DNA of 64,000 bases from a virus. The stretch lies in the IMG/VR virus record IMGVR_UViG_3300031417_000380. One strand, given 5' to 3'. The notes beneath the pieces are model-generated. The model was given only the letters and a program-made list of their open reading frames with translations. It did not search any database and was not told the origin of the DNA. Of the stretch, positions 1 through 64,000 are shown piece by piece (position 1 is the stretch's first letter; each line of letters opens with the position of its first letter). The position numbers and the translations under genes were made by a program.

Positions 1-116
1 ATCGCACCTCAGGTCCGGTGGTACTGCGTGCTAAGGTGGGCGCTAGTCTAGCTCTCATCGAGGCGTAGGTCTAACTGGGTACCATAGCTCAAATCATCAC
101 TCGGTAGGAGACACTC

Positions 117-659
117 ATGGAAAACCCGCTGGAATGGACGCAGGCTGAGAAGATCATTCATCAGGCTTCGCGTAAGTGGGAAGAGGGCCGAGAGCGCGGC
201 GTTGTCGGATTCTCTCGCGTAAAGATGATCTCTCTCGCTCTTCAGGAAGCAGGGCTACTTCTCGATGAGCCTATGGGTAAGCCGGCTCCTGAGCTAGCTA
301 AGCCGGCACTCCCGAACTTCATGGTACTCGAAGACCTAGAGAAGAACTTTGGTTTCACTGAGATTGAGGTCGATCAGGCAGTGGCGGAGGGTCTTATCCT
401 TCGCTTGGAGACCAGCTCAAAATTCCTCTACCCTGCTGCACAGTTCGATGAGCTTGGCGCTACACCGGAGGAGTTGCCGGCGGTACTCGCGATGCTCGAG
501 CGGTTCTTCGGAAGTAAGGATGGATGGGCGGCGAGTTACTGGCTCACCGGTCAGTTCGAGCACAAGGCTGAGGGCCCCACTCGCTTTGAGCACCTCAGAG
601 CACACGGTGCGACAGCGGTTCTTGCGGAGATCGCAAAGGCCATCGGTGCGAACAAGTGA
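117..659 (+). CDS. Rv2175c-like DNA-binding protein (paralog 1 of 4)
   Basis: SD GGAG; motif LILRL..FLYPAAQF..LPAVL..GWAASYWL, shared with 11069, 38610 and the C-terminus of 7726. Confidence 0.6.
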   Translation: MENPLEWTQAEKIIHQASRKWEEGRERGVVGFSRVKMISLALQEAGLLLDEPMGKPAPELAKPALPNFMVLEDLEKNFGFTEIEVDQAVAEGLILRLETSSKFLYPAAQFDELGATPEELPAVLAMLERFFGSKDGWAASYWLTGQFEHKAEGPTRFEHLRAHGATAVLAEIAKAIGANK

Positions 660-982
660 ACCTCTCTAAGCGTCGTCTCTCGTTACGAGCTCTTTTAGCC
701 ACCGTTATCGCTTTAGTAGCACCGTTCGTACTCCTACTTGTCTTTTCGCTAACGGCTAAGATCGTGGCAGCTAGCGGCCCGTTCGACGGACCTTTCGTGG
801 CGTGGGGCGTGTCAGCCTTGTTCCTTGTGCTATCGGTCTTGTGCTTCCTTAGCGTTATCGCTTTTCCGATCGCCTGCGTAGCTTTTTACTACCAGCTGTT
901 TATGCTTTTCGTCGCACCAAATAAGTCTGTGGCTCTTACAGCTCCGGCTCCTGGGCTCATGAACTTACAGAAGCCGGAGTAG
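656..982 (+). CDS. small membrane protein (2 TM)
   Basis: GTGA overlap with upstream stop; two long hydrophobic segments. Confidence 0.6.
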   Translation: MNLSKRRLSLRALLATVIALVAPFVLLLVFSLTAKIVAASGPFDGPFVAWGVSALFLVLSVLCFLSVIAFPIACVAFYYQLFMLFVAPNKSVALTAPAPGLMNLQKPE

Positions 983-1006
983 ACTGAATAGGTGTATGAT
1001 CGCTTT

Positions 1007-1375
1007 ATGACGACAGATCACGACCAGCTTGCCGAAGCAACGCTCGAGCTCTCTATCCAGGAGCTTCTTAGCGGTACTCGAGAGATGCTCGGTGCAAGGC
1101 TTACGGCCTACATCGCCGGCGTGAAGACCACAGGCCAGATCTCAAGCTGGATCGCGGAGGAGTCGCCTGACCTTACCGACGCGCAGCTTCGACGCTTGAG
1201 GCTCGCCTACGTTGTGGCTGCAGCGCTCGTCAACCGTGAGGGTAAGGCCACAACGCAGAGCTGGTTCATGGGGCTCAATCCGGTGCTCGGTGATGTTGCT
1301 CCGGCTCGGCTCATCGTGGAAACCGACGGACGTGACTCGGCTAGCTTGATGCACGCTCTCTTCGACATGCACTGA
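1007..1375 (+). CDS. Xre/MbcA/ParS-like antitoxin-type HTH protein
   Basis: LGARLTAYIAGV..ISSW..RLRLAY..QSWFMGLNPVLGDVAPARLI; ATG 6 nt after TATGAT (995-1000). Confidence 0.6.
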   Translation: MTTDHDQLAEATLELSIQELLSGTREMLGARLTAYIAGVKTTGQISSWIAEESPDLTDAQLRRLRLAYVVAAALVNREGKATTQSWFMGLNPVLGDVAPARLIVETDGRDSASLMHALFDMH

Positions 1376-1381
1376 TTTTTG

Positions 1382-1410
1382 TTGTGCATGCTTTGAGCGT
1401 GTGATACCAT
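1382..1410 (+). promoter_or_regulatory. SigA-type promoter, leaderless
   Basis: TTGTGC-17-TACCAT-7-ATG. Confidence 0.7.
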
Positions 1411-1417
1411 CAATGCT

Positions 1418-1561
1418 ATGACGATCTCAATCTCTTACGACACCAGCGGCTCCATCGACCAGAAGACTTACGCCAAGGCCCTTCGTGCGGTGGAGAACCA
1501 CCGACTCCCCGAGGTTAAGAACCGTGCACAGCGGCGCGCTGAAGCTCGGAACGGTCGCTGA
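1418..1561 (+). CDS. 47-aa hypothetical protein (not in ORF track)
   Basis: Leaderless ATG 7 nt after TACCAT; MTISISYDTSGSIDQKTYAKALRAVENHRLPEVKNRAQRRAEARNGR. Confidence 0.6.
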   Translation: MTISISYDTSGSIDQKTYAKALRAVENHRLPEVKNRAQRRAEARNGR

Positions 1562-1563
1562 TC

Positions 1564-1965
1564 ATGACCACCACAAGTGCAGCGATCTACAACGCTGAAG
1601 ACGGAAGCTCGGTGTTGGTGAGCGTCCACGGTGAGCCGAACGTCATCGTGCCGGCTCTTCAGAAGATCATCGTCGGCGGTCGCCTCGCTGAGTTCATGGC
1701 ACACGGTGACTACTGGCAGGTGCTTGCTCACGATGACCTCTCGGATGAGTTCGGTACTCCTGCTCCTGGCCTCGGCATCGTGAACGAGCGCCCGGTGGCC
1801 CCCGCCTATGCAACGGCTCCCGAGGGTGGAGCTGCACCGCGGTTCTTCACTTCCTTCGGCAGCGAGATCGAGGTCGACCAGAAGTACGCGGTGATCGACG
1901 GCAAGATTGCTATCTATCCTCGCGGCAACTTCACCTATCCCACCAAGCACGTCACGATCAAGTAA
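1564..1965 (+). CDS. hypothetical protein, family B copy 1
   Basis: Aligns with 6061-6417 (TxAAIxN..V..xGxP....KxIIxxGxLxExxxHGDY); high GC3. Confidence 0.8.
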   Translation: MTTTSAAIYNAEDGSSVLVSVHGEPNVIVPALQKIIVGGRLAEFMAHGDYWQVLAHDDLSDEFGTPAPGLGIVNERPVAPAYATAPEGGAAPRFFTSFGSEIEVDQKYAVIDGKIAIYPRGNFTYPTKHVTIK

Positions 1966-1974
1966 GGATCTATC

Positions 1975-2580
1975 GTGGATGTTTTCGTAACCGTAAGACA
2001 CCCTGTGACGAAGGTTCTCAACGATTATCTCGAGGCCGTTTTCGGCAAAAGGGTCTACGACAAGAAGCCTGCACCTATGTCGGTTCGTACTGCGGCAAAG
2101 GAAGTTCTACAATCGGTTCCCAGACTTACTCCGCACGGCGAGTTTGTCGTCAAGGACTGCAAGCTGGACAAGGGTTGGAGCGAGCTTGAAACTCTCTCTA
2201 AGCAGCACCTCACGGAAGAAGAAGCCCAGAAGCTGGATGCGGCGAGAGTAGATCTTGAGCGCGCCATCGAGATCTACGGTGCTTCAGAGAACGAAGATAC
2301 CTCAGCTGCCCAGCGTTTGACCAAGCTTATTCTCGGCGCAACTCACGCTGTTTCGTTCTTGCCGGACGTAAAGCTTGAATATCTCGTCACTGAGCTGATC
2401 AGTTCTCGTGACCGGTTCTTGAAGACCGCCGCTAAAGCTGAACTAAAGACGTTCATCAACGATGCTGAGACCCTCCTGGACGACCCGAAGGCGATGCGAA
2501 TGTTCTTCGATCTTCGACGTAAGAATGATCTTCCGGCGGTTAAGCTCTTGCTAGCCGAACTTAAGGCTAAGCTAGACTAA
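1975..2580 (+). CDS. alpha-helical hypothetical protein (short relative of family C?)
   Basis: SD AAGGA, GTG start; 201 aa helical composition. Confidence 0.75.
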   Translation: MDVFVTVRHPVTKVLNDYLEAVFGKRVYDKKPAPMSVRTAAKEVLQSVPRLTPHGEFVVKDCKLDKGWSELETLSKQHLTEEEAQKLDAARVDLERAIEIYGASENEDTSAAQRLTKLILGATHAVSFLPDVKLEYLVTELISSRDRFLKTAAKAELKTFINDAETLLDDPKAMRMFFDLRRKNDLPAVKLLLAELKAKLD

Positions 2581-2597
2581 CTCATCTGACTTATGTG

Positions 2598-2626
2598 TTG
2601 ACAGTTTCGATAAACCGATGTAGCGT
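2598..2626 (+). promoter_or_regulatory. SigA-type promoter
   Basis: TTGACA-17-TAGCGT. Confidence 0.8.
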
Positions 2627-2669
2627 TAGCTACGTACTCAAGCTCGCATCGAACGTCAGGACTCACATC

Positions 2670-2960
2670 ATGCGTAAGGTCAACACCAGCTACAAGGCAA
2701 ACGGCCTCCGTCGCGCTTCGGAGCGCTACAAGGCAGTGCGCTCCATGCTGGTGCGAGTGGAGCTTCGAAGCGTCGCCACCGGTGAGGTGACCTACCGCAG
2801 CCACGTCATGCACGGTCGCCTCGGTTGGAAGACCTTCTTCGCAACCATCGAAAAGGTGTCACGCGATGAGTTCTGGGTTGACCTCGTGCTCTACAGCCTG
2901 AGCGACGGCCGACGTTCTTGCCGTCTTGAGGTGGCCAGCAGCGAGATCGAGAACTACTAA
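2670..2960 (+). CDS. hypothetical protein (96 aa)
   Basis: ATG after AGGA, downstream of promoter 2598-2626; high GC3. Confidence 0.75.
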   Translation: MRKVNTSYKANGLRRASERYKAVRSMLVRVELRSVATGEVTYRSHVMHGRLGWKTFFATIEKVSRDEFWVDLVLYSLSDGRRSCRLEVASSEIENY

Positions 2961-2967
2961 TCTCGCA

Positions 2968-3006
2968 TCTGCGGGCCTGTCATTTTCGTGTTGACAGGCC
3001 CGCAGA
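2968..3006 (+). terminator. intrinsic terminator hairpin
   Basis: 15-bp perfect inverted repeat, 9-nt loop. Confidence 0.7.
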
Positions 3007-3018
3007 GTAGTGTAAGAT
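2991..3018 (+). promoter_or_regulatory. SigA-type promoter, -35 in hairpin arm
   Basis: TTGACA-16-TAAGAT. Confidence 0.75.
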
Positions 3019-3053
3019 CGCATTAACGTAATCGTAGAACAAAGGATGCTCTC

Positions 3054-3656
3054 GTGAACGCAGTACTGGTCTCGCTCGAGAACCCGGTCGACCGGGCTCT
3101 TATCCACGTGCTTGAGACGCTCGTCGTGGCGAGCAGGTCCTACGGCCGCACGATGCTTGACGACTCGCGCACGGCCTCAAAGATCTTTCTGAGGAAGCTT
3201 TACACTGACCTCTCCGATAAGAAAGCGCTTTCTTTCGACTCAACAGTCCTCTCCGCCGCTGCTGATGCTTTTCTGATGGATTTACCGGCTAACCTGCCTT
3301 TGGAGGTGCGGGCAAAGGTGAACGAGAAGCTGCAGATCGTGCTTGATGAGCAGGCTCGCTACGTTGCTCACCGTACGGACTCAACTGTGAAGGCTCAGCT
3401 TTTGAGCCTCAACCTCTTGTGTGCTGGCCTTCTCGAGTTCCTCGATCCCAGGCATGAGGCGGAGCTTCAGCGTGTGGTCGAACTGCGCGATGCTTATGTG
3501 CTCAACCCGACTCGTGAGACTCTCGCTGAGTACCTCGAAGCCGTTGAGAAGCGTTTCGACATCGACGCACCTAGCTACAACGTCACTCCTGGGCGAGAGG
3601 GTTGGCTTCAGAAAGCTGAAAAGCTCTACGACGAGCTTGCTAAGGAGCTTCAGTAG
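3054..3656 (+). CDS. alpha-helical hypothetical protein (short relative of family C?)
   Basis: SD AAGGA, GTG start; ETLAEYLEAVE resembles the family C LxxY(I/L)xxxE motif. Confidence 0.75.
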   Translation: MNAVLVSLENPVDRALIHVLETLVVASRSYGRTMLDDSRTASKIFLRKLYTDLSDKKALSFDSTVLSAAADAFLMDLPANLPLEVRAKVNEKLQIVLDEQARYVAHRTDSTVKAQLLSLNLLCAGLLEFLDPRHEAELQRVVELRDAYVLNPTRETLAEYLEAVEKRFDIDAPSYNVTPGREGWLQKAEKLYDELAKELQ

Positions 3657-3657
3657 A

Positions 3658-4809
3658 ATGAAGTTTCTCTCCACGAACGAAGCTGCTGTGCGATCATTTA
3701 CGAAGAGGATCGCAGCTTCGGTAAGTGATAGTGACCGTCCAGCTGTGGTCGCAGCACTAGAGGGGTTGGTGACTACTTACTTCTCCGGCGAAAAGGGCTT
3801 CAACGTGGCCGCGCCGATAGCTACACGATTTGCTGTGAAGGTCACTGAACTGGTCTCACCTTCCGGCTGGCCCTCCGATGCGGTGAAGACTGCTCGAACC
3901 AGCTTCATTGCCGGCTTCGCAGGTCCGGAGAACGTGCGTTTCTCGCCAGCTCAGCACTTCCGTACTCTCGTCGACGGTCGAAGCGAGCTCAACGCCAGTA
4001 ACTCCCTAGAGGGCCGTTTCGCGGTTCTAATGATGCTTCGTGATTCTGTTGAGCTCACGCGCGAAATTGAGAACGTCAGGAAGCCGCTCAAACTGTATCT
4101 AACGGCGGCTGAACTTCTCACCTATGACGATGAATACCTGGCCACGTTCGGCCGTGAGACAGCTGCTCAGGCTGTTCTAGAAGGTGAGCGCTTGCTCCTT
4201 GGGCTTCCGCCTGTCCGTAACTTTGAGAACGGCTTCTACAAGAACTACCACCCGCTCTACTTAGGCGTGGCCGCGTTTGATCGAGTCATGCGGCTCAATG
4301 CGCCCCTTCCAAAGCACATCGCGCTTCAGCTTAGCACTCATATCCGAAACTTTTACGCACTGAGCCAAAGTCTACCGGAAAGCCCAGGTGCTATTCCGGA
4401 TCAAGCAAGCAAGAAGATCGTTGATGCTATACTTGCTCTCACACCGGAGGCTAGTAAGGAGTGGATTCAAGAAGTCAAGGTTCTTGGTGATGCGTTTGAC
4501 GCTGAAGCTCGCTCTATAAGAGATGGTTTAAACCGCTACAGCTTGTTAGCTCACAGCCACTTCTTTGAGTTCGTCCGGTGTGCGCGTCCTCACAAAGACT
4601 ATCTGGTGGTCAACGTCTGCAATCAGCTCGAGGAAGCTAAGAACAAGGTCTTCGACGCTGAGACACTCGTGAAATACATCGAAGAAGCAGCTCGGGCACT
4701 TGAGCTCGTCGGTCTGGAGAAGCTTCTTGCTCATCCGCTTAATGGTAAGAAACTCCAGGCCATCACTACCGAACTCGAGGTCGCAGTTATCCTTGACCAG
4801 GTCGTCTAG
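3658..4809 (+). CDS. family C helical protein copy 1 (383 aa)
   Basis: ATG 1 nt after upstream stop; LVDGRSELNASNSLEGRF motif. Confidence 0.8.
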   Translation: MKFLSTNEAAVRSFTKRIAASVSDSDRPAVVAALEGLVTTYFSGEKGFNVAAPIATRFAVKVTELVSPSGWPSDAVKTARTSFIAGFAGPENVRFSPAQHFRTLVDGRSELNASNSLEGRFAVLMMLRDSVELTREIENVRKPLKLYLTAAELLTYDDEYLATFGRETAAQAVLEGERLLLGLPPVRNFENGFYKNYHPLYLGVAAFDRVMRLNAPLPKHIALQLSTHIRNFYALSQSLPESPGAIPDQASKKIVDAILALTPEASKEWIQEVKVLGDAFDAEARSIRDGLNRYSLLAHSHFFEFVRCARPHKDYLVVNVCNQLEEAKNKVFDAETLVKYIEEAARALELVGLEKLLAHPLNGKKLQAITTELEVAVILDQVV

Positions 4810-4859
4810 CCCATGTCACTAGACATCGATTTCATCTGCCGAAGGATCTGAGAATTACC

Positions 4860-6017
4860 GTGCGCTTCACGAATCCCTACGTCTCGCTCATCGAGAACTT
4901 TACCAGCGAGCTACTCGACGAGATCCCAGAGCAGTGGAAGCCCGCCGCAAGCTCAAAGCTTTCCGAGCTCTCAAAGTCGATTATCCCGACGGAGGGATTC
5001 GTAGGCTTCGCCGGCCTTAAAGAGGCGACTATGGCAAACTTTACCTCAGACGTTCGCCAGTTCGTTGAGGTGCCGTATCTGGGAAGTACCACCGATGCTA
5101 GCCGTAAAATCTCGATGACTTTCGCAAGGCTTAATCGTGACCGTCGGAGGCATTTCGTCGGCTGGCTCATCAATCCGGTTGAACATTTTGCTCTTCTCGT
5201 GGACAATCGGAGCGAGCTTGATTGTAGCCCCAAGCTTGAAGCTCGTCTTGCGGAGTTAGAGGCTCTACGCTATCAGACTTGGGCTTCGAACGGCCGTTCG
5301 CTCTCGCCGTATCTAAAGCTCTCGTCAAAGATCGTAGAGAGTAAGGAGTATCGCAGGCTTTTCGGTGTAGACCACCTGGCTCGAGCTCGAGTCGCTAACG
5401 ATCAGCTTCCGCTCGCTCTTCCGCCCAGCCGAAACGTTATTCGTGGGCAGTATCTGCGGAGGAACCCTCTTCAAGAGGAGAGTGACGAGCTGTCAGAAAT
5501 TCTCTCATACGTTGAGGTGCCGAGCAAAAGCGCGAAAAAAGTTGCTTCAGCGACTGCTGATTTCTTTGATTCGGTTGAGGATAACTCTTTTGCTGAGCTT
5601 AAGGCTTCAGCCGTCGGCGAGTGTGCAGAGCTTGTGCTCAGCGCTGGTCACGTAAGCTCTCAGTCTAGGGAAGCAAGACTCGTACGCAGCGCGGTAGCCC
5701 GGTTCGAGCGTAAACTTGAGTCGCTTCAGGCGGGGCTCAATAGCTACTCAGCCGCCGCGAACAAGCATTTTAGTGTTCTGGAGCGTGTAATGCGCCCGTG
5801 GTCGGACACCATAAAGATCAACGTCTTGAATGTAATCGGAGAGTCTGTAGCTCTGGCTAACACCCCTAAGGGCCTTCAACATTATCTTGACAAGTTCGAG
5901 TACATGCTTTGTGTCGCAGGCCTTGAAAGCTTTCTAGCTAGCACTTCGGGTAACGAAGAGCTGTACCGGCTCACAGCCCGACTCGAGGCCACCGCCATGA
6001 TTGACTCAGCAATCTGA
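4860..6017 (+). CDS. family C helical protein copy 2 (385 aa)
   Basis: LVDNRSELDCSPKLEARL motif; similar length and C-terminus to copies 1 and 3. Confidence 0.8.
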   Translation: MRFTNPYVSLIENFTSELLDEIPEQWKPAASSKLSELSKSIIPTEGFVGFAGLKEATMANFTSDVRQFVEVPYLGSTTDASRKISMTFARLNRDRRRHFVGWLINPVEHFALLVDNRSELDCSPKLEARLAELEALRYQTWASNGRSLSPYLKLSSKIVESKEYRRLFGVDHLARARVANDQLPLALPPSRNVIRGQYLRRNPLQEESDELSEILSYVEVPSKSAKKVASATADFFDSVEDNSFAELKASAVGECAELVLSAGHVSSQSREARLVRSAVARFERKLESLQAGLNSYSAAANKHFSVLERVMRPWSDTIKINVLNVIGESVALANTPKGLQHYLDKFEYMLCVAGLESFLASTSGNEELYRLTARLEATAMIDSAI

Positions 6018-6025
6018 TTTCCGTT

Positions 6026-6054
6026 TTGTGATAGCTGTCACATGATGTTAGCAT
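6026..6054 (+). promoter_or_regulatory. SigA-type promoter, leaderless
   Basis: TTGTGA-17-TAGCAT-6-ATG. Confidence 0.7.
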
Positions 6055-6060
6055 GACCTC

Positions 6061-6417
6061 ATGGCAACCACAGCTGCAATCCACAACCAGGCTACCGATC
6101 AGGCGATCTACGTCGCCACCAGCGGTGACCCGGCCAACGTCGAAGCGAACATCAAGCGCATCATCGCCGCTGGCAAGCTCGACGAACTCTTCTCTCACGG
6201 CGACTACTACACGCTGAACATCAACACCAACGCGATCCGCAAGTTCGTCGTGGATGGCGTCGGCGAGCTCCTCGAGGAGCAGGGAAGCCGCATGACGGTG
6301 AGCTACGACCCGAGGACTCAGGCACCGTTCTTCTCCGACGGGGACAAGCTGGTGCAGGTCAACCACAAGTACGCCATCACTCCTGCCGGCGAGCTGGTCA
6401 CTTACCACCGGTACTGA
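6061..6417 (+). CDS. hypothetical protein, family B copy 2
   Basis: Leaderless ATG; similar to 1564-1965. Confidence 0.8.
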   Translation: MATTAAIHNQATDQAIYVATSGDPANVEANIKRIIAAGKLDELFSHGDYYTLNINTNAIRKFVVDGVGELLEEQGSRMTVSYDPRTQAPFFSDGDKLVQVNHKYAITPAGELVTYHRY

Positions 6418-6419
6418 TC

Positions 6420-7613
6420 ATGGATCTGCGAAGCCCTTTCATCACGCTGACTGAAGCCTACTATCGCGAGGCTTTGGAGCTGCTCCCCGCCCATAGTCGA
6501 TTCTCCGTCAGGTCCGCTCTCTACGCCGTTCACGAGTGTCTTCAGACTTACGGGTCGCAGGTCTCGTCACTCGGTGTCAGAACTAACTTCGCAAGCGACT
6601 TTGCGGCTCGCTTGATGGAGCGAGCGAGGTACCTTACCAGCGGGAGAACGTACTACGATCTGAACAAGCTTAGCGATGGCTTCGTCAGAGATTACTTCGG
6701 CCTTCGTGATGGTATCGAGGCCCGAGGCGGCGAGCCTGGCCGCGCAAAGACATTCTTCAAGCTGTTCGAAGAGTGTGTTGATTCTCATGAGTCCGTCGAA
6801 GCGAGTACTCGACTTGAATCGCAGCTTAACGAGTTCATGGCTCGTCGTGACAACGTTGCTCTTCCCCACAGCCTTAGGCTCGAGGATCTGAAGGCGTACC
6901 GAAGAGTTACTGACGAGCTCTTCGCCGATGCTGAGTTCGCTAGGGCCTTCGGGCACACCGAAGAAAAGCTTGAGCTTCTGCGAGCTGAGAACACCAGGCT
7001 AATCGAAGAGCTTGAGATTGATCTTGCTCCGGTGCACAACCTGATTGACGGGCAGTACCGTATTCCAAACCTTTACCGAGAGCTTGTCCAAAACTTTACG
7101 ATCAAGAGCGCTGAACTCGTCACTGATCGCTCGAAGTACGCTACTGTGCGTAACGCCATCATCGCGTTTAGTGTTCTCTTCTCGAAGCTCGGGCGCCGGT
7201 ATACTGTTCAGACTATTGCTTCTGCTGTAGAAAGTCTGAGTCGCGAGCTCGTTACTATCGGCGGGGTTAACCAACTCAAGATTGATTCTCTGGCGCAACA
7301 GTATCTAAGTGACATCCAGTGGCTGAACGACTTCGAGACCCAGCTTCGTGCCGGAGTCGATGACCATTTCACTTCAGTTTGCGAGATCTTCGGCGCGAAC
7401 GAAAAGGCGAAGCAGCTTCAGCTGGACAAGCTCGATCTTCTCCGTCTACAAGTCAGGGATTCTAACTCTCTACTGCGGTACATCGCCGGGTACGAAGTTC
7501 TTGTCAAGCACCAAAGCTTCGCTGATGTTGGCCAGGAGGCTAAACGAAAGCTCGGGAATACTCTCGATCAGCTTGAGGTGGTAGCGATGGAACAGGAGCT
7601 CGAAGAGGCGTAA
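6420..7613 (+). CDS. family C helical protein copy 3 (397 aa)
   Basis: CVDSHESVEASTRLESQL motif; ends LDQLEVVAMEQELEEA. Confidence 0.8.
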   Translation: MDLRSPFITLTEAYYREALELLPAHSRFSVRSALYAVHECLQTYGSQVSSLGVRTNFASDFAARLMERARYLTSGRTYYDLNKLSDGFVRDYFGLRDGIEARGGEPGRAKTFFKLFEECVDSHESVEASTRLESQLNEFMARRDNVALPHSLRLEDLKAYRRVTDELFADAEFARAFGHTEEKLELLRAENTRLIEELEIDLAPVHNLIDGQYRIPNLYRELVQNFTIKSAELVTDRSKYATVRNAIIAFSVLFSKLGRRYTVQTIASAVESLSRELVTIGGVNQLKIDSLAQQYLSDIQWLNDFETQLRAGVDDHFTSVCEIFGANEKAKQLQLDKLDLLRLQVRDSNSLLRYIAGYEVLVKHQSFADVGQEAKRKLGNTLDQLEVVAMEQELEEA

Positions 7614-7642
7614 GCTGCAGATGCTGTAGATCCGATTCTAAG

Positions 7643-7680
7643 ACGGCGCCGTGTAACCACATTCGGTTACACGGCGCCGT
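7643..7680. terminator. bidirectional terminator
   Basis: 16-bp perfect inverted repeat between convergent genes. Confidence 0.8.
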
Positions 7681-7725
7681 TGTTTAGTACTGTCTAAGCG
7701 GCTGGCTTAGCCGAAGAGCCTTGAC

Positions 7726-8883
7726 TCAACCGGCCTTGCGCAGAAGCTCGATCACTCGCTCAGGAGCCTCTCCGGCGATGAGCCACTCTCGAGGGCTCTG
7801 CACCTTATCGTTGACGAGGAGCTCTGTGTTGTGGCTGTTGAAGAAGAGGTACGCATCCACCGGCTCCCACGAAGCGGGGATAGCCGCGACGATTGACGAA
7901 AGCTCCGGAAGTACGTCGCTAGCGGTAAACTGCCACTTCGGATAGCGTCGCGCACGACCTACCGTGAAGAAGTAGAGCTCTCCAGCCTGAGCCTTAGCCG
8001 TGAGCTTGTTCACGGAAAGACCGAGTCGCTCAGCAGCATCCTTAGAGCTAAATGTGGAACGGGAAGCTTCAGTGACAGCCTGGCCACGTTCGTAGTTGTC
8101 GCTCACGGTGGTGTCCTCTTCCTGGTCGAGGTCAACGACCTTCATATCGGCCAGGTTAGCTCCACCGGCTAGTAGGGTTGCCGCAGCTACAGCTGTCGAG
8201 GTGCGTCCGCTACCGCCTTTTGACCCGGTGACCGAGATCACCTTGCCCTCGTCCTCTGCAAGCGCCGCATTACGATCCTCCTGAGAGTAACCGGCGAACG
8301 AGCCTGAGCGAGTAGCAGCCACGTACTGACTCATGGAGTTGAGTACGTTCTCGGCACCGCCGGCGGTGGCCGCGAAGGTGATGGCTGAGTGCTCGGGAAT
8401 GTTGAACTGCTTAGCAGTGAGCACAGCGTCCTGGTTCGCACCGATGAACGTGAAGTCCCACGAGTAGACCTCGCGCTGGTGCTTGATTCGATCAGCAAGG
8501 CCTTCGATGGTGATCTCAGTCGAGCTGTTCTCCTGGCCGTCCGTGGCGATCACGAAGATCACGTGGCTGGGACGCTCGTGCTCCGGCATAGCCCCTAGCG
8601 CACGACCGAACGAGTCGATCTTCAGGCCAACAGCGTCGTAGAGTGCGGTCATGCCGCGTGGTCGAAGTTCGAGGTCAAGCTTTTCCTCGTGTGGGTTCAC
8701 AAACGAAGCGCGCTGTTCCACCTTGTCATCGAAGAACGTGGTGTCGATGGTGATGTGGCCGGGCTCGTGGATCTGCTTCTGGACGAACTCTTCGAGAGTG
8801 TCCTGAACTGATTTTGCGATGGTCGACATAGAACCGGAACGGTCTACGACGAGCACCACCGCGGTGTAGTCTTCTCTGGGCAT
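7726..8883 (-). CDS. vWA domain + degenerate ParA-like N-terminal fragment + Rv2175c-like HTH fusion
   Basis: MIDAS DRSGS, TALYDA, TDGQEN; KVISVTGSKGGSGRTS..VVDLD; C-terminal DAAERLGL..RYPKWQF; SD AAGGAGG. Confidence 0.75.
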   Translation of the reverse strand: MPREDYTAVVLVVDRSGSMSTIAKSVQDTLEEFVQKQIHEPGHITIDTTFFDDKVEQRASFVNPHEEKLDLELRPRGMTALYDAVGLKIDSFGRALGAMPEHERPSHVIFVIATDGQENSSTEITIEGLADRIKHQREVYSWDFTFIGANQDAVLTAKQFNIPEHSAITFAATAGGAENVLNSMSQYVAATRSGSFAGYSQEDRNAALAEDEGKVISVTGSKGGSGRTSTAVAAATLLAGGANLADMKVVDLDQEEDTTVSDNYERGQAVTEASRSTFSSKDAAERLGLSVNKLTAKAQAGELYFFTVGRARRYPKWQFTASDVLPELSSIVAAIPASWEPVDAYLFFNSHNTELLVNDKVQSPREWLIAGEAPERVIELLRKAG

Positions 8884-8992
8884 AGAAGCCTCCTTAAACA
8901 GACGGAGAAGTGTAAAAAGTCGTTCGCCGTAAGTCTATCGGCTATCACTTGATTCTGATTACCTGTCGCGGAGCCTGACTATCAGGTGTATC

Positions 8993-9259
8993 ATGACTGC
9001 TATGACTTTCACGACTGATGAGACGTACGCACCGACCACCGCTGGAGAGCGTGCCGCTCTTCGAGAGCACAAGCTCAACGGCGGGGCTTCTACCCTGCGA
9101 GGATCGTTCGAAGCCGGCGTGCAGACCACATCTGTCGAGCCGATGTCGGAGCTCGATCTCGCTACTCTCTGGAACGCCTTCGTTGAGGCGGACATGAAGC
9201 TGAACCGCTCGTACCCGAGCTACGCCGAGGCTTTCATCGCCGGTTACCGCTTCTGCTGA
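8993..9259 (+). CDS. hypothetical protein
   Basis: 88-aa ORF with high GC3, converging on the DUF4031 gene. Confidence 0.65.
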   Translation: MTAMTFTTDETYAPTTAGERAALREHKLNGGASTLRGSFEAGVQTTSVEPMSELDLATLWNAFVEADMKLNRSYPSYAEAFIAGYRFC

Positions 9260-9555
9260 GCTGTCTCTTCAAGACGCTTACGCCGAGGTGCGAGGAAGGT
9301 TACAATGTGCTCTCGAGCATCGACTTCTTTGGCTCCGGCTTTCACAGCTAGGCGACGCTTCGTAAGCGTAAGATCGTAGTGCTCTTTCCAGGTGCCGGGA
9401 TACTGAATCCACGCGCGCTTAAGTCCTAGAGTGTCAGCCATCGCGTCGAGTTCCTCACGAGTGTCGGCGGTCATGTGGCACCAGACACCTCGAACCGTAC
9501 GAGCACCGTTCGGCACATCGGCCTTCATCTTGAAGTTGTCCACGTAGACGGTCAC
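9244..9555 (-). CDS. DUF4031 family protein
   Basis: MTVYVD..WCHMTADTREELDAMA..LGLKRAWIQ..HYDLT. Confidence 0.8.
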   Translation of the reverse strand: MTVYVDNFKMKADVPNGARTVRGVWCHMTADTREELDAMADTLGLKRAWIQYPGTWKEHYDLTLTKRRLAVKAGAKEVDAREHIVTFLAPRRKRLEETAQQKR

Positions 9556-9707
9556 TTGTTGTCAGCTTCCTGTTCGTCTTCGCCAGAGTCTGCGAGATCA
9601 GTCTCGATAGCGTCCGTTTTAGCTGCGGCTCGTGACGGTGCGTCACGGTCGGCGTAGTACCACGGCCTAAGCTTCACTCGAGAAGATGGCATGCCAGCCG
9701 GTCTCAT
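9552..9707 (-). CDS. 51-aa hypothetical protein (not in ORF track)
   Basis: ATGA and GTGA overlaps with both neighbours. Confidence 0.55.
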   Translation of the reverse strand: MRPAGMPSSRVKLRPWYYADRDAPSRAAAKTDAIETDLADSGEDEQEADNK

Positions 9708-10129
9708 TTGAGTGTCTCAAGCCACGAGGGGTCGAGTTCGTAGACTCCAACCTCTTCAGGTTCGTACTCAGGCTCTACTAGCTGCGGAGGATTCGATTCG
9801 CCCAGGGCAGCCGCGTTGCTGTCAACCGCCTGCTGCATGAGCTTTAGAATAGCTCGAACTGTTGACTCCCAGGGACTTCCAGGTTCGAACTCTACAGTGT
9901 TCCCATCGTCCCACCAGAAAATCGGCATGAAGTAATCCTCGTAGCTTACTCCGTAGCGATTGAGTCCGTCATCCGCGGGCTCCGGACTTTCGGCTTCCCA
10001 AGTGGCGCCTGCTGGAAGTAACGCAAGGATAGCATCTCGGAGCTCCCGGCCATCGAAAGCCGGCTCAAGAGCATCGGGATTGTCTAGCGTGTGCCGAATA
10101 CCAGAGTAGTCAATCTCATCAACGGTCAT
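9704..10129 (-). CDS. acidic hypothetical protein
   Basis: 141-aa ORF in a coupled minus-strand operon. Confidence 0.7.
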   Translation of the reverse strand: MTVDEIDYSGIRHTLDNPDALEPAFDGRELRDAILALLPAGATWEAESPEPADDGLNRYGVSYEDYFMPIFWWDDGNTVEFEPGSPWESTVRAILKLMQQAVDSNAAALGESNPPQLVEPEYEPEEVGVYELDPSWLETLK

Positions 10130-10131
10130 GA

Positions 10132-10926
10132 TCAGCCTCGCAGTAGTTCGATCTCGTGCTTGAGCGTCTCAAGCGGGCCAGGCGTCTCAAGGATAGCCGG
10201 CGTACCAGCTCTCTCGGCTACGCGACGAACTGTCTCCAGCGAGAAGTTCGAGTCAGTAAGGTTACTGTGATGGTCGCGACCGGTCTTACGTGCATCACGT
10301 GAGCCGTTGAGGTGTGTGAGACCGATTTCAATGCCCCGGCTCTCAAGCCCATCCATAAGCTGATCGAAAGCTTCCGTCTCTGGTAGCTCAGCATCGATGA
10401 GATCGCCGGTCCAGGCGTGGCAAGTGTCGAGGCAGAGCTTGGGGTTGAACTCAGCCACCTCTTCCCAGAGGCGTTCGAGACCCTCCCACGAACGGCCAGG
10501 CGCGATCTTACCGCCGGAGGTGTTCTCGATAAGCAACTGTACACCGTGCAGATCGATGGCTGTTAGAGCCTCACGCCAACGCTTAGCGGCCGTCTTAAGA
10601 TCGGCCTGAGGAGCCTGCCCACCGTGGATGATGACTCCAGATGCGCTTACTGCTGCGGCTGCCTCAAACTGGTATCCCATGGAGCGAGTACTGTTCTCTC
10701 GAACACCCTCGGTGTCGCTCGCCGGGTTGATGATGTAAGAGCTGTGTACGAAGATCGGAGCTTCAATACGCTTCCAGAACGCACGTTCCTTCTCCGACTT
10801 AGCCGCTGGTGCTCGCCAGGTCTTCGGGCTTCCGAGGAAGATCTGAGCCGTCTCAGCTCCTGTGACCTCAAGGCCCTCCAGGATTGATCGACTCGATAGG
10901 TGTGCCCCGTACTGAATCTTCGTCAT
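10132..10926 (-). CDS. nfo: endonuclease IV (AP endonuclease 2 family)
   Basis: QIF..SP..W, HSSYIINPAS, IENT.G, CLDTCH, HLN.S, RDHH, ILETP metal-binding motifs. Confidence 0.88.
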   Translation of the reverse strand: MTKIQYGAHLSSRSILEGLEVTGAETAQIFLGSPKTWRAPAAKSEKERAFWKRIEAPIFVHSSYIINPASDTEGVRENSTRSMGYQFEAAAAVSASGVIIHGGQAPQADLKTAAKRWREALTAIDLHGVQLLIENTSGGKIAPGRSWEGLERLWEEVAEFNPKLCLDTCHAWTGDLIDAELPETEAFDQLMDGLESRGIEIGLTHLNGSRDARKTGRDHHSNLTDSNFSLETVRRVAERAGTPAILETPGPLETLKHEIELLRG

Positions 10927-10935
10927 GAGTGTTCC

Positions 10936-11052
10936 TTAGTGAGATAGATCTAGTGCTTCGGCCAGGAATAGAAATGTGATTGCTCCTACGGTGAGCGCCG
11001 GCGCAATGACTAGCATCGGATCATTCCATAGCGTTCTGGTAAGGCGTTTCAT
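10936..11052 (-). CDS. 38-aa single-TM protein (not in ORF track)
   Basis: AGGA SD; MKRLTRTLWNDPMLVIAPALTVGAITFLFLAEALDLSH. Confidence 0.5.
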   Translation of the reverse strand: MKRLTRTLWNDPMLVIAPALTVGAITFLFLAEALDLSH

Positions 11053-11068
11053 AGCACATCCTGTTTGT

Positions 11069-11488
11069 CTAAACGAGCGAGCTTTCGATGATCTGGCCTG
11101 CATCACGACGCCGCAAGATCATGGAGATAAGCTTGTGTTTGAGTGGGAACAATCCACTCCGGTGTAGGAGCTCGATGTTCTTCGGCGAACGCTCGTCCGT
11201 AGAGTCATAGTGCGCGTTAAGCCAGAAAAGGGCGGACCAGCCATTATCGTTAGCGTAGATAGCTTTGAGCTCCTCCACTACTGCCGGGAGTTCGCTAGGC
11301 ACATCACCGTGCTCATTGAACTGAACCGCCGGGTAAACCTGAACACCATCCTCAGTAACGAGAGAAAAGTAGTTCTCACTTTCAGCAAGCGATTCGACTG
11401 TGATGCCAAGCTGGTTTGCGAGCATCTCAGCGGTGTAGAAGTCACCGTAAAACTTAGTGGAGTCTTCGGGTGTCATCGTTTGGATCAC
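11069..11488 (-). CDS. Rv2175c-like DNA-binding protein (paralog 2)
   Basis: LANQLGIT..YPAVQF..ELPAVV..NGWSALFWL, closest to 117-659. Confidence 0.6.
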   Translation of the reverse strand: MIQTMTPEDSTKFYGDFYTAEMLANQLGITVESLAESENYFSLVTEDGVQVYPAVQFNEHGDVPSELPAVVEELKAIYANDNGWSALFWLNAHYDSTDERSPKNIELLHRSGLFPLKHKLISMILRRRDAGQIIESSLV

Positions 11489-11489
11489 T

Positions 11490-11591
11490 TCAGGTACCTC
11501 TCGGGCCGGTAAGAAAGATGAGTGCTCCGACGACGGCTGCTATGAGGAGCGCTGCGCCTATTACGCCGCCGATGATTTCTAGGATGAGCAT
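11490..11591 (-). CDS. 33-aa single-TM protein (not in ORF track)
   Basis: MLILEIIGGVIGAALLIAAVVGALIFLTGPRGT; tightly packed in the operon. Confidence 0.5.
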   Translation of the reverse strand: MLILEIIGGVIGAALLIAAVVGALIFLTGPRGT

Positions 11592-11593
11592 AG

Positions 11594-11719
11594 TCAGCTT
11601 ACAACTGCCTGAATCGCTAAAGCCGCGCCGGCTAAGCCGAAGACTCCTGCAGCGATCACTGCGATGAAGCCTTGGCCCTCCCAGAAGTGGGGAGCGTCTG
11701 TTGGTCTGTGCTTTCCCAT
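11594..11719 (-). CDS. 41-aa single-TM protein (not in ORF track)
   Basis: MGKHRPTDAPHFWEGQGFIAVIAAGVFGLAGAALAIQAVVS. Confidence 0.5.
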   Translation of the reverse strand: MGKHRPTDAPHFWEGQGFIAVIAAGVFGLAGAALAIQAVVS

Positions 11720-11751
11720 GAGTACTCTATCCTGTTTGTCTACCTACTATT

Positions 11752-12243
11752 TTACCGAGTAGCCCGGGACTCTACCCACGCCGTGATCTGCTGAAGCTCA
11801 AGCGGTGAGATCCCGACGTGGATGTTTGGAGAGATAGCCGTAACATGCTTTGCTGTCTTCAGCCACTCAACGGCTTCTTCGTCATCCTTCAGATCATCAT
11901 CTACCCAAAGCACATCGGTGTCTTCGCTGATACGCTGGATACGAACGAGTTTCTCCCAGGCACCACGCTCGCGCTCCGGGCGAGCCCAGGGCCACTCCTC
12001 AAACCCTAAAGCGGCTGGAAAGAGCTCGGTCCGATCGAACCATGCGGTGCTCCACATGAAGTCTACTCCAAGCTTCATGAGACGCTGAAGCTCCGAGCGA
12101 ACGGTCTCTGAGATCGTCATGTCGTAGCCTGCTACGGTCACCTCACGAAGATCCGGCCAGGCTCCATGCTTGGCCATCTGTGGCGCGAACGGAAAGATAA
12201 CACCGTCGCAGTCGAGAACTATCAGTGCCTTACGATCTGTCAT
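11752..12243 (-). CDS. HAD-family phosphatase (Swiss Army Knife RNA-repair HAD-like)
   Basis: LDCDGVI, WSTAW, WVDDD motifs. Confidence 0.75.
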   Translation of the reverse strand: MTDRKALIVLDCDGVIFPFAPQMAKHGAWPDLREVTVAGYDMTISETVRSELQRLMKLGVDFMWSTAWFDRTELFPAALGFEEWPWARPERERGAWEKLVRIQRISEDTDVLWVDDDLKDDEEAVEWLKTAKHVTAISPNIHVGISPLELQQITAWVESRATR

Positions 12244-12245
12244 GG

Positions 12246-12713
12246 TTACGCCTTTCTAGGAATTACGGCAGCTACAGCTTCCAGCAGTGCAGCGATTTCC
12301 TTGAGTCCACCGGGAGGCGCCTGGAGTGTAGGAATACCTACAGCTCTCGCCACATCGAGCTCCGCCTCGGTACCCTTGGCTTCTACGCCGGGAGGGGTCA
12401 CGGCCACAACGAAGTCGGACTCGCGGATTGCCAGGTCGTTTACTAACTGGGCCGACTCGTGCCAGCCTCCGGACCAAGCGCGATGAGGGGCGTAGACCAG
12501 GCAGCCGGCGTTGATGAGCTCTGCTCGGACAAGCTCTCGCCAAGCCGTGTAGATCTGGTACTCCTCGGTGTCGAGCTTTCCCCACCAGGTCTTGATTGGG
12601 CCGACGAGAACAGCTCGAAGCGGAACTCCGTCCGGCAGGTGCGCCTCAACCGCGCCGTTCCCGTCCACCGCGAGGAGTGACTTAAAGCGAGCGTCCAGCT
12701 CTTCGGTACTCAT
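12246..12713 (-). CDS. nucleoside 2-deoxyribosyltransferase-like / N-glycosidase-like protein
   Basis: VYAPH..NDLAIRESDFVVAV..GTEAELDVA..GIP pattern. Confidence 0.6.
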   Translation of the reverse strand: MSTEELDARFKSLLAVDGNGAVEAHLPDGVPLRAVLVGPIKTWWGKLDTEEYQIYTAWRELVRAELINAGCLVYAPHRAWSGGWHESAQLVNDLAIRESDFVVAVTPPGVEAKGTEAELDVARAVGIPTLQAPPGGLKEIAALLEAVAAVIPRKA

Positions 12714-12907
12714 GCGGGCCCTCCGTTAGCCATGAACGTTTTAAGGAAAACTTCGAAAGCGTTCGGTTCGTTCTGCTGTCCGGGATCACGGCGACCGAGC
12801 TTTTCAACTACTGATTCTGGACGACCGACCACTTGGCCATCGGCGTTGAGCCAGACCACAACGCCGGTGGGGAACTTTACAGCCTTCCACGGTTTCTTGC
12901 TAGCCAC
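12710..12907 (-). CDS. hypothetical protein
   Basis: SD AAGGAG; ATGA overlap with downstream gene. Confidence 0.65.
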   Translation of the reverse strand: MASKKPWKAVKFPTGVVVWLNADGQVVGRPESVVEKLGRRDPGQQNEPNAFEVFLKTFMANGGPA

Positions 12908-12995
12908 AGGCTACTCCTTCTATACAGTCTCATTCACATTACACGATGTAACGGCAAGTACGCAATAAGAAGCGCGGGCTAGCGCTCTTACTAAG

Positions 12996-13027
12996 CTGGG
13001 GCGACCACTCGAAAGCAGCCGCCCCAG
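12996..13027 (-). terminator. terminator with UUCG cap
   Basis: Fully paired on minus-strand RNA with G-U pairs; core repeated at 30197-30222. Confidence 0.7.
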
Positions 13028-13039
13028 AAGGTTCAGTGA

Positions 13040-13594
13040 TCAGAGACGCACGTTGGCGTAGAGGCCGTAGTGCCCAACCTCGACTCCGTACTTTCCGCCA
13101 CGCTCGTCAGGGTTCTCTTCCTCTTCGTCCATCTCGTCGTAGGCGTCGATGTTCTCCTGACCGTACTTGGCAGTGATCTTGAAGTCCATCTGACGACCGG
13201 TGAACCCTTTATTCTGAAGCTCTTCAATGGTGTCTTCGATAAGCTTGTCCATCTTTGCGTCGTTACCGTCGTAGACGTGGAGATTGATGTCTACCTTGTT
13301 AGCCGAGTACTTCTCCACAGAGATGCTAGCACTCGTACCGTAGCGTCGCCAGAGTTCTAGGTCGTCTCCACCGTACTCGATAAGCTTTGAGCCTGGCTTA
13401 AGACGCTTTGCGACCTCTTCGGGCGTGTAGAAGTTAGCCGTGGTCTCCTCAGCAAACTTGTTGGCCTCTTCGCGAGTCGCAAACTCGCCATGGACCGGCG
13501 GCTCATCCCCAAAGCCGTTGATTCGGCAGGTAGCGGCGCTCTTAGCTGCGCAACGGCGAGCGTTGCCATCCTCGGATACGTGGTAACGAGTCAT
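13040..13594 (-). CDS. protein with N-terminal YH..C..C..H module (copy 1)
   Basis: MTRYHVSEDGNARRCAAKSAATC..H; SD AGGAG; cf. 51054. Confidence 0.75.
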   Translation of the reverse strand: MTRYHVSEDGNARRCAAKSAATCRINGFGDEPPVHGEFATREEANKFAEETTANFYTPEEVAKRLKPGSKLIEYGGDDLELWRRYGTSASISVEKYSANKVDINLHVYDGNDAKMDKLIEDTIEELQNKGFTGRQMDFKITAKYGQENIDAYDEMDEEEENPDERGGKYGVEVGHYGLYANVRL

Positions 13595-13652
13595 CGGTTG
13601 CTCCTAGTGCAAGTCGTTGTGAATTGCTTTCTAAACTGTTCTTACTTTTGTG

Positions 13653-13681
13653 TTGCATCCTCCGGAGTTTAGGTGTAGACT
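13653..13681 (+). promoter_or_regulatory. SigA-type promoter, leaderless
   Basis: TTGCAT-17-TAGACT-6-ATG. Confidence 0.75.
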
Positions 13682-13687
13682 TATGCT

Positions 13688-14176
13688 ATGACCTCGATCA
13701 CGAAGCTCCCCACCACTCCCGGCTCCATCGTCACCTTCACCGACTGGGCTGACAAGAACAAGACCGAGAAGTTCACCTACGTCGTCACGCTCATCCCCGG
13801 TGACGTGACCAAGGGCAAGGCCGATGATCTCGTCTGGGGTGACGCTTTCGTGGACGGAGACGGTGCGGACACCTTCGCCGAAGAGCGGATCCTCGCCGGA
13901 GAGCCGAAGCTCGTCCACGAGGCGGGTAGCAACCCGCATTTCATCGCTCTCGTCGGTGAGACCGCCGAACAGCGTTTCGGCGAGGTCTTGACCTTCATGA
14001 CCGCTGAGGACGGCTGGGACTTCGCGGAGCGCGTCACGGTGGTCTACACCCCCGGACTCATCAACCCCACCACCGGTGAGATGGACGAGGGCCACTGGAT
14101 CAACAGCTACGGAACCTGGTTCAAGCCGGAAGATGTTCTCGCCGGCGACCCGCAGGTGATCGCTAAGGGGCTGTAA
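13688..14176 (+). CDS. hypothetical protein
   Basis: Leaderless promoter; very high GC3; possible internal two-fold repeat. Confidence 0.8.
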   Translation: MTSITKLPTTPGSIVTFTDWADKNKTEKFTYVVTLIPGDVTKGKADDLVWGDAFVDGDGADTFAEERILAGEPKLVHEAGSNPHFIALVGETAEQRFGEVLTFMTAEDGWDFAERVTVVYTPGLINPTTGEMDEGHWINSYGTWFKPEDVLAGDPQVIAKGL

Positions 14177-14191
14177 CGATCTACAGCTCTT

Positions 14192-14238
14192 ACGCAGAAG
14201 GCGAACGGCCACCGAAATGGTTCGTTCGCCTTCTGCGT
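14192..14238. terminator. bidirectional terminator
   Basis: 16-bp perfect inverted repeat between convergent genes. Confidence 0.8.
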
Positions 14239-14252
14239 TTTGGCTGTTAGAA

Positions 14253-14954
14253 TCAGCTACCAGCTGCGGTGATCTTAGCAACACCTACCTTGAGGTCGCC
14301 GGTCACAGCGTCGGTGCCGAAGGTGTCGTTGAGGAGCTTAGCAGCATCCTGCGAGATATAAACAGTGGTACCTTCGAGGACAGCGTTACCGTCAGCATCC
14401 TTCGAGAGCGGCTTCAGCGTGGTTCCGTCGAGACGGAAGATGTTGATGCCGGTACCGACCTCTTTACCGTCGACCTTTACGGTACCGGTAAGCTTAGAGT
14501 TATTACCCGGGTCGATGACGAAGTCACTGAGCTCGACTGTCTTACCGCCACCGGTGAGACTGATACCGGAGCCGTCGTGATCGATTTCGCCCTGGACGTA
14601 CGGACGGTAACCGGAGCTTGGGTCGTAGTAATCGACGTTACCGCCGGTGATCGGGAAAGCGAGGACGCCGTTGGTGAGCGTAGCACCTCCGATGACGCCG
14701 GGCGTAAGCTTGAGCGTGCCAAGAGCGTCAACGAAGCCCTTGTCAAGAGTCACCTGAGTGTCCTTACCGGTGATTGTCTTGAGCTGTGCTTCCGGCGCCG
14801 GCTTACTCATAGAGCTAGAAGAGCTAGAGGGTGTAGAACCTGGAGTGTTAGCGTCGGTGTTCCCGTCGTTGCTGCCCATGGAGCAGCCAGCTAGAACAAC
14901 GGCGAGTGCGCCGGTAACGGCGAATGCGGACGAAAGCTTGACGAACTTTCTCAT
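14253..14954 (-). CDS. secreted lipoprotein, beta-rich
   Basis: Signal peptide with lipobox LAGC, Ser-rich linker; SD AAGGAG. Confidence 0.8.
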   Translation of the reverse strand: MRKFVKLSSAFAVTGALAVVLAGCSMGSNDGNTDANTPGSTPSSSSSSMSKPAPEAQLKTITGKDTQVTLDKGFVDALGTLKLTPGVIGGATLTNGVLAFPITGGNVDYYDPSSGYRPYVQGEIDHDGSGISLTGGGKTVELSDFVIDPGNNSKLTGTVKVDGKEVGTGINIFRLDGTTLKPLSKDADGNAVLEGTTVYISQDAAKLLNDTFGTDAVTGDLKVGVAKITAAGS

Positions 14955-15192
14955 GATTGAACTCCTTCTGTCGTTTTCTTCGTGAGGACGGTTGCGTCTC
15001 GCACGAGTTGTGCGGTGGTAGGAGCTCGGGCAAACGACCGATTAAGGATTTGTACCGAACTCAATAGGGTATTCGCAGACCTACCTACAAGATTCCTGAA
15101 AGAAATCGCTTTTCACAGGCTTCTATAATGTATAGTCGAAGTGAGCAGAGCTTAAGCACTGTTTAATAGCTAGTCCATCGTAAAGGAATGCC

Positions 15193-15543
15193 ATGCCAGC
15201 CGCTATCCCGCTTATCGCCGGCCTTACGCCGTGGAGTGTTCTTAAGCTCGCAGCCTTCGCAAAGAAGACGCACCGGCGACGAGCACCGTTCGAGCTGCAG
15301 GATCTAGAGTGTGCAACGCTCGTGCATCGATCCATCGAAGGGAACATCACCATCGCTGAAGATTCGGTGATCGAGTGTCTCTGCGGCGAGCGTTTTCAGC
15401 ATCGGGAGAGGATCTACGCCGGCGAAATGCTCGTGGCTCATCAGCATGAATCAGCCAGAAAGATCGCTTTCGCTCGTCGACTCATGGAGAAGTCGGATGA
15501 GCTTCTAACGGCCCAGCGGGAAAAGAACGCCGCAGGAAAGTAG
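15193..15543 (+). CDS. CxCG..HQxExA putative Zn-finger protein (copy 1)
   Basis: CLCGERF..A..HQHESA; SD AAGGA. Confidence 0.65.
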   Translation: MPAAIPLIAGLTPWSVLKLAAFAKKTHRRRAPFELQDLECATLVHRSIEGNITIAEDSVIECLCGERFQHRERIYAGEMLVAHQHESARKIAFARRLMEKSDELLTAQREKNAAGK

Positions 15544-15547
15544 AGCA

Positions 15548-15576
15548 TTGTGGTTTTCGATGTGTCGGTGTATGTT
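15548..15576 (+). promoter_or_regulatory. SigA-type promoter, leaderless
   Basis: TTGTGG-17-TATGTT-6-ATG. Confidence 0.7.
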
Positions 15577-15582
15577 GATGCC

Positions 15583-15936
15583 ATGACCTCTTCGCTCATC
15601 ACCTCGCTCGTCGCCCGTGTTCGCTCTGCGTTCGCGCGGGCCCCGCAGACTGAGTATGTTGCACCGCCGCGCTTCGATGACGCCGCACTGTCGGTGGCTC
15701 GTACCACACACCACGCTTTCATCCCCTACCGCAGCATGCTCCGGACGGATCTCGCCGGGCACCCGCTCGAGCCCCAGCGTTACTACCAGCCGTGCTCCTG
15801 CGGACGTGACTACGTCGGGTTCTCGCACAGCCAGGCGGAGCGACTGTTCAAGGAGCACCAGGACGAGGTAGCCGCCGACATCTTCCGCAGCCGACAGTTC
15901 GCTGAGCTTCGCGACCAGCTCGAGCCGGCGCTCTGA
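15583..15936 (+). CDS. CxCG..HQxExA putative Zn-finger protein (copy 2)
   Basis: CSCGRDY..A..HQDEVA; leaderless ATG. Confidence 0.7.
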   Translation: MTSSLITSLVARVRSAFARAPQTEYVAPPRFDDAALSVARTTHHAFIPYRSMLRTDLAGHPLEPQRYYQPCSCGRDYVGFSHSQAERLFKEHQDEVAADIFRSRQFAELRDQLEPAL

Positions 15937-16181
15937 TGCGCAAGTTCCACAACCTTCACTTCAAAGAGGGTGAGACTCGCATCGTCGCCGCTCGTGTAGT
16001 GAATAATCGTGTGGTGGTCCTCGTTCAGACGTTCGGGTTCATGTGCCTTGAGTACTCGATCAAGAGCTACAGCAACAACATCTTCGCTCGTCTCTTCGGT
16101 GGCTGGGAGCACCACGGCTACTGGACTGACGAAGATAATCTTGAGATCGCTCTCGCACACTTCGATGATCTAAAGCTCTAG
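15936..16181 (+). CDS. hypothetical protein
   Basis: TGATG coupling with upstream gene. Confidence 0.7.
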   Translation: MRKFHNLHFKEGETRIVAARVVNNRVVVLVQTFGFMCLEYSIKSYSNNIFARLFGGWEHHGYWTDEDNLEIALAHFDDLKL

Positions 16182-16189
16182 GAGGAGCA

Positions 16190-16522
16190 ATGACTCACAA
16201 CGTTCACACTAATCTCAAGCTTCTGAACGCCCTCGATCGACTCGAAGATCTGGCGACCGACGGTACCGGCCAGATCGCTGAAGACGCTGCGGAGCTTCTC
16301 GAGTCGCTCTCGGATGAGCAGCGTCGGCCGGAGCCGAAGTTCGTCTATGATGACAACATGTCCGCTTCGCTTCACGTGGAGTTCGACAAGAACGGCGCAT
16401 GGCAATTCAAGAGCTCGAGCCTCGGCGGACACTCGTCGCCGGCTGGGCTTCCCCACGAAGCAGCTGAGGAGCTTGCTAATTTCATCCTGGCTGCCACCGA
16501 TGTGATGGTCAAGCGTAACTGA
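16190..16522 (+). CDS. hypothetical protein
   Basis: SD AGGAGG; followed by terminator. Confidence 0.75.
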   Translation: MTHNVHTNLKLLNALDRLEDLATDGTGQIAEDAAELLESLSDEQRRPEPKFVYDDNMSASLHVEFDKNGAWQFKSSSLGGHSSPAGLPHEAAEELANFILAATDVMVKRN

Positions 16523-16533
16523 TCGTTCGCAAG

Positions 16534-16571
16534 AAAACTCCCCGCCTACATAAGAATAGGCGGGGAGTTTT
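16534..16571 (+). terminator. intrinsic terminator
   Basis: 15-bp perfect inverted repeat ending in TTTT. Confidence 0.8.
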
Positions 16572-16574
16572 GTG

Positions 16575-16603
16575 TTGTACTAACGCCGTGAACCTGTCAT
16601 CAT
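16575..16603 (+). promoter_or_regulatory. SigA-type promoter, leaderless (variant -10)
   Basis: TTGTAC-17-CATCAT-6-ATG. Confidence 0.55.
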
Positions 16604-16609
16604 TGACTT

Positions 16610-17206
16610 ATGCGAAACTTCCGCGAACGAGGCACTCACTGGCGCAACGCTAAGAACCCGCGTCTTCGTGAGCTTGCCATGTGGGAGGCATACAAGTACG
16701 ACCCGAACTCAGAAGACATTGAACGCGACTCCGACGGCACTATCACCGTCTGCTTCGGTTCTACTGGAGCTGAGCTTACACTCCGCGTGATCGACTCTGA
16801 GGCGATCGGCATCTTCGGCTTCGGCCACTGCGCGATCCTTGCATGGGAGCTCCACAAGGTCACCGGTCTTCCTCTCGCTGTCTTTGACTCCAAGCACGAA
16901 TCTCCCTACGCCGGCTGGTCCGGCCATGTGGCCTTGCGGCTCGCTCCTGATCTTTTCCTCGACATCGAAGGCGTTATGTCGAAGCGAGACATCCACGAAC
17001 GTTACCGTAACGCTCTCCAGGAGGAACCACGCGTCCTTGATGACGAGGCTTTTCTGGACCTCATGGTTCCGGAGGAGAACCGCGAGGATCCGAAGCAGTA
17101 CCTCTGCGAACTCGAGCAGCTAGTGCTGGAAGACTTCGTTGACTTCCTGCGAGAGAAGCACGCTGAGAAGCTTGCTAACGCTGCAGTGGAGTTCGTGGTT
17201 GCGTAA
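16610..17206 (+). CDS. hypothetical protein, possible papain-like Cys-His-Asp fold
   Basis: GHCAILAWELH..GHVAL..FLDIEG. Confidence 0.55.
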   Translation: MRNFRERGTHWRNAKNPRLRELAMWEAYKYDPNSEDIERDSDGTITVCFGSTGAELTLRVIDSEAIGIFGFGHCAILAWELHKVTGLPLAVFDSKHESPYAGWSGHVALRLAPDLFLDIEGVMSKRDIHERYRNALQEEPRVLDDEAFLDLMVPEENREDPKQYLCELEQLVLEDFVDFLREKHAEKLANAAVEFVVA

Positions 17207-17227
17207 CAGAACGACAACGCATAAGAT

Positions 17228-17614
17228 ATGTCCATGCTCTTCTTCGCACAGTACCCGGTCGAGGTCGTCCACGCTGCCATTGACGAGGCGGCTTCTCGCG
17301 GCTCGGCTCGAGGCGTCCTTCCGGATGGTGTCGAGTTCAAGACAGGCTCGCACCGGCTGGTACTCTTCAAGACCAAGGGCATCGCCTGCACCGCCTGTGG
17401 CATCGAGGGTGAAATCTACGTCCTCGAGTCGCACAGCCGTGACATCCCTCCGCACCTGAACCTCTACGCGGTGAAGGCAAACGGGAAGCGTGTGCTGATG
17501 ACCAAGGATCACACCATCCCGAAGAGCAAGGGCGGGCGTAACAGCCTGGAGAACTACACCACCATGTGCTCCCCGTGTAACGGCAAGAAGAGTGACAAGC
17601 TGGAGGCCGCATGA
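17228..17614 (+). CDS. HNH endonuclease
   Basis: CTACG..MTKDHTIPKSKGG.NSLENY..MCSPCNGKK. Confidence 0.88.
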   Translation: MSMLFFAQYPVEVVHAAIDEAASRGSARGVLPDGVEFKTGSHRLVLFKTKGIACTACGIEGEIYVLESHSRDIPPHLNLYAVKANGKRVLMTKDHTIPKSKGGRNSLENYTTMCSPCNGKKSDKLEAA

Positions 17615-17850
17615 TCTTCGACTGGTTTCAGCTTACGGCCTTTGTCCTGCTATTCTGGGGCTTCGGACTTATCATGTGGAGCGCCTACCGCTTGAAGGCT
17701 ATCGAGAACGCAGCGCTGCGTGAACCTTCCTACAAGAAGGCGATGGCCGATGCCGCTCATGCTCAACAGCGAGTTGCCACTCACGTCTGGCGGAGCTGTG
17801 GAATGATCGCAGTCGCCGTGGTGCTCTTCATGGTGATTAGCTTCGTCTGA
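17611..17850 (+). CDS. small 2-TM membrane protein
   Basis: ATGA overlap; two hydrophobic segments. Confidence 0.7.
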   Translation: MIFDWFQLTAFVLLFWGFGLIMWSAYRLKAIENAALREPSYKKAMADAAHAQQRVATHVWRSCGMIAVAVVLFMVISFV

Positions 17851-18073
17851 CTCAGGCTCAGTGACTGTGGTGATGTGCGTGGATAACCGTGCGACCACAG
17901 CTTCGGTTCATGAGCCAACGATTCGCCGGACTCGTCACCGCGAAAGCTAGGGTGAGTGACAGCAGGAGCGAGTGTTTGAAGAAGTCGCACGGTTACACGA
18001 CTCTTGCGTTCTACGCCGTGAGCAACAGCCCTCTGCACGCTCAAGCCTTGCTACAGCGTACTCATAAGGCACA

Positions 18074-18102
18074 TTGCTCGCTATAGCTTTGTAGTGTATA
18101 CT
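18074..18102 (+). promoter_or_regulatory. argS promoter
   Basis: TTGCTC-17-TATACT. Confidence 0.7.
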
Positions 18103-18129
18103 TGACTATCCACAACAGTTTGGACCAGC

Positions 18130-19875
18130 ATGAACTTCGTCAACTCTAATCCTGAGCTTGAACTTGCCACCCGTCTTCAGACGGCACTGCGCGAGAGCTT
18201 CGGTGTCGAGTTTGAGCATGTTGACCCGCTCATTCGCCCTTCACGCTTCGCTGATTTCCAGTCCAATGTCAGCCTCGCTCTTGCGAAACGGCTCGGAATC
18301 TCCCCGCGAGCAGTTGCTGAGAAGCTTCTGCAGACCTTCGACGGCGAGAGCTTTGTAGATCAGCCTGAGATCAGCGGGCCAGGTTACATCAACTTCAAGT
18401 TGCTTTCGAGCTGGCTTTCGGCTGCGGTTGTGGAGCGAGCTCAGGATTCGTCGTTCGGCATCAAGCAGGTAGATCAGCGAGTTGTGGTGGACTACTCCTC
18501 ACCCAACGTGGCTAAGGAGATGCACGTCGGACACCTTCGCACCACCGTAGTCGGTGACTCACTGAGTCGAGTTCTCGAAGCCACCGGTGCTTCGGTAATC
18601 CGCCAGAATCACATCGGTGACTGGGGTACTCCGTTCGGCATGCTCATCGAACTGTTGCTCGAGGTAGGGGAGAACTCTGAAGAGGCCTCCATGCTGCAGA
18701 GTAATCCCAACAGCTTCTACCAGGCTGCTCGGAAGCGGTTTGATTCGGACGCCGATTTTGCAGAAAACGCTCGAAAGCGAGTGGTTCTTCTTCAGGCTGG
18801 AGATCAGCAGACACTCGAGCTATGGGAAAAGCTCGTGAGTCAGTCTAAGCTCTACTTCAACGCCCTCTACTCAAAGCTCGACGTAAAGCTTACGGATGCT
18901 GACTTGGCTGGAGAGTCCACCTACAACGCGCAGCTGGCTTCTATCTGTGAAGAGCTAGTAGAACTCGGCCTCGCTCAGGAAAGTAATGGGGCGCTGGTAG
19001 CGTTCTTCGAGGAGCACCGTAATCGTGACGGTTCACCGGCAGCTCTTGTGCTGCGTAAGTCGGATGGCGGCTACGGCTACGCAGCTACCGATCTAGCAGC
19101 GCTTCGGTATCGCGCAGAGGTACTTCAGGCTGATCGGGCATTCTACGTCATCGGAGCACCGCAGGCGCTCCACCTTGCGATGGTGAAGGAGCTTGCCGAG
19201 AAGGCGGGCTGGCTCAAGTCGAACTTCGACTTCGTTCACGTGGCCATCGGTAACGTCCTCGGCGAAGATGGGAAGATGCTGAAGACTCGCTCTGGAGAGC
19301 CGGTTCGACTCCAGATGCTTCTTGAGGAGGCTGTAGCCACTGCGGGTAAGACTCTTGCAGAGAAGCGTCCTGATCTTTCGATTGAGCGCGTGAGTGAGCT
19401 AGCTAAGCCGATCGGTATCGGAGCCGTGAAGTACGCTGATCTATCTGTAGCCCATGAGACTGAGTACACGTTCAATCTGGAGCGGATGACTACGCTCAAC
19501 GGAAACACCGGTCCGTACCTCCAGTACGCAGGAGCACGAATCCGGTCGATCCTGCGTAAGGCGGCAGCTAGTGGTCTCTCCATCGGCGACGTAAACTCTC
19601 TAGTACTCGAAGCTACAGAGGAACGAACGCTGGCTCTTAAGCTACTCAGCTTTGGGCCACTCGTTGACTCTGTAGCAGAGTCGGCGGCGCTCCACAAGCT
19701 TTGCGCCTATCTCTACGAGCTTGCGCAGTTGTTCAGCAGCTTTTACGAGGTTTGCCCGATCATGAAGGCTGAGCCTGCTACCCGGGAAAGCCGACTAGCT
19801 CTTTCTGCGAGCACTCTGGCTACGCTTGAACTTGGGCTGAAGCTTCTGGGAATCACCTTGCCGGATGAGATGTGA
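18130..19875 (+). CDS. argS: arginyl-tRNA synthetase
   Basis: DYSSPNVAKEMHVGHLR (HIGH), NHIGDWGTPFG, LRKSDGGYGY, KMLKTRSG, GNTGPYLQY; full length 581 aa. Confidence 0.95.
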   Translation: MNFVNSNPELELATRLQTALRESFGVEFEHVDPLIRPSRFADFQSNVSLALAKRLGISPRAVAEKLLQTFDGESFVDQPEISGPGYINFKLLSSWLSAAVVERAQDSSFGIKQVDQRVVVDYSSPNVAKEMHVGHLRTTVVGDSLSRVLEATGASVIRQNHIGDWGTPFGMLIELLLEVGENSEEASMLQSNPNSFYQAARKRFDSDADFAENARKRVVLLQAGDQQTLELWEKLVSQSKLYFNALYSKLDVKLTDADLAGESTYNAQLASICEELVELGLAQESNGALVAFFEEHRNRDGSPAALVLRKSDGGYGYAATDLAALRYRAEVLQADRAFYVIGAPQALHLAMVKELAEKAGWLKSNFDFVHVAIGNVLGEDGKMLKTRSGEPVRLQMLLEEAVATAGKTLAEKRPDLSIERVSELAKPIGIGAVKYADLSVAHETEYTFNLERMTTLNGNTGPYLQYAGARIRSILRKAAASGLSIGDVNSLVLEATEERTLALKLLSFGPLVDSVAESAALHKLCAYLYELAQLFSSFYEVCPIMKAEPATRESRLALSASTLATLELGLKLLGITLPDEM

Positions 19876-19933
19876 CGCTAGCTTAGCTCGTAACACATAG
19901 CCTGAGGGAGCACTAAACTCTTTTTATCGGTTG

Positions 19934-19962
19934 TTGCGAGGGTCGATTATTGATGATACAGT
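19934..19962 (+). promoter_or_regulatory. SigA-type promoter, leaderless
   Basis: TTGCGA-17-TACAGT-7-ATG. Confidence 0.75.
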
Positions 19963-19969
19963 TACACAC

Positions 19970-20242
19970 ATGCCAATCGCCACTGACCTCTCCACCGCCG
20001 CAGGTGCTGGAACGGGGAACACCAGCACCTGGAAGTTCGAAGAAAAGTACGCCACGATCCCGATGCACGTCTTCGATGACGCCGGGTACATTGTCGAAAC
20101 TCTCGAGCTCGACAACCACACCGTGATCGAGGAGATCGAAGACCTCGGCGGGGACTACTACCGTCTCTACGGTGTTCACGAGGGTCGTAAGTTCGCCGTT
20201 GAAGGCGTGCTCGACCCCTGGACCGCCCTCATCATCAACTGA
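19970..20242 (+). CDS. hypothetical protein (90 aa)
   Basis: Leaderless ATG 7 nt after TACAGT; high GC3. Confidence 0.75.
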   Translation: MPIATDLSTAAGAGTGNTSTWKFEEKYATIPMHVFDDAGYIVETLELDNHTVIEEIEDLGGDYYRLYGVHEGRKFAVEGVLDPWTALIIN

Positions 20243-20270
20243 TCCGCTCGAACAGCGTAGGAGAATTATT

Positions 20271-20669
20271 ATGAAGCAGGAAGAAGTTCAGTACGGTGGC
20301 GTTTACCGCCTCGAGATCAACGGCGAACTCATCGGCGAGTTCGTCCCGTCCAACTACTGGACGAAGATCTACAACGACTCGCAGGCGCACTACGGCGAGG
20401 AGAACGTCAAGGCATCGTGGGTCCCGTTCGAGAAGCCGGCGGCGTCGGCCGGCCCGAAGCCGGTGACTCTCTACGTCCACGGCAACTCCGGTCGCGGTGA
20501 GTACATCGAGCAGTACGCCGAGAACTTCCGTAAGGCCGGCGTCCCCGCTTCTGTCACCGATGAGGAGATCGGCGAAGCCGTGTGGGGCGCATGTTACGAG
20601 GTCGGGCTTCAGGCCGTTCTGGATCCCAAGACCAAGGAGATCAAGCTGGTCGGTATCGAGGGCGAGTAA
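20271..20669 (+). CDS. hypothetical protein (132 aa)
   Basis: SD AGGAG; high GC3. Confidence 0.75.
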   Translation: MKQEEVQYGGVYRLEINGELIGEFVPSNYWTKIYNDSQAHYGEENVKASWVPFEKPAASAGPKPVTLYVHGNSGRGEYIEQYAENFRKAGVPASVTDEEIGEAVWGACYEVGLQAVLDPKTKEIKLVGIEGE

Positions 20670-20679
20670 CGCCAACTTC

Positions 20680-20728
20680 ACACTACTCCGCAGGTCGTTT
20701 CATTTCGAGGCGACCTGCGGAGTAGTGT
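20680..20728 (+). terminator. terminator hairpin
   Basis: 18-bp perfect inverted repeat. Confidence 0.75.
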
Positions 20729-20735
20729 AAGAGCC

Positions 20736-20764
20736 TTGTAGGGCGAGTCAATTTATGATACTGT
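20736..20764 (+). promoter_or_regulatory. SigA-type promoter
   Basis: TTGTAG-17-TACTGT. Confidence 0.6.
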
Positions 20765-20800
20765 TTCATTAATAGCATATCCGACTACGAGAGTAACCCT

Positions 20801-21046
20801 ATGCAGACACGAGAAGAAGCCGAAGCAGAGGTTCGCCGCCTGCTCGCTAAGGTCGATGAGATCAACAACGAAGTAGACTACAACCCGAGCGAGGGCTTTA
20901 TTGTAGAGTCGCTCGTGATCGGCGATGATGAGCGTGGCTACACTGTCTTGCTCGGATGGATTCTCTACGAGCTAGAGATTACTCTTGATGACGAGGTCGT
21001 CTACAAGTTCAAGAAGTGGTACGACTCCGAGGAGAACCGCGCATGA
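20801..21046 (+). CDS. acidic hypothetical protein
   Basis: Downstream of promoter 20736-20764. Confidence 0.7.
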   Translation: MQTREEAEAEVRRLLAKVDEINNEVDYNPSEGFIVESLVIGDDERGYTVLLGWILYELEITLDDEVVYKFKKWYDSEENRA

Positions 21047-22119
21047 ACCGCAAGCTCTTTCACCTAGTCAAGATGAGCTGGATGTTCTCCTGGCGACTGC
21101 TCATCGTGAGTGTCGTGATCTCGGCCGGGAGGCTTAACGACGCAGTGATTCCGGTTGCAGTGATCCTCGCTGCAGTGATGATCTTTGGGTTCAACAAAGC
21201 TCTTCGCACCTGGCCGCTTGCACGGCTTCTTACACGCGCTCTTTGGCTCATCCCCGCCGACACCTGGGGGCCTGAAAGCCAGGAGACGCACAAGAAGTAC
21301 CTGGCAGAGAAGGAGAAGGATCGGCAGCGTAAGCATGCTCGAAAGAATCCTTCTTACCGACTTCCGGCGAAGCTGCGTCCGACCTTTAGTGGGTTTACCG
21401 ACAGAGCATCAGCCAACGGGCGTATGACCGGCTTTGAGCCCCGGATTCTCGAAAGCAATCCTGTGCCGCATTCGCCGTTAATGGTAGGAGCACCAGGAAA
21501 GAACCTTGGTGACGGATCAGACTTCTCCGAAGAGCACATCGCACTTGGCCGTCAGGGTGAAGAAAACTTTGCTCGTGCTCTTCAGAAGGAGCATTTGCTT
21601 AACAGCTTCCTAAGCATCTGGTCTGTTCCGGTTCCGGACAAGGACTCAACTGCGTTACTGGGAAACGCCTTCGGCTGGGACATTGACTGTGTCCTCGCTA
21701 CTCGAGACGTGATCTATTTAGTTGACCTCAAGAACTACAAGGGAGGCAGCGTCAAGTACGAGACTTTCGAAGATCTTCTCTATTGCAGCGACATCCCTAC
21801 CGACTCAAAGGTCGGTGAACCAAAGACTATGTCCAAGAACATGTTCTACGCCACGCAGACGATGCGGCGCCACTTCCCAAATGTTCAGTTCGCACCGGTT
21901 GTCGTGTTCATGCCGACTAATAAGGGAGAAGCGATCCTCGATGATGTCTTCTGGCCCGGTGGTATTCCGGCGATGAACCTCTCGCAGTTCCTAGAAGCGC
22001 TCAAGGCTCAAAAGCCGTACGACAGCACTGCACAGACCGCCACCGTTATTGCTGCTAGTCGAATCAGCTTTCTCAGATTTGGCAAGCGTCAGGCTGAAGC
22101 CGGTGAAGAGGAGTACTGA
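21043..22119 (+). CDS. membrane-anchored NERD-like (PD-(D/E)xK) nuclease
   Basis: N-terminal TMs; GRQGEENF..DIDCVL..YLVDLKNYKGG. Confidence 0.7.
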   Translation: MNRKLFHLVKMSWMFSWRLLIVSVVISAGRLNDAVIPVAVILAAVMIFGFNKALRTWPLARLLTRALWLIPADTWGPESQETHKKYLAEKEKDRQRKHARKNPSYRLPAKLRPTFSGFTDRASANGRMTGFEPRILESNPVPHSPLMVGAPGKNLGDGSDFSEEHIALGRQGEENFARALQKEHLLNSFLSIWSVPVPDKDSTALLGNAFGWDIDCVLATRDVIYLVDLKNYKGGSVKYETFEDLLYCSDIPTDSKVGEPKTMSKNMFYATQTMRRHFPNVQFAPVVVFMPTNKGEAILDDVFWPGGIPAMNLSQFLEALKAQKPYDSTAQTATVIAASRISFLRFGKRQAEAGEEEY

Positions 22120-22382
22120 TGTCGTTCCATTGGATGCTCATTGTGGGGCTCTTGCTTTCCGGGGCGAGTACGCTCCTCGACCGCTATATTGAGCGACAGC
22201 CTGACCCAACCCCAAGACTCAAGAACGCAATCACTCTGAGCGATGATGACTACGCTGAACTGGACGCCGCTACGGCTCGTCGAGTCAAGCTACTCTTCTT
22301 AAGTGCGGGGCTCAGCCTTGCGGCTGGGGCTTTCGCTCTTGTGTTCCTGGTAGCACTTACGATTCAGCTTTTTAACCAGTAA
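22119..22382 (+). CDS. 2-TM membrane protein
   Basis: TGATG coupling. Confidence 0.7.
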   Translation: MSFHWMLIVGLLLSGASTLLDRYIERQPDPTPRLKNAITLSDDDYAELDAATARRVKLLFLSAGLSLAAGAFALVFLVALTIQLFNQ

Positions 22383-22385
22383 TCC

Positions 22386-22431
22386 CAACCGCGCCGTGGT
22401 CTTACTTGAAAGCTTGACCGCGGCGCGGTTG
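22386..22431 (+). terminator. terminator hairpin
   Basis: About 16-bp stem with one G-U pair. Confidence 0.7.
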
Positions 22432-22457
22432 TCGTAAGAGCGCTAGTCGTGTATCGT
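22429..22457 (+). promoter_or_regulatory. SigA-type promoter, -35 overlapping hairpin arm
   Basis: TTGTCG-17-TATCGT. Confidence 0.65.
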
Positions 22458-22499
22458 TATGCTCAACGCAATAACAAGCCATCTAAGGAGCGCCGTAAC

Positions 22500-23000
22500 A
22501 TGGCCACCGAAAAGCACTTCGATCAGCTGTCCGAGTTCCACCTCCGCGATCTGAGCAAGGTGAAGCCCGGCGTCGGCCTCGTGCTTCTTCACACGCCGAC
22601 TCCGACGGATGAGCCGGACTACGAGGCGACGATGATCCACCCGCGAGCTCAGCTCGTTACGGTCTCTAGCGTCGCTGAGATGACCTTCGACGAGCTCCAC
22701 CCCAGCGTTCAGCGCTTCGCCGGTGACGCCGAGCGCAGCACCGTGATCTCTTACATCGACGCGATCTCCGGTCGTGCTGGCTACGTCTACGCTTCTGACG
22801 CCGGCCTGAAGCCGTATGACTCCGGCGTCTTCAACGACATGAACTTCACTGTTCTCGCCGATGACCTGCAGACCGCAGGAGTGATCCTGAACCTGACTCC
22901 TTCCGAGACTTACGCTGCGGCTGTCTACCGTTTCAACGAGCAAGTGGACGCGCTCGAGAACGAGGGCCTCGACAACGATGAGAGCGACGGCAGCTGGTAA
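22500..23000 (+). CDS. hypothetical protein (166 aa)
   Basis: SD AAGGAG; promoter 22429-22457. Confidence 0.75.
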   Translation: MATEKHFDQLSEFHLRDLSKVKPGVGLVLLHTPTPTDEPDYEATMIHPRAQLVTVSSVAEMTFDELHPSVQRFAGDAERSTVISYIDAISGRAGYVYASDAGLKPYDSGVFNDMNFTVLADDLQTAGVILNLTPSETYAAAVYRFNEQVDALENEGLDNDESDGSW

Positions 23001-23066
23001 GCTCGCTTCGACTCATCGTTTCACTAGCAGTTCTTAATCGTTCTCAAACTTAGGAAGGAGCTTCTC

Positions 23067-23369
23067 ATGGAGCTCGAAACTCAGGAACTCGTCAACGGCG
23101 TTCCGACTCAGACCGCTGACACGGCCACCGAATCCGGTGTCGGCACCGCCCTCATGTTCACTCCGATCACCGCGGATGTTGTGAAGCCTGGCATGACGTT
23201 GCGCTTCAAGAAGCACGGTGAGTCCACCATCATCGGTACGGTGCGTGTCGAGCATGTTCACCCGACTCGTGATGAGCTCGTGGTGGATGCTGTCTACCGC
23301 GATGCTGCGGTGAACCAGCTGCTCTTCGACTCCTACGACTCGGTGGACGTTCTTCAGTTCGCTTACTGA
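23067..23369 (+). CDS. hypothetical protein
   Basis: SD AAGGAG; high GC3. Confidence 0.75.
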   Translation: MELETQELVNGVPTQTADTATESGVGTALMFTPITADVVKPGMTLRFKKHGESTIIGTVRVEHVHPTRDELVVDAVYRDAAVNQLLFDSYDSVDVLQFAY

Positions 23370-23378
23370 TCCAACCGA

Positions 23379-23424
23379 ACTTACTGCGGGTGCTCCGGCT
23401 GTAGCTGGGGTGCTCGCAGTAAGT
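23379..23424 (+). terminator. long G-U-rich terminator hairpin
   Basis: 21-bp stem with 5 G-U pairs on plus-strand RNA. Confidence 0.65.
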
Positions 23425-23503
23425 CGTTGATCCCGCGAACATCGATGCGAGCTAGCGACCTGCGCTGTCTTAGCAGGCTAGGCTGTTTCGGTATGATCTT
23501 CGC

Positions 23504-23962
23504 ATGAACTTTCCACAACTCGGAGCTCTTCCTCTGAATGAGCTAGCCATCATAGTAGCTATTTCGCTCGTGTTCGTGGTGACCGTACTGACGTTTGGTT
23601 ATTTACTTTACGCGGTTATCACAAAGGCTGAGCAGACGAAGAAAGCTAAATACACCCGTATCGCAGTTACGGCGTTAGGTGTATCTGTTCTAGCCGTCAC
23701 CGGTATCTTTGTGAGTAATCAGCCTAGGGGTACCGGTATCGAGCGCTATAACGCTTCGATGGTTAATTACATGGACAAGTCCTACGGCCTCACCATCACG
23801 AAGGCTGAGACCTGGAAGTTGCTTGATCTTAAGCCGGCTACCGTAACCACCGCCGACGGAGAGACGGAGAAGGTGCGGCTTACTAGCCTTACTGAGGACG
23901 AGCCAAAGCTAATCGGTGAGGACCTCTCCACGATCCCTAAACTCGCGAAGAAAGCTGATTGA
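23504..23962 (+). CDS. MNFPQ membrane protein copy 1
   Basis: 2 TM plus C-terminal YMDKSYGLTIT domain; ATG 6 nt after TATGAT. Confidence 0.8.
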   Translation: MNFPQLGALPLNELAIIVAISLVFVVTVLTFGYLLYAVITKAEQTKKAKYTRIAVTALGVSVLAVTGIFVSNQPRGTGIERYNASMVNYMDKSYGLTITKAETWKLLDLKPATVTTADGETEKVRLTSLTEDEPKLIGEDLSTIPKLAKKAD

Positions 23963-23964
23963 CA

Positions 23965-24444
23965 ATGAACTTCCCCCAGTACCACGCACCGGACACGGCA
24001 GTCACTTTAGGCATGCTTGTGGCTCCCGTTATCTTAGGCCTCGTGGCGCTAGCAGCGATAGTCTACTTCTTCGTCTTTTCGGGCCGAACAAAGCAGAAGC
24101 ACGCTGAAAGCATTGCCACTACTGCTTTCTTGGTTTTCGTCGTTGTGAGTATTGCAGCTGTCTGTAGCTTCCTGTTTGCCCACGCGAAGGCTGAGTCAAA
24201 CGACCGAAAGGTTGCCGTTAGCAAGTATTACGGTGATGTATCCTCCTACATTGACAAGGTCTACGGCGTAAAGATCACTAAGGATTCAGCTCGAGATCTA
24301 ACTAGCGGTGATGAGACCGCTGGCCTCGCTCCGAGTGGAGAGACCATCACACTCTCGCTTCTGAACCGCGACCAGAAGAACCCGGTTCTCATCGGCACCG
24401 ATCACAATCCGATCCCAAAGTACGAACGACTTACTGCTAAATAA
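23965..24444 (+). CDS. MNFPQ membrane protein copy 2
   Basis: 2 TM plus YIDKVYGVKIT. Confidence 0.8.
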   Translation: MNFPQYHAPDTAVTLGMLVAPVILGLVALAAIVYFFVFSGRTKQKHAESIATTAFLVFVVVSIAAVCSFLFAHAKAESNDRKVAVSKYYGDVSSYIDKVYGVKITKDSARDLTSGDETAGLAPSGETITLSLLNRDQKNPVLIGTDHNPIPKYERLTAK

Positions 24445-24524
24445 GACAGCTCTCAACGCAAGGCTAGCCGATAGCTACAACTACTAGCGCCGCTTTCGAG
24501 TGAGAGCCACCATCGGAGAAAAGT

Positions 24525-25025
24525 ATGAACTTCCCTCAGTACACCCCGCCGGAGATTCCAGATACCGGAGCCACCATCATCGGCTTCGCCATCGTCTCAG
24601 TCGTGCTCTTACTTGTCTCTGCAGTCACAGCCTTCGGTGGAGCAGCTTCAGCTAAGAAGGACGGTAAAAACGTCTGGATTCTTCAGCTCATCGGTGGCCT
24701 CGTCATCACCGGAGCGGCTACAGCTGTGAGCATCCTCCTTGTGCACCAGCTCGTAACTCACAATCCTGTGACTCTTCAAAAAGAGTACGCGAAAGATGTC
24801 GCTCACTCGCAGGGGCTCTACAAGGAGAAGCTAGTAAAGTGGTTCGATACTGAATACGGAGTAACCGTTTCGCCAGAAGCCGCTTACAGTCTCTCCCAGG
24901 GGACCATAGCCGCCGGCACTCTCCCAGATAACAGCCGTACTGCTCTCGTACTTACCGATCGAGAAACTTCGAAGCCTGGCCTAATGAAGCTCAACGTAGG
25001 CGAAGAGATTAAACCACTTAACTAA
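24525..25025 (+). CDS. MNFPQ membrane protein copy 3
   Basis: 2 TM plus WFDTEYGVTVS; SD GGAG. Confidence 0.8.
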   Translation: MNFPQYTPPEIPDTGATIIGFAIVSVVLLLVSAVTAFGGAASAKKDGKNVWILQLIGGLVITGAATAVSILLVHQLVTHNPVTLQKEYAKDVAHSQGLYKEKLVKWFDTEYGVTVSPEAAYSLSQGTIAAGTLPDNSRTALVLTDRETSKPGLMKLNVGEEIKPLN

Positions 25026-25043
25026 ACTAACTGAGTTTTCGTG

Positions 25044-25071
25044 TTGCGCTAAAACGTTGGCCGTGTAAAGT
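25044..25071 (+). promoter_or_regulatory. SigA-type promoter
   Basis: TTGCGC-16-TAAAGT. Confidence 0.7.
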
Positions 25072-25100
25072 GTTCCTCATAGCAAAGCTAAGGAGCTACC

Positions 25101-25322
25101 ATGGGTCGTCGCTACGGGTTTGATCGAGACTACACGCACAACGTTTTCGGTGCGGACGAGCACCTGCGAGTGACTCTCTTCAAGCTCAGCAAGGATGGGA
25201 AGCGCTGGGTTCCGGTGCAGGATTGGTCTTACAGCACGTTCATGCAAGAGCGAATCGCTAACGCTCGAGCTGAGCGGCGTATCAAGAAGCTTCGGAGCGT
25301 CTACGGCGCCGAAGCAATCTAG
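25101..25322 (+). CDS. basic hypothetical protein
   Basis: SD AAGGAG; promoter 25044-25071. Confidence 0.75.
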   Translation: MGRRYGFDRDYTHNVFGADEHLRVTLFKLSKDGKRWVPVQDWSYSTFMQERIANARAERRIKKLRSVYGAEAI

Positions 25323-25448
25323 CTTTACTCACTCCCCCTCTTTCTTCGCGAAGGAGGGGAGAAGAGTGAGAGCTTGAGCCTCCTGTTGCGCTGAGATCTG
25401 TTGTGTGTAATAGTGGTTGTAATCGATCCTCGACCGAACGGAAAGCTC

Positions 25449-25607
25449 ATGGCCTACACCGACCGTCCCGCAATCTGCGCCGCTTGTGACACGCGGCACC
25501 CGACGCTCAAGCAGCGTCGAGAGCGTGGCGAAGAGGTCACCGATCGAGAGCTCACCTGCAACATCGCGCTCCGTGAGGGCATCAGCTACGCGGAGGCGGC
25601 TGCCTGA
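25449..25607 (+). CDS. 52-aa protein with CxxC
   Basis: GGAAAG SD; ICAACD; followed by terminator. Confidence 0.6.
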   Translation: MAYTDRPAICAACDTRHPTLKQRRERGEEVTDRELTCNIALREGISYAEAAA

Positions 25608-25636
25608 TCTAGAGGTTCGAACAAACTTTCGATTAG

Positions 25637-25669
25637 CTCCTGTGCTGCTTTGACGGCGCAGGAGTTTTT
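25637..25669 (+). terminator. intrinsic terminator
   Basis: 11-bp stem followed by TTTTT. Confidence 0.75.
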
Positions 25670-25713
25670 CGTAAGAGCTTCTTTTATCGGTTGAAACTTT
25701 TTCGATTGAGAGT

Positions 25714-25741
25714 TTGCGTTCTGTTTCGATTCATGTATAGT
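25714..25741 (+). promoter_or_regulatory. SigA-type promoter
   Basis: TTGCGT-16-TATAGT. Confidence 0.7.
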
Positions 25742-25785
25742 TGTTCTCACCAACGCTTAATCGTAGCTCTGAAAGGCATCCTCCC

Positions 25786-26097
25786 ATGGCCACCAAGTTC
25801 GTCTCCACCCTCCCTAAGTCGCTTAGCCAGCAGACGGAGAAGGCCGGCCGCGGTCGTCCCCGTAAGTTCATCACCGCATCGCTCGAGACCCAGCTGAAGA
25901 AGCGTCCCGGTAAGTGGGCGGTGCTGAAGGAGAACGCCAACGCCACCGAGGCAACCCGTCTCCGCAAGCAGGCAGCTGCCGCCGGCATCATCGTCAAGTT
26001 CGTCTCCAAGGAGTCGACCGACGTGAAGTCGAAGACCGGTCGTCCCTACAAGCGCGTGATCGGTGACATCTACGCCACCATCCCCGAGTCGAAGTAA
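25786..26097 (+). CDS. small basic protein with AT-hook-like GRGRPRK
   Basis: SD GAAAGG; own promoter and terminator. Confidence 0.7.
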   Translation: MATKFVSTLPKSLSQQTEKAGRGRPRKFITASLETQLKKRPGKWAVLKENANATEATRLRKQAAAAGIIVKFVSKESTDVKSKTGRPYKRVIGDIYATIPESK

Positions 26098-26110
26098 CGC
26101 AGCTCTCACT

Positions 26111-26155
26111 CGCTGAAAGCCCCGCAGCTACTATTACGCTGCGGGGCTTTCAGCG
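26111..26155 (+). terminator. terminator hairpin
   Basis: 18-bp perfect inverted repeat. Confidence 0.75.
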
Positions 26156-26199
26156 TAAAGTGTTAAGATAGCACGGTATGGGAATTAAGGAGTTTACGA

Positions 26200-26382
26200 A
26201 TGATCTTCTCAGTCTTGCTAGCTTCCGCTGGGCTAGCACTCGCCGGGCTTTCCGCGTACGCACTCTTCACTCCTTCGGCTAAGCAGGAGATTCGCATTCT
26301 TCGAGAGACCACGACACCGGTTCACATCACTGTCGGAATCATCGGGCTTATCCTCGTCGGAATCGGCGTCGCTGGCTCATAG
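26200..26382 (+). CDS. 2-TM small membrane protein
   Basis: SD AAGGAG. Confidence 0.7.
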   Translation: MIFSVLLASAGLALAGLSAYALFTPSAKQEIRILRETTTPVHITVGIIGLILVGIGVAGS

Positions 26383-26397
26383 ATCGATAGGAAAATA

Positions 26398-27051
26398 GTG
26401 ACTAACGTACTCAACAAGAACCTCTTTGAGGATCCAAAGCATCGCCGCCCGACGCTCCGGACAGAACTGACGAGAATATTCTGGGAGATCAATCGAGAGC
26501 TCGGACCGATCATGCTCCTCATTCTCGGCTTCTGTGCTATGGGTCTCGGGGCTATTAACTGGGGCACCGGCTCGAGTAATCTCACCTACGACAATCATCT
26601 TCGTACTGTCGGTGTAACCGTTACTAGTCAGATTGTCGAGGTGGAAAAGATCGGCGGCGGTCGTAGCGGCCCTCGTTATATTCCTGTGACTGTTCAGCGA
26701 GTAGACGGGGTCGATCACCGCACTTCAATGGACCACTACAAGGTCGGCGACCGCGATTACTACAAGGTCGGCGAGAACATCTCAGTAATGTACGACCCAG
26801 CCGATCCGGACGAAGCGGGCGTCAAGAGAGATGCACTTCACGAGCGTTTCGCTAGTAATCTTCGAACCGGCGCTATCTGGTTCTGGGTTGGCGCTGCGAT
26901 GTTCGGCGTTGGTATCCCCTTCGGGCTCATTCAGTTCCTGAAATACCGATGCAAGCAGAAGGCTACGAAGATCGCACGGCGCTGGGGAAAGCTTCGCCGT
27001 AAGGTAAAGACCCGCCGTCGAGAAGCACGCCGTGCAGCCGCGCGCCGCTGA
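26398..27051 (+). CDS. DUF3592-like membrane protein copy 1
   Basis: TM, GVTVTSQIVEV..YKVGENISVMYDPADP, TM. Confidence 0.65.
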   Translation: MTNVLNKNLFEDPKHRRPTLRTELTRIFWEINRELGPIMLLILGFCAMGLGAINWGTGSSNLTYDNHLRTVGVTVTSQIVEVEKIGGGRSGPRYIPVTVQRVDGVDHRTSMDHYKVGDRDYYKVGENISVMYDPADPDEAGVKRDALHERFASNLRTGAIWFWVGAAMFGVGIPFGLIQFLKYRCKQKATKIARRWGKLRRKVKTRRREARRAAARR

Positions 27052-27081
27052 ACAGCGAGCTATTGAGGATAGACAGACAAA

Positions 27082-27663
27082 GTGACCAGGCGCAAGAGTA
27101 CCGGTCCCAAGCCTAAGAAGCCTGCTGGTGAGCGTTTCTACTTCTTCAAGCACACGCTTCCGTACCTGGCTTTCATCTTCGGGCTTATGGCCGCTTTAGG
27201 CGCTGCTCTCATTCTCCCTTCGGCAGTTCAAGAAGTTAAGCATGATGAGTTACTCCGCGCAAACGGTGTCACGACTTCAGGGCAGATCGACTACGTTAAG
27301 AAAGAGCATCATACGGGCCGACGCTCATCATGGGATGAGTACACTCCGATCGTGAGCTATCAGGCCGACGAGCGCAAGCGCGTTAAGACGTTTGATGTCT
27401 ACTCCTCGAAGTCTCCGCTGACTTACCAGGTTGATCAGAAAGTCAAGGTAGCTTATCTCTTGACGCAGCCGTACGACTCAATCCTACAGACATCCTCAGC
27501 ACGTAAAGAGATCGACAGAAATCTACGTCAAGCAGTCGGCTTTGCTATCGCCGGTGAAGTTCTACTTCTTTACGGCGCACCGATTCAAACCGTAAAGATC
27601 GTCGCTTGGGCGAAGCGGCGTAAAGATAGCAGGAAGAGCAGCGCGTTAGGCAAGCGCCGATAA
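27082..27663 (+). CDS. DUF3592-like membrane protein copy 2
   Basis: TM, GVTTSGQIDYV..YQVDQKVKVAY, TM. Confidence 0.65.
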   Translation: MTRRKSTGPKPKKPAGERFYFFKHTLPYLAFIFGLMAALGAALILPSAVQEVKHDELLRANGVTTSGQIDYVKKEHHTGRRSSWDEYTPIVSYQADERKRVKTFDVYSSKSPLTYQVDQKVKVAYLLTQPYDSILQTSSARKEIDRNLRQAVGFAIAGEVLLLYGAPIQTVKIVAWAKRRKDSRKSSALGKRR

Positions 27664-27696
27664 CGTGGATTCTGTTTTGTGTGTTACAGTTAAGCC

Positions 27697-27882
27697 ATGA
27701 CTGTTATCGAAGCGCTTCAGTTCGCGCTCCAGGCTTTCTACATCGTCGCTGGAGTGGTGCTCCTGGCGCTCTGGCTCAAGATTCTTCAATTGAAGCTGGT
27801 GAGCCGGCGTCTGGACCGCGAGCTCGAGTCGCTCGCACGGAAGAAGAAGTTCGCTATCACTAACAACGGAAAGTTGCGCTGA
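27697..27882 (+). CDS. single-TM small protein
   Basis: ATG 6 nt after TACAGT. Confidence 0.6.
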   Translation: MTVIEALQFALQAFYIVAGVVLLALWLKILQLKLVSRRLDRELESLARKKKFAITNNGKLR

Positions 27883-28061
27883 TGTTCGTTGCTGCTGTAG
27901 GTCTTGCTCTTCTAGCTAGCATCGTCTTCGCGATGATCTTCCTATTGGTACGTCGTCGTGAGCTTAAGCTGCGTGGAGTTGCTCTCTTTTTGACCGAGCT
28001 AGCTCTCTTCTTCGCTTTCTTTCTGGTGGTTTCCGCCATCGGAACTCTCGGATGGAGCTAG
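27882..28061 (+). CDS. 59-aa 2-TM protein (not in ORF track)
   Basis: TGATG coupling; hydrophobic. Confidence 0.6.
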   Translation: MFVAAVGLALLASIVFAMIFLLVRRRELKLRGVALFLTELALFFAFFLVVSAIGTLGWS

Positions 28062-28197
28062 CGCTACTCTTCCCCTGACCTTGACCGGTTGGGGGAGAAG
28101 TGTGAGCACTGTAGCTTCGCAGCTAACAGCTTAAGTCTAGAGCCCGTGTCGTTGCTTCAGACGAATGTCATAAGCTGTCTACGGCTGCGAGAGACTG

Positions 28198-28485
28198 TTA
28201 GCGTGGCGACTCTTTGAGAATTAGTCGTGCGGCTTCAGATTCACCACGAGCATCCGGAATAGCCCAACGTTCGAGTACTAATCTGTCAACGATGTAGGCG
28301 CCGAGCGCTAGCGCGATGAGCCCGACTAGAACTTGCCACCCTTGGCCTTCAGAGGATATAACGATTACCAGGAAGTACGCAGCGAGCGTCTGTGCACCGA
28401 ACAGCACGATGTGAAGCACTACCTGGAAAGCTCGGAGGCCTTGAGCTAGCTTCCGGTTGTTATAGAACGAGTCAGCCGAGAACAT
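28198..28485 (-). CDS. 2-TM membrane protein
   Basis: Hydrophobic pattern; overlaps upstream stop. Confidence 0.65.
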   Translation of the reverse strand: MFSADSFYNNRKLAQGLRAFQVVLHIVLFGAQTLAAYFLVIVISSEGQGWQVLVGLIALALGAYIVDRLVLERWAIPDARGESEAARLILKESPR

Positions 28486-28726
28486 CGTAAGGTACTGATC
28501 CTGTATGCCAGTTTTTCGTTGACTCTGTCATCGCTGCGAAGGCTTCGGGCCAAATCAGCATGCTGAGCGGGATCATGCTAAAGCCTAGCATGATGAGACT
28601 GCTCATGATTCGATACGGCCAAGAGGCGCTCTTGTTAAGTAACAAGAACAGCCCGCTGAAAGTGGTGAATCCCAAGAATCCGAGCTCGACCAGCACTAAA
28701 ATACTGCTGATTATGTCGTGGACCAT
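28472..28726 (-). CDS. 2-TM membrane protein
   Basis: SD AGGAG. Confidence 0.7.
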   Translation of the reverse strand: MVHDIISSILVLVELGFLGFTTFSGLFLLLNKSASWPYRIMSSLIMLGFSMIPLSMLIWPEAFAAMTESTKNWHTGSVPYDVLG

Positions 28727-28967
28727 GTAATGCTCCTAGCTAGTTTTGACAGTAGGCCATATCGATGTAACTGTGGATAGCTGCTGTCTAGGCAGCTTAG
28801 AGTTTAAAGCCGTACGACTCGACGTAACTAGGGTTACCGCTGAAAGAACCCGAATAGAAGCTTCTAGAAACCTTCTACTCCCCCAGACTAGTGCGGGAGC
28901 TAAGACTGTTGAGCATAGCGCTGTTATGAGCCTTAGCAGAAGTTACGAGAAAACCTGACTAGACGCT

Positions 28968-29423
28968 CTACTCGATACGTTCACGACTGTCCGGGATCAT
29001 CGGAGCGTTAGCGAGATTGAGTCGAACGAGAGCCCGTGGATAGGCAGCCATGAGCCGTTCGTGAAGCTGTGGTGTCCCTGCCCAGGCCCAGACACGAAAG
29101 CCGCGCCAGCACCAAACGAGTGTAGCCAGAACGAGCAGCGGGCCGAGCACACCGTAGCCGACGAATCCGCTGAAAAAGAAACGAGCGAAGAGGAATGTAA
29201 AGCCGATACCGATGAGACTCATGGCCACGGTGTAGCTCAAGTCTCGAACCATGCGACCGAAAGCACTTCTGTAAGACCCGATGAGCGTTTGAGCTTGCTC
29301 CTCGTTAAGAGTCCCGTTCTCAGCTGCGATGATTGCGCGGAGTACGTGGATCGAGAACTCCCCTTCGTGAGGGAAGTACTTAGCTAAACGGTGTTGCTCC
29401 CTCGCTGTAGTCTCATCCATCAT
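28968..29423 (-). CDS. 2-TM membrane protein
   Basis: ATGA overlap. Confidence 0.7.
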   Translation of the reverse strand: MMDETTAREQHRLAKYFPHEGEFSIHVLRAIIAAENGTLNEEQAQTLIGSYRSAFGRMVRDLSYTVAMSLIGIGFTFLFARFFFSGFVGYGVLGPLLVLATLVWCWRGFRVWAWAGTPQLHERLMAAYPRALVRLNLANAPMIPDSRERIE

Positions 29424-29668
29424 TCACCGTGTTGAATACTCTGCTCGCTGTGCTGTCTATCCTGGAGCTTCTCGTGAATCTGTGCGCCCTTGTTCACAAG
29501 ACCAGAGGCAAGAAGTAGGACGATAGCGAGCATCGGGAGAAAGAGAGCTCCTAGATAGAACCCGCCCTGTACTTTCTTGTTCTTGAGTCTCCCAGCGACC
29601 ATATAGCCAATAAAGGAAATGAGTGTCGCGCCGAGAGTGTAGAGAGCGATTGTGTTTAGGATCACCAC
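29420..29668 (-). CDS. 2-TM membrane protein
   Basis: AGGA SD, GTG start. Confidence 0.65.
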   Translation of the reverse strand: MVILNTIALYTLGATLISFIGYMVAGRLKNKKVQGGFYLGALFLPMLAIVLLLASGLVNKGAQIHEKLQDRQHSEQSIQHGE

Positions 29669-29698
29669 TGTCTTTTCCTGTCTGATTGAGAGTCTAGG

Positions 29699-29773
29699 TC
29701 AGCGGTGCTTCTTACCGCGTGAACGGCGCACGAGAATAATGACTACAACTGCTACGATGATGAGAGTGAACAT
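29699..29773 (-). CDS. 24-aa single-TM peptide (not in ORF track)
   Basis: MFTLIIVAVVVIILVRRSRGKKHR; AGGA SD. Confidence 0.45.
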   Translation of the reverse strand: MFTLIIVAVVVIILVRRSRGKKHR

Positions 29774-29776
29774 GGT

Positions 29777-30013
29777 TTAGTCCTGTCGAAAGTTTGCAGG
29801 ATCGTGGCGAACGAGACCGTGGTTTGTCTCAGGCTTCTCGTGCGCAGCATCGCTGGAAGCGATGTTGCCGATCATGCCCACCGCGAACAGCACGATGCCG
29901 GCGTAGAAGAACACTCGCTTTACCTTCTTGGAACGTGCGTTCACGACGCGACCGACAAACATGAGAACGAGGCTGACGATCACTACTACGAGAAAGATCA
30001 TCTGCGCGGTCAC
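29777..30013 (-). CDS. 2-TM membrane protein
   Basis: GGAGG SD, GTGA overlap. Confidence 0.7.
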   Translation of the reverse strand: MTAQMIFLVVVIVSLVLMFVGRVVNARSKKVKRVFFYAGIVLFAVGMIGNIASSDAAHEKPETNHGLVRHDPANFRQD

Positions 30014-30162
30014 TCGGCCACCTCCGGCCGCTGAAGCAATGCTGGTGACTTCGCCGAGGCCACCTGTGCTCCAGGGCGGTGTGCTTCAGCCGCTGAAGCC
30101 GTAAGGAACGAGTAACGATCGAAAGCGTAGCCTTCGGCGTCCACAGGTGTGTACCAGATCAT
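30010..30162 (-). CDS. 50-aa hypothetical protein (not in ORF track)
   Basis: AAGGA SD; stop overlaps next GTG. Confidence 0.5.
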   Translation of the reverse strand: MIWYTPVDAEGYAFDRYSFLTASAAEAHRPGAQVASAKSPALLQRPEVAE

Positions 30163-30191
30163 GAGAGTCCTTGAGATAGTGTAAGAGTGAG

Positions 30192-30227
30192 AGTGTGGGC
30201 GACCACCCGAAAGCAGTCGCCCACACT
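30192..30227 (-). terminator. terminator with UUCG cap
   Basis: 12-bp arms; core shared with 12999-13024. Confidence 0.7.
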
Positions 30228-30233
30228 GAGAGA

Positions 30234-30602
30234 TCAGCGAGTAGAGACGGTGGCCTGCGACTCGAGGATCTGATCGACGGTGAGCTTGTCAGCGTCGGTG
30301 TGAGCAGCAAGCTCCTTCTTGAGACGAGCGATCTCGCGCTTGTTGCTGCGGGCGAGGGTGAGCAGCGAGCGAACACGACCACGCTGGTGCGCGGCGTCCT
30401 CCTTCGCCTTTGCCTCGAGCGCCTCAAGCTGCGTGCGAAGCTCAATCACCTCAGCGGTGCGGTCAACGACCACAGGTGCGACGACCTCAACCGGTGCAAC
30501 GACGGTGGTCGCCTCGGCCTTGGCTTCTGCACGACGGCTGACGGCACGGATCGATCCGTCGTCAACAGCCTTCACGGTACGGCGGTAGCCTCCAAGATAC
30601 AT
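30234..30602 (-). CDS. coiled-coil hypothetical protein
   Basis: SD AAAGGAAGG; high GC3; followed by terminator. Confidence 0.7.
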   Translation of the reverse strand: MYLGGYRRTVKAVDDGSIRAVSRRAEAKAEATTVVAPVEVVAPVVVDRTAEVIELRTQLEALEAKAKEDAAHQRGRVRSLLTLARSNKREIARLKKELAAHTDADKLTVDQILESQATVSTR

Positions 30603-30682
30603 GGGAGCCCTTCCTTTCGTTTCGTTACATACTAACGAGAATCACCAGATGGTGACGTTGGTGAGTGATACGGGACACCGAA

Positions 30683-31414
30683 TCACTGAGTTTGCGCAAG
30701 CTCGCTCTTCGGAGAAAGCTTTGTGGGGATAAAGGCTTTCGGCCCAGCGTGAGGCGCTGAAATAACACCGGCGTGTGCAAGCCAGGGAAAATCGTTTGCG
30801 AGCTCCTCAATAGGCTCATCAAAGTCATCGTTGAGAAGCCGGTTAGTGAGCCTCTGGAAAGCCCGAATAGGCTTAACTCTATTCGGTAGCCTAGCGTGGT
30901 GTCTGCAGAGGAACACCGGAGCCGCCTCAGCTCCGTCTTCGGGATCAAACCAGTAGTTTGTTGCCGGCCGATTACAGTCTCTGCAATCTCCTGCGATAAC
31001 CTGAAGCACGCGCTGGTGAGAAGCGATGTAGCCAAGGTCATGCTCTCGAATGTCTCCACTTAGGAGAACCTCAAGGTAGACGTTACCGTCCTGCGGATGG
31101 TTGAAAGCATCGCTAAATGAGTAGTAAGCGTGGAATCCTCGGCCGTTTGTGCTCTCATCGACATTATACGGAATACCCAGCACTCCTCTGAATGAGTCAC
31201 TTTTAAGCCAAGCGCGCTTGTAACCGATCCGGGATTCAACCGTAGGCGGCCGCGGAGGGAAAACGTCTGCAAAAAAGCTCCTCAGTCCAAGACAGAGGAA
31301 GATAAGAAAACAGAGAACTGTTACGCAAAGCATGATAAAAATGAAGGGGCTTACGCTCCAGAACTCGGAGGCTATAGCGCCTACGGCTCTAAAGAAATCG
31401 GTAAAGATCCTCAT
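30683..31414 (-). CDS. GFHAY/Zn-finger family copy 1 (TM-anchored)
   Basis: GYKRAWL, GFHAY, LEVLLSG, QRVLQVI, CxxC..CxxH. Confidence 0.8.
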   Translation of the reverse strand: MRIFTDFFRAVGAIASEFWSVSPFIFIMLCVTVLCFLIFLCLGLRSFFADVFPPRPPTVESRIGYKRAWLKSDSFRGVLGIPYNVDESTNGRGFHAYYSFSDAFNHPQDGNVYLEVLLSGDIREHDLGYIASHQRVLQVIAGDCRDCNRPATNYWFDPEDGAEAAPVFLCRHHARLPNRVKPIRAFQRLTNRLLNDDFDEPIEELANDFPWLAHAGVISAPHAGPKAFIPTKLSPKSELAQTQ

Positions 31415-31415
31415 C

Positions 31416-31940
31416 TCACTCTCCGCTCATCGTGGGCTTGAAGTCAAGAAGACGGCCGAACTTGACACCGCGGAATGAGTCAAGATCATCCAGCTCAGCA
31501 ATCGGCTTTGAGACGCCGGTGTTCGGTATGTCGAAACGAGCGCAGGCAGCTGCCAGGCTGTCGTCTTGTTCAGCGTGAGTCGGGCACAGAAGCCAGATCA
31601 TGCGTTCACCGACAGTGAATCGTTCGGGGAGTTCTCCGCAGGCCCAGCACTTAGTCGGCATGACCTGAAGCACACGCTGATGCGAAGCGGTCACTCCAAG
31701 CTGATGGCACTTGATCGTTCCTGAGAGGAGCACCTCGAGAATAGCTGAGCCCTTCTGTTCATGCGCCCAGGCATCCTCGAAGCGGTAAAAGGCGTGAAAA
31801 CCGGGTCCTACGGCTTCAGCATCGACTGAGTATTTCTTACCCGTGATACCACCGAAGCCGTCTGGGCGTAGATAAGCCTGCTTATAGCCGATCACCGGTT
31901 CGCTATTACGAGTAAAGAGGGAGGTAAGTCGAGAGATCAC
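31416..31940 (-). CDS. GFHAY/Zn-finger family copy 2 (no TM)
   Basis: GYKQAYL, GFHAF, LEVLLSG, QRVLQV, CWAC..CPTH. Confidence 0.8.
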   Translation of the reverse strand: MISRLTSLFTRNSEPVIGYKQAYLRPDGFGGITGKKYSVDAEAVGPGFHAFYRFEDAWAHEQKGSAILEVLLSGTIKCHQLGVTASHQRVLQVMPTKCWACGELPERFTVGERMIWLLCPTHAEQDDSLAAACARFDIPNTGVSKPIAELDDLDSFRGVKFGRLLDFKPTMSGE

Positions 31941-32602
31941 GAGGCCTTCTCCGGAGCTGACGTTGGAGCGAAACCGTCGCGTCGGCTCTGCGATGTCACC
32001 ACGACATCGGCGTCCTTAAGCCAGCCGTATGAATCTGGGAACTCGCTAAGAGGCCTGATCCCTCTCTGCTTTGGCACCGTTGCGGGTTGACTGAGGCGAG
32101 TGACTATTCCGATGAAGCCAGGCGTCGCAGCAGCTGCGTGAAATCCGCAGAAGAAGGTCAATCCGCTACTGTTATTAGCGAAGTAAGTACCGCTGACGTG
32201 ACAGTAGACGCAGTGATCGGAAATCACCTGGAGCACTCGCTGGCGAGAAGCGATGTAACCCTTGTGGTGTTCACGAACGGTACCGCTTAAGAGAACTTCA
32301 AGAAATACATCACCCGGTTGATTGTGGCTCAAAGCATCGTCGAGCTCTTTGTAAGCATGAAAGCCGAGTCCATGGGCTCGAGATTTTACTCCGTAGCTTA
32401 CGTCAGCGCCGACCCCGGCGAACCCTAACTCTGTTACGCGAGCTCTCTTATAGGCCACTCGAGGCATCACCTCAGGGAGGAACGGTCGAGACAGCCAGGC
32501 GATAAATCTGATCAGATCCCCGTTGATGAAGCCGAGAAGCAGCGCAAAGAACAGCGTGACCCCACCGACGATGAAGAGCACAGGTACGGCAAAGTCGTTC
32601 AT
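31937..32602 (-). CDS. GFHAY/Zn-finger family copy 3 (TM-anchored)
   Basis: AYKRA, GFHAY, LEVLLSG, QRVLQVI, CVYC..CGFH. Confidence 0.8.
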   Translation of the reverse strand: MNDFAVPVLFIVGGVTLFFALLLGFINGDLIRFIAWLSRPFLPEVMPRVAYKRARVTELGFAGVGADVSYGVKSRAHGLGFHAYKELDDALSHNQPGDVFLEVLLSGTVREHHKGYIASRQRVLQVISDHCVYCHVSGTYFANNSSGLTFFCGFHAAAATPGFIGIVTRLSQPATVPKQRGIRPLSEFPDSYGWLKDADVVVTSQSRRDGFAPTSAPEKAS

Positions 32603-32619
32603 AAACACCTCCGCGAACG

Positions 32620-32648
32620 ATCCTACATCGTTCTACGGTGTTTCGCAA
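32620..32648 (-). promoter_or_regulatory. SigA-type promoter for the GFHAY triplet
   Basis: TTGCGA-17-TAGGAT. Confidence 0.7.
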
Positions 32649-33080
32649 CTACTTTGTAGGTGCTTCTTTCAGCTCGAGCTCGTTCACCGGCGTGGCGTCA
32701 AACGCGGCAAGCTTTGCTTTAGCTTCCTCGAGATCTGTGTTTGCGAGTGAGATACTGGCGGCACGAGTAAAGGTAAAGGCAAAAGTGCCTATGCCGGGAA
32801 GCAAGGGGACGAATGAGGCTATACTAAGCACTGCACTCCAGATGTGATGAGTCTCGGCGATTGCGGTCGATCCGGCGGTAAGACCGGCAAAAGCTCCTCC
32901 AAATACAAGCGTGCTGAGCCCGAAAAGAAGCGTATCGCTTTTCTTCAATGCCTTCCAGGATTTCGCGGTCTCTACAGCCTCAGAAAGCGAAACTCGCACA
33001 TCCTCGGCCTTACGCTGAGACTCAATCATCTCCAAGAGATTGGTAGCCTCTTTTTCCGGTGCTTTCTGAAACTCAATCAT
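32649..33080 (-). CDS. MIxFQxAP 2-TM coiled-coil protein copy 1
   Basis: Starts MIEFQKAP. Confidence 0.8.
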   Translation of the reverse strand: MIEFQKAPEKEATNLLEMIESQRKAEDVRVSLSEAVETAKSWKALKKSDTLLFGLSTLVFGGAFAGLTAGSTAIAETHHIWSAVLSIASFVPLLPGIGTFAFTFTRAASISLANTDLEEAKAKLAAFDATPVNELELKEAPTK

Positions 33081-33081
33081 C

Positions 33082-33492
33082 TCATGCTCTCTTTGCTTTA
33101 GCTATGGCCTTGAGGCGGCTTTCAGTCGCCTGCAGCTTCTTCTTTTCTTCGCTACGCTCAAGGTACTCTGTAAGCCCGCCGAGCCCTCCGATTGCGAACG
33201 AAAGAGCACCCACGCCGAGGAGTAAGAACGGATTAGCGTCTCCGTGGACTACGCTGATTGTCCCGACCGAGCTAAGAAGGATGCCGCCAAGTGAGAGATA
33301 AACACCGACGGCCCGACCTGCGCTAGCGGTAGCTTCACGATGCTTTTCGCGAAGCTTGAGAGCCTTTGCCTCTTCATCGGCTAGCATCTTCTGCCGGAGC
33401 TTCTCATTCTCTTCAGCTCGCATCTTAGAGATGAGTAAATGCTGTAGATCATGTGGGTCTTTAGCCTGCGGCGCCTGCTGGAACTGAATCAT
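33082..33492 (-). CDS. MIxFQxAP 2-TM coiled-coil protein copy 2
   Basis: Starts MIQFQQAP. Confidence 0.8.
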   Translation of the reverse strand: MIQFQQAPQAKDPHDLQHLLISKMRAEENEKLRQKMLADEEAKALKLREKHREATASAGRAVGVYLSLGGILLSSVGTISVVHGDANPFLLLGVGALSFAIGGLGGLTEYLERSEEKKKLQATESRLKAIAKAKRA

Positions 33493-33875
33493 CGGTCGCT
33501 TCCTTCGAGCTCGCTCTCAAGCTCCTTCACTTGCCTTCTATGCTTAGCGAGGTCAAACCAACATCGGGAGCTACCGATGCTGGTGAGGATAGTGAATCCC
33601 GCACCGAAGAACACGGCAAACGCATTAGCGTTCCTGCTGAGTTCTCGAAGAGCTTCTGTATCCCCGAAGGCTGTGCCATAGAAAGCGTTAAGAGCACCTA
33701 CAGTAACGAAGACACTTACGCCGGCCATGATCGTCAGGAAAATCCCGCTGGATAGATTACTACTAGCGCTCGCCAGCTCGTTAGCGAGCTCGTCCTGAAC
33801 CTTCTTACGGGACTCAAGTGCTTTAGTTAGGTCATTTTTCGGCGGGACGGCCGGGGCCTGCTGGAACTGAATCAT
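33489..33875 (-). CDS. MIxFQxAP 2-TM coiled-coil protein copy 3
   Basis: Starts MIQFQQAP. Confidence 0.8.
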   Translation of the reverse strand: MIQFQQAPAVPPKNDLTKALESRKKVQDELANELASASSNLSSGIFLTIMAGVSVFVTVGALNAFYGTAFGDTEALRELSRNANAFAVFFGAGFTILTSIGSSRCWFDLAKHRRQVKELESELEGSDR

Positions 33876-34246
33876 GCGCTGGTCTTTTCAGCTGTGATTG
33901 CGTAGTGCTCTACAGCTTCAAGCGCTTCAGCACGCCGCTTCTGGACCTTCCATACATCGACCCATCCGAGGAGTGAAACGCCGGTGGCTAACGCTCCAGC
34001 GATCATGGCGAGGTAACCGATGAAGCCGATGGTAGTGGCTGGAGTCATCATGAGCGTGAGAAACCCAAGCACCGCAACGCTGCCGCAGATGAGTGCTGGG
34101 ATCTTCACTCGACGCTTCTGGCCGGCGATCTCAGTATCTATCTTAGCGAGATTCTTCTCCGCCTCGCTCTTGTCGTACTCCCACTGGAGTCGATCTCTAC
34201 GCTCCTGCTCTTCACGAGCTGCTGGATCCTGCTGAAAGCCGATCAT
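33872..34246 (-). CDS. MIxFQxAP 2-TM coiled-coil protein copy 4
   Basis: Starts MIGFQQDP. Confidence 0.8.
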   Translation of the reverse strand: MIGFQQDPAAREEQERRDRLQWEYDKSEAEKNLAKIDTEIAGQKRRVKIPALICGSVAVLGFLTLMMTPATTIGFIGYLAMIAGALATGVSLLGWVDVWKVQKRRAEALEAVEHYAITAEKTSA

Positions 34247-34674
34247 TCGGTAACCTCTTTCTGAGCTGTATCAAAATCCTCGAGCCGTTGACGCGCGGCG
34301 ATAGCAAGCTTCTTACGCTTGCGTGTCTCATCTATCTTCCAAAGCACCAGAAGTCCGATCCCCGCCGGAATGCTCAAAAGCCCAAAGACTCCGGAAGCCA
34401 GCTGAATGAGAGGATCGTCTACAAGGAAGTGGACCGGTATTCCAACGGCAGTGAGTCCCCAAAGGACGTGTGCAGCAATCTTATCAGCTCGATCCAGCTT
34501 ACGCTGCTCCTCGAAGCCCTGTTCAGCATGCTTCGCCTCTTGCTCCAGGCTACGACGCTTGTCCTCAATCGCTCTCAGCCGCATAAGCTCAACCTCGTGA
34601 GTTTTACGCTCCTCTTCGAGCATCACTCTAAGGTCTGTAGCATCCGGTTTAGGTGCCGTCTGGAACTCAATCAT
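34243..34674 (-). CDS. MIxFQxAP 2-TM coiled-coil protein copy 5
   Basis: Starts MIEFQTAP. Confidence 0.8.
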   Translation of the reverse strand: MIEFQTAPKPDATDLRVMLEEERKTHEVELMRLRAIEDKRRSLEQEAKHAEQGFEEQRKLDRADKIAAHVLWGLTAVGIPVHFLVDDPLIQLASGVFGLLSIPAGIGLLVLWKIDETRKRKKLAIAARQRLEDFDTAQKEVTE

Positions 34675-34704
34675 CGGTTTGCTTTCTGTGTACGGTTATT
34701 CAGT

Positions 34705-34752
34705 CTAGCTGCGGTGCTTACGGTATCTTGTACCGAGATTGAGTGGTTGTTC
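34705..34752 (-). repeat. 48-bp duplicated upstream element, copy 1
   Basis: GAACAACCACTC-N12-AGATACCGTAAG..CGCAGCTAG; 37/48 identical to 35543-35590. Confidence 0.75.
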
Positions 34753-34797
34753 GCGTAGCCTGATCAAACCGCGAGACTGCCAGCTAGTCTGTTAAGG

Positions 34798-35496
34798 TCA
34801 TCTCAAGGCTTCGAGCACACCGGCCCAGACAGCGTCCGCTCCGGACGAGCGGATCTTGCTCGTGGTGGCGTCAGCGTCGTAGCTCCAGATGTTCACAGTC
34901 CGACCAAGGCTTCGCCACATCGAAATCATCTCACCCGGTACAGACTCCAGACCATCCGGCACCAACCACGTTTGAACCCAGACTTCGACCTCCGGCGCAA
35001 GCATACGATCCCACTCGAGCAAACGTTCTTCCCATCGACCCCAATCGTTCGGCCCGAAGTTGTAGGTGCTCACCGAGAGACGCTGATGGAGTGGAAGTAC
35101 CGTGCCGTCTGATAGATGCTCCGGCTGAACAGCGAGCTTGAGCTCTCCTGTAAGCTTCGGTAGGTAGGCGTCGATGAGACCTATCTCTTTCGGCTCATCA
35201 ACGAGTACGCCGGCGTCGGTGGTGTTAGCGAACGCGATCCAATCGCGAAGAGCCGGCACTGAGTCTGCTCGGCCGTAGGTCTCTCCAGCGAACAGCCCGC
35301 CGACTCCCCAAGGGTCGAGATAGACACGCTTGCCAGCGTTCTTTAAGGCTGCTAACGCTTCGTGAACGTTATCCTGTCGCCAGGTGACGTGGCGATCCTC
35401 GACCGTGAGATAGACAGTGTCGAAAGCGTCAAGATCGGCTGAACCGACGATACTCTCAATTCGGCCATCCCAGTCATGTAAGGCTACGCCGGTCAT
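34798..35496 (-). CDS. putative TIM-barrel, glycoside-hydrolase-like protein
   Basis: FDTVYLT..GKRVYLDPWGVGGLFAGE pattern; SD GAGGAG. Confidence 0.45.
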   Translation of the reverse strand: MTGVALHDWDGRIESIVGSADLDAFDTVYLTVEDRHVTWRQDNVHEALAALKNAGKRVYLDPWGVGGLFAGETYGRADSVPALRDWIAFANTTDAGVLVDEPKEIGLIDAYLPKLTGELKLAVQPEHLSDGTVLPLHQRLSVSTYNFGPNDWGRWEERLLEWDRMLAPEVEVWVQTWLVPDGLESVPGEMISMWRSLGRTVNIWSYDADATTSKIRSSGADAVWAGVLEALR

Positions 35497-35542
35497 CGGT
35501 TACTCCTCTATTGAGAACGATCTAGCTTTGACGCTACTCGTC

Positions 35543-35590
35543 CTAGCTGCGATTCTTACGGTATCTCGGCGTAAAGTCGAGTGGTTGTTC
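35543..35590 (-). repeat. 48-bp duplicated upstream element, copy 2
   Basis: As copy 1. Confidence 0.75.
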
Positions 35591-35627
35591 ATCCTGTAGC
35601 TCAAGATGCTTAAACTGTCTGCTACAG

Positions 35628-35861
35628 TTAGCTTCGCAAGCCGACTGGTCGCTCTCCGACGTAGGTGTCGTAGGCAGGCGACTCGTAGAACGCACGATCC
35701 GTCTTGACCTCGGCCTCGATACGGTAGGCTGAAAGTCTCACCGGTGCGTAGCCGATCAGGATACGGTTGCGCTTAGCGATCACAAACCAGAGTAAAGCGG
35801 CCACAACGCAGACGACGGCGAAACCACCGAAGAACGCGCCAGCAAGGGTTAGGAGATTCAC
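35628..35861 (-). CDS. single-TM protein
   Basis: GTGA overlap with the AAA gene stop. Confidence 0.65.
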   Translation of the reverse strand: MNLLTLAGAFFGGFAVVCVVAALLWFVIAKRNRILIGYAPVRLSAYRIEAEVKTDRAFYESPAYDTYVGERPVGLRS

Positions 35862-37429
35862 TTCTGTGACTCACTTTCAGGGATGGCTACGCCTCGCATG
35901 GTGGCGCTCTCGAGTAGATGGTCGAACGACACTGCAGTTTGGTCGCGGGCTGCCATGCGTGCTGAAAGCCTAATGATCTGACCGATCTCTCGCGGCGCGA
36001 TCGAACCGATCTCATCAACAAAGCGTGAAAGTGTCTCCTCAGTCACGTCCACCTTGTAGCTTGAGGATAGAGCGCGCCATGCTTCCTTTGAGTGCTCACC
36101 CTCCGGCACGTTGTAGTGCAGGATCATCAAACAGCGGCTAATCACCGCTTCGTCAATGTCTTCCGGTCGGTTTGTTGTCATGAAGATCGGCTTCTCATAG
36201 CGCTCAACGGCCTTGAGAATCTCGGCCACCACAGCGTTCTTATGTACGTCATCTCCGCGCTTAGCCACCACCACGTCGGCCTCGTCAAGAAGCACAAAGG
36301 CACTCCAGCGTCGTGCTCGAGCCAAGATCTTACGAAGCTCGTCTCCAACGTTGTTCTGAGACGCTAGAACGTTCATGTCCACTGGGTAGAGAGCGCTCTT
36401 TGTATGCTCTGCGTAGGCTTCAGCAGTTAGCGTCTTGCCGATGCCGGGATTGCCCTTGCAGAGCAAGATGTTTCCCGGGGTCTTGTCGTCCACGAAGTCG
36501 CCGCCGAAGCTCTCAGCATCCTCACCTACGGCGAGCTCGAGCACCCGCTTCTGAGCGTTAGGCAAGACCAACTTCTCTACAGCGTCTGAACGCCAGCTAT
36601 GCTGCTCAACGTTTCCGATGTATGTCTCTACAACACGACCGCTCCAAAGATCAAAGAGCGGGATTCGGAGAGATGCGAGCGGGAGGTACTCAGCATCATC
36701 TTCGATCGGCGTAACCATGTCTTCGGAGAGTTTGAAGTCTACCACGCACTGTACGCGCTTTAGAATCTCCTGACGAGTCATTTCGCTATAGGACCCTACG
36801 CTCCACAGCTCGTCTGTTACGTCAACGCGATTGCCGAGCTTCACAATCTCCTGCACGCGCTGGAGGCTCTTGCGATAAGCCTGACGAAGATCCTGGGTTT
36901 CGCGCTCTAACCCAAGCTTGGCGAGCAACGTTTCGGGGCGTCGGCGTCCCTGGTAAGAGAACGCACCAGGAGAATCGACAGTTGAGCGATGTGACTCAGA
37001 TGTGGAGTAACCGGTCGCGTTAGCTCCTGAAAAGTAGAACTTCTCATTATAGCCTGCGTTATAGATGAGGTCATTGACCTCAAACGGCTGACGGACTCCA
37101 AAGCCAGCATTATAGTAAAGCCAAACGGAAGTGCCTCGCCCGGCTCCGATGTAAGCAAGGATCACTTCGGATAGAGCGTTCTTCGAGCGAATCGGTGAGA
37201 ACTTTCCGGCTCGAGCTTCCTTAATCTGGTTCAGCTCCGACTCGAAGGCCAGATCGTCCGAGCGCTTGGCGGCTAGTAGCAATTCTTCGAGAAGCTCGTC
37301 GCCGAGTTCTTCAGAGGTGACGGTGACCGGACTAAGGTTAGTGATACCGTAGCGCTCGAGCTTCTTTCGCTCCTTCTGAAAGAGCGGACTCGAGGTGTAC
37401 TCGATGGATTCAACGGGGACGTATAGCAT
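35858..37429 (-). CDS. AAA+ ATPase
   Basis: Walker A GNPGIGKT, Walker B LLDEAD, sensor TTNR, arginine finger SRC. Confidence 0.88.
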   Translation of the reverse strand: MLYVPVESIEYTSSPLFQKERKKLERYGITNLSPVTVTSEELGDELLEELLLAAKRSDDLAFESELNQIKEARAGKFSPIRSKNALSEVILAYIGAGRGTSVWLYYNAGFGVRQPFEVNDLIYNAGYNEKFYFSGANATGYSTSESHRSTVDSPGAFSYQGRRRPETLLAKLGLERETQDLRQAYRKSLQRVQEIVKLGNRVDVTDELWSVGSYSEMTRQEILKRVQCVVDFKLSEDMVTPIEDDAEYLPLASLRIPLFDLWSGRVVETYIGNVEQHSWRSDAVEKLVLPNAQKRVLELAVGEDAESFGGDFVDDKTPGNILLCKGNPGIGKTLTAEAYAEHTKSALYPVDMNVLASQNNVGDELRKILARARRWSAFVLLDEADVVVAKRGDDVHKNAVVAEILKAVERYEKPIFMTTNRPEDIDEAVISRCLMILHYNVPEGEHSKEAWRALSSSYKVDVTEETLSRFVDEIGSIAPREIGQIIRLSARMAARDQTAVSFDHLLESATMRGVAIPESESQK

Positions 37430-37441
37430 AAGAGCTTTCGT

Positions 37442-37693
37442 TTAGTCTGTAAAAAGTGCGGGATGCGGGCGCACCGGCTTATCGGGATTAAGCATGGCGT
37501 AGGTTACTGCTTCGGTCGCATCGCCGAGCGTTTCCTCTGTGGAAAGCTGTGTCTGAGCAGCGATGAACTCAGCCACGCCACGGACATACTCCGGATTGGC
37601 CTCGGCCGAATCAGCATCGAGGAGTTCTTGCTCATGGACAATTCGTACGAGCTGCACTCGAGCAGCGTTCTGATAGCTGTCGGTAGAGGTCAT
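37442..37693 (-). CDS. hypothetical protein
   Basis: GAGGAGG SD upstream. Confidence 0.65.
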   Translation of the reverse strand: MTSTDSYQNAARVQLVRIVHEQELLDADSAEANPEYVRGVAEFIAAQTQLSTEETLGDATEAVTYAMLNPDKPVRPHPALFTD

Positions 37694-37695
37694 GT

Positions 37696-38037
37696 TCAAA
37701 GTTCATCCTCCTCTTCCGGAAGCTCGCAAGGGAAGCATACGTCACGGATAGTCGAAGCGTCGATCTGCTCTACTCGTGCTCGCACATTCCAGACGTTCAC
37801 GACGTGCGGCTGGTAAGCCTCGCGGAACCAGTGCTCCCAGCGATTGCCGCCAATGCGCTTCGCAATGAACGTCGTGCCTGCCGGGAAGACACCTGGATCG
37901 TAGGACTTTGGAAGATAGTTGCGAAGCAGCTCGATAGCATCGCCCAGCCGATCACCGTCTACTTCATCATCCCAACGCTGTAGAATCGTCTCTAACAGAT
38001 CTACCGGTACTTGTGCGTTACGTTCATCGGTGGCCAT
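37696..38037 (-). CDS. hypothetical protein
   Basis: SD GAGGAG. Confidence 0.7.
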   Translation of the reverse strand: MATDERNAQVPVDLLETILQRWDDEVDGDRLGDAIELLRNYLPKSYDPGVFPAGTTFIAKRIGGNRWEHWFREAYQPHVVNVWNVRARVEQIDASTIRDVCFPCELPEEEDEL

Positions 38038-38056
38038 GGCTACACTCCTCTAGCTG

Positions 38057-38590
38057 TCAGCTCTTCGCTCGAGCCATTGTGACAAACTTACGGAGCAAAG
38101 CTGCGCCAACCTTCAACGCACCGGCGGCGCTCTCCGCTGAAGCTCGTGCTCGCTGGGGAAGCTCGGGGTCCGCGGCGGCAACACGCGAAACGCTAGCCTC
38201 GAACTCCATGCTGTAGAGGGCCCGCTCTGCGTCGGTGATAAGCCTCTCATTGGACTCGTTCGACGCCACGTCTTCGTCGCTCCAGTCACGCTTGAGTTCG
38301 CCGATACGCTTGAGCATGTTGTGCGCCGCTGAGTCATCGAGACGCACCTGCTGCAGGTCCATTGAGAGCTCATCGAAGTCAAGCCGGTCTAAATCAGGAT
38401 AGGCACGTCGAAGCATCTCGCTAGGCCAGCCGAAAGACGAAAGCCCTCCACCGTAGTGCGGCTCGCCGGTCTTCTGATGATAACCGTAGACGATCTGCGA
38501 GGCGGCATCCTTGCCGTCGAGGACCGAAAGGAGAAGCTCTAAACGAGCCTGCGCCTTCACGGGGTCGGTTGGCCCCTGGATCTTGCCCAT
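38057..38590 (-). CDS. hypothetical protein
   Basis: 177-aa ORF within the operon. Confidence 0.7.
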   Translation of the reverse strand: MGKIQGPTDPVKAQARLELLLSVLDGKDAASQIVYGYHQKTGEPHYGGGLSSFGWPSEMLRRAYPDLDRLDFDELSMDLQQVRLDDSAAHNMLKRIGELKRDWSDEDVASNESNERLITDAERALYSMEFEASVSRVAAADPELPQRARASAESAAGALKVGAALLRKFVTMARAKS

Positions 38591-38609
38591 GCGATTCTCT
38601 CTGTTCTCG

Positions 38610-39212
38610 TTAGCGGTACATCTCGTACTGCAAAATGCCGTCGATGATCTCCTGGACGAGATCGATGCGACCGATGGTGCTCATGATCTCGACCGGGGTA
38701 AGCTGAACTGTAGCGCGAACCTCGGCGATGTCGAGTGCCGCGTAGTCTCCGGTGAGCTTGAACGAGCTGGACGGGATCTCTAGAGTCTCGCTCTGCTCCA
38801 TGAAGATACGCACTCGATAGGGAGCCCACTCTTCGGGAATCACCGAGATAAGGTCCTTGAGCGTAAAGAGAAGCTCTCCGTTGAGAAACTGCCACTTCGG
38901 AAGATAAAGCTCACCGTCGGCGAAGAAAGCGTAGAGTTCGCCCTCTTCAGCCGAGTGCTTCAAAACAGCCGGCGTAGTGTTGAGAAGCTGAGCAGCCTCC
39001 ACAGCGGTGTAGGCGGTCTTCAGATCCGTGAAGCGTACGTCGAGCTCCGGAGGGATAGAGTATTCGGTTACATCGTGCGAAGCTCGATTAACGCCTGAAG
39101 CTTCCAAGTCCCGGCCCAGAAAAGCACGCTCTTCTTCGGAGAGCGGGTGGACGATCGGCTTCGGCTCGACATTGCGAGTACGGACGGCGCCGAGGTCCTT
39201 GATCTTCACCAC
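38610..39212 (-). CDS. Rv2175c-like DNA-binding protein (paralog 4)
   Basis: YTAVEAAQLL..GELYAF..YLPKWQF..IPEEW; SD AAAGGAG. Confidence 0.65.
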   Translation of the reverse strand: MVKIKDLGAVRTRNVEPKPIVHPLSEEERAFLGRDLEASGVNRASHDVTEYSIPPELDVRFTDLKTAYTAVEAAQLLNTTPAVLKHSAEEGELYAFFADGELYLPKWQFLNGELLFTLKDLISVIPEEWAPYRVRIFMEQSETLEIPSSSFKLTGDYAALDIAEVRATVQLTPVEIMSTIGRIDLVQEIIDGILQYEMYR

Positions 39213-39247
39213 GATGTTCTCCTTTAAGTTTGTCGATCTTCAAGCGT

Positions 39248-39275
39248 ATCTTACACGCTATTTAGAGTTACGCAA
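39248..39275 (-). promoter_or_regulatory. SigA-type promoter
   Basis: TTGCGT-16-TAAGAT. Confidence 0.7.
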
Positions 39276-39288
39276 GGCTCTTACGCTT

Positions 39289-39354
39289 CTAGCGCGGACA
39301 GTGAGTAAGCAACGAGCAAATAGCTTCGTAAATCTACAGCACTGTCCGCGCTAG
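39289..39354 (-). terminator. terminator-like inverted repeat
   Basis: 15-bp perfect arms, 36-nt loop. Confidence 0.6.
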
Positions 39355-39367
39355 CTTAGCGACCGAC

Positions 39368-39547
39368 TTACTTCCCGACGGTTACCGTGAACTTCGGATT
39401 CGCGGCGGTGGCTGCCTTGAGGATCTCTTCACGAGTCGCGGCTCGACCCTTCGGAGCGGCCGAGGGACGCGGCTTCGCGGCCGGCTTCGGAGCGACGGTC
39501 TGCTTCGGACCCGGCTTCGGGACGGAGGTGTTCTTCGAATCAGTCAT
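39368..39547 (-). CDS. 59-aa Pro/Lys/Ala-rich basic protein (not in ORF track)
   Basis: PKPGPK..PKPAAKPRP; ATG 6 nt after TAGGAT. Confidence 0.65.
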   Translation of the reverse strand: MTDSKNTSVPKPGPKQTVAPKPAAKPRPSAAPKGRAATREEILKAATAANPKFTVTVGK

Positions 39548-39603
39548 AGCTTTATCCTATCATCCTTTAAGAGCGAATAGTCAACTTGAGTTTGGGTGGA
39601 AGA

Positions 39604-39780
39604 TTAGTTTGCTGAGGCAGCGGCGTAGCCTTCACGATACGCGACCTCTGCAACAGTCTTAGCTGCGATCTGGAATCCCTCCTTTGCCGAGAAGAATTCT
39701 ATCACCGCAGAGGGCTCCATGCCTCGCGTATTTCGCAGACGAGCTCGAGCCTTTGCGAGTCGTTTTTCAGCTTCGAACAT
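39604..39780 (-). CDS. 58-aa hypothetical protein (not in ORF track)
   Basis: SD TAAGGAG. Confidence 0.6.
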   Translation of the reverse strand: MFEAEKRLAKARARLRNTRGMEPSAVIEFFSAKEGFQIAAKTVAEVAYREGYAAASAN

Positions 39781-39788
39781 ATGGCTCC

Positions 39789-40058
39789 TTACGCCGTGAG
39801 GACGGCCTTGACTGCCCGGTAGAGGGAGTACGTCCCACGCTCCCAGTCATCGCACCAGCGCTCGTCATCGAGGTCGATGTAGTCGAACTGTCCGAGAAGC
39901 TCCTGAGTCGACGCACTAGAGAGCGTCTTGTCACGGATCTCGCGAGCAGCGAAGTTGAAACCGCGCTGGCGGTCATCCACGTAGCTGTCGTCATCAACGT
40001 TCTCGAACTGCCAAATGGCGTTGAGGTCGTCGAGCTGAGCCTGCGTGAGAGCGTCCAT
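39789..40058 (-). CDS. acidic hypothetical protein
   Basis: Leaderless promoter 40065-40093. Confidence 0.75.
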   Translation of the reverse strand: MDALTQAQLDDLNAIWQFENVDDDSYVDDRQRGFNFAAREIRDKTLSSASTQELLGQFDYIDLDDERWCDDWERGTYSLYRAVKAVLTA

Positions 40059-40064
40059 AGCAAA

Positions 40065-40093
40065 ACACTAACACACGTCAAATAAGCTCGCAA
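40065..40093 (-). promoter_or_regulatory. SigA-type promoter, leaderless
   Basis: TTGCGA-17-TAGTGT-6-ATG. Confidence 0.75.
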
Positions 40094-40094
40094 C

Positions 40095-40766
40095 CTAGCT
40101 TACGCTCTTTGGCTGTTCAGGTAGCTCGGTAGGGATAAAGCGATCAGACCCCGACTCGAACGAGACCACCACGTTATGATCCTCGAAGTTCTCGTAGCGA
40201 GCTGCAAGTCCGGCGATCGGCTCAAGAGGAGCTAGCTTGACCAAAGCCAGTAGTCCGGCGTCGAAAGCGTGGATCGAGCAACGGAAGTAGAGCTTGTCAC
40301 CAGCGACAAAGTATCGTGTGGGGCGGAGTTTGCAGGTGCCGCCGATGACGCCGAAGCAACAGTGCGGGATTACCTGAAGCACTCGCTGATTAGTAGCTGT
40401 CCATCCAAGATCGTGCTCCTGAACTGCCCCACTCAAGACCACTTCTAGGAAAACGTTCCCTTCCTGTGGATGCTTTCGAGCTCGGCTAAAGTCGTCGTAA
40501 GCGTGGAATCCAAGTACACTCGTAGCTTTGTCTACAACACCATAAGTCTGCCCCACCACTCCTGCAAAGTCGTGACTACGCTTTCGTAAGGTGGGAGGAA
40601 GAAGCTCGGCTCGCTTATAGGCGATCATCGGATTATCGACTTTCTCCGGTGCGTTTGGTCGCTCTACAAAGAAAGTTACTAGGCTTGCGATCCCGTAGAC
40701 GAGAAGGACGAACGCCACAGGAATAAGAAAAAGCCACGCTGCTAAAAGCTGATCCGAGGACATCAT
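40095..40766 (-). CDS. GFHAY/Zn-finger family copy 4 (TM-anchored)
   Basis: AYKRAEL, GFHAY, LEVVLSG, QRVLQVI, C..C..CSIH. Confidence 0.8.
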   Translation of the reverse strand: MMSSDQLLAAWLFLIPVAFVLLVYGIASLVTFFVERPNAPEKVDNPMIAYKRAELLPPTLRKRSHDFAGVVGQTYGVVDKATSVLGFHAYDDFSRARKHPQEGNVFLEVVLSGAVQEHDLGWTATNQRVLQVIPHCCFGVIGGTCKLRPTRYFVAGDKLYFRCSIHAFDAGLLALVKLAPLEPIAGLAARYENFEDHNVVVSFESGSDRFIPTELPEQPKSVS

Positions 40767-40774
40767 AATAAACC

Positions 40775-41164
40775 TTATCCCGCCGTCGGAGACGGCACTA
40801 GATTCGGAGGAGTCAAGCTGGCTCCAAGCTTCTTTAGACCACGCTTTAGGCCGTTCTTGATCTTCTTCCAACGGCCGTTGAACCAGTCATCATCGTCTCC
40901 CTTACGGCGAAGCTCCATACGAACGATGAAGTAGAGCATGAAGAGGTTAAAGACGCCGCCGAAGTAGAGATGATCGACTGCGAGGCACGTAAACGCAACG
41001 GCTGCAATGATGCCGATTACGCTCCATCCTAGGATGCGGCGAATCGTTGAGTACACGTAGCGCTGATGTGATCCTTTAACAGACCGTACTCTGCGAATGT
41101 CGAAGACGGTCTCAGCTAAGATCAATGAGATACCGATGAGATTAAGCGTCAAAGTGATGGTCAC
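40775..41164 (-). CDS. 3-TM membrane protein
   Basis: Hydrophobic helices followed by DDDDW and a basic tail. Confidence 0.7.
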   Translation of the reverse strand: MTITLTLNLIGISLILAETVFDIRRVRSVKGSHQRYVYSTIRRILGWSVIGIIAAVAFTCLAVDHLYFGGVFNLFMLYFIVRMELRRKGDDDDWFNGRWKKIKNGLKRGLKKLGASLTPPNLVPSPTAG

Positions 41165-41167
41165 AAG

Positions 41168-41350
41168 TTACTCCGGATCGGTCTGATCGAGGATCGCTTC
41201 AATATCTGCAGGATAGATATGCTCCCAGTTCTCGCGATCGGCTGTAGCCAGCATCTCACGAAGCGCAGTCTCCTTGCGGCCTGCCTTCTCAAGAGCAGCT
41301 TGAACACGCTCAAGTAAAGCGATGTTGTTGCTCGGATTTGGCTTAGGCAT
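41168..41350 (-). CDS. hypothetical protein
   Basis: Overlaps upstream stop. Confidence 0.6.
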   Translation of the reverse strand: MPKPNPSNNIALLERVQAALEKAGRKETALREMLATADRENWEHIYPADIEAILDQTDPE

Positions 41351-41555
41351 GGGCAAGCCTCTTTACACGAGAGGCACGAAGCTGAACATAGCCAGCGAGG
41401 AACATCTCTGCGTCTGCAGGCTTTACCCCGTACGTTCGAGTGAACTCATCACGAAGCGCCGAAAGCTGTGTGGTCTTGGAGTCACTATGCGGCAGGTCGA
41501 CCACTCGGCGGATCTCTTTAGCGAAGTCCGTGACGGGGTTTGCTGAAGTCTGCAT
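41343..41555 (-). CDS. hypothetical protein
   Basis: ATG 6 nt after TACCGT. Confidence 0.6.
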   Translation of the reverse strand: MQTSANPVTDFAKEIRRVVDLPHSDSKTTQLSALRDEFTRTYGVKPADAEMFLAGYVQLRASRVKRLAHA

Positions 41556-41597
41556 ACCGTAACGGTATCACACTTTACTGTCTGACAAACCCTAGTC

Positions 41598-41939
41598 TTA
41601 ACTAAGCTTTTTCCAGTCTTCGTCTGACAGCTCGTGGTAACGCTTACCGTCGTGCTGTGGGCCGGGGAAAGCCACTCGTGCGCGAAGCTCAGCTCGGCGT
41701 CGATCCGGTAGCTTCTCAGACTCTATCGGCTTCGAGAAGCGCTTGAACGCATCAAGCACATCCCCGGTAAAGTCACCAAGATGACGCAGATAGACGCCAT
41801 CTTTCCAGCGAGGCTCGTTGTTCGTTACATCGGCACCGTACTTGTCAGCAATGGCTGCAAGAGCCTCCTGAATACTCTCACTGTCAGCAATTAGCTCATC
41901 GTACTCGGAATCGTCCGGCTTCGGCTTTCTAGCGTCCAT
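41598..41939 (-). CDS. hypothetical protein
   Basis: SD AGGAGG. Confidence 0.7.
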   Translation of the reverse strand: MDARKPKPDDSEYDELIADSESIQEALAAIADKYGADVTNNEPRWKDGVYLRHLGDFTGDVLDAFKRFSKPIESEKLPDRRRAELRARVAFPGPQHDGKRYHELSDEDWKKLS

Positions 41940-42029
41940 GATAGGCCTCCTAAAGTCTATTCTATCGAGTAGGTGACATCAACACGTGTTGACTTCTAGG
42001 TGCACATCAAAACTGTGTGCCGAAAACGG

Positions 42030-42058
42030 TTGCAAGTCAGAGCTAACCGATGTATTGT
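42030..42058 (+). promoter_or_regulatory. SigA-type promoter
   Basis: TTGCAA-17-TATTGT. Confidence 0.75.
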
Positions 42059-42094
42059 TGACCTCGACGCCGTAACAATCACTAAGGAGTTCTC

Positions 42095-42289
42095 GTGGCC
42101 AACATCATCGACCAGCTCGACGCAGCCGCTGATGAGTTCATGGAAGAAGGCGGCACGCTCGACGAATGGAACGCGCTCCCCACAGACGTTCGTACTGTGA
42201 TGGCTGAAGCCGCCGTTGACAATCGTGTAGACCACGGGTTCTGGTTCCGCTGGAACGACGGCACCGTCCGCGACTTGCCCCAGGCGTAG
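42095..42289 (+). CDS. acidic hypothetical protein
   Basis: SD AAGGAG, GTG start; promoter 42030-42058. Confidence 0.7.
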   Translation: MANIIDQLDAAADEFMEEGGTLDEWNALPTDVRTVMAEAAVDNRVDHGFWFRWNDGTVRDLPQA

Positions 42290-42332
42290 CGCAAAATTCT
42301 AAACGACTTCAACGACATCGAAAGAAATCATC

Positions 42333-42602
42333 ATGCAGACCAAGCAGAGCATCGAGCTCAGCAAGATCAAGGCCATCGCCGGAGAGATCTGGCCTGACGC
42401 TTCAGCCGACTCCGTCGACCTTTTCACCAGGAGCCTCGAGCTCCACTACGGCACCCCGCTCTTCTCCGCCGTTGAGATCGGCACCACAGCCTGGTCTCGC
42501 TTCGGTGGGCTCGGAAAGGCCACTGAGTTCTCGGTTCGAGTGGCTCGTGAGTTCCCGGAGTATGACCCGGAGCGCAGCGTTATCGGAGATCACCGTCGCT
42601 AG
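42333..42602 (+). CDS. hypothetical protein
   Basis: High GC3; ends at bidirectional terminator. Confidence 0.7.
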   Translation: MQTKQSIELSKIKAIAGEIWPDASADSVDLFTRSLELHYGTPLFSAVEIGTTAWSRFGGLGKATEFSVRVAREFPEYDPERSVIGDHRR

Positions 42603-42607
42603 CTAGT

Positions 42608-42646
42608 ATTCTGGGCGGCAACCGCGAAAGGGTTGCCGCCCAGAAT
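42608..42646. terminator. bidirectional terminator
   Basis: 16-bp perfect inverted repeat between convergent genes. Confidence 0.8.
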
Positions 42647-42660
42647 CGTAAGAGTTTTAG

Positions 42661-43356
42661 CTAACGGCCGATGCGACGCTGAATGTCACCGATGCTCATG
42701 GTCTGGTCAAGCGGTACCGTAGCAACTCGATTATTCGCTAGCCGAACAGCTCGGTCAGTATCTGTCCTCATCGTCGTCATCGGCCTAATCCACTTCGCGA
42801 TGGTCCTACGGCGACGAAGAAGCTCTCGAGCCTTACTCTGTGCAAGAGAAAACTCCTGGACGCCGTCCACAGCCTCCGCAAACCAGTCGTCCAACGTCGA
42901 TAATCCCGTCACCACCGTAAGCGGTTCACGCAGCCAAGCAGCTTCTAACAGCCAGCGGAACGTCGGTATGTACGTGTGTGGCCACTCAGCGAGTCGACTG
43001 TCTCCGGCTGTCTTAGCGCCTCTCTCGATGGATCCATACAGCGCGTGGTCCACTCTCTTTCCCGAGTACAGTACGTTCCTAACCGGTTCGTAATCCGGCA
43101 TGGAAAGTTCGATCCGATCAGCGTTGAGACCGGGCCAAAAGTCTGCGACCCAGCCCGGTGCGCGTTCGCCAAGCGCACTTCGAAGAATAGAGCCGAGATC
43201 AGCACCGGTCTCTAGCTGGAAGAACTTGCTAAGGTGTGGGAGCTGGTACACCTCTTCCCCGTCGGTGGGCTCGCCGGGGCGCCGAAGCTCACTCCGGTAG
43301 AGTGAACGAACCAAGCCGTGCTCTTCAACGAAGCCGTAGCTCTTGGCCTCAAGCAT
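42661..43356 (-). CDS. family H unknown protein copy 1
   Basis: LVRSLY; LLEAAW..VVTGL.TLDDW..EF.L. Confidence 0.85.
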   Translation of the reverse strand: MLEAKSYGFVEEHGLVRSLYRSELRRPGEPTDGEEVYQLPHLSKFFQLETGADLGSILRSALGERAPGWVADFWPGLNADRIELSMPDYEPVRNVLYSGKRVDHALYGSIERGAKTAGDSRLAEWPHTYIPTFRWLLEAAWLREPLTVVTGLSTLDDWFAEAVDGVQEFSLAQSKARELLRRRRTIAKWIRPMTTMRTDTDRAVRLANNRVATVPLDQTMSIGDIQRRIGR

Positions 43357-44101
43357 TAGTACTCCCTTGCCCGAGAACTCGAAGATACATCTCTGGATCA
43401 GTTGTAACAGCGAGAGGTGTTCGCTTACAGAGTAGCTTGAGCGCGTGTACGGCTGCTCTGTTGAGCGCGTACTCTCGCTGAAGCTTCTTTACCATCTTCA
43501 TGCGGTAGAGCTTCTCTCGAATCTGAGTCTCAGGGAGGGTAAACTCCGTTAGGCCTACTAAGAGTTCGTTGAACCATGGATCGAACTTAGGAAGGCCGGT
43601 TACGATCGTCTGGGGCTCGCCATAGAGCGACGCCGCCATGAGCATTTCAAAAGTGGCTTCGTAGCTCTCAAGACTTCCGTTGTCTGAGAAAGCAATCCCG
43701 CGCTCTCGCTCCTTACCTTGACGTACCTCACCATCGAACTGCCGGAAGCGTAGCCCCTTAATGATGCTTCCAGCAGGAGCGGTGCCGAACGGTGCTGGGA
43801 TAAACAGGTCACGCAAGTTCTGATCCTCGAGCTCAAAGCCGAAGTTCCCTTTCGCCACGGAGTGCATCTGCCTAAAGACCATGACGGAAGCAAGCGCCTC
43901 GAAATCTCCAGCAGAGCGCTTTTCACCGGAGTCGAACCAGCGAGCCATGTCAAGGATCGGCGTTACAGCTCGTCCGCCGGCCACGAGCGGCTTGGCTCGG
44001 TAGTCTTCCCGCCAGACAGCCTTCACGAAGCGTAGATTGTGCTCAGCTCCACAGTAGGCTCCGTCGAAGAAACGAAGCTTATCGCGGTCAATCTGGATCA
44101 T
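43349..44101 (-). CDS. family H copy 2
   Basis: FVKAVW; DLFIP; IVTGLPKFDPW..EFTLP. Confidence 0.85.
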   Translation of the reverse strand: MIQIDRDKLRFFDGAYCGAEHNLRFVKAVWREDYRAKPLVAGGRAVTPILDMARWFDSGEKRSAGDFEALASVMVFRQMHSVAKGNFGFELEDQNLRDLFIPAPFGTAPAGSIIKGLRFRQFDGEVRQGKERERGIAFSDNGSLESYEATFEMLMAASLYGEPQTIVTGLPKFDPWFNELLVGLTEFTLPETQIREKLYRMKMVKKLQREYALNRAAVHALKLLCKRTPLAVTTDPEMYLRVLGQGSTNA

Positions 44102-44835
44102 AGGTCTCCTAGCCTGAGAGCTTTGTAGAAGTCAAGCTTTGTGATGTGCTGTTCGAGAGTGATGTCGAGTAGATCGTTCAAAGCTTGGTTCTGCGCAGTT
44201 GAGAGTCTAGATGCTGTTTTCTGAATCTGCTGAACCGTGCGGATTCTGTATATCTCTTCGCGGAGCTTCACCTCAGGAAGTTTATACTCCTGAAGCCCCT
44301 CGCTCATAGCGTTCATCCAGTGGTCGAGCAACGCAAGCCCGGTGACGGTTTCACGAGGCTCTCCGTGCAAGGCGCCGTTGAGAAGCATCTCGAGCGTCGA
44401 CTGGTAGGAGGAGAGTAAGGCAATCCTGTCTTTAGCTTCACCTAGGTTTGGGAAGTTGTGAAGAGGGGAATTCAGCTGTTTGAAGCTTGGGAACAGCCCT
44501 GGGGTGACCATGGTGTCGCGCTGCCCCTCCGGCAGATCCGGAAGATGAAGCTCAGCTAGCGGGAGAGAACGAAGCTTAAACTGCAACGTACGCTCGAAGC
44601 TTTCTAGTACAGTCTCAGCTAGGAAAGCCTGGAGACCAGCCGGGTCCCAACCGCTTCGCCTCACGAGGAACGCATCGGCTATCGAGCTAAGCGCGATTAC
44701 TGGTCTTCGCAGATACTTCTCGTCCGGACGGCGATACTTCTCGAGCCAAACAGAGCGAACATAGACCGAAGTAGGATGCGGGCCAGCCCAAGCTCCCTGA
44801 AACCATCGAGCGTTCTCTAGCGTAAGCTCACGCAC
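44098..44835 (-). CDS. family H copy 3
   Basis: YVRSVW; TVTGLALLDHW..EYKLP. Confidence 0.85.
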   Translation of the reverse strand: MRELTLENARWFQGAWAGPHPTSVYVRSVWLEKYRRPDEKYLRRPVIALSSIADAFLVRRSGWDPAGLQAFLAETVLESFERTLQFKLRSLPLAELHLPDLPEGQRDTMVTPGLFPSFKQLNSPLHNFPNLGEAKDRIALLSSYQSTLEMLLNGALHGEPRETVTGLALLDHWMNAMSEGLQEYKLPEVKLREEIYRIRTVQQIQKTASRLSTAQNQALNDLLDITLEQHITKLDFYKALRLGDL

Positions 44836-45550
44836 GCTGAGCCTCCTCGACCGCGTTGTTTAGCTCAACAGCGGTGATCTGTGTAGTAAGCGGGGTGCGC
44901 TCGAGTATGGTCTTAGCCGCACGGTGACCAGGATAGCCAACGTTCTTCGGCGAGTAATCAGGAGAAAGCATGAGCCTCGAAGTGAGTTCTTTCGCCTGAG
45001 GAAGCGGATACGCGAACTCAGCAACCGCCTCCTGGCCCTCGCGAAGCCAGTCGTTCATGAGCTCGAGCCCAGTATCGAACTCGATAGCTTCGTGATACCA
45101 GGCCGACTGTAAGATCATACGGAAGGAGTAGACGATTCGGCGATGAGCTTTATGGATCGCGTCTAGATCAAGATCATAGCCGTAAATCTTTGCCCCAGCT
45201 ACGCACGCCCAGGTGAAGTCGAATGCACTTGAAACCTCCACTGGGAAGTCGTAGTGAGTCGGCAAAAAGATCTCAAGCATGTCCAGATTTGGCGACTCGT
45301 TCAAGTGATTAAGCAGGATGTGCCTGATGCGTGAGCGCATACCGCGAAGCTCGAAACGCTGATAGATGGTCAGGTCGTCTGACTTAACAGCTTGAGCGAC
45401 GAACTTGGCAACCCCGAACGGAGTGAGCTCTCCGTTAAGGTTGAAGAACGGATCATCGCCACGAAGCTCCGGCTTCCAGATCGAGGTTACGGCTCGCGAC
45501 TCATCGAGAGGATACTCCGTGCTTCGAGGAAAGACCGAACGTGACAGCAT
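44828..45550 (-). CDS. family H copy 4
   Basis: VTSIWKPELR; ILQSAW..DTGL.LMNDW..EFAYP; leaderless. Confidence 0.85.
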   Translation of the reverse strand: MLSRSVFPRSTEYPLDESRAVTSIWKPELRGDDPFFNLNGELTPFGVAKFVAQAVKSDDLTIYQRFELRGMRSRIRHILLNHLNESPNLDMLEIFLPTHYDFPVEVSSAFDFTWACVAGAKIYGYDLDLDAIHKAHRRIVYSFRMILQSAWYHEAIEFDTGLELMNDWLREGQEAVAEFAYPLPQAKELTSRLMLSPDYSPKNVGYPGHRAAKTILERTPLTTQITAVELNNAVEEAQRA

Positions 45551-45556
45551 AGATCG

Positions 45557-45584
45557 ATCTTACATGGAGCCACCCGAAGCGCAA
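45557..45584 (-). promoter_or_regulatory. SigA-type promoter, leaderless (family H copies 4 to 1)
   Basis: TTGCGC-16-TAAGAT-6-ATG. Confidence 0.75.
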
Positions 45585-45595
45585 CACCTAACTAA

Positions 45596-46315
45596 TCACC
45601 GAAAGATATCCCTGATCTCATCCTCAGTCATGTGCTCATCCAGAGAGCGATCGAAGACACTCTTTTGTTGCCTCTCAAATGTGTAGCGACTTCCATACAG
45701 GCTATCGAGATCTTCAAGAATCGATTGCATCGTGCGAACGCGATGAAGTCGCTCCTCCGCCTTAGCCGCAGGAAGGCTAAACTCTTGAGCCACGAGCTCC
45801 GCCTCCTGAAGCCACGTGTCGAGCTTCTTCAGGCCGGTGACCGGATGCAGAGGCTGTCTGTACCAAGCGGCTTGAAACGCGTAGACTAACGAAGCTTTAT
45901 GAAGACTCACACTCGTAAGAGCTCCTGACTGGTACTGCTGAAGCCCTAAGATATCCGCTCCGACTCTCACCGCGCGATTCATCTGAGCCGGTTCTGCGTC
46001 TCGCGGCTCAGAAAACCATTCCGGCTGAGCCACCACCGGAAGCATCACCACTGCAAGCTCCGTCGAAAGAGGAGCAGCCCAGCGAGCTAGCGATTTGATG
46101 AGGCGTCGCTCCAGGTGAGCGATCATAACCAGCTCAAAATCACCCGCCTGTGCCCGAGGAAGTGCACGCTCGTAGCACTGTGCAGCCACCGAAAGCTTCA
46201 CGTTGCCAGAAGCATCGGTGAAGCTTTCTTCAGTGCTGCGCAGAGACGGAGTCCAGAGTGACTCAACAAGCCCTTCTGGGTCGTAAGAGCCGTAAAGCTC
46301 ATGTCTCATATCCAT
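45596..46315 (-). CDS. family H copy 5
   Basis: LVESLW.P.LR; FQAAW..VTGL.KLDTW..EFSLP. Confidence 0.85.
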   Translation of the reverse strand: MDMRHELYGSYDPEGLVESLWTPSLRSTEESFTDASGNVKLSVAAQCYERALPRAQAGDFELVMIAHLERRLIKSLARWAAPLSTELAVVMLPVVAQPEWFSEPRDAEPAQMNRAVRVGADILGLQQYQSGALTSVSLHKASLVYAFQAAWYRQPLHPVTGLKKLDTWLQEAELVAQEFSLPAAKAEERLHRVRTMQSILEDLDSLYGSRYTFERQQKSVFDRSLDEHMTEDEIRDIFR

Positions 46316-46344
46316 TGATGTATCCTATTATGATGTTAAAAATG

Positions 46345-47058
46345 CTAATATGTTAGCGCTGCATCACTAAGAGCCGAGTCAAATTCCTCTTGCGAGAGCT
46401 TTTCGCTTAGTGGTCGATTGAGAAGCGTGTCGGCGATTAGGAGTTGACTCCACGGTAGCTTTTCTTGCTGCATCCTCAGCTCAAGACGAGCTCTCCAAAG
46501 ATGCTCTTCGCGAACTGTCGCCGGAAGAGAGAACTCCTCAGCTGCATCGCTAGCCTCGCTAATCCAGGCGTCGAGCTCATCGCTGCCAGTGGCAAAGGGG
46601 AAGCGAAAGCCCCACCAAGCAGCCTGTGTAATAGCTCTGATCGAGCGAGAGTAACCCTCAAGCCGGCGAACCGAGGTCCCGATTTTAGTGGCGCCGACAG
46701 CGACGTAAATCGAGACATGATCCAGACTGATCAGTGTTTGGCCGTCTGGCGAGTACTTGGGCTGTCGCTCAGCCGGAGCGTAAAGATCGAAGAGATCGTC
46801 GTTGAGCTTGCCACCTAAACTCTCGAAGAGATCATCGTGGAGTTCGGCTCTAGCTGAGCTCAGAACGCCGCAGATAAGTTCGTCCGAGCGTTCAGCACCT
46901 AACGCAGCTACGTAGGCCTTCTCAGCACCGGCGAACGTCGGAAACTCGTCAAAGTCCTTGAACCCTCCGAAGCTTCTCAGCCCCGGTCGCCACCAGCTTC
47001 TTACAAGCTGAGACTCTAGCGTAACACCGGCGAGTCCGTGCTCGAAGAAAGAGACCAT
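46345..47058 (-). CDS. family H copy 6
   Basis: LVRSWW.P.LR; NDDLFDLY.P; QAAW..TG..LDAW..EFSLP; leaderless. Confidence 0.85.
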   Translation of the reverse strand: MVSFFEHGLAGVTLESQLVRSWWRPGLRSFGGFKDFDEFPTFAGAEKAYVAALGAERSDELICGVLSSARAELHDDLFESLGGKLNDDLFDLYAPAERQPKYSPDGQTLISLDHVSIYVAVGATKIGTSVRRLEGYSRSIRAITQAAWWGFRFPFATGSDELDAWISEASDAAEEFSLPATVREEHLWRARLELRMQQEKLPWSQLLIADTLLNRPLSEKLSQEEFDSALSDAALTY

Positions 47059-47064
47059 AGATTC

Positions 47065-47092
47065 ATGGTACACGTCAAACCTCGAGTTGCAA
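47065..47092 (-). promoter_or_regulatory. SigA-type promoter, leaderless (family H copy 6)
   Basis: TTGCAA-16-TACCAT-6-ATG. Confidence 0.75.
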
Positions 47093-47185
47093 CTCCTAGA
47101 CATCAAAGCGTGACCTTTCAGGAAGCTTGCTGTAAGTGGTCGATAGGCTTTCAGGCAGGTATTCGATCAATAAAAGGAGTACTCT

Positions 47186-47488
47186 ATGAGCACTACAGCT
47201 GAAGACCTTACTAAGTCCGCTCAGAAGCAGATGGGGCAGGTGACCAAGAAGCTCGGTAAGTCGAGCAAGCGTGTTCACCGGATCGCGCAGAAGAACATCC
47301 AGCGTTACGGCGGAAAGCTGCAGAAGGATGCGCGCCGTGTCCGAAAAGCCGCGAACAAGAACTACCGGCAGCTCAACTCGCACCAGAGGTTTGCGCTCAT
47401 CGCAGGATTAGTAGTGATTGTAGCTGCCGTTAGTACACTCATCGGTCGTGCTAGTGTAAAGCCAGCTCCAGAGCTCGAAGAGAATTGA
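47186..47488 (+). CDS. basic protein with C-terminal TM anchor
   Basis: SD AAGGAG; Lys/Arg-rich followed by one TM. Confidence 0.7.
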   Translation: MSTTAEDLTKSAQKQMGQVTKKLGKSSKRVHRIAQKNIQRYGGKLQKDARRVRKAANKNYRQLNSHQRFALIAGLVVIVAAVSTLIGRASVKPAPELEEN

Positions 47489-47513
47489 CTTTCCTCGCTT
47501 AGAGGTGTAGGCT
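47485..47513 (+). promoter_or_regulatory. macrodomain gene promoter
   Basis: TTGACT-17-TAGGCT. Confidence 0.75.
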
Positions 47514-47550
47514 TAAGCAAAGCCTGTCCTTCTACGTTAGGTAGCTCCTC

Positions 47551-48045
47551 ATGGCAAAACTCGAACTCAAGTTCGGCGATCTCTTCGACAGCGATGCCGA
47601 CGCCGTAGGCCACGGTACAAACACGCACGGGGCCATGGGCGCCGGCATCGCTGTTCTGTTTCGGCGGAAGTATCCCGAAATGTACAAGCTCTACCACTCG
47701 CTTTGCAAGAGCCAGAAGAACGAGCTGGCCGGCACCACGTACCTCTACTCCACCGACGAGGGCAAGTTCCGTTACGTGGCGAACATCTTCTCGCAGACCG
47801 CTCCCGGTCCGACCGCTCGCACCGAGCTTCTCGTCTCCGGCCTCAAGGACGCGTTCGAGAAGCTCGAGGCTGATCCGGAGCTCAAGAATCCCACTCTCGC
47901 CATCCCACTCATCGGCTGCGGCATCGGCGGCCTCGACTGGGACGATGATGTGTATCCTGCCCTTAAGGAGCTTGTCAACGAGCTCCCCCGCGGTAACCGA
48001 CTCATTGTGGTGAGCAACGAGCCGCGCGAGGGCTTTACTGCCTAA
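47551..48045 (+). CDS. macrodomain ADP-ribose hydrolase (DarG/TARG1-like)
   Basis: GDLF..HGTN..GAMGAGIA..F; LAIPLIGCGIGGLDW. Confidence 0.85.
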   Translation: MAKLELKFGDLFDSDADAVGHGTNTHGAMGAGIAVLFRRKYPEMYKLYHSLCKSQKNELAGTTYLYSTDEGKFRYVANIFSQTAPGPTARTELLVSGLKDAFEKLEADPELKNPTLAIPLIGCGIGGLDWDDDVYPALKELVNELPRGNRLIVVSNEPREGFTA

Positions 48046-48049
48046 GCTA

Positions 48050-48102
48050 CCTACTCTTAGCCCCTCCGTTCGATTGATTTCGTCGGAGGGGCTAAGAGTA
48101 GG
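48050..48102. terminator. bidirectional terminator
   Basis: 19-bp perfect inverted repeat. Confidence 0.8.
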
Positions 48103-48198
48103 CGTTAACAGTGATGAGCGTCTGAGAGACAGTGCTTTAGGCGGAAGACGAACAACGACATTGGTTCGCCGTGCTGTCTGTTAGTCAGCTGTAGAGCG

Positions 48199-48702
48199 TC
48201 AGCTTTCCACATCTTGAACGTAGCCGATGAAGACGTTCCATAGCTCTAGTAGATACCCGTCGCCGAAGAGCTCCTCAGGAGCAAGGTCCCCATGAAGCAC
48301 GTTTGCGCCTTCAGCGCAGAACGCATCGGCCCAATCAGTAAAGTAACCTCGTGGATTCGATCCCATGCCTAGCTCATACGCTTCAGGATACGAGTCTATT
48401 AACCTCAAACGATTCGAGCCGCTGACAAACCGCTGCTCGAAGAGACCGATGGCTCGCGGATTGTATGCTCTGTCGAAGGCGAAGCTTTCAGCACCGATGA
48501 GTGTGAGGACATCGCAGTCTCCGCCGCACTTATGCTTTGGAAGACGGTGGAAGAGCTCTCGACCAAGCACTGAGTCAGCAAAGCGGCGCCCTTTAGCTAC
48601 GGCGACCTCAAGTTCGTTGTTATTCTGCCATCCCGCTTTCGGATCACCAAAGATAGTGACGGCTGAAAGATCCTCGAGCGTGAGTCCTCTGATGAGTTTC
48701 AT
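48199..48702 (-). CDS. hypothetical protein
   Basis: 167-aa ORF; TAGAAT just upstream. Confidence 0.65.
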   Translation of the reverse strand: MKLIRGLTLEDLSAVTIFGDPKAGWQNNNELEVAVAKGRRFADSVLGRELFHRLPKHKCGGDCDVLTLIGAESFAFDRAYNPRAIGLFEQRFVSGSNRLRLIDSYPEAYELGMGSNPRGYFTDWADAFCAEGANVLHGDLAPEELFGDGYLLELWNVFIGYVQDVES

Positions 48703-48710
48703 CCCTCATT

Positions 48711-49460
48711 CTACCAACCGTTAGACTCCATCGCTAGCTCGTACATCCGCTCGAAGTCATCGAGAGTGTAAGCTCTGTCGAGCGGCTCGTCGACCATACG
48801 TGCAAGAGCTCCACGCGGATCTCTTACTGTACCGGTTTCACGATTGAGTGTCTGAGTACGATAACGCTTACGACGGATGAGCTCCTCGCTGCGGCGCTTT
48901 GGGATCGAGAACTCAGTGACGCCTTCTTGAGCCTCTGCCATCCACGCATCAACAGTCGGCACTCCGGTGACCACGGCCTTTGTCTCACCGAACCACGAGC
49001 CGATGAGAATCATGGTGAGAGTTTCGATAGAGCGGTAAGCGGCATGACGGAGTTCTTCTCGAAAAGCGTCAGCACTCCCCACTCCAAGATCATCGAGTTC
49101 GTCATCAGTGAGCGCGTCGAGCATTCGGTCGTAAGACCAAGCGGTAAGGTCACCGATCGAGGCCGAGCTCGCATCCGGTGCCGGCGGGATGAAGAGATCG
49201 AAGATGTCGCGGTCGATACGCTGACCCCGTAGGATCGAGAGCTTCGCCCGAAGATCGCGGCGCAGCCGACCGATGAACGGACCGTCGAATGATTCGTTAG
49301 AGCGCTCAAGCTTCTCGTAGAGTTCAGCCAGCGTGGTGAGCTTAAGCCGGCCTTCCGCGTCTCGTAATCCGTCGGTCCGATAGTCTACGTCCCAGTAGGA
49401 AGACATGTAGCGAAGCTGCGGTTCGTGAAGGCACATTCCGTCTTCAAAGAAGCGAGTCAT
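48711..49460 (-). CDS. family H copy 7
   Basis: MTRFFEDG; RDIFDLFIP; GSW.G..VVTG.P.VDAW..EFSIP. Confidence 0.85.
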   Translation of the reverse strand: MTRFFEDGMCLHEPQLRYMSSYWDVDYRTDGLRDAEGRLKLTTLAELYEKLERSNESFDGPFIGRLRRDLRAKLSILRGQRIDRDIFDLFIPPAPDASSASIGDLTAWSYDRMLDALTDDELDDLGVGSADAFREELRHAAYRSIETLTMILIGSWFGETKAVVTGVPTVDAWMAEAQEGVTEFSIPKRRSEELIRRKRYRTQTLNRETGTVRDPRGALARMVDEPLDRAYTLDDFERMYELAMESNGW

Positions 49461-50194
49461 CGGAGCCAACCTGTCTCTTCAGGATTATCGGAGGCGGCTC
49501 CGATGCGGTCAAGGAAAGCGTCGAAGTCAATCTCTTGATCGAGCGGGGTATCCTCGATTTCGGCCATGATGACGTGCTGTTCATCGTTAAAGCTGTCAGT
49601 GTATCCGGCGAGCTCATCGTAAAGTCGCATACGCCGGACATGCTCAAAAGCCTTCATGTTGGGGCCGCCGAGCTTCTGGAGAGCATCCATGGCTTCGTTC
49701 ATCCAGATGTTGAGGTACCTTGACTGCGTGGTCACGGGAAGCCGGTCACCCCACCAGGCAGCTTCGAGCATCTGTCCGAGCGTGCGGAGAGCCGCCAGAA
49801 GTACACCGACTACGTTGTAGAGCTTATTCTGTAAACCGAGAGCCTTAGCACCTTCATTCACATCTTGAACGAGCAACTCTAGCTCTTTCTCGATCTCGAA
49901 AGAGTCTTGAGCGAGTTCGTTCGCAACGGAAGGAAGCTCGAGCTCAAGCACAAGTTCGCCATCACTGAAAAAAGAGCGGCCGGGCTTGTCTTGAATGACC
50001 CGCGCACGAAGGTAACTAGCTAGGCGTTCGTAGAACTCAGTCTCTGTCTTGCCGTTAGCTGCGCTGTAGCATCGAACCACATCGGCGATACTGTAGCTGT
50101 GCGGATCGGGGGTATCCTCTTTACCGTAGAGCGCCGGCAAGAGCAACGACTCGGTTTGACCTCCGAAGTAACCGTTTTCCACATAGCGTGTCAT
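49457..50194 (-). CDS. family H copy 8
   Basis: MTRYVENGYFG; MLEAAWWG..VTT..LNIW. Confidence 0.8.
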   Translation of the reverse strand: MTRYVENGYFGGQTESLLLPALYGKEDTPDPHSYSIADVVRCYSAANGKTETEFYERLASYLRARVIQDKPGRSFFSDGELVLELELPSVANELAQDSFEIEKELELLVQDVNEGAKALGLQNKLYNVVGVLLAALRTLGQMLEAAWWGDRLPVTTQSRYLNIWMNEAMDALQKLGGPNMKAFEHVRRMRLYDELAGYTDSFNDEQHVIMAEIEDTPLDQEIDFDAFLDRIGAASDNPEETGWLR

Positions 50195-50231
50195 GCAGTG
50201 CTCCTTAGGTCGTGAAGATCAGATCACATCG

Positions 50232-50259
50232 ATCCTACACCATGAGCTTTCGAGCGCAA
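50232..50259 (-). promoter_or_regulatory. SigA-type promoter (family H copies 8 and 7)
   Basis: TTGCGC-16-TAGGAT. Confidence 0.7.
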
Positions 50260-50261
50260 AC

Positions 50262-50294
50262 AAAAAAGAGGAGTGACCGAAGTCACCCCTCTTT
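50262..50294 (-). terminator. intrinsic terminator with UUCG loop and U-tract
   Basis: AAAGAGGGGTGAC-TTCG-GTCACTCCTCTTTTTT on the minus strand. Confidence 0.8.
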
Positions 50295-50310
50295 CCATTA
50301 GAATTGAACG

Positions 50311-50898
50311 TTAGTTCGCGGTGTCCGGTTCGATTAGCCACTCACCGTTGACCTTTGAGAACTTCACTTTCTCGTTCATTGCGTTAGACGACTTCTCGCC
50401 GTTGAGCTTGATAGTGACCTTGCTCATGTCGATGGTGGCCTTATTACCGGTGACGTCTACTGCATCAGTAGGGATCTCCACATCGATCTTTGCGGCAGCT
50501 GCGTTAGCTGCGGCTCCGAGCTGTAAGAAGGTTCCGTAGGTCGGCCCGATCTCGTTAGCGGTCATCCCAGCGGTGTTGATCTTCTTTAGGAACGGGTAGT
50601 TCTCCTCGAGAACCTTTACTACCTTCTCCTTAACCGCATCTGTGAGCGAGGGCTCATCCTTAACCGCGTTCTTGAGCTTCTCCTGAAGCTTTGCGTTGTC
50701 CGTCTTATAGAGCTGATTGAGGAAATCAGTGTAAGTCGTGGTGACTGCCTGCTTATCGTTGACCGGCTTAGGAGTAGCCGTCTGACTTGACTTCGGCGTA
50801 TACGGTCGATCAATGGTGGCCGGGTCTGGTCCTGAGCAAGCCGTGAGTCCACCGAGGAGTACGGCACTTAGTGCTGTGATTGCGAGAAGTTTCTTCAT
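50311..50898 (-). CDS. lipoprotein
   Basis: MKKLL..lipobox LTAC; C-terminal FSKVNGEWLI. Confidence 0.8.
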   Translation of the reverse strand: MKKLLAITALSAVLLGGLTACSGPDPATIDRPYTPKSSQTATPKPVNDKQAVTTTYTDFLNQLYKTDNAKLQEKLKNAVKDEPSLTDAVKEKVVKVLEENYPFLKKINTAGMTANEIGPTYGTFLQLGAAANAAAAKIDVEIPTDAVDVTGNKATIDMSKVTIKLNGEKSSNAMNEKVKFSKVNGEWLIEPDTAN

Positions 50899-51053
50899 AA
50901 TGGCTCTTATCGACTCTTGATAGAGATGATTGTGTCGCGGTTGCGATGACGCTTCACTCCTGGTACGATTCGTTTTGTGGAACCTTGTCACGGGTGAAGC
51001 TGGAGCACTGAACTCGATTGAGTTCTTTACAGCATCAGCATCTGGAGATTACG

Positions 51054-51788
51054 ATGACTAAATACCACATCTCACACGACGGCCCGGCGGTTTGCCGAGC
51101 TTCTGTTCGAGAATGCCCAATCGGAGGCGATCACTTTGAGAATTACTCTCGAGCCACCGAAGCCTACGAAAAGCTTCTAGACGAGACCTACGGTGGCCCG
51201 TTCGTCCCGCTGCCGAAGCCGAAGTCTCTCCCGCGGCTCGACGCCAACAACGTCGGTAAGCTCGTCTCGGACATCGACGCCATCAACTACATCTCCAACG
51301 GGCGGGATGAGCGTATCCCTGGCGGCGCAACTCCGTATCTCATTAATGAATACGGCGTTAGCCTTAAGGCGCAGGATGACTACTACGTCCACGCAGCTGT
51401 CCACGATGAGGATGGTCTTCCGATCGTGGCAACGTCCTTCGACATTTTGGCTGACCGCGAGGCTGAGCTTGCTCGTATCTCTTTCATCGGCCGTTTCGTC
51501 TCAGGAGAGCGCTATCGTACGAAGAGTGACGAGGCGGACACTGAGGCGCTTACTCTTGCTGAGCCGTACTACGAGGCGTTCAAGAAGCACGGCGGCACGA
51601 CTGAAGATGACGTAATCTACGTGGATCGGCTCTATGACTACGCTCGCAAGACCGGCTCTATTCCGGATGGTTTCTACCATGTGGCAGAACGTCAGGAAGA
51701 GAACGCTCGCGCAAGAGGAAAGAAGTACACCGGACCGACGAAAGAACAGCGTGACCGCGCCTACGCTGTGGTGAACGAACTGCTCTAA
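51054..51788 (+). CDS. protein with N-terminal YH..C..C..H module (copy 2)
   Basis: MTKYHISHDGPAVCRASVRECPIGGDH; SD GGAG. Confidence 0.75.
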   Translation: MTKYHISHDGPAVCRASVRECPIGGDHFENYSRATEAYEKLLDETYGGPFVPLPKPKSLPRLDANNVGKLVSDIDAINYISNGRDERIPGGATPYLINEYGVSLKAQDDYYVHAAVHDEDGLPIVATSFDILADREAELARISFIGRFVSGERYRTKSDEADTEALTLAEPYYEAFKKHGGTTEDDVIYVDRLYDYARKTGSIPDGFYHVAERQEENARARGKKYTGPTKEQRDRAYAVVNELL

Positions 51789-51794
51789 GAACCC

Positions 51795-51834
51795 TCTAGC
51801 CCCACACGCTATCTACTCAGCGTGTGGGGCTAGA
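51795..51834. terminator. bidirectional terminator
   Basis: 16-bp perfect inverted repeat. Confidence 0.8.
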
Positions 51835-51846
51835 AGTAAGAGCTTG

Positions 51847-52053
51847 CTAGTGACGAGCAGAACTTGCTCCGTGATTACAGGTGAGTGCTAGATAAGCGAA
51901 GCCGACTCCACCGGCGATGAGCAGATAGCCAGGTACGAGTACCCAGAGTGCTCCCGAGTCGTGAGCCGGAACGGCTGTGAATAGCAGTGACCCGCCGATG
52001 AGCGAGAACAGCGCGACTACGACGTACAGCATGCTCTTCATAGTGTCTCCCAT
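51847..52053 (-). CDS. 2-TM small membrane protein
   Basis: Two hydrophobic segments. Confidence 0.6.
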   Translation of the reverse strand: MGDTMKSMLYVVVALFSLIGGSLLFTAVPAHDSGALWVLVPGYLLIAGGVGFAYLALTCNHGASSARH

Positions 52054-52092
52054 ACGAACGTGATGCTATAGCTATCGCTACCAGACTCCTGA

Positions 52093-52121
52093 TTGCCGAT
52101 TACGATTACATGGTGTAGGAT
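52093..52121 (+). promoter_or_regulatory. SigA-type promoter
   Basis: TTGCCG-17-TAGGAT. Confidence 0.7.
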
Positions 52122-52147
52122 CGGTCTAATCGACTTAAGGAGTCACC

Positions 52148-52384
52148 ATGCCTGGCTACGAAGCACTTCGTCGTCTCACCCCGGAGCAGCACGAGGCTGC
52201 CACGAAGCTCGTCGCTGAAGCGATGGCTTCCATCGCTTTTGAGGCACTCTCGGAGCCGCAGACCGTCCTAGCTGACATTCGTAAGCACAGCGACAAGCCG
52301 CTGCCGGAGGCGTTCAAAGAGCGTGCAGCCGACTTCCTGGACATTCGTGGTGATCTCACCGATTTCGTCCGAGAGGGCCGATGA
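52148..52384 (+). CDS. hypothetical protein
   Basis: SD AAGGAG; promoter 52093-52121. Confidence 0.75.
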   Translation: MPGYEALRRLTPEQHEAATKLVAEAMASIAFEALSEPQTVLADIRKHSDKPLPEAFKERAADFLDIRGDLTDFVREGR

Positions 52385-52441
52385 CTTACGGCTCTCTCCC
52401 TGATAGATTCTAAGTCACTCTAAGTCGTATCGGACTCACTC

Positions 52442-52741
52442 TTGCATCCCCACGCTCACTCACATCGCTATCTCGCTCCAGGCGAGCCGGGGCGACCGGT
52501 GGGTAAGCAGTACGCTGATCTTACTGTCACGTGGCAGCTTGGTGTCGGCGAGATTCTCGTGGTTAGAATCGATCGACTGGCTAAGAGCCCTCTCAAAGTG
52601 CTCCACCGAGTAACGACGAAAGACTTCCATAGAGCTGAGGAGTACGCGGAGCTTCTTGCTCATCGCGAAGAGTTGTGGAAGCCGTTCGTGCGCCTACTTC
52701 GCCGTATGGCCATCGCCTGCCGCTCGAAGCGATACCGCTAA
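52442..52741 (+). CDS. hypothetical protein
   Basis: TTG start, no clear SD. Confidence 0.45.
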   Translation: MHPHAHSHRYLAPGEPGRPVGKQYADLTVTWQLGVGEILVVRIDRLAKSPLKVLHRVTTKDFHRAEEYAELLAHREELWKPFVRLLRRMAIACRSKRYR

Positions 52742-52763
52742 CTGCTTTGGCCAACTTGCTCTC

Positions 52764-53498
52764 TCAGAGAAGCGTTGGCAGCGCCTTCTTAAACTCCTCG
52801 AACTCAACTTCCGGATCGAGTGACTCGCTGACCGGTCGAGTATCAAGCATGTCGTTAAGCAGTAGCTGTATAGCTTGGATGATACCTGTCCCGTACTTTG
52901 TTACAGCGTAGTTGTAGACTCGCGTGTAGAGCCTACTTCTTTTCACTCGTTCGAGCTCATAAACAGCGGAGAATAGCAACTCCGGAGCAGCCGTTGAAAG
53001 TTCGGCCACGCGATCATCGATGAGCTGTACACCGCTATAGAACTCTCTCGGCTCACCGACCGCCGCGGCACGGATAAGCATGCCAGCGGTGATGCTCGCA
53101 GCTGTCAGGCCATCGGTAAATTGTGGATAGCTGAAGCGGGAATTGATCGTCCATTCTCGATGGAGCTTTGCGCCGAAGGCCTTAAGTGGCTTGTTGGCCT
53201 CTTCGTACGACTTTGACGCATCGGAGATGAGAACAGCGTAAAGGCCTTCGTTCACCGGCGGTGCGTCATGCACAAGCCACCTTTTGAAGTTTGCCTCGAT
53301 TCCAACGGCTTGCGCGACGGCGAACTCATCACGATCGGCGAACGGGCGCTTTGCGTAGTAGAAGCTCTCTGCCTCTTTCAGTGTCGCGTTGTCCCGCTGT
53401 GGATCACGAGGTAGATTCCGAAACTCCGGGAGCCAGAGCGAACGCTCGTACAACGTCTCGCTGCGTTCACCGGCGTAGCCGTTCTCAAAGAATCGCAT
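52764..53498 (-). CDS. family H copy 9
   Basis: MRFFENGYAG; ERSLWLPEFR; LIRAAA.GEP..SG..ID. Confidence 0.8.
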   Translation of the reverse strand: MRFFENGYAGERSETLYERSLWLPEFRNLPRDPQRDNATLKEAESFYYAKRPFADRDEFAVAQAVGIEANFKRWLVHDAPPVNEGLYAVLISDASKSYEEANKPLKAFGAKLHREWTINSRFSYPQFTDGLTAASITAGMLIRAAAVGEPREFYSGVQLIDDRVAELSTAAPELLFSAVYELERVKRSRLYTRVYNYAVTKYGTGIIQAIQLLLNDMLDTRPVSESLDPEVEFEEFKKALPTLL

Positions 53499-53501
53499 CC
53501 G

Positions 53502-53732
53502 TTACTCTCTCCAGCCGCCGTGAACAAGACCGGCCTTCAGCTCTTCGAGAGCCCTCGGATCGATGGAGTGTTCTTTGCCCCAGCCTTCGATCTGGCGCTC
53601 GAAGCGACCGGCCACCTGGTGGAGTGCAAGGCGAAGCTCGCGTGCTCGTTCCTGCGTGAGGTTCCAGGGAAGCATGGTTCTCCGCGCGACTGCACGGAGC
53701 TCGTCGGTCTTCAAGAAGTTTGCGTTGGCCAC
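53502..53732 (-). CDS. hypothetical protein
   Basis: AAGGAAAG SD, GTG start. Confidence 0.6.
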   Translation of the reverse strand: MANANFLKTDELRAVARRTMLPWNLTQERARELRLALHQVAGRFERQIEGWGKEHSIDPRALEELKAGLVHGGWRE

Positions 53733-53816
53733 TGTCTTTCCTTCTGTTGAGTACGCCGATCATACCCTGTCGGTACGACTAGTCATAAAGCTATCCGACC
53801 GAAACGGAGATTCTTC

Positions 53817-54119
53817 CTAGTCGCCGCCCTCCATCGGCATGGTGCGAGAGATGAGCTCTACGAGTTCATCACGCTCCTCCGTTGTGAAGGTGTCGCCGTC
53901 CCACACTCGGAATGCGCCCTGGGCCTCGCCGTTGCCGAGCACAAGCTCGCCCGTGTCGGGGTCCCACTCAGCCCATCCGCCGCGACCATCTGCGTGACGG
54001 AACTCGAAGACATCGAGCTCCTGGCAGACAACCGTCCAAGGGCCCTCCGTCACGTCCGGAGAGTTGAGCAGATCATCCTGATCCGCGGGGTCATAGAAAT
54101 CTAGATCTCGAGTTGGCAT
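53817..54119 (-). CDS. acidic hypothetical protein
   Basis: SD AAGGAG; high GC3. Confidence 0.7.
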   Translation of the reverse strand: MPTRDLDFYDPADQDDLLNSPDVTEGPWTVVCQELDVFEFRHADGRGGWAEWDPDTGELVLGNGEAQGAFRVWDGDTFTTEERDELVELISRTMPMEGGD

Positions 54120-54258
54120 GGTGACTCCTTCGTTTCCGGCTCCGTTGAGCACGTCGATCGTACATTACAAGTTAAAGCTCTATACAGCTGTCTAAGCGGT
54201 AGAGTTACGGAACCTCACAACGACACGCGGTGACCACGATTCACTGTCTAAGCTGCAG

Positions 54259-55020
54259 CTAGTACGAGATAACCGATGCTTCCGCCTTCGCCAGGAACTC
54301 TGAAAAGCTGATCGGTTTTGAAAGCGGTCGCTTAAGCAGCTCTTCGAGATCGGCCGTGAATACATGAGGCGAGATGTTGTTCCTAACGAACTTCAGGTAA
54401 CGCTCTCGTCGAGCGAGCTCGAGCAGGATCTCCTTGCGAGGAGCAAGCTCCACGATGGCCTCGCTCGCTTCAGCCACCCACTGCTCGAGCACCGGCAAGT
54501 CGATGTGGAGCTCAAGCTTCTCTCCGTGAGCCGCAGCGATCGCAGCGAGCGCGAGAGTGTTCTCAAGGCGCTTCATGGGGATTTCGGTTCGCTCATACTC
54601 ATCAGCTACTGATGGTGGGAGACCGGTGACTAGCGTGCGAAGCTTGTCCCTGACACGGGAGCGACGACGGATGTCTTTACGGTCAAAGGTTACCGACGGG
54701 AACAGCGTGACGTAAAGCCCTTCGCTCACCGGGCCAAAACGACTGAGAAACTCCCGAACCTTGCGGTCAGCTCCAAGGATGATAACGGCCTCAAACTGAT
54801 CGGCTTTCTTGCTTCGCCATCGACTGTTAAAGTCACGCTTCATCTTCCGCGGAGTCGGGATACCGTCCCTGTCGAAGCGCGACCCGAATCGGCCTCGTCT
54901 CGACTTGTCCCAAAGCGAGCGGATCAGTTCACGCTTCGACTGGCCTTCAAGGTTGTCGAAGTCGAAGAAGCCTGCGAACTCTTCCACCTCAGCGAGACTT
55001 TCGGCGCTCGCGGTAATCAT
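54259..55020 (-). CDS. family H copy 10
   Basis: LIRSLW; AAAHGE..LP.LEQW.AEA.E..E; PLS..I.F.EF. Confidence 0.8.
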   Translation of the reverse strand: MITASAESLAEVEEFAGFFDFDNLEGQSKRELIRSLWDKSRRGRFGSRFDRDGIPTPRKMKRDFNSRWRSKKADQFEAVIILGADRKVREFLSRFGPVSEGLYVTLFPSVTFDRKDIRRRSRVRDKLRTLVTGLPPSVADEYERTEIPMKRLENTLALAAIAAAHGEKLELHIDLPVLEQWVAEASEAIVELAPRKEILLELARRERYLKFVRNNISPHVFTADLEELLKRPLSKPISFSEFLAKAEASVISY

Positions 55021-55298
55021 CGCTCAACGGCCGCCACGTCGTAGACCTGGACAGCGAGCTCCTTAGCGGCGAGCGAGTCGTTGGAGTAGCTCACCAGCTC
55101 GTAGGCGCCGAAGAGCCCGCGGAAGATCTTGAGCTTGGAGTCGCCGGCCTCGAAGAGGGTGTCATGCTGTCGCTGAACGAGCTCCTTCGCCTCGGCGAGC
55201 GCCGGCTCGTCGGCGATGTAGCCGACCTCGTGCATCTTCGCCAGGACAGTGTCCAGGTTACTGAAGGTCTTGAAGTGCGGGAACGTGGGCTTGGCCAT
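55017..55298 (-). CDS. hypothetical protein
   Basis: High GC3; coupled to neighbours. Confidence 0.7.
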   Translation of the reverse strand: MAKPTFPHFKTFSNLDTVLAKMHEVGYIADEPALAEAKELVQRQHDTLFEAGDSKLKIFRGLFGAYELVSYSNDSLAAKELAVQVYDVAAVER

Positions 55299-55299
55299 C

Positions 55300-55560
55300 T
55301 CAGGCTTCCTTCTCTTCGGTGATGCCAGCGAGGAGTCGAAGAGCCAGAACACTAGCGGTGAGCCTCTCGATCTCCGCAGCGTCAGCACGAGCGGCAGCTT
55401 CGTACATGCCGGCGTAGTCTCCGGTTACGGAGCCGTGGACATCGTTCCAGTGCGACTTCGGAGCGGTGGGGTGGCACCATGCGAGAAGCTCAACTTCAAG
55501 CTCCGGGAGACGCTTAAGAGCCTCAGCCTTGGTTGCGGCTTCTGCAGACGTTGTGGGCAT
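55300..55560 (-). CDS. hypothetical protein
   Basis: SD AGGAG; promoter 55593-55621. Confidence 0.7.
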   Translation of the reverse strand: MPTTSAEAATKAEALKRLPELEVELLAWCHPTAPKSHWNDVHGSVTGDYAGMYEAAARADAAEIERLTASVLALRLLAGITEEKEA

Positions 55561-55592
55561 GACTTCTCCTACGGGTGATCGATACTAGCATA

Positions 55593-55621
55593 ACAATACA
55601 CCTTAATACGAGGAGCCACAA
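55593..55621 (-). promoter_or_regulatory. SigA-type promoter
   Basis: TTGTGG-17-TATTGT. Confidence 0.7.
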
Positions 55622-55629
55622 TCTTTTCC

Positions 55630-56517
55630 TTACTCAGCTAACTTGTGATTCTCCCAGACACCGTTATTGAGCACCGCTCCGCGGATGCTGTACGACTTCG
55701 AGCTGTTCCAGAGCCAGTAGAGGAAGTTCGGGTCAACCGTAGCGAAAGCTGCTGCCTCACGGAGCTCCGGAGTCTTGTGGCGGCGAGCTCGCTCTTCACG
55801 AAGCTCTTCGGGAGCCAGGGGATTCTTCACCACGTTGTTGAGTACCGAACGCTTCTTGTCATCGGCCAGGAGCTCCCAGTGGTCGTCACGCACGAGAACA
55901 CTCTCAGCGTACTTCTCACGGTCGTTGATACTGCCGGTAATGGCGAATTCCTGGAGCCGTTCGATCACCTCACGATCCATGTGCTCGAAAGCCCACTGAC
56001 GAGCCTCTCGGAAGCTAGCGAGCCTCGCTACAGAATCGTAGACAACACGGCGAGTGTAGCACTTATCATGCCAGCCCTCGTCAGGAGCCTTGCCTTCACA
56101 CTCTACGTGGATGTCCGGCGCGGGGCTATAGAAGCCCCAGCGAAGATCATCACCGTCAATCTTCCCGTGGTCAGCCGCGGTATCGTAGACGGCCTCCGCG
56201 GTAACGCCCTTGTTGATCTTCCAAGCGATAGCGAAGAGCTCAGGATCGTTGATGGCCCACAGCGGAAGACCGATGCGAGCGAGCAAGTACCGATTTAGCT
56301 TGAAGGTCTCGAAGAGACGGCGCCACTCAGCTTCGGGAAAGTTCTTCGCGAGCATGAGTCCTTCACGAACCTGCACTTCTGTAGAGTAGGACTCAAGCTC
56401 TCCGGATAGCGAGGTGAAGCCTCCGAACTCTGAGTAGATACCCATGAGCTGCTCTTGAGTGAGAGAACTCCGGTTTTCCTTGATGTAGAAGAACGTGTCC
56501 AAGCCGTTTCGAGTCAT
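55630..56517 (-). CDS. hypothetical protein with C-terminal LRV/HEAT-like repeats
   Basis: VLNNVVKNPLAPEEL..IRGAVLNN; ATG 6 nt after TAAAAT. Confidence 0.6.
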   Translation of the reverse strand: MTRNGLDTFFYIKENRSSLTQEQLMGIYSEFGGFTSLSGELESYSTEVQVREGLMLAKNFPEAEWRRLFETFKLNRYLLARIGLPLWAINDPELFAIAWKINKGVTAEAVYDTAADHGKIDGDDLRWGFYSPAPDIHVECEGKAPDEGWHDKCYTRRVVYDSVARLASFREARQWAFEHMDREVIERLQEFAITGSINDREKYAESVLVRDDHWELLADDKKRSVLNNVVKNPLAPEELREERARRHKTPELREAAAFATVDPNFLYWLWNSSKSYSIRGAVLNNGVWENHKLAE

Positions 56518-56565
56518 GGTTCTATTTTACCGATCTTTCGTTGCTAGTGTTGGGGAGACTGAGGG

Positions 56566-57372
56566 TCACGCGTAGAAAAATCGCCCGACTTTATGGTTGA
56601 GTTTCGCCTCGTAGACAGCGTAAATAGCCTCGGCTTCCTCACGCGTGGCCACTGGGAAAACGCCGTGCTCATCCAGAGCTAGAATCACGCTAAGTGGCTC
56701 CTTCGTAAGCAACTCAGCGTTGTTTACCGGACCGTAGGTGTTCTCGCAGTGATGCACCTGAACCTTGAGTCGATCTCTAGTGAGGTATTCATCAGCGAAG
56801 CCTGGAGCAATAGCGAGCTCCTCCATAGTATCCTGTGCTGCGGAAAGCCAGCGATCGAGCCTCTCAAGACCGGTGACCAGGGAGTAGCGACGGCCCCGCC
56901 AGGCGGCCAGTAGACAAAGATCGAAGTTACGGAAGTAGCGGAACACGAGGTTCTGAACAGCCGAGTCTACTCTCGGGCTATCGAATCCAACAGTATTAAA
57001 CGCAACCTCCATAGTGGACTGAATCGAGTGTGGCTCGACGCCGGAGAACTCTCTGTCCTTTACGGTTTTTGCGTCCAGGTCGAAGTCTGAGAGCGGCGGC
57101 GCGTAGATGCTGAAGAGCTCTCGACTCATGGCAGGAGCTAGCCCCTGCACCGGAACCTTCGGTAGATTCTGATCTAACAGCATGAGCCAAAGATCCTCGA
57201 AGTACCTAGGCATGTTCGGCGCTGCGCGACTCACTACCTCTGCTAGATACGGAAGCTGCAGTACTCCGTCCTTCGCCACAGCCTGGCCTAGGCGTACCTG
57301 CTCCGGCTCCCAGAGGTGCTCAATGTAATGGCGCGTAATGATCTTTACTTCGAGCGAGTGAAGCACGGTCAT
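56566..57372 (-). CDS. family H copy 11
   Basis: IEHLWEPE; RELFSIY.P; LLAAWRGRRY.LVTGL.RLDRW. Confidence 0.85.
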   Translation of the reverse strand: MTVLHSLEVKIITRHYIEHLWEPEQVRLGQAVAKDGVLQLPYLAEVVSRAAPNMPRYFEDLWLMLLDQNLPKVPVQGLAPAMSRELFSIYAPPLSDFDLDAKTVKDREFSGVEPHSIQSTMEVAFNTVGFDSPRVDSAVQNLVFRYFRNFDLCLLAAWRGRRYSLVTGLERLDRWLSAAQDTMEELAIAPGFADEYLTRDRLKVQVHHCENTYGPVNNAELLTKEPLSVILALDEHGVFPVATREEAEAIYAVYEAKLNHKVGRFFYA

Positions 57373-58337
57373 AGGAGATTCCTCCAAAAACCAGTCAGGG
57401 TCTTGAACGTAGCGAGCTTCTCTTCGGCCATGAGAACCTCGGGCGGCTTCAGGAAGTGACGGTTGGCGCCAAGCCCGTCCGAACGAGAGCTCTTATTCTC
57501 AGCTACAGCGTAAGCGTCAAGAAGCTTAACAGCTTCCTCGCGTGTGATTCCTGTTACTAGCTCCGAGCCGGTCCAGCCAACAACGGTGGTCAGAGGAATG
57601 CTTTCCATCTCCACAATGAGAGGATCTTTGGTTTGAGAGAATATTGCAAATAGGCGATCGTAGTCTTGTTCGTTAATCAAGTTCGTAATGAGCTTACGGT
57701 TGATGAGCTCATCGGCAACTCCGTTTGGAAGCGTGAACTCTCCAAGAGCCGTCTGAACTTCTGCAAGCCAGTCGTCTAGCTTCGGCAGACCGGTGATGAT
57801 CTCGTAGCGGCGGCCGCGCCAAGCTGCGCCGAGAAGATTCTCCACTGTCTCTGTGAAAGCGTAGAGCCGTCGAATCCTCGACTCTCTTTCATGAGAGTCT
57901 TTGAGCACGCTAATCTGTTTAATAGCCTTGTTGAGTTCTCGGTCGATCGGGTCGCTGCTCGTAGAAAATGTAAGCGCGAAAGGGTCGAGTCTTCTCTCAT
58001 CTGCTGGGTGCTTCGGCATACGCTCGAAGTTTAGCTTCGGCAAAGTCGGCATGTAGAGCTCAAAGAGATCGCGGTTCATGGAGCGCCCGGGACCAGCCTT
58101 AATCAGGGTTTGAAGTCTGCGATTGAAGTCATCGATGTAGTAATCTGAGAAGCTCTCTGAATCCCGATCAGGAAGCGTTGAGAGCGCATCCGACAAGAAG
58201 CGGGGAGTTAGATTATTCTCATCATCGTAGAGCGTCGGCTCATCGGAGCGCCATTCCTCGAGGAACAGGCTCTTTACCATCTGCGATTCAGAGTGCTCGA
58301 GAAAATCCAGATAGGCGTTCTCCGGAAGCTTGGTCAC
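57369..58337 (-). CDS. family H copy 12 (longest)
   Basis: MVKSLF..E.R; NRDLFELYMP; LLGAAWRGRRY.IITGLPKLDDW..EFTLP; leaderless GTG. Confidence 0.85.
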   Translation of the reverse strand: MTKLPENAYLDFLEHSESQMVKSLFLEEWRSDEPTLYDDENNLTPRFLSDALSTLPDRDSESFSDYYIDDFNRRLQTLIKAGPGRSMNRDLFELYMPTLPKLNFERMPKHPADERRLDPFALTFSTSSDPIDRELNKAIKQISVLKDSHERESRIRRLYAFTETVENLLGAAWRGRRYEIITGLPKLDDWLAEVQTALGEFTLPNGVADELINRKLITNLINEQDYDRLFAIFSQTKDPLIVEMESIPLTTVVGWTGSELVTGITREEAVKLLDAYAVAENKSSRSDGLGANRHFLKPPEVLMAEEKLATFKTLTGFWRNLL

Positions 58338-58343
58338 ATGACC

Positions 58344-58372
58344 AATCTATACGACGAAACAGTCAAACGCAA
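58344..58372 (-). promoter_or_regulatory. SigA-type promoter, leaderless (family H copies 12 and 11)
   Basis: TTGCGT-17-TAGATT-6-GTG. Confidence 0.7.
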
Positions 58373-58469
58373 CGAGCCGGATTAAACGCTATCTGCACAG
58401 CGATTGTTAAATCAGCTCTTACTGCAAGCCCACCGTCGATGGACGGTAGGCGCAGGTGTGAGGGCAGAG

Positions 58470-58790
58470 TCAGGCGCGGAGGGGTCGCTCCTCAACCAGA
58501 AGATCCTCGCCGACCGGGTTCGGCGTGCCGGTGATGTACCGATCAGCGGCCTCGCGAGTCGTGAAGATGTCCACCAGGCGTGACCCTTCGGCGTATCCCG
58601 CGAAGGGGCCGCTGAAGTCGGGGACGCGAGCCACCACTGTGAAGACGGTCCCGGCGCTGGTGAAGGTGTTCTCGAAGTTGGCGCGTTCCTGAGCCTGAGC
58701 GAGACGTGCCGTAGCAGCCTCGAGCTCGTGCTGGGCCGCGAGCACGGAGGCGTCAGCGGCGGCGGTGTTGCTGTTCGTGTTGATGGGCAT
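58470..58790 (-). CDS. hypothetical protein
   Basis: Leaderless promoter 58797-58825; high GC3. Confidence 0.75.
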   Translation of the reverse strand: MPINTNSNTAAADASVLAAQHELEAATARLAQAQERANFENTFTSAGTVFTVVARVPDFSGPFAGYAEGSRLVDIFTTREAADRYITGTPNPVGEDLLVEERPLRA

Positions 58791-58796
58791 GGTTTG

Positions 58797-58825
58797 ATCT
58801 TACACCGTCAACTCAAAGCGCGCAA
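58797..58825 (-). promoter_or_regulatory. SigA-type promoter, leaderless
   Basis: TTGCGC-17-TAAGAT-6-ATG. Confidence 0.8.
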
Positions 58826-58834
58826 CACAAAAGT

Positions 58835-59182
58835 TTAGTTCAACTCCGATTCTGGGTGAAGGCTAAAATCCACTACGGATGAGTATTCTCCGTGAGTTAC
58901 CAGGTAAGCCTCAAAGACGGCTTCTGGAGGAAGCTCTCTCGGGTCGCAGGAGAGCTCGAGCCGAAGCTTAGCCGTCTCTCCAGGATTGACTGAAGAGCGA
59001 CGGGTCACCATGAAAAGCTTGAAGCGGAAGTTGAGGCGCCTCTGGTCTTTCTTGGTGAATCCGCTATATCCGTAGACCACCGGCGTTGTGGACTGCGGCA
59101 TAGAGCCTGTATTCGTCCACTCTAAATGCAGAATATTAGGGCTCTTCTCATCGAACCGAGTCTTTCCAGCATACCTAACCAC
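58835..59182 (-). CDS. MVTRRS family copy 1
   Basis: FKLFMVTRRSSVNPGE..LELS. Confidence 0.8.
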   Translation of the reverse strand: MVRYAGKTRFDEKSPNILHLEWTNTGSMPQSTTPVVYGYSGFTKKDQRRLNFRFKLFMVTRRSSVNPGETAKLRLELSCDPRELPPEAVFEAYLVTHGEYSSVVDFSLHPESELN

Positions 59183-59531
59183 GGTGATTACTCCTTAGCT
59201 CATCCGCGAGATCCCCGAGCTCCAAGCTGATAACGTTGTACGTCTCACCGGACGATGAGAAGAACACCGACAGCGACGAGCCCGACGGATACTCAGTAAT
59301 AGCCGTCGAAAGTTCCAGGCGCATCTTCACTACTTCTCCGGGATTCGCGACCGAACGCCGTGTCACCATGAAAAGCTTGAAGACTTTGAGCTCTTTAAGC
59401 TCGTCTTTATGCTTACGCCAGAACATGCGAATCTTAACCGGCGCGACAGAGCGCGGGATAGAACCTTCGTGAGTGTACTTAATGTGGACGATGTGATCGT
59501 TAGTTGGATCTGCTGTAAGTTCCACGCTCAT
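59175..59531 (-). CDS. MVTRRS family copy 2
   Basis: FKLFMVTRRSVANPGE..LELS. Confidence 0.8.
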   Translation of the reverse strand: MSVELTADPTNDHIVHIKYTHEGSIPRSVAPVKIRMFWRKHKDELKELKVFKLFMVTRRSVANPGEVVKMRLELSTAITEYPSGSSLSVFFSSSGETYNVISLELGDLADELRSNHRG

Positions 59532-59827
59532 GTGAGACTCCAGGTTCGTCGCCAGCCACCGCTATAAGCTGCTTCATGTGCTAAAGTTACCTCCACTTTG
59601 CTTCCAAGCTCGCTCAACGGGGCTTCAAGAGTAACGTCCATCACTACTTTCTCACCAGGATTCGCTACTGATCGGCGAGTCACCATTTTAACGGTGACTG
59701 CGCGCTTGTCTCGACTGTGCTTGTGAAGAACTCCGTCAAGAAACCCGGAGTGGGGATAAGCAGCCACGGGAAATAGGCTTTTGTTTACCCACGACAGTCG
59801 ATGTACAGTTTTGTCGGCTTCAGCCAC
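59528..59827 (-). CDS. MVTRRS family copy 3
   Basis: VKMVTRRSVANPGE..TLE. Confidence 0.8.
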   Translation of the reverse strand: MAEADKTVHRLSWVNKSLFPVAAYPHSGFLDGVLHKHSRDKRAVTVKMVTRRSVANPGEKVVMDVTLEAPLSELGSKVEVTLAHEAAYSGGWRRTWSLT

Positions 59828-59851
59828 GCTAGAATCCTCTCGTCCAACAGA

Positions 59852-61306
59852 TCATACCGAGCTTGAGTGGACAGATCGGGAACGAGCGTAGGCCCAAACA
59901 GCACAGGTGGCCGATAGCGCAGCCAACACAGCGATCATAACGGTCGTCGCGAGGCTAAACGACTCCGTCTCTCTTGCAGTCCAACTGACAGACGCGGTGT
60001 TGAGGTGGCCAACCGCCGCTAACCCGATGGTCACCGCCGTAACACCGATGCTCGCGGCAAGCTGTGCAGCAGTGTCTACTAGCGAAGCGCCGAGCCCGGT
60101 GCGCTCTTTCGGAAGCCCTCGGAAGACGTTCGTACCGGCCACTAGTCCGTTGATCCGCATCCCCGCTGCCACTAAGACTAGCGCGAGAGCAATCCAGAGA
60201 TAGCCGTGTGCGTTCATCACGGCGTAGAGAACAAGCCCAGCTACGGTGAGGGCTGAGCTTGCCCAAGCCGCTACAGAGAAGCCGTAGCGTTTCACGAACC
60301 GATCTGTAAACGGCCCCACTATGAGGAGCGTTACCACCTGAGGGAGCATCCCCACCGCGGCTAGAGCCGGAGACCAGCCGTAGCCCAACTGCAGCTGAAG
60401 CGTCACCGCGTAGCTGAGCCCTGCAGTAGCAAAGCCGACGGCGGCCTTGTAGAGTAGACCACTAGAGACAAGCGGTAACGTCACTAGCTCAAACGGGAGC
60501 AACGGCGTCGAGGCAGCACGCTCGCGCAAGACGAAAGCGCCCCAGAGAGCTACAGCTGAGGCTGTTACAGCCCAAAAGCTGACAGAAGCTTTCTCAGCTA
60601 CGAAGAGCGTAGGAGCCAGAAGCGTTGCTCCGATCGCAGCGGCGCCGAGAAAAGCTCCGCCGACATCGAGTCTTGAGCGTAGTAGCTCTTCCTTCGAGTC
60701 AGCTCCGACACCTCGAGCGATACCGAAGATCGCGAGTACCGCTAAAGGCGCGTTGAAGACGAGGAGTCCCTGCCACGGAGCAATCGTAAGTAAAAGGCCT
60801 CCAACAGTGGGCCCGACAGCAAGGCCGATGAGCCCCACCGTCGAGACCAGGCTCATGGCTCTGAGTCGTAGAGAATCGTTCTCGAAGAGTCGGAACGTTA
60901 GCGCGAGCGAAAGTGGGGTAGTCATGGCCGCGGCTACTCCCATGAGGCCACGCACTAGAATCAACTCGTATGGAGTGGTAAACAGTGCTGTACTAGAGCT
61001 TACTACAGCTAGGAGTGTGAGGCCGATGAGCATGAGTCGCTTACGGCCGAAACGATCCGCCAGTGAGCCGAAGAGAAGCATGAGTCCGGCGAAGACCACC
61101 GGATAGACGCCGTTTATCCAGCCAAGCTCAAGCGTTGAAGCGTGGAGACTGCGACCGATGGTAGGGAGGGCCACGGTGAGAATCGAGTTGTCGACCATCT
61201 CGAACAGGAATACCGCGGCGAGACCGGCGAGTGCAAGCCAGGCCTGGCGTAGTGATTGGGGAGAAACTACCTTCGAGCTAGAACGAAGTAGGGAGGCGAT
61301 TGCCAT
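59852..61306 (-). CDS. MFS transporter, DHA2 (14-TM) drug:H+ antiporter type
   Basis: DNSILTVALPTI, motif A GSLADRFGRKR, GLAVGPTVGG; likely start MAIAS at 61306. Confidence 0.88.
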   Translation of the reverse strand: MAIASLLRSSSKVVSPQSLRQAWLALAGLAAVFLFEMVDNSILTVALPTIGRSLHASTLELGWINGVYPVVFAGLMLLFGSLADRFGRKRLMLIGLTLLAVVSSSTALFTTPYELILVRGLMGVAAAMTTPLSLALTFRLFENDSLRLRAMSLVSTVGLIGLAVGPTVGGLLLTIAPWQGLLVFNAPLAVLAIFGIARGVGADSKEELLRSRLDVGGAFLGAAAIGATLLAPTLFVAEKASVSFWAVTASAVALWGAFVLRERAASTPLLPFELVTLPLVSSGLLYKAAVGFATAGLSYAVTLQLQLGYGWSPALAAVGMLPQVVTLLIVGPFTDRFVKRYGFSVAAWASSALTVAGLVLYAVMNAHGYLWIALALVLVAAGMRINGLVAGTNVFRGLPKERTGLGASLVDTAAQLAASIGVTAVTIGLAAVGHLNTASVSWTARETESFSLATTVMIAVLAALSATCAVWAYARSRSVHSSSV

Positions 61307-61602
61307 GAGCGCGACCTTCAGAGGAAGGGTGGCAGGAGCTGTTCCTGCGTGTGAGCGCGCCGAGCACGTTTTTACCGTAGTGAGTACACTATATCGACTG
61401 TTTCTCAAACGCTCGCTCAAGCTTAAAACAGCGCTATGCTCGACCGTCCAAAATCCCTTACTAGTCTGGGGGAGTAGAGGGTCTCTAAGCGCAGCTAGCG
61501 AGGTTCTTTCGCTGCAAGTGTCAGTTCTGTCGGGTTATACGACTTGAACGCTTTAGCTGCTTAGACAGCCGCTAAGCTCACGAGATCAGTCAACTAAAAT
61601 TG

Positions 61603-61631
61603 TTGTGTACTCGTTTAGATCGGTGTACCAT
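61603..61631 (+). promoter_or_regulatory. SigA-type promoter, leaderless
   Basis: TTGTGT-17-TACCAT-7-ATG. Confidence 0.75.
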
Positions 61632-61638
61632 CGGCTCC

Positions 61639-61986
61639 ATGACGAACAACGAAAAGCAGCTTCCGGCAGTCGGTGGCGGCGCAACTATGGCCGCCGGTAA
61701 CGACTCATATCCCTACGTCATCTCCCGCGTCTCGCCTTCCGGCAAGACGGTCTGGGTCCTCCCTCTCGTCGTGGTGAGCAAGGCCACCGGTCACTCGCCG
61801 GCCGCCTACGGCGGAGGGATGCCGATCTGGACGCACGTCTACACCGACGAAGAGCGCGAGACCATGGTGCGCAGCGGGGCACCGGAGCGCATGGTCCGTC
61901 TCAGCAAGGATGGCCGCTGGCGAAGCAACGGTGTCGGCGTCGGGCTCGGCTCCGCCGTCTACCACCGGGACGACGCTCACATCTGA
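61639..61986 (+). CDS. hypothetical protein, phage-like PxVGxGAT..D.YPY pattern
   Basis: Leaderless promoter; high GC3. Confidence 0.7.
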   Translation: MTNNEKQLPAVGGGATMAAGNDSYPYVISRVSPSGKTVWVLPLVVVSKATGHSPAAYGGGMPIWTHVYTDEERETMVRSGAPERMVRLSKDGRWRSNGVGVGLGSAVYHRDDAHI

Positions 61987-62000
61987 TCATGTATCACAGG

Positions 62001-62027
62001 AAGAGGCTGCTGCGGCGGCCTCTTTTT
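62001..62027 (+). terminator. intrinsic terminator
   Basis: 10-bp stem followed by T-tract. Confidence 0.75.
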
Positions 62028-62030
62028 GTG

Positions 62031-62059
62031 TTGCACGGACGTGATTGATGGTGTAATGT
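62031..62059 (+). promoter_or_regulatory. SigA-type promoter, leaderless
   Basis: TTGCAC-17-TAATGT-7-ATG. Confidence 0.8.
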
Positions 62060-62066
62060 TAGCCTC

Positions 62067-62279
62067 ATGGACAACGACAACGCTCACACCTTCACGATCC
62101 GCGTCTCCACCGCCGACGGCGCCCTGATCGGCGAGGACACCGACTTCGCCGAGGACGCTCGCTGGGACTGGTTCGACCAGACGATCAACTTCGCCACTCC
62201 CGGCGAGGTGATCCAGCTCATCGATCGAGCCAACGGCACCGCTGACGGCGTGGTGATCGCTGAGGAGATCAAGGAGTAA
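62067..62279 (+). CDS. acidic hypothetical protein
   Basis: Leaderless promoter; high GC3. Confidence 0.75.
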   Translation: MDNDNAHTFTIRVSTADGALIGEDTDFAEDARWDWFDQTINFATPGEVIQLIDRANGTADGVVIAEEIKE

Positions 62280-62289
62280 CAGTACTTAC

Positions 62290-62329
62290 GCAAGAGGGAG
62301 GGCGGCCGATTGGCTACCCTCCCTCTTGC
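62290..62329. terminator. bidirectional terminator
   Basis: 13-bp perfect arms between convergent genes. Confidence 0.75.
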
Positions 62330-62343
62330 TGTTAGCTTCGATC

Positions 62344-63684
62344 TCAGTCGCGCACGGTGACGGTGCTGCCGACCTGCAGGAACTCATAGACCCACTTGGA
62401 GTCATCTACCGGAAGATTCACGCAGCCGTGGCTCATGTTAGAAGTCGGGTTACCGAAGTTGTTGTGCCAGTAGGCTCCGTGGAAGCCCTGATCGCCGTTG
62501 AAGTAGGAAACGTACGGCACGTTAGCGGTGCAGTAGTCGAATGATCCACCCGGACGGAAAGCTCCGGAGGGAGTACACGAACCCATGTTCTGGCTCGTAA
62601 GCTGAGTGTAGACCTTAAATGTACCGGTCTGCGTGTCGTGCCCTGCCTTACCGATGGCGACCGGGATACGCTTAACCTCTTGAGTGTTCTCGTAGAAGTA
62701 GGCGTAGTGGTCCGACTTATCAACGACAGCGGTACGAAGAAGCATCTTCGGCTTGTGCTTGTCGGCTTTACCGGGCACCTCAACACGATCCGTCGGCTTG
62801 TCGCTCACCGCGCCTTTAACAGCATCTGAAAGCTGTTTCGCGATCTCCTCTTTAGAGCCAGGCTTGAAACCGTCTTGAGAAGCCTTCAGCACCTTAAGTG
62901 ATTCGCCCTCGTTGCCGGAGATCTCCTCACCGTCCACGCGATCACGCTTGAGCGATGTACTGTACTCTGCGGCGAGAGCATTAATCGCTTCAGCCTTCGG
63001 CTCAAGCGTGAGCTTCCCATCCTCGTTCTTCACCGTAGCAAGCTTCGCAAGATCAGCGCTACCGAGAGTAGCGAACTTGGTCTCACCGCCGTAAACTCCC
63101 ACCGCTGCGCTGTTAAGTCGATCCGCTGCAGCCTGCGCAGTAGCTGTGGTGATCTGTGGCTCGCTGTCAGTGAGCTTTAAGTCGAGCTCCTTGTCGCCCT
63201 TGTCCAGAGCTTCCTTGAGCTTCGCGGTGAGATCGGCTGAAAGTTTACGCCCGTTCTCGCCAGGAGCCACGCGCCAACCGCCGTCGTAGTTCACGACAGC
63301 GTTCTTCGGAGCGTTGAACCCCTCGATCTTCGAGAGTGACTGCTGCTCTTGCTTTACGTCTGTCTTGAGCTCTACCTTGTAGTCGCGATTCCAATCGGTG
63401 AACGACCAGGCGCGGGGCGCTGTAGGAAGCTCTTTAGCCGTGACGCCGAGCTCGCCGGCAGTGAACTTCTGTCTGTCTACCGTGACGGGGAAACTCTTGA
63501 GAGCGTTCTCAAAGCTTTTAGCCGGAGCATCCCCGCTTACACCGATCAGCGAGCCGTAGCCCTCAACAGTGGTGCCGGGCGCTCGCAGCACGGTAAGCCC
63601 AAGAGCACCGACGACGAGAACGCCGGCGACGATCCCGGCGGGAAGCTTAAGTTTCGAGGTGTTAACCATGGGATGGACCTCCAA
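62344..63684 (-). CDS. L,D-transpeptidase (YkuD) with N-terminal TM and VanW/PG-binding-like region
   Basis: GFHGAYWH..SHGCVNLP catalytic motif; VAIGK..TQTG.F.V. Confidence 0.9.
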   Translation of the reverse strand: MEVHPMVNTSKLKLPAGIVAGVLVVGALGLTVLRAPGTTVEGYGSLIGVSGDAPAKSFENALKSFPVTVDRQKFTAGELGVTAKELPTAPRAWSFTDWNRDYKVELKTDVKQEQQSLSKIEGFNAPKNAVVNYDGGWRVAPGENGRKLSADLTAKLKEALDKGDKELDLKLTDSEPQITTATAQAAADRLNSAAVGVYGGETKFATLGSADLAKLATVKNEDGKLTLEPKAEAINALAAEYSTSLKRDRVDGEEISGNEGESLKVLKASQDGFKPGSKEEIAKQLSDAVKGAVSDKPTDRVEVPGKADKHKPKMLLRTAVVDKSDHYAYFYENTQEVKRIPVAIGKAGHDTQTGTFKVYTQLTSQNMGSCTPSGAFRPGGSFDYCTANVPYVSYFNGDQGFHGAYWHNNFGNPTSNMSHGCVNLPVDDSKWVYEFLQVGSTVTVRD

Positions 63685-63783
63685 TAGGAGCCACTATCAG
63701 CGTGAGAGGTGCAGTACCTAGTATTCTACCAATCGACTTAGCCGTTGCGTAACGATTCGGTACGATCATAGCGTGGTGCAGAT

Positions 63784-64000
63784 ATGCTGAGTCGAAGCGA
63801 GCGGGTAGCCCGTCATCGAGGAACGGCTGAAGAGATCGAGCGATTCCTTGCCGATGGGCAGCCGCAAACGGTCACGCTAGTGCTCTACGTCGTAGGGCTG
63901 CGATGTGGCCTTATAGCTGACGATGTGGCGCCGACTCTCAGCACGCTCCATGCTCGTGGTGTTGTAACCATCGACTTCGTCCACAACCTCGTGAAGCTGT
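63784..64000 (+). CDS. partial ORF running off the window end
   Basis: Open from ATG 63784 for 72 codons. Confidence 0.45.
   Translation, partial: MLSRSERVARHRGTAEEIERFLADGQPQTVTLVLYVVGLRCGLIADDVAPTLSTLHARGVVTIDFVHNLVKL

Follow-up and report, generated by a model that had tools for sequence, protein, structure and literature searches.

The 64,000-nt window analysed here is, on our reading, an internal segment of a giant mobile element that measures 740 kb or more, most probably a megaphage of Actinomycetes on leaves, litter and soil; we give this reading a probability of roughly 0.55. It lies in a zone of gene families that extends over at least 100 kb, and roughly one in three window genes belongs to an old, lineage-specific tandem family. 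The window comes from a metagenome contig of 740,336 bp, in which it lies at about 530-594 kb, and a second contig carrying the same proteins, which comes from a separate JGI assembly, is 727,102 bp long. Both lengths are above the thresholds for jumbo (200 kb) and megaphage (500 kb) genomes, and the suggestion of a first-pass annotation that the region belongs to a giant element is upheld by these two contigs. The element occurs in runs of eight studies that cover phyllosphere, soil, litter and plant samples. Of the 740,336-bp contig, 102 kb were read, comprising the window and both of its flanks.

We delineated gene families using all-vs-all BLASTP, phmmer, jackhmmer and family HMMs, which placed ~41 of the ~120 window ORFs in 10 paralog families (12, 5, 5, 4, 4 and 3 members, plus four pairs). 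This confirms the earlier observation, which put the count slightly higher, at ~44 genes in 11 mostly tandem families. Family HMM matches ranged from 1e-19 to 1e-77, far below chance, and the families were mutually unrelated by hhalign. The pattern continues past both window ends; over the 102 kb, 74 of 184 ORFs (40%) fall in families, the two largest of which have 23 and 16 members. When a single pipeline was applied throughout, 30% of ORFs were in families in the window, compared with 6% and 22% for megaphage G (two windows of 50 kb) and 12% and 3% for a Pseudarthrobacter chromosome (two windows of 60 kb).

The largest family in the window, family A, consists of 12 tandem or near-tandem paralogs on the minus strand (42661..58337; starts at 42661, 43349, 44098, 44828, 45596, 46345, 48711, 49457, 52764, 54259, 56566 and 57369), which were joined by BLASTP, jackhmmer and alignment. 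The encoded proteins are ~231-322 aa long (~245 aa), share 17-43% identity and match the family HMM at 1e-57 to 1e-77, and four further copies lie outside the window at window coordinates 70995-76476. Only 20 representatives match this family among 1.84 billion proteins, all of them metagenomic; no match was found in GenBank phages, nor in any NCBI genome of a 15-billion-protein collection. An AF2 model of family A is all-alpha (pLDDT 86.5) and had no clear fold match. Family B, recovered by jackhmmer, HMM and alignment, has five window members on the plus strand (1975-2580, 3054-3656, 3658-4809, 4860-6017 and 6420-7613), of which 3054-3656 is a weak member (E 8e-5). Over the 102 kb it reaches 23 members, three of which lie immediately before the window start, while a tandem run of 15 occupies window coordinates 79811-93386. 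Its alignment contains the motifs LQxHF, RDxxF and LEVA, and its AF2 model is likewise all-alpha (pLDDT 70.6), with no PDB match.

The remaining families are smaller. Five coupled small membrane proteins of 124-143 aa (32649..34674, minus strand) have the common N-terminus MI(E/Q/G)FQ(K/Q/T)(A/D)P; four of these were joined by jackhmmer, and the copy at 32649 was joined to that at 34243 by BLASTP. A family that we refer to as GFHAY comprises three tandem copies with a C-terminal Cys/His cluster (30683..32608, minus strand) and a fourth copy at 40095..40871 on the same strand; 41 columns of its alignment are invariant, among them GFHA, HxQ and CxxC...CxxH, and it gives a weak match to DUF7666. 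Family D, identified with phmmer, jackhmmer and HMM, has three tandem copies on the plus strand (23504..25025; starts at 23504, 23959 and 24525), a short member on the minus strand (29777-30013) and three extra copies outside the window at 64653-66061. Three tandem copies of family C, which encode 99-118 aa and were found by jackhmmer and HMM, lie at 58835..59827 on the minus strand, with six additional copies at window coordinates 73108-79158. The four paralog pairs in the window start at 117 and 11069, 7726 and 38610, 26398 and 27082, and 1564 and 6061.

Local tandem duplication produced ten or more lineage-specific families, and the duplications are old. Neighbouring copies are usually mutual closest relatives, and paralogous copies share 15-40% protein identity across families. 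A direct-repeat comparison of the window revealed no DNA similarity between paralogs above 72%, the sole DNA-level trace of paralogy being in the GFHAY family (67-72% over 144 nt). The 12-gene family A array is collinear in ~97% identical strains and also in a 73-80% identical relative, in which its copies have 1:1 orthologs. Comparison of family A with this relative, L089, gave eight copies with 1:1 orthologs, for which dN/dS was 0.12-0.19 and dS was above 1. Where tested, purifying selection maintains the individual copies between lineages of the element that show saturation at synonymous sites.

Turnover goes on slowly via whole-gene birth and death. Whole-gene deletions and insertions distinguish strains that are 96-97% identical, one of which is missing family B gene 6420-7613 and most of 1975-2580. 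At the locus of the fourth GFHAY gene (40095-40871), L089, which is more distant than these strains, has two tandem copies (221 and 177 aa), one more than the window, and two further genes that it carries persist in the window solely as a 77-aa remnant. The first-pass annotation had described the region as a genome accordion; slow gene birth and death fits that description in part, but recent fluctuating amplification is not supported, given the low DNA similarity of the copies, the collinearity of the array and its 1:1 orthologs. Near-identical tandem copies and swings in copy number between strains were not found, and what was found was solely single-gene presence or absence (6420-7613 and the extra GFHAY copy in L089).

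The MGF110, MGF360 and MGF505 families of ASFV and the host-range families of poxviruses form tandem sets of diverged paralogs over large regions, with whole-gene gain and loss between isolates and a presumed role in host interaction. The element is similar in its diverged tandem arrays, in whole-gene gain and loss, and in the host-interaction role proposed for its families. It differs from the accordion of these viruses, however, in having genes organised as in prokaryotes (start and stop codons overlap, and SD motifs are present), in lacking near-identical amplified copies, and in having a main array that is stable across strains and lineages. This array is a fossil of expansion rather than a moving accordion.

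The gene content around these families is unlike that of a bacterial chromosome or an ordinary plasmid. Pfam matches were obtained for 12-13 of ~190 called genes over the 102 kb (~7%), the median ORF encodes 128 aa, and overlaps occur in 28 of 75 pairs of same-strand neighbours. Consistent with the initial observation that chromosomal operons are absent, none was found in the window or its flanks, nor was there a tRNA gene or any Rfam match, including rRNA; ribosomal-protein and central-metabolism genes were likewise absent from the 102 kb, in which an arginyl-tRNA synthetase (ArgRS) is the sole core-type gene. PHROG matches were found for 8 of 40 proteins scanned (vWA phrog_7371, AAA phrog_29662, HNH, DUF4031, Macro, a helicase paralog and two families with function unassigned), and most proteins match nothing. 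Those few genes that can be recognised are scattered among the families and are of kinds typical of large phages, being either related to actinophages or jumbo phages or auxiliary genes.

Among these genes, a minus-strand gene at 7726..8883 encodes a single protein with a vWA domain, a ParA-like N-terminal fragment and an HTH, all as Pfam matches below cut-off; the ParA-like trace spans ~55 aa, and a partial paralog lies at 38610-39212. The vWA region matches phrog_7371 at 1.4e-45, with 194 phage records, mostly from Streptomyces and Microbacterium phages. The N-terminal ~205 aa match vWA proteins of actinophages (Microbacterium, Streptomyces and Gordonia) end to end at 36-40% identity; the element's protein differs in its fusion to the ParA-like fragment and HTH, and the carrier phages, at 40-170 kb, had no other common genes detected. 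A DnaB-like helicase, one of a pair, shares 31% identity with helicases of Arthrobacter and Microbacterium phages. An AAA+ ATPase with a large N-terminal domain (35858..37429, minus strand) is kept in three lineages of the element (81% and 56% identity), and its ATPase domain is 34% identical to that of jumbo phages AR9 and PBS1 (phrog_29662). Inside the family A array, on the plus strand, lies a gene for a Macro-domain protein that resembles the ADP-ribosyl glycohydrolase domain of DarG (47551..48045; phrog_335, PADLOC DarG 2e-24 and NCBIfam). In conservation between lineages it ranks second among called genes (93% aa), after a 59-aa ORF at 39368-39547 (95%). A free-standing HNH endonuclease (17228..17614, plus strand), a NERD-domain protein (21016..22119, plus strand) and a NUDIX gene are also recognisable.

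Several genes had initially been described as host-like, and this holds for argS, for a DHA2 efflux-type MFS transporter (59852..61420, minus strand; 484 aa in the public gene call) and for a YkuD L,D-transpeptidase with an N-terminal signal or anchor (62344..63669, minus strand), the best full-length matches of which are only 33-34% identical (401 Actinomycetota genomes). The supposed nfo gene (10132..10926, minus strand) is less certain, as it scores below the NCBIfam cut-offs (NF002198, 188 bits vs 244; TIGR00587, 93 vs 130) while its Pfam AP_endonuc_2 match is clear; we therefore describe its product as an Nfo-like TIM-barrel nuclease of the AP endonuclease 2/deoxyribonuclease-IV type, and not as a certified ortholog. 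An efflux-type MFS transporter together with an L,D-transpeptidase is unusual cargo for a phage.

The full-length ArgRS (18130..19875, plus strand) contains the Pfam domains Arg_tRNA_synt_N, tRNA-synt_1d and DALR_1 and scores 489 bits against the TIGR00456 equivalog, for which the cut-off is 262. With four metagenomic relatives (83, 68, 67 and 60% identity) it forms one clade with 100/100 support, which stands apart from all cellular Actinomycetes ArgRS in the tree. The best cellular relatives are all Actinomycetes, at 51-58% identity, and the tree showed no family-level affinity among them. ArgRS, vWA protein and DnaB-like helicase together support an actinobacterial link; the narrower proposal of a Micrococcales-like host is not supported, given that the ArgRS forms its own clade. 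This clade of five sequences, along with the presence of the AAA protein in other lineages, suggests an old and diversified element lineage.

Comparison with megaphages and other huge phages, such as phage G (498 kb), reveals likeness in size class, in short and mostly hypothetical genes, and in a repertoire of aminoacyl-tRNA synthetase, NUDIX, homing endonucleases, helicase and AAA ATPases; paralog-rich accessory stretches also occur in both, as in the richer of the two phage G windows (22%). The element differs in its higher paralog share (30-40%), its actinobacterial host link and a 102-kb stretch that has neither virion or packaging genes nor a tRNA cluster. The megaphage identity stays at the level of probable, as the 102 kb read contain neither a capsid nor a terminase gene; Pfam and PHROG scans of this stretch also recovered no portal or tail genes. 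The lineage is, furthermore, absent from GenBank phages and from the copy of IMG/VR searched, in which the AAA protein, the helicase and the GFHAY family revealed no relative and an ArgRS alignment gave only 44-47% matches.

The absence of virion genes from the 102 kb and of the lineage from the IMG/VR copy would also be compatible with a giant non-viral extrachromosomal element of Actinobacteria, either a megaplasmid or a new Borg-like element, in which the arrays would be accessory cargo such as immunity-type or surface/host-interaction families. The best full-length homologs of the AAA+ ATPase (29-30% identity) are indeed on large plasmids rather than phages, namely megaplasmids of 180-910 kb that include 26 Streptomyces plasmids, and the MFS, YkuD and vWA/ParA-like/HTH cargo is more plasmid-like than phage-like. 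We nevertheless consider this scenario unlikely, though it deserves to be taken seriously: no Rep, complete ParAB, relaxase, conjugation or type IV secretion gene was found in the 102 kb, the Pfam share and median ORF length are far below those of known plasmids, the best-scoring recognisable proteins belong to phage families, and the GC content of 55% is well below that typical of Actinomycetes. Borgs, giant linear plasmids and the Borrelia plasmids with their paralog families are very large extrachromosomal DNAs, rich in lineage-specific paralogs and hypothetical genes. The element shares these properties with them, but its host domain or phylum is different and its recognisable genes are phage-type.

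Less probable still is that the contig is part of the chromosome of a small-genome relative of Actinomycetes, or a very large genomic island or prophage therein. The contig is within the size range of the smallest cellular genomes, the element is very abundant in one phyllosphere run (contig depth about 9,000), and a deep cellular lineage would produce an ArgRS branch much like the one observed, separate and old beside cellular Actinomycetes. Yet 102 kb devoid of ribosomal, tRNA, rRNA and central-metabolism genes, with so few Pfam matches, does not resemble even CPR genomes or the reduced genomes of symbionts; lineage-specific paralogs make up 40% of the genes, and the absence of family A from NCBI genomes in the 15-billion-protein collection also argues against a cellular chromosome. 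Finally, although the contig is a single short-read MEGAHIT assembly of a sample with strain mixtures, a chimera or collapsed or expanded repeats that mimic arrays are very improbable, given that contigs from two further studies, an independent one of 109,033 bp and another of 14 kb, span the 18-kb array unrearranged, that collinearity over 19 kb is seen in an independent contig (87 kb) from a diverged lineage, and that the paralogs (<=43% aa identity, no DNA identity) are too divergent to be assembly duplicates.

If the element is a megaphage, its families may be diversified host-interaction effectors, such as takeover or anti-defence proteins, and each copy could be matched to its own target or allele in the host, as is presumed for the multigene families of large eukaryotic DNA viruses. 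The ArgRS, macrodomain protein and nuclease would then support translation and DNA integrity through a long infection. More tentatively, the contig could represent a near-complete Actinomycetes megaphage genome of at least 740 kb from a new clade, in which more than 100 kb derive from at least ten families with apparently new all-alpha folds, kept copy by copy by selection; this fuller interpretation is possible, though we would not favour it on present evidence. Metagenomic huge phages reach 735 kb (Al-Shayeb et al. 2020, PMC7162821), which is also the largest size named in a 2026 review (PMC13282480) and would be surpassed by a genome of 740 kb. Were this interpretation correct, the element would belong to a clade that has no representative in GenBank phages or the IMG/VR copy searched, with a size above 735 kb, and its family zone would be the equivalent, in a bacterial virus, of the ASFV and poxvirus multigene families.

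The window is part of ENA ERZ27247408 contig k141_1142885 (740,336 bp), as identified by an exact ArgRS protein match, and window position 1 corresponds to approximately position 530,235 of that contig. By exact-protein walking we read 102 kb of it, from ~521.8 to 623.6 kb (window coordinates -8437 to ~93,400), or roughly one-seventh of the total. A simple non-overlapping ORF set placed 120 genes in the window with 92% of the sequence coding, and BLASTP, phmmer, jackhmmer and family HMMs assigned about 41 of these genes to 10 families. This bears out the first-pass annotation's description of a region rich in paralogs, which moreover runs well beyond the window; the pattern it reported stands, its own count having been about 44 genes in about 11 families. 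Family A comprises 12 members (42661–58337), family B five, one of them weak (1975–7613), the MIxFQ membrane proteins five (32649–34674), the GFHAY motif family four (30683–32608 and 40095), family D four (23504–25025 and 29777) and family C three (58835–59827), with four further pairs at 117/11069, 7726/38610, 26398/27082 and 1564/6061. In a single jackhmmer pipeline the paralog share of the window was 30%, compared with 6% and 22% in two windows of phage G and 12% and 3% in two windows of a Pseudarthrobacter chromosome. Over the full 102 kb, 74 of 184 ORFs (40%) belong to families; family B reaches 23 members, 15 of which form a single tandem run at 79.8–93.4 kb, while A, C and D have 16, 9 and 7, respectively. 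Profile–profile comparison gave no common origin for families A, B, C and D, and a scenario of block duplication, in which A+C or D-D-D units were copied together, was rejected given that the bit-score matrices had no block pattern.

The same annotation had called this region a genome accordion, but the arrays are instead what old expansions have left behind: stable, with genes born and lost only slowly. Direct repeats in the window do not exceed 72% identity, the sole trace of paralogy at the DNA level being 144 nt in the GFHAY genes, and family A members share only 17–43% protein identity with each other. Two contigs from other studies, one of 109,033 bp (Logan SRR31127331, hereafter L006, ~97% identical) and one of 14 kb, are collinear with window 41.5–59.5 kb and differ from it, besides ~2–3% point changes, only in replaced segments at 53724–53826 and 54925–55251. 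In two other strains (runs X3 and X5), both segments are swapped for unrelated sequence of near-equal length (108 and 322 nt), and the second spans the N-terminus of the family A member at 54259–55020 as well as most of the ORF at 55017–55388. A more diverged relative (L089, an 87-kb contig of ENA ERZ27247428; 73–80% nucleotide identity) is collinear over window 34.6–53.4 kb; the eight family A genes in this stretch have one clear ortholog apiece, at 59–72% amino acid identity, with dS of 1.2–1.9 and dN/dS of 0.12–0.19. It follows from these comparisons that the family expansions are older than the split of the compared lineages and that the copies are individually constrained genes.

The families are thus mostly not in motion, but slow turnover exists. 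Four gene-scale indels separate L006, here 96–97% identical, from window 1–13.7 kb: it lacks most of 1975–2580, the family B member at 6420–7613 and 9704–10129, and carries an inserted 88-aa gene at 6067. The family A array has no such indel over its 18 kb, so turnover is uneven along the region. At the 40.1-kb locus the diverged relative carries two GFHAY copies instead of one. It also retains a pair of genes, of 213 and 201 aa, that are reduced in the window to a 77-aa ORF (35628–35861, minus strand). This ORF is a deletion remnant: its N-terminal 54 aa match the start of the 213-aa gene and its final part corresponds to the last 25 aa of the adjoining 201-aa gene, so that ~1 kb with two genes was lost in this lineage beside the AAA ATPase.

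Searching 1.84 billion proteins for family A yielded only 20 matching representatives, all of them metagenomic, and tblastn returned no match in GenBank phages; word-based homolog searches with family A and B profiles recovered only 3–4 proteins each. An AlphaFold2 model of family A built from 24 sequences is all-alpha (pLDDT 86.5, pTM 0.85), and fold searches found nothing above background in PDB (Foldseek), VIA-wide, BFVD or AFDB clusters; the highest score, Z 6.5, came from a helical bundle aligned over 66 residues. Several fragments of sigma-factor domain 2, scoring Z 4–5, were judged generic and set aside. The family B model is also all-alpha and of moderate quality (pLDDT 70.6), with no match in PDB, and the ESM Atlas gave no usable match. 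The two largest families, with 16 and 23 members, could be modelled, confidently and moderately, yet resemble no known fold or protein; this makes them candidates for new functions in host interaction or counter-defence, and we propose that the families may be diversified effectors of this kind.

What kind of element carries these arrays is a separate question, for which phage identity is the probable answer. The N-terminal vWA domain of the protein at 7726–8883 matches phrog_7371 (1.4e-45) and is 36–40% identical to Microbacterium and Streptomyces phage proteins, and the HNH, DUF4031 and Macro proteins match PHROGs as well, which we counted towards phage. Directly left of the window, a DnaB-C-type helicase shares 31% identity with helicases of Arthrobacter and Microbacterium phages and adjoins a paralog (374 and 256 aa; positions 6400–7524 and 7735–8505 of the left-hand sequence L005, or window -2037 to 68). 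A NUDIX hydrolase is likewise found immediately left of the window, and a replication or nucleotide module may start at this point. The AAA module of an ATPase at 35858–37429 (minus strand) shares 34% identity with jumbo phages AR9 and PBS1, although only the C-terminal half is matched; the full-length AAA+ protein, including its N-terminal domain of ~270 aa, finds its best full-length homologs on Pseudomonas, Citrobacter and Streptomyces megaplasmids (29–30% identity, 98% coverage). These phage-type markers are tempered by those megaplasmid homologs and by several other results, such that phage identity is only probable. Only 8 of 40 proteins scanned matched PHROGs, and the terminase, capsid, portal and Rep/ParAB genes that the first-pass annotation proposed to look for were absent from the 102 kb read of the 740,336-bp contig, as was any tail or conjugation gene. 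Searches of a copy of IMG/VR with the AAA protein, the helicase, GFHAY or an AAA alignment recovered no relative, and an ArgRS alignment yielded only matches of 44–47%. GenBank phages had no megablast match to 46 kb of the element, and PADLOC reported only generic AAA matches and a DarG-like macrodomain. Several features speak against an ordinary chromosome or plasmid: short ORFs (median 128 aa), Pfam matches for only 12–13 of ~190 called genes over 102 kb, overlaps in 28 of 75 same-strand neighbour pairs, SD-like motifs ahead of 44% of starts versus 16% of random positions, no tRNA gene or Rfam match (rRNA included), and a GC content of 52–59%, with that of typical Actinomycetes being well above this range. 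The suggestion of a jumbo actinophage or giant plasmid is partly supported, in that the element is giant, virus-like and linked to actinobacteria; the moving accordion attached to it is not.

The host-like genes named in the earlier reading are present. The ArgRS passes its equivalog model, a YkuD protein accounts for the L,D-transpeptidase, and the putative nfo is an AP_endonuc_2/Nfo-like nuclease whose score falls under the trusted cut-off. The MFS protein (59852–61420, minus strand) is a DHA2 14-helix efflux transporter, which phages do not usually carry; among NCBIfam models it scores best with Tet(43), reaching 265 bits where the cut-off is 999, and the public gene call begins 38 codons downstream of the longest ORF start. 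Inside the family A array and on the opposite strand lies a macro-domain gene (47551–48045, plus strand) whose product is similar to the domain of the antitoxin DarG that acts as an ADP-ribosyl glycohydrolase (2e-24 with PADLOC and 6e-23 with NCBIfam, the latter below cut-off) and might counter DarT-type DNA ADP-ribosylation. With 93% amino acid identity and a dN/dS of 0.08 between lineages, it ranks second in conservation among the called genes, behind a 59-aa ORF at 39368–39547 (95%). An inverted repeat of 96 nt with 76% complementarity (28842–28937 and 61415–61510) has its arms separated by 32 kb; each lies within or close to an intergenic stretch that precedes divergently oriented genes, and the repeat may represent a shared regulatory region.

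The best 80 genomic relatives of the ArgRS (18130–19875, plus strand) are all from Actinomycetes, at 51–58% identity, which supports Actinomycetes as the donor or host group. The earlier proposal of a Micrococcales-like host is supported only as far as Actinomycetes: in the ArgRS tree the window sequence has a long branch and shows no affinity to any one family. Using YkuD as a guide to the host was dropped given a best match of only 33–34%. A broader search recovered four closer metagenomic ArgRS (P0038–P0041; 83, 68, 67 and 60% identity), which form a clade with the window sequence, with 100/100 support, apart from all cellular sequences. Other lineages likewise have homologs of the AAA protein, 81% and 56% identical; together, these patterns mark this as an old, diversified lineage in which ArgRS was carried vertically. 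P0041, from a 19-kb contig, is also present at NCBI, and a public MAG may thus already contain a relative.

A second contig, of 727,102 bp from a JGI metagenome, encodes proteins of the same 90% clusters, and element sequence is present in runs from eight studies labeled phyllosphere, leaf litter, soil, plant or "metagenome". In phyllosphere run X2 the element is extremely abundant, as several strains, with contig depth of ~8,000–10,000 over window 41500–59500; the assembly is broken into ~1-kb pieces and 95–99% variants occur as a minority. Run X7, which bears an organism name instead of a metagenome label, carries the element at depth 100–500. Among metatranscriptomes, 6–9% of the words of one 2-kb stretch occur in two leaf-litter runs, a word overlap that does not count as evidence, and none of the runs listed for an 8-kb stretch is RNA.

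We found no description of this element in the literature. The upper size of known phage genomes is given as 735 kb in a 2026 review (PMC13282480), such that an actinobacterial phage of 740 kb would be notable: if viral, this lineage would push the limit higher and add plant-surface actinobacteria to the hosts of megaphages, and if non-viral, it would be a new type of giant extrachromosomal element from actinobacteria, of at least equal interest. The element-specific ArgRS clade shows that a translation gene has been passed on vertically within a mobile element over a long time. The region also offers a clear example of how the genomes of very large prokaryotic viruses or elements are filled, through tandem expansions long ago whose copies then diverged and were retained one by one, and several diverged lineages are already at hand for comparing how these paralogs evolve.
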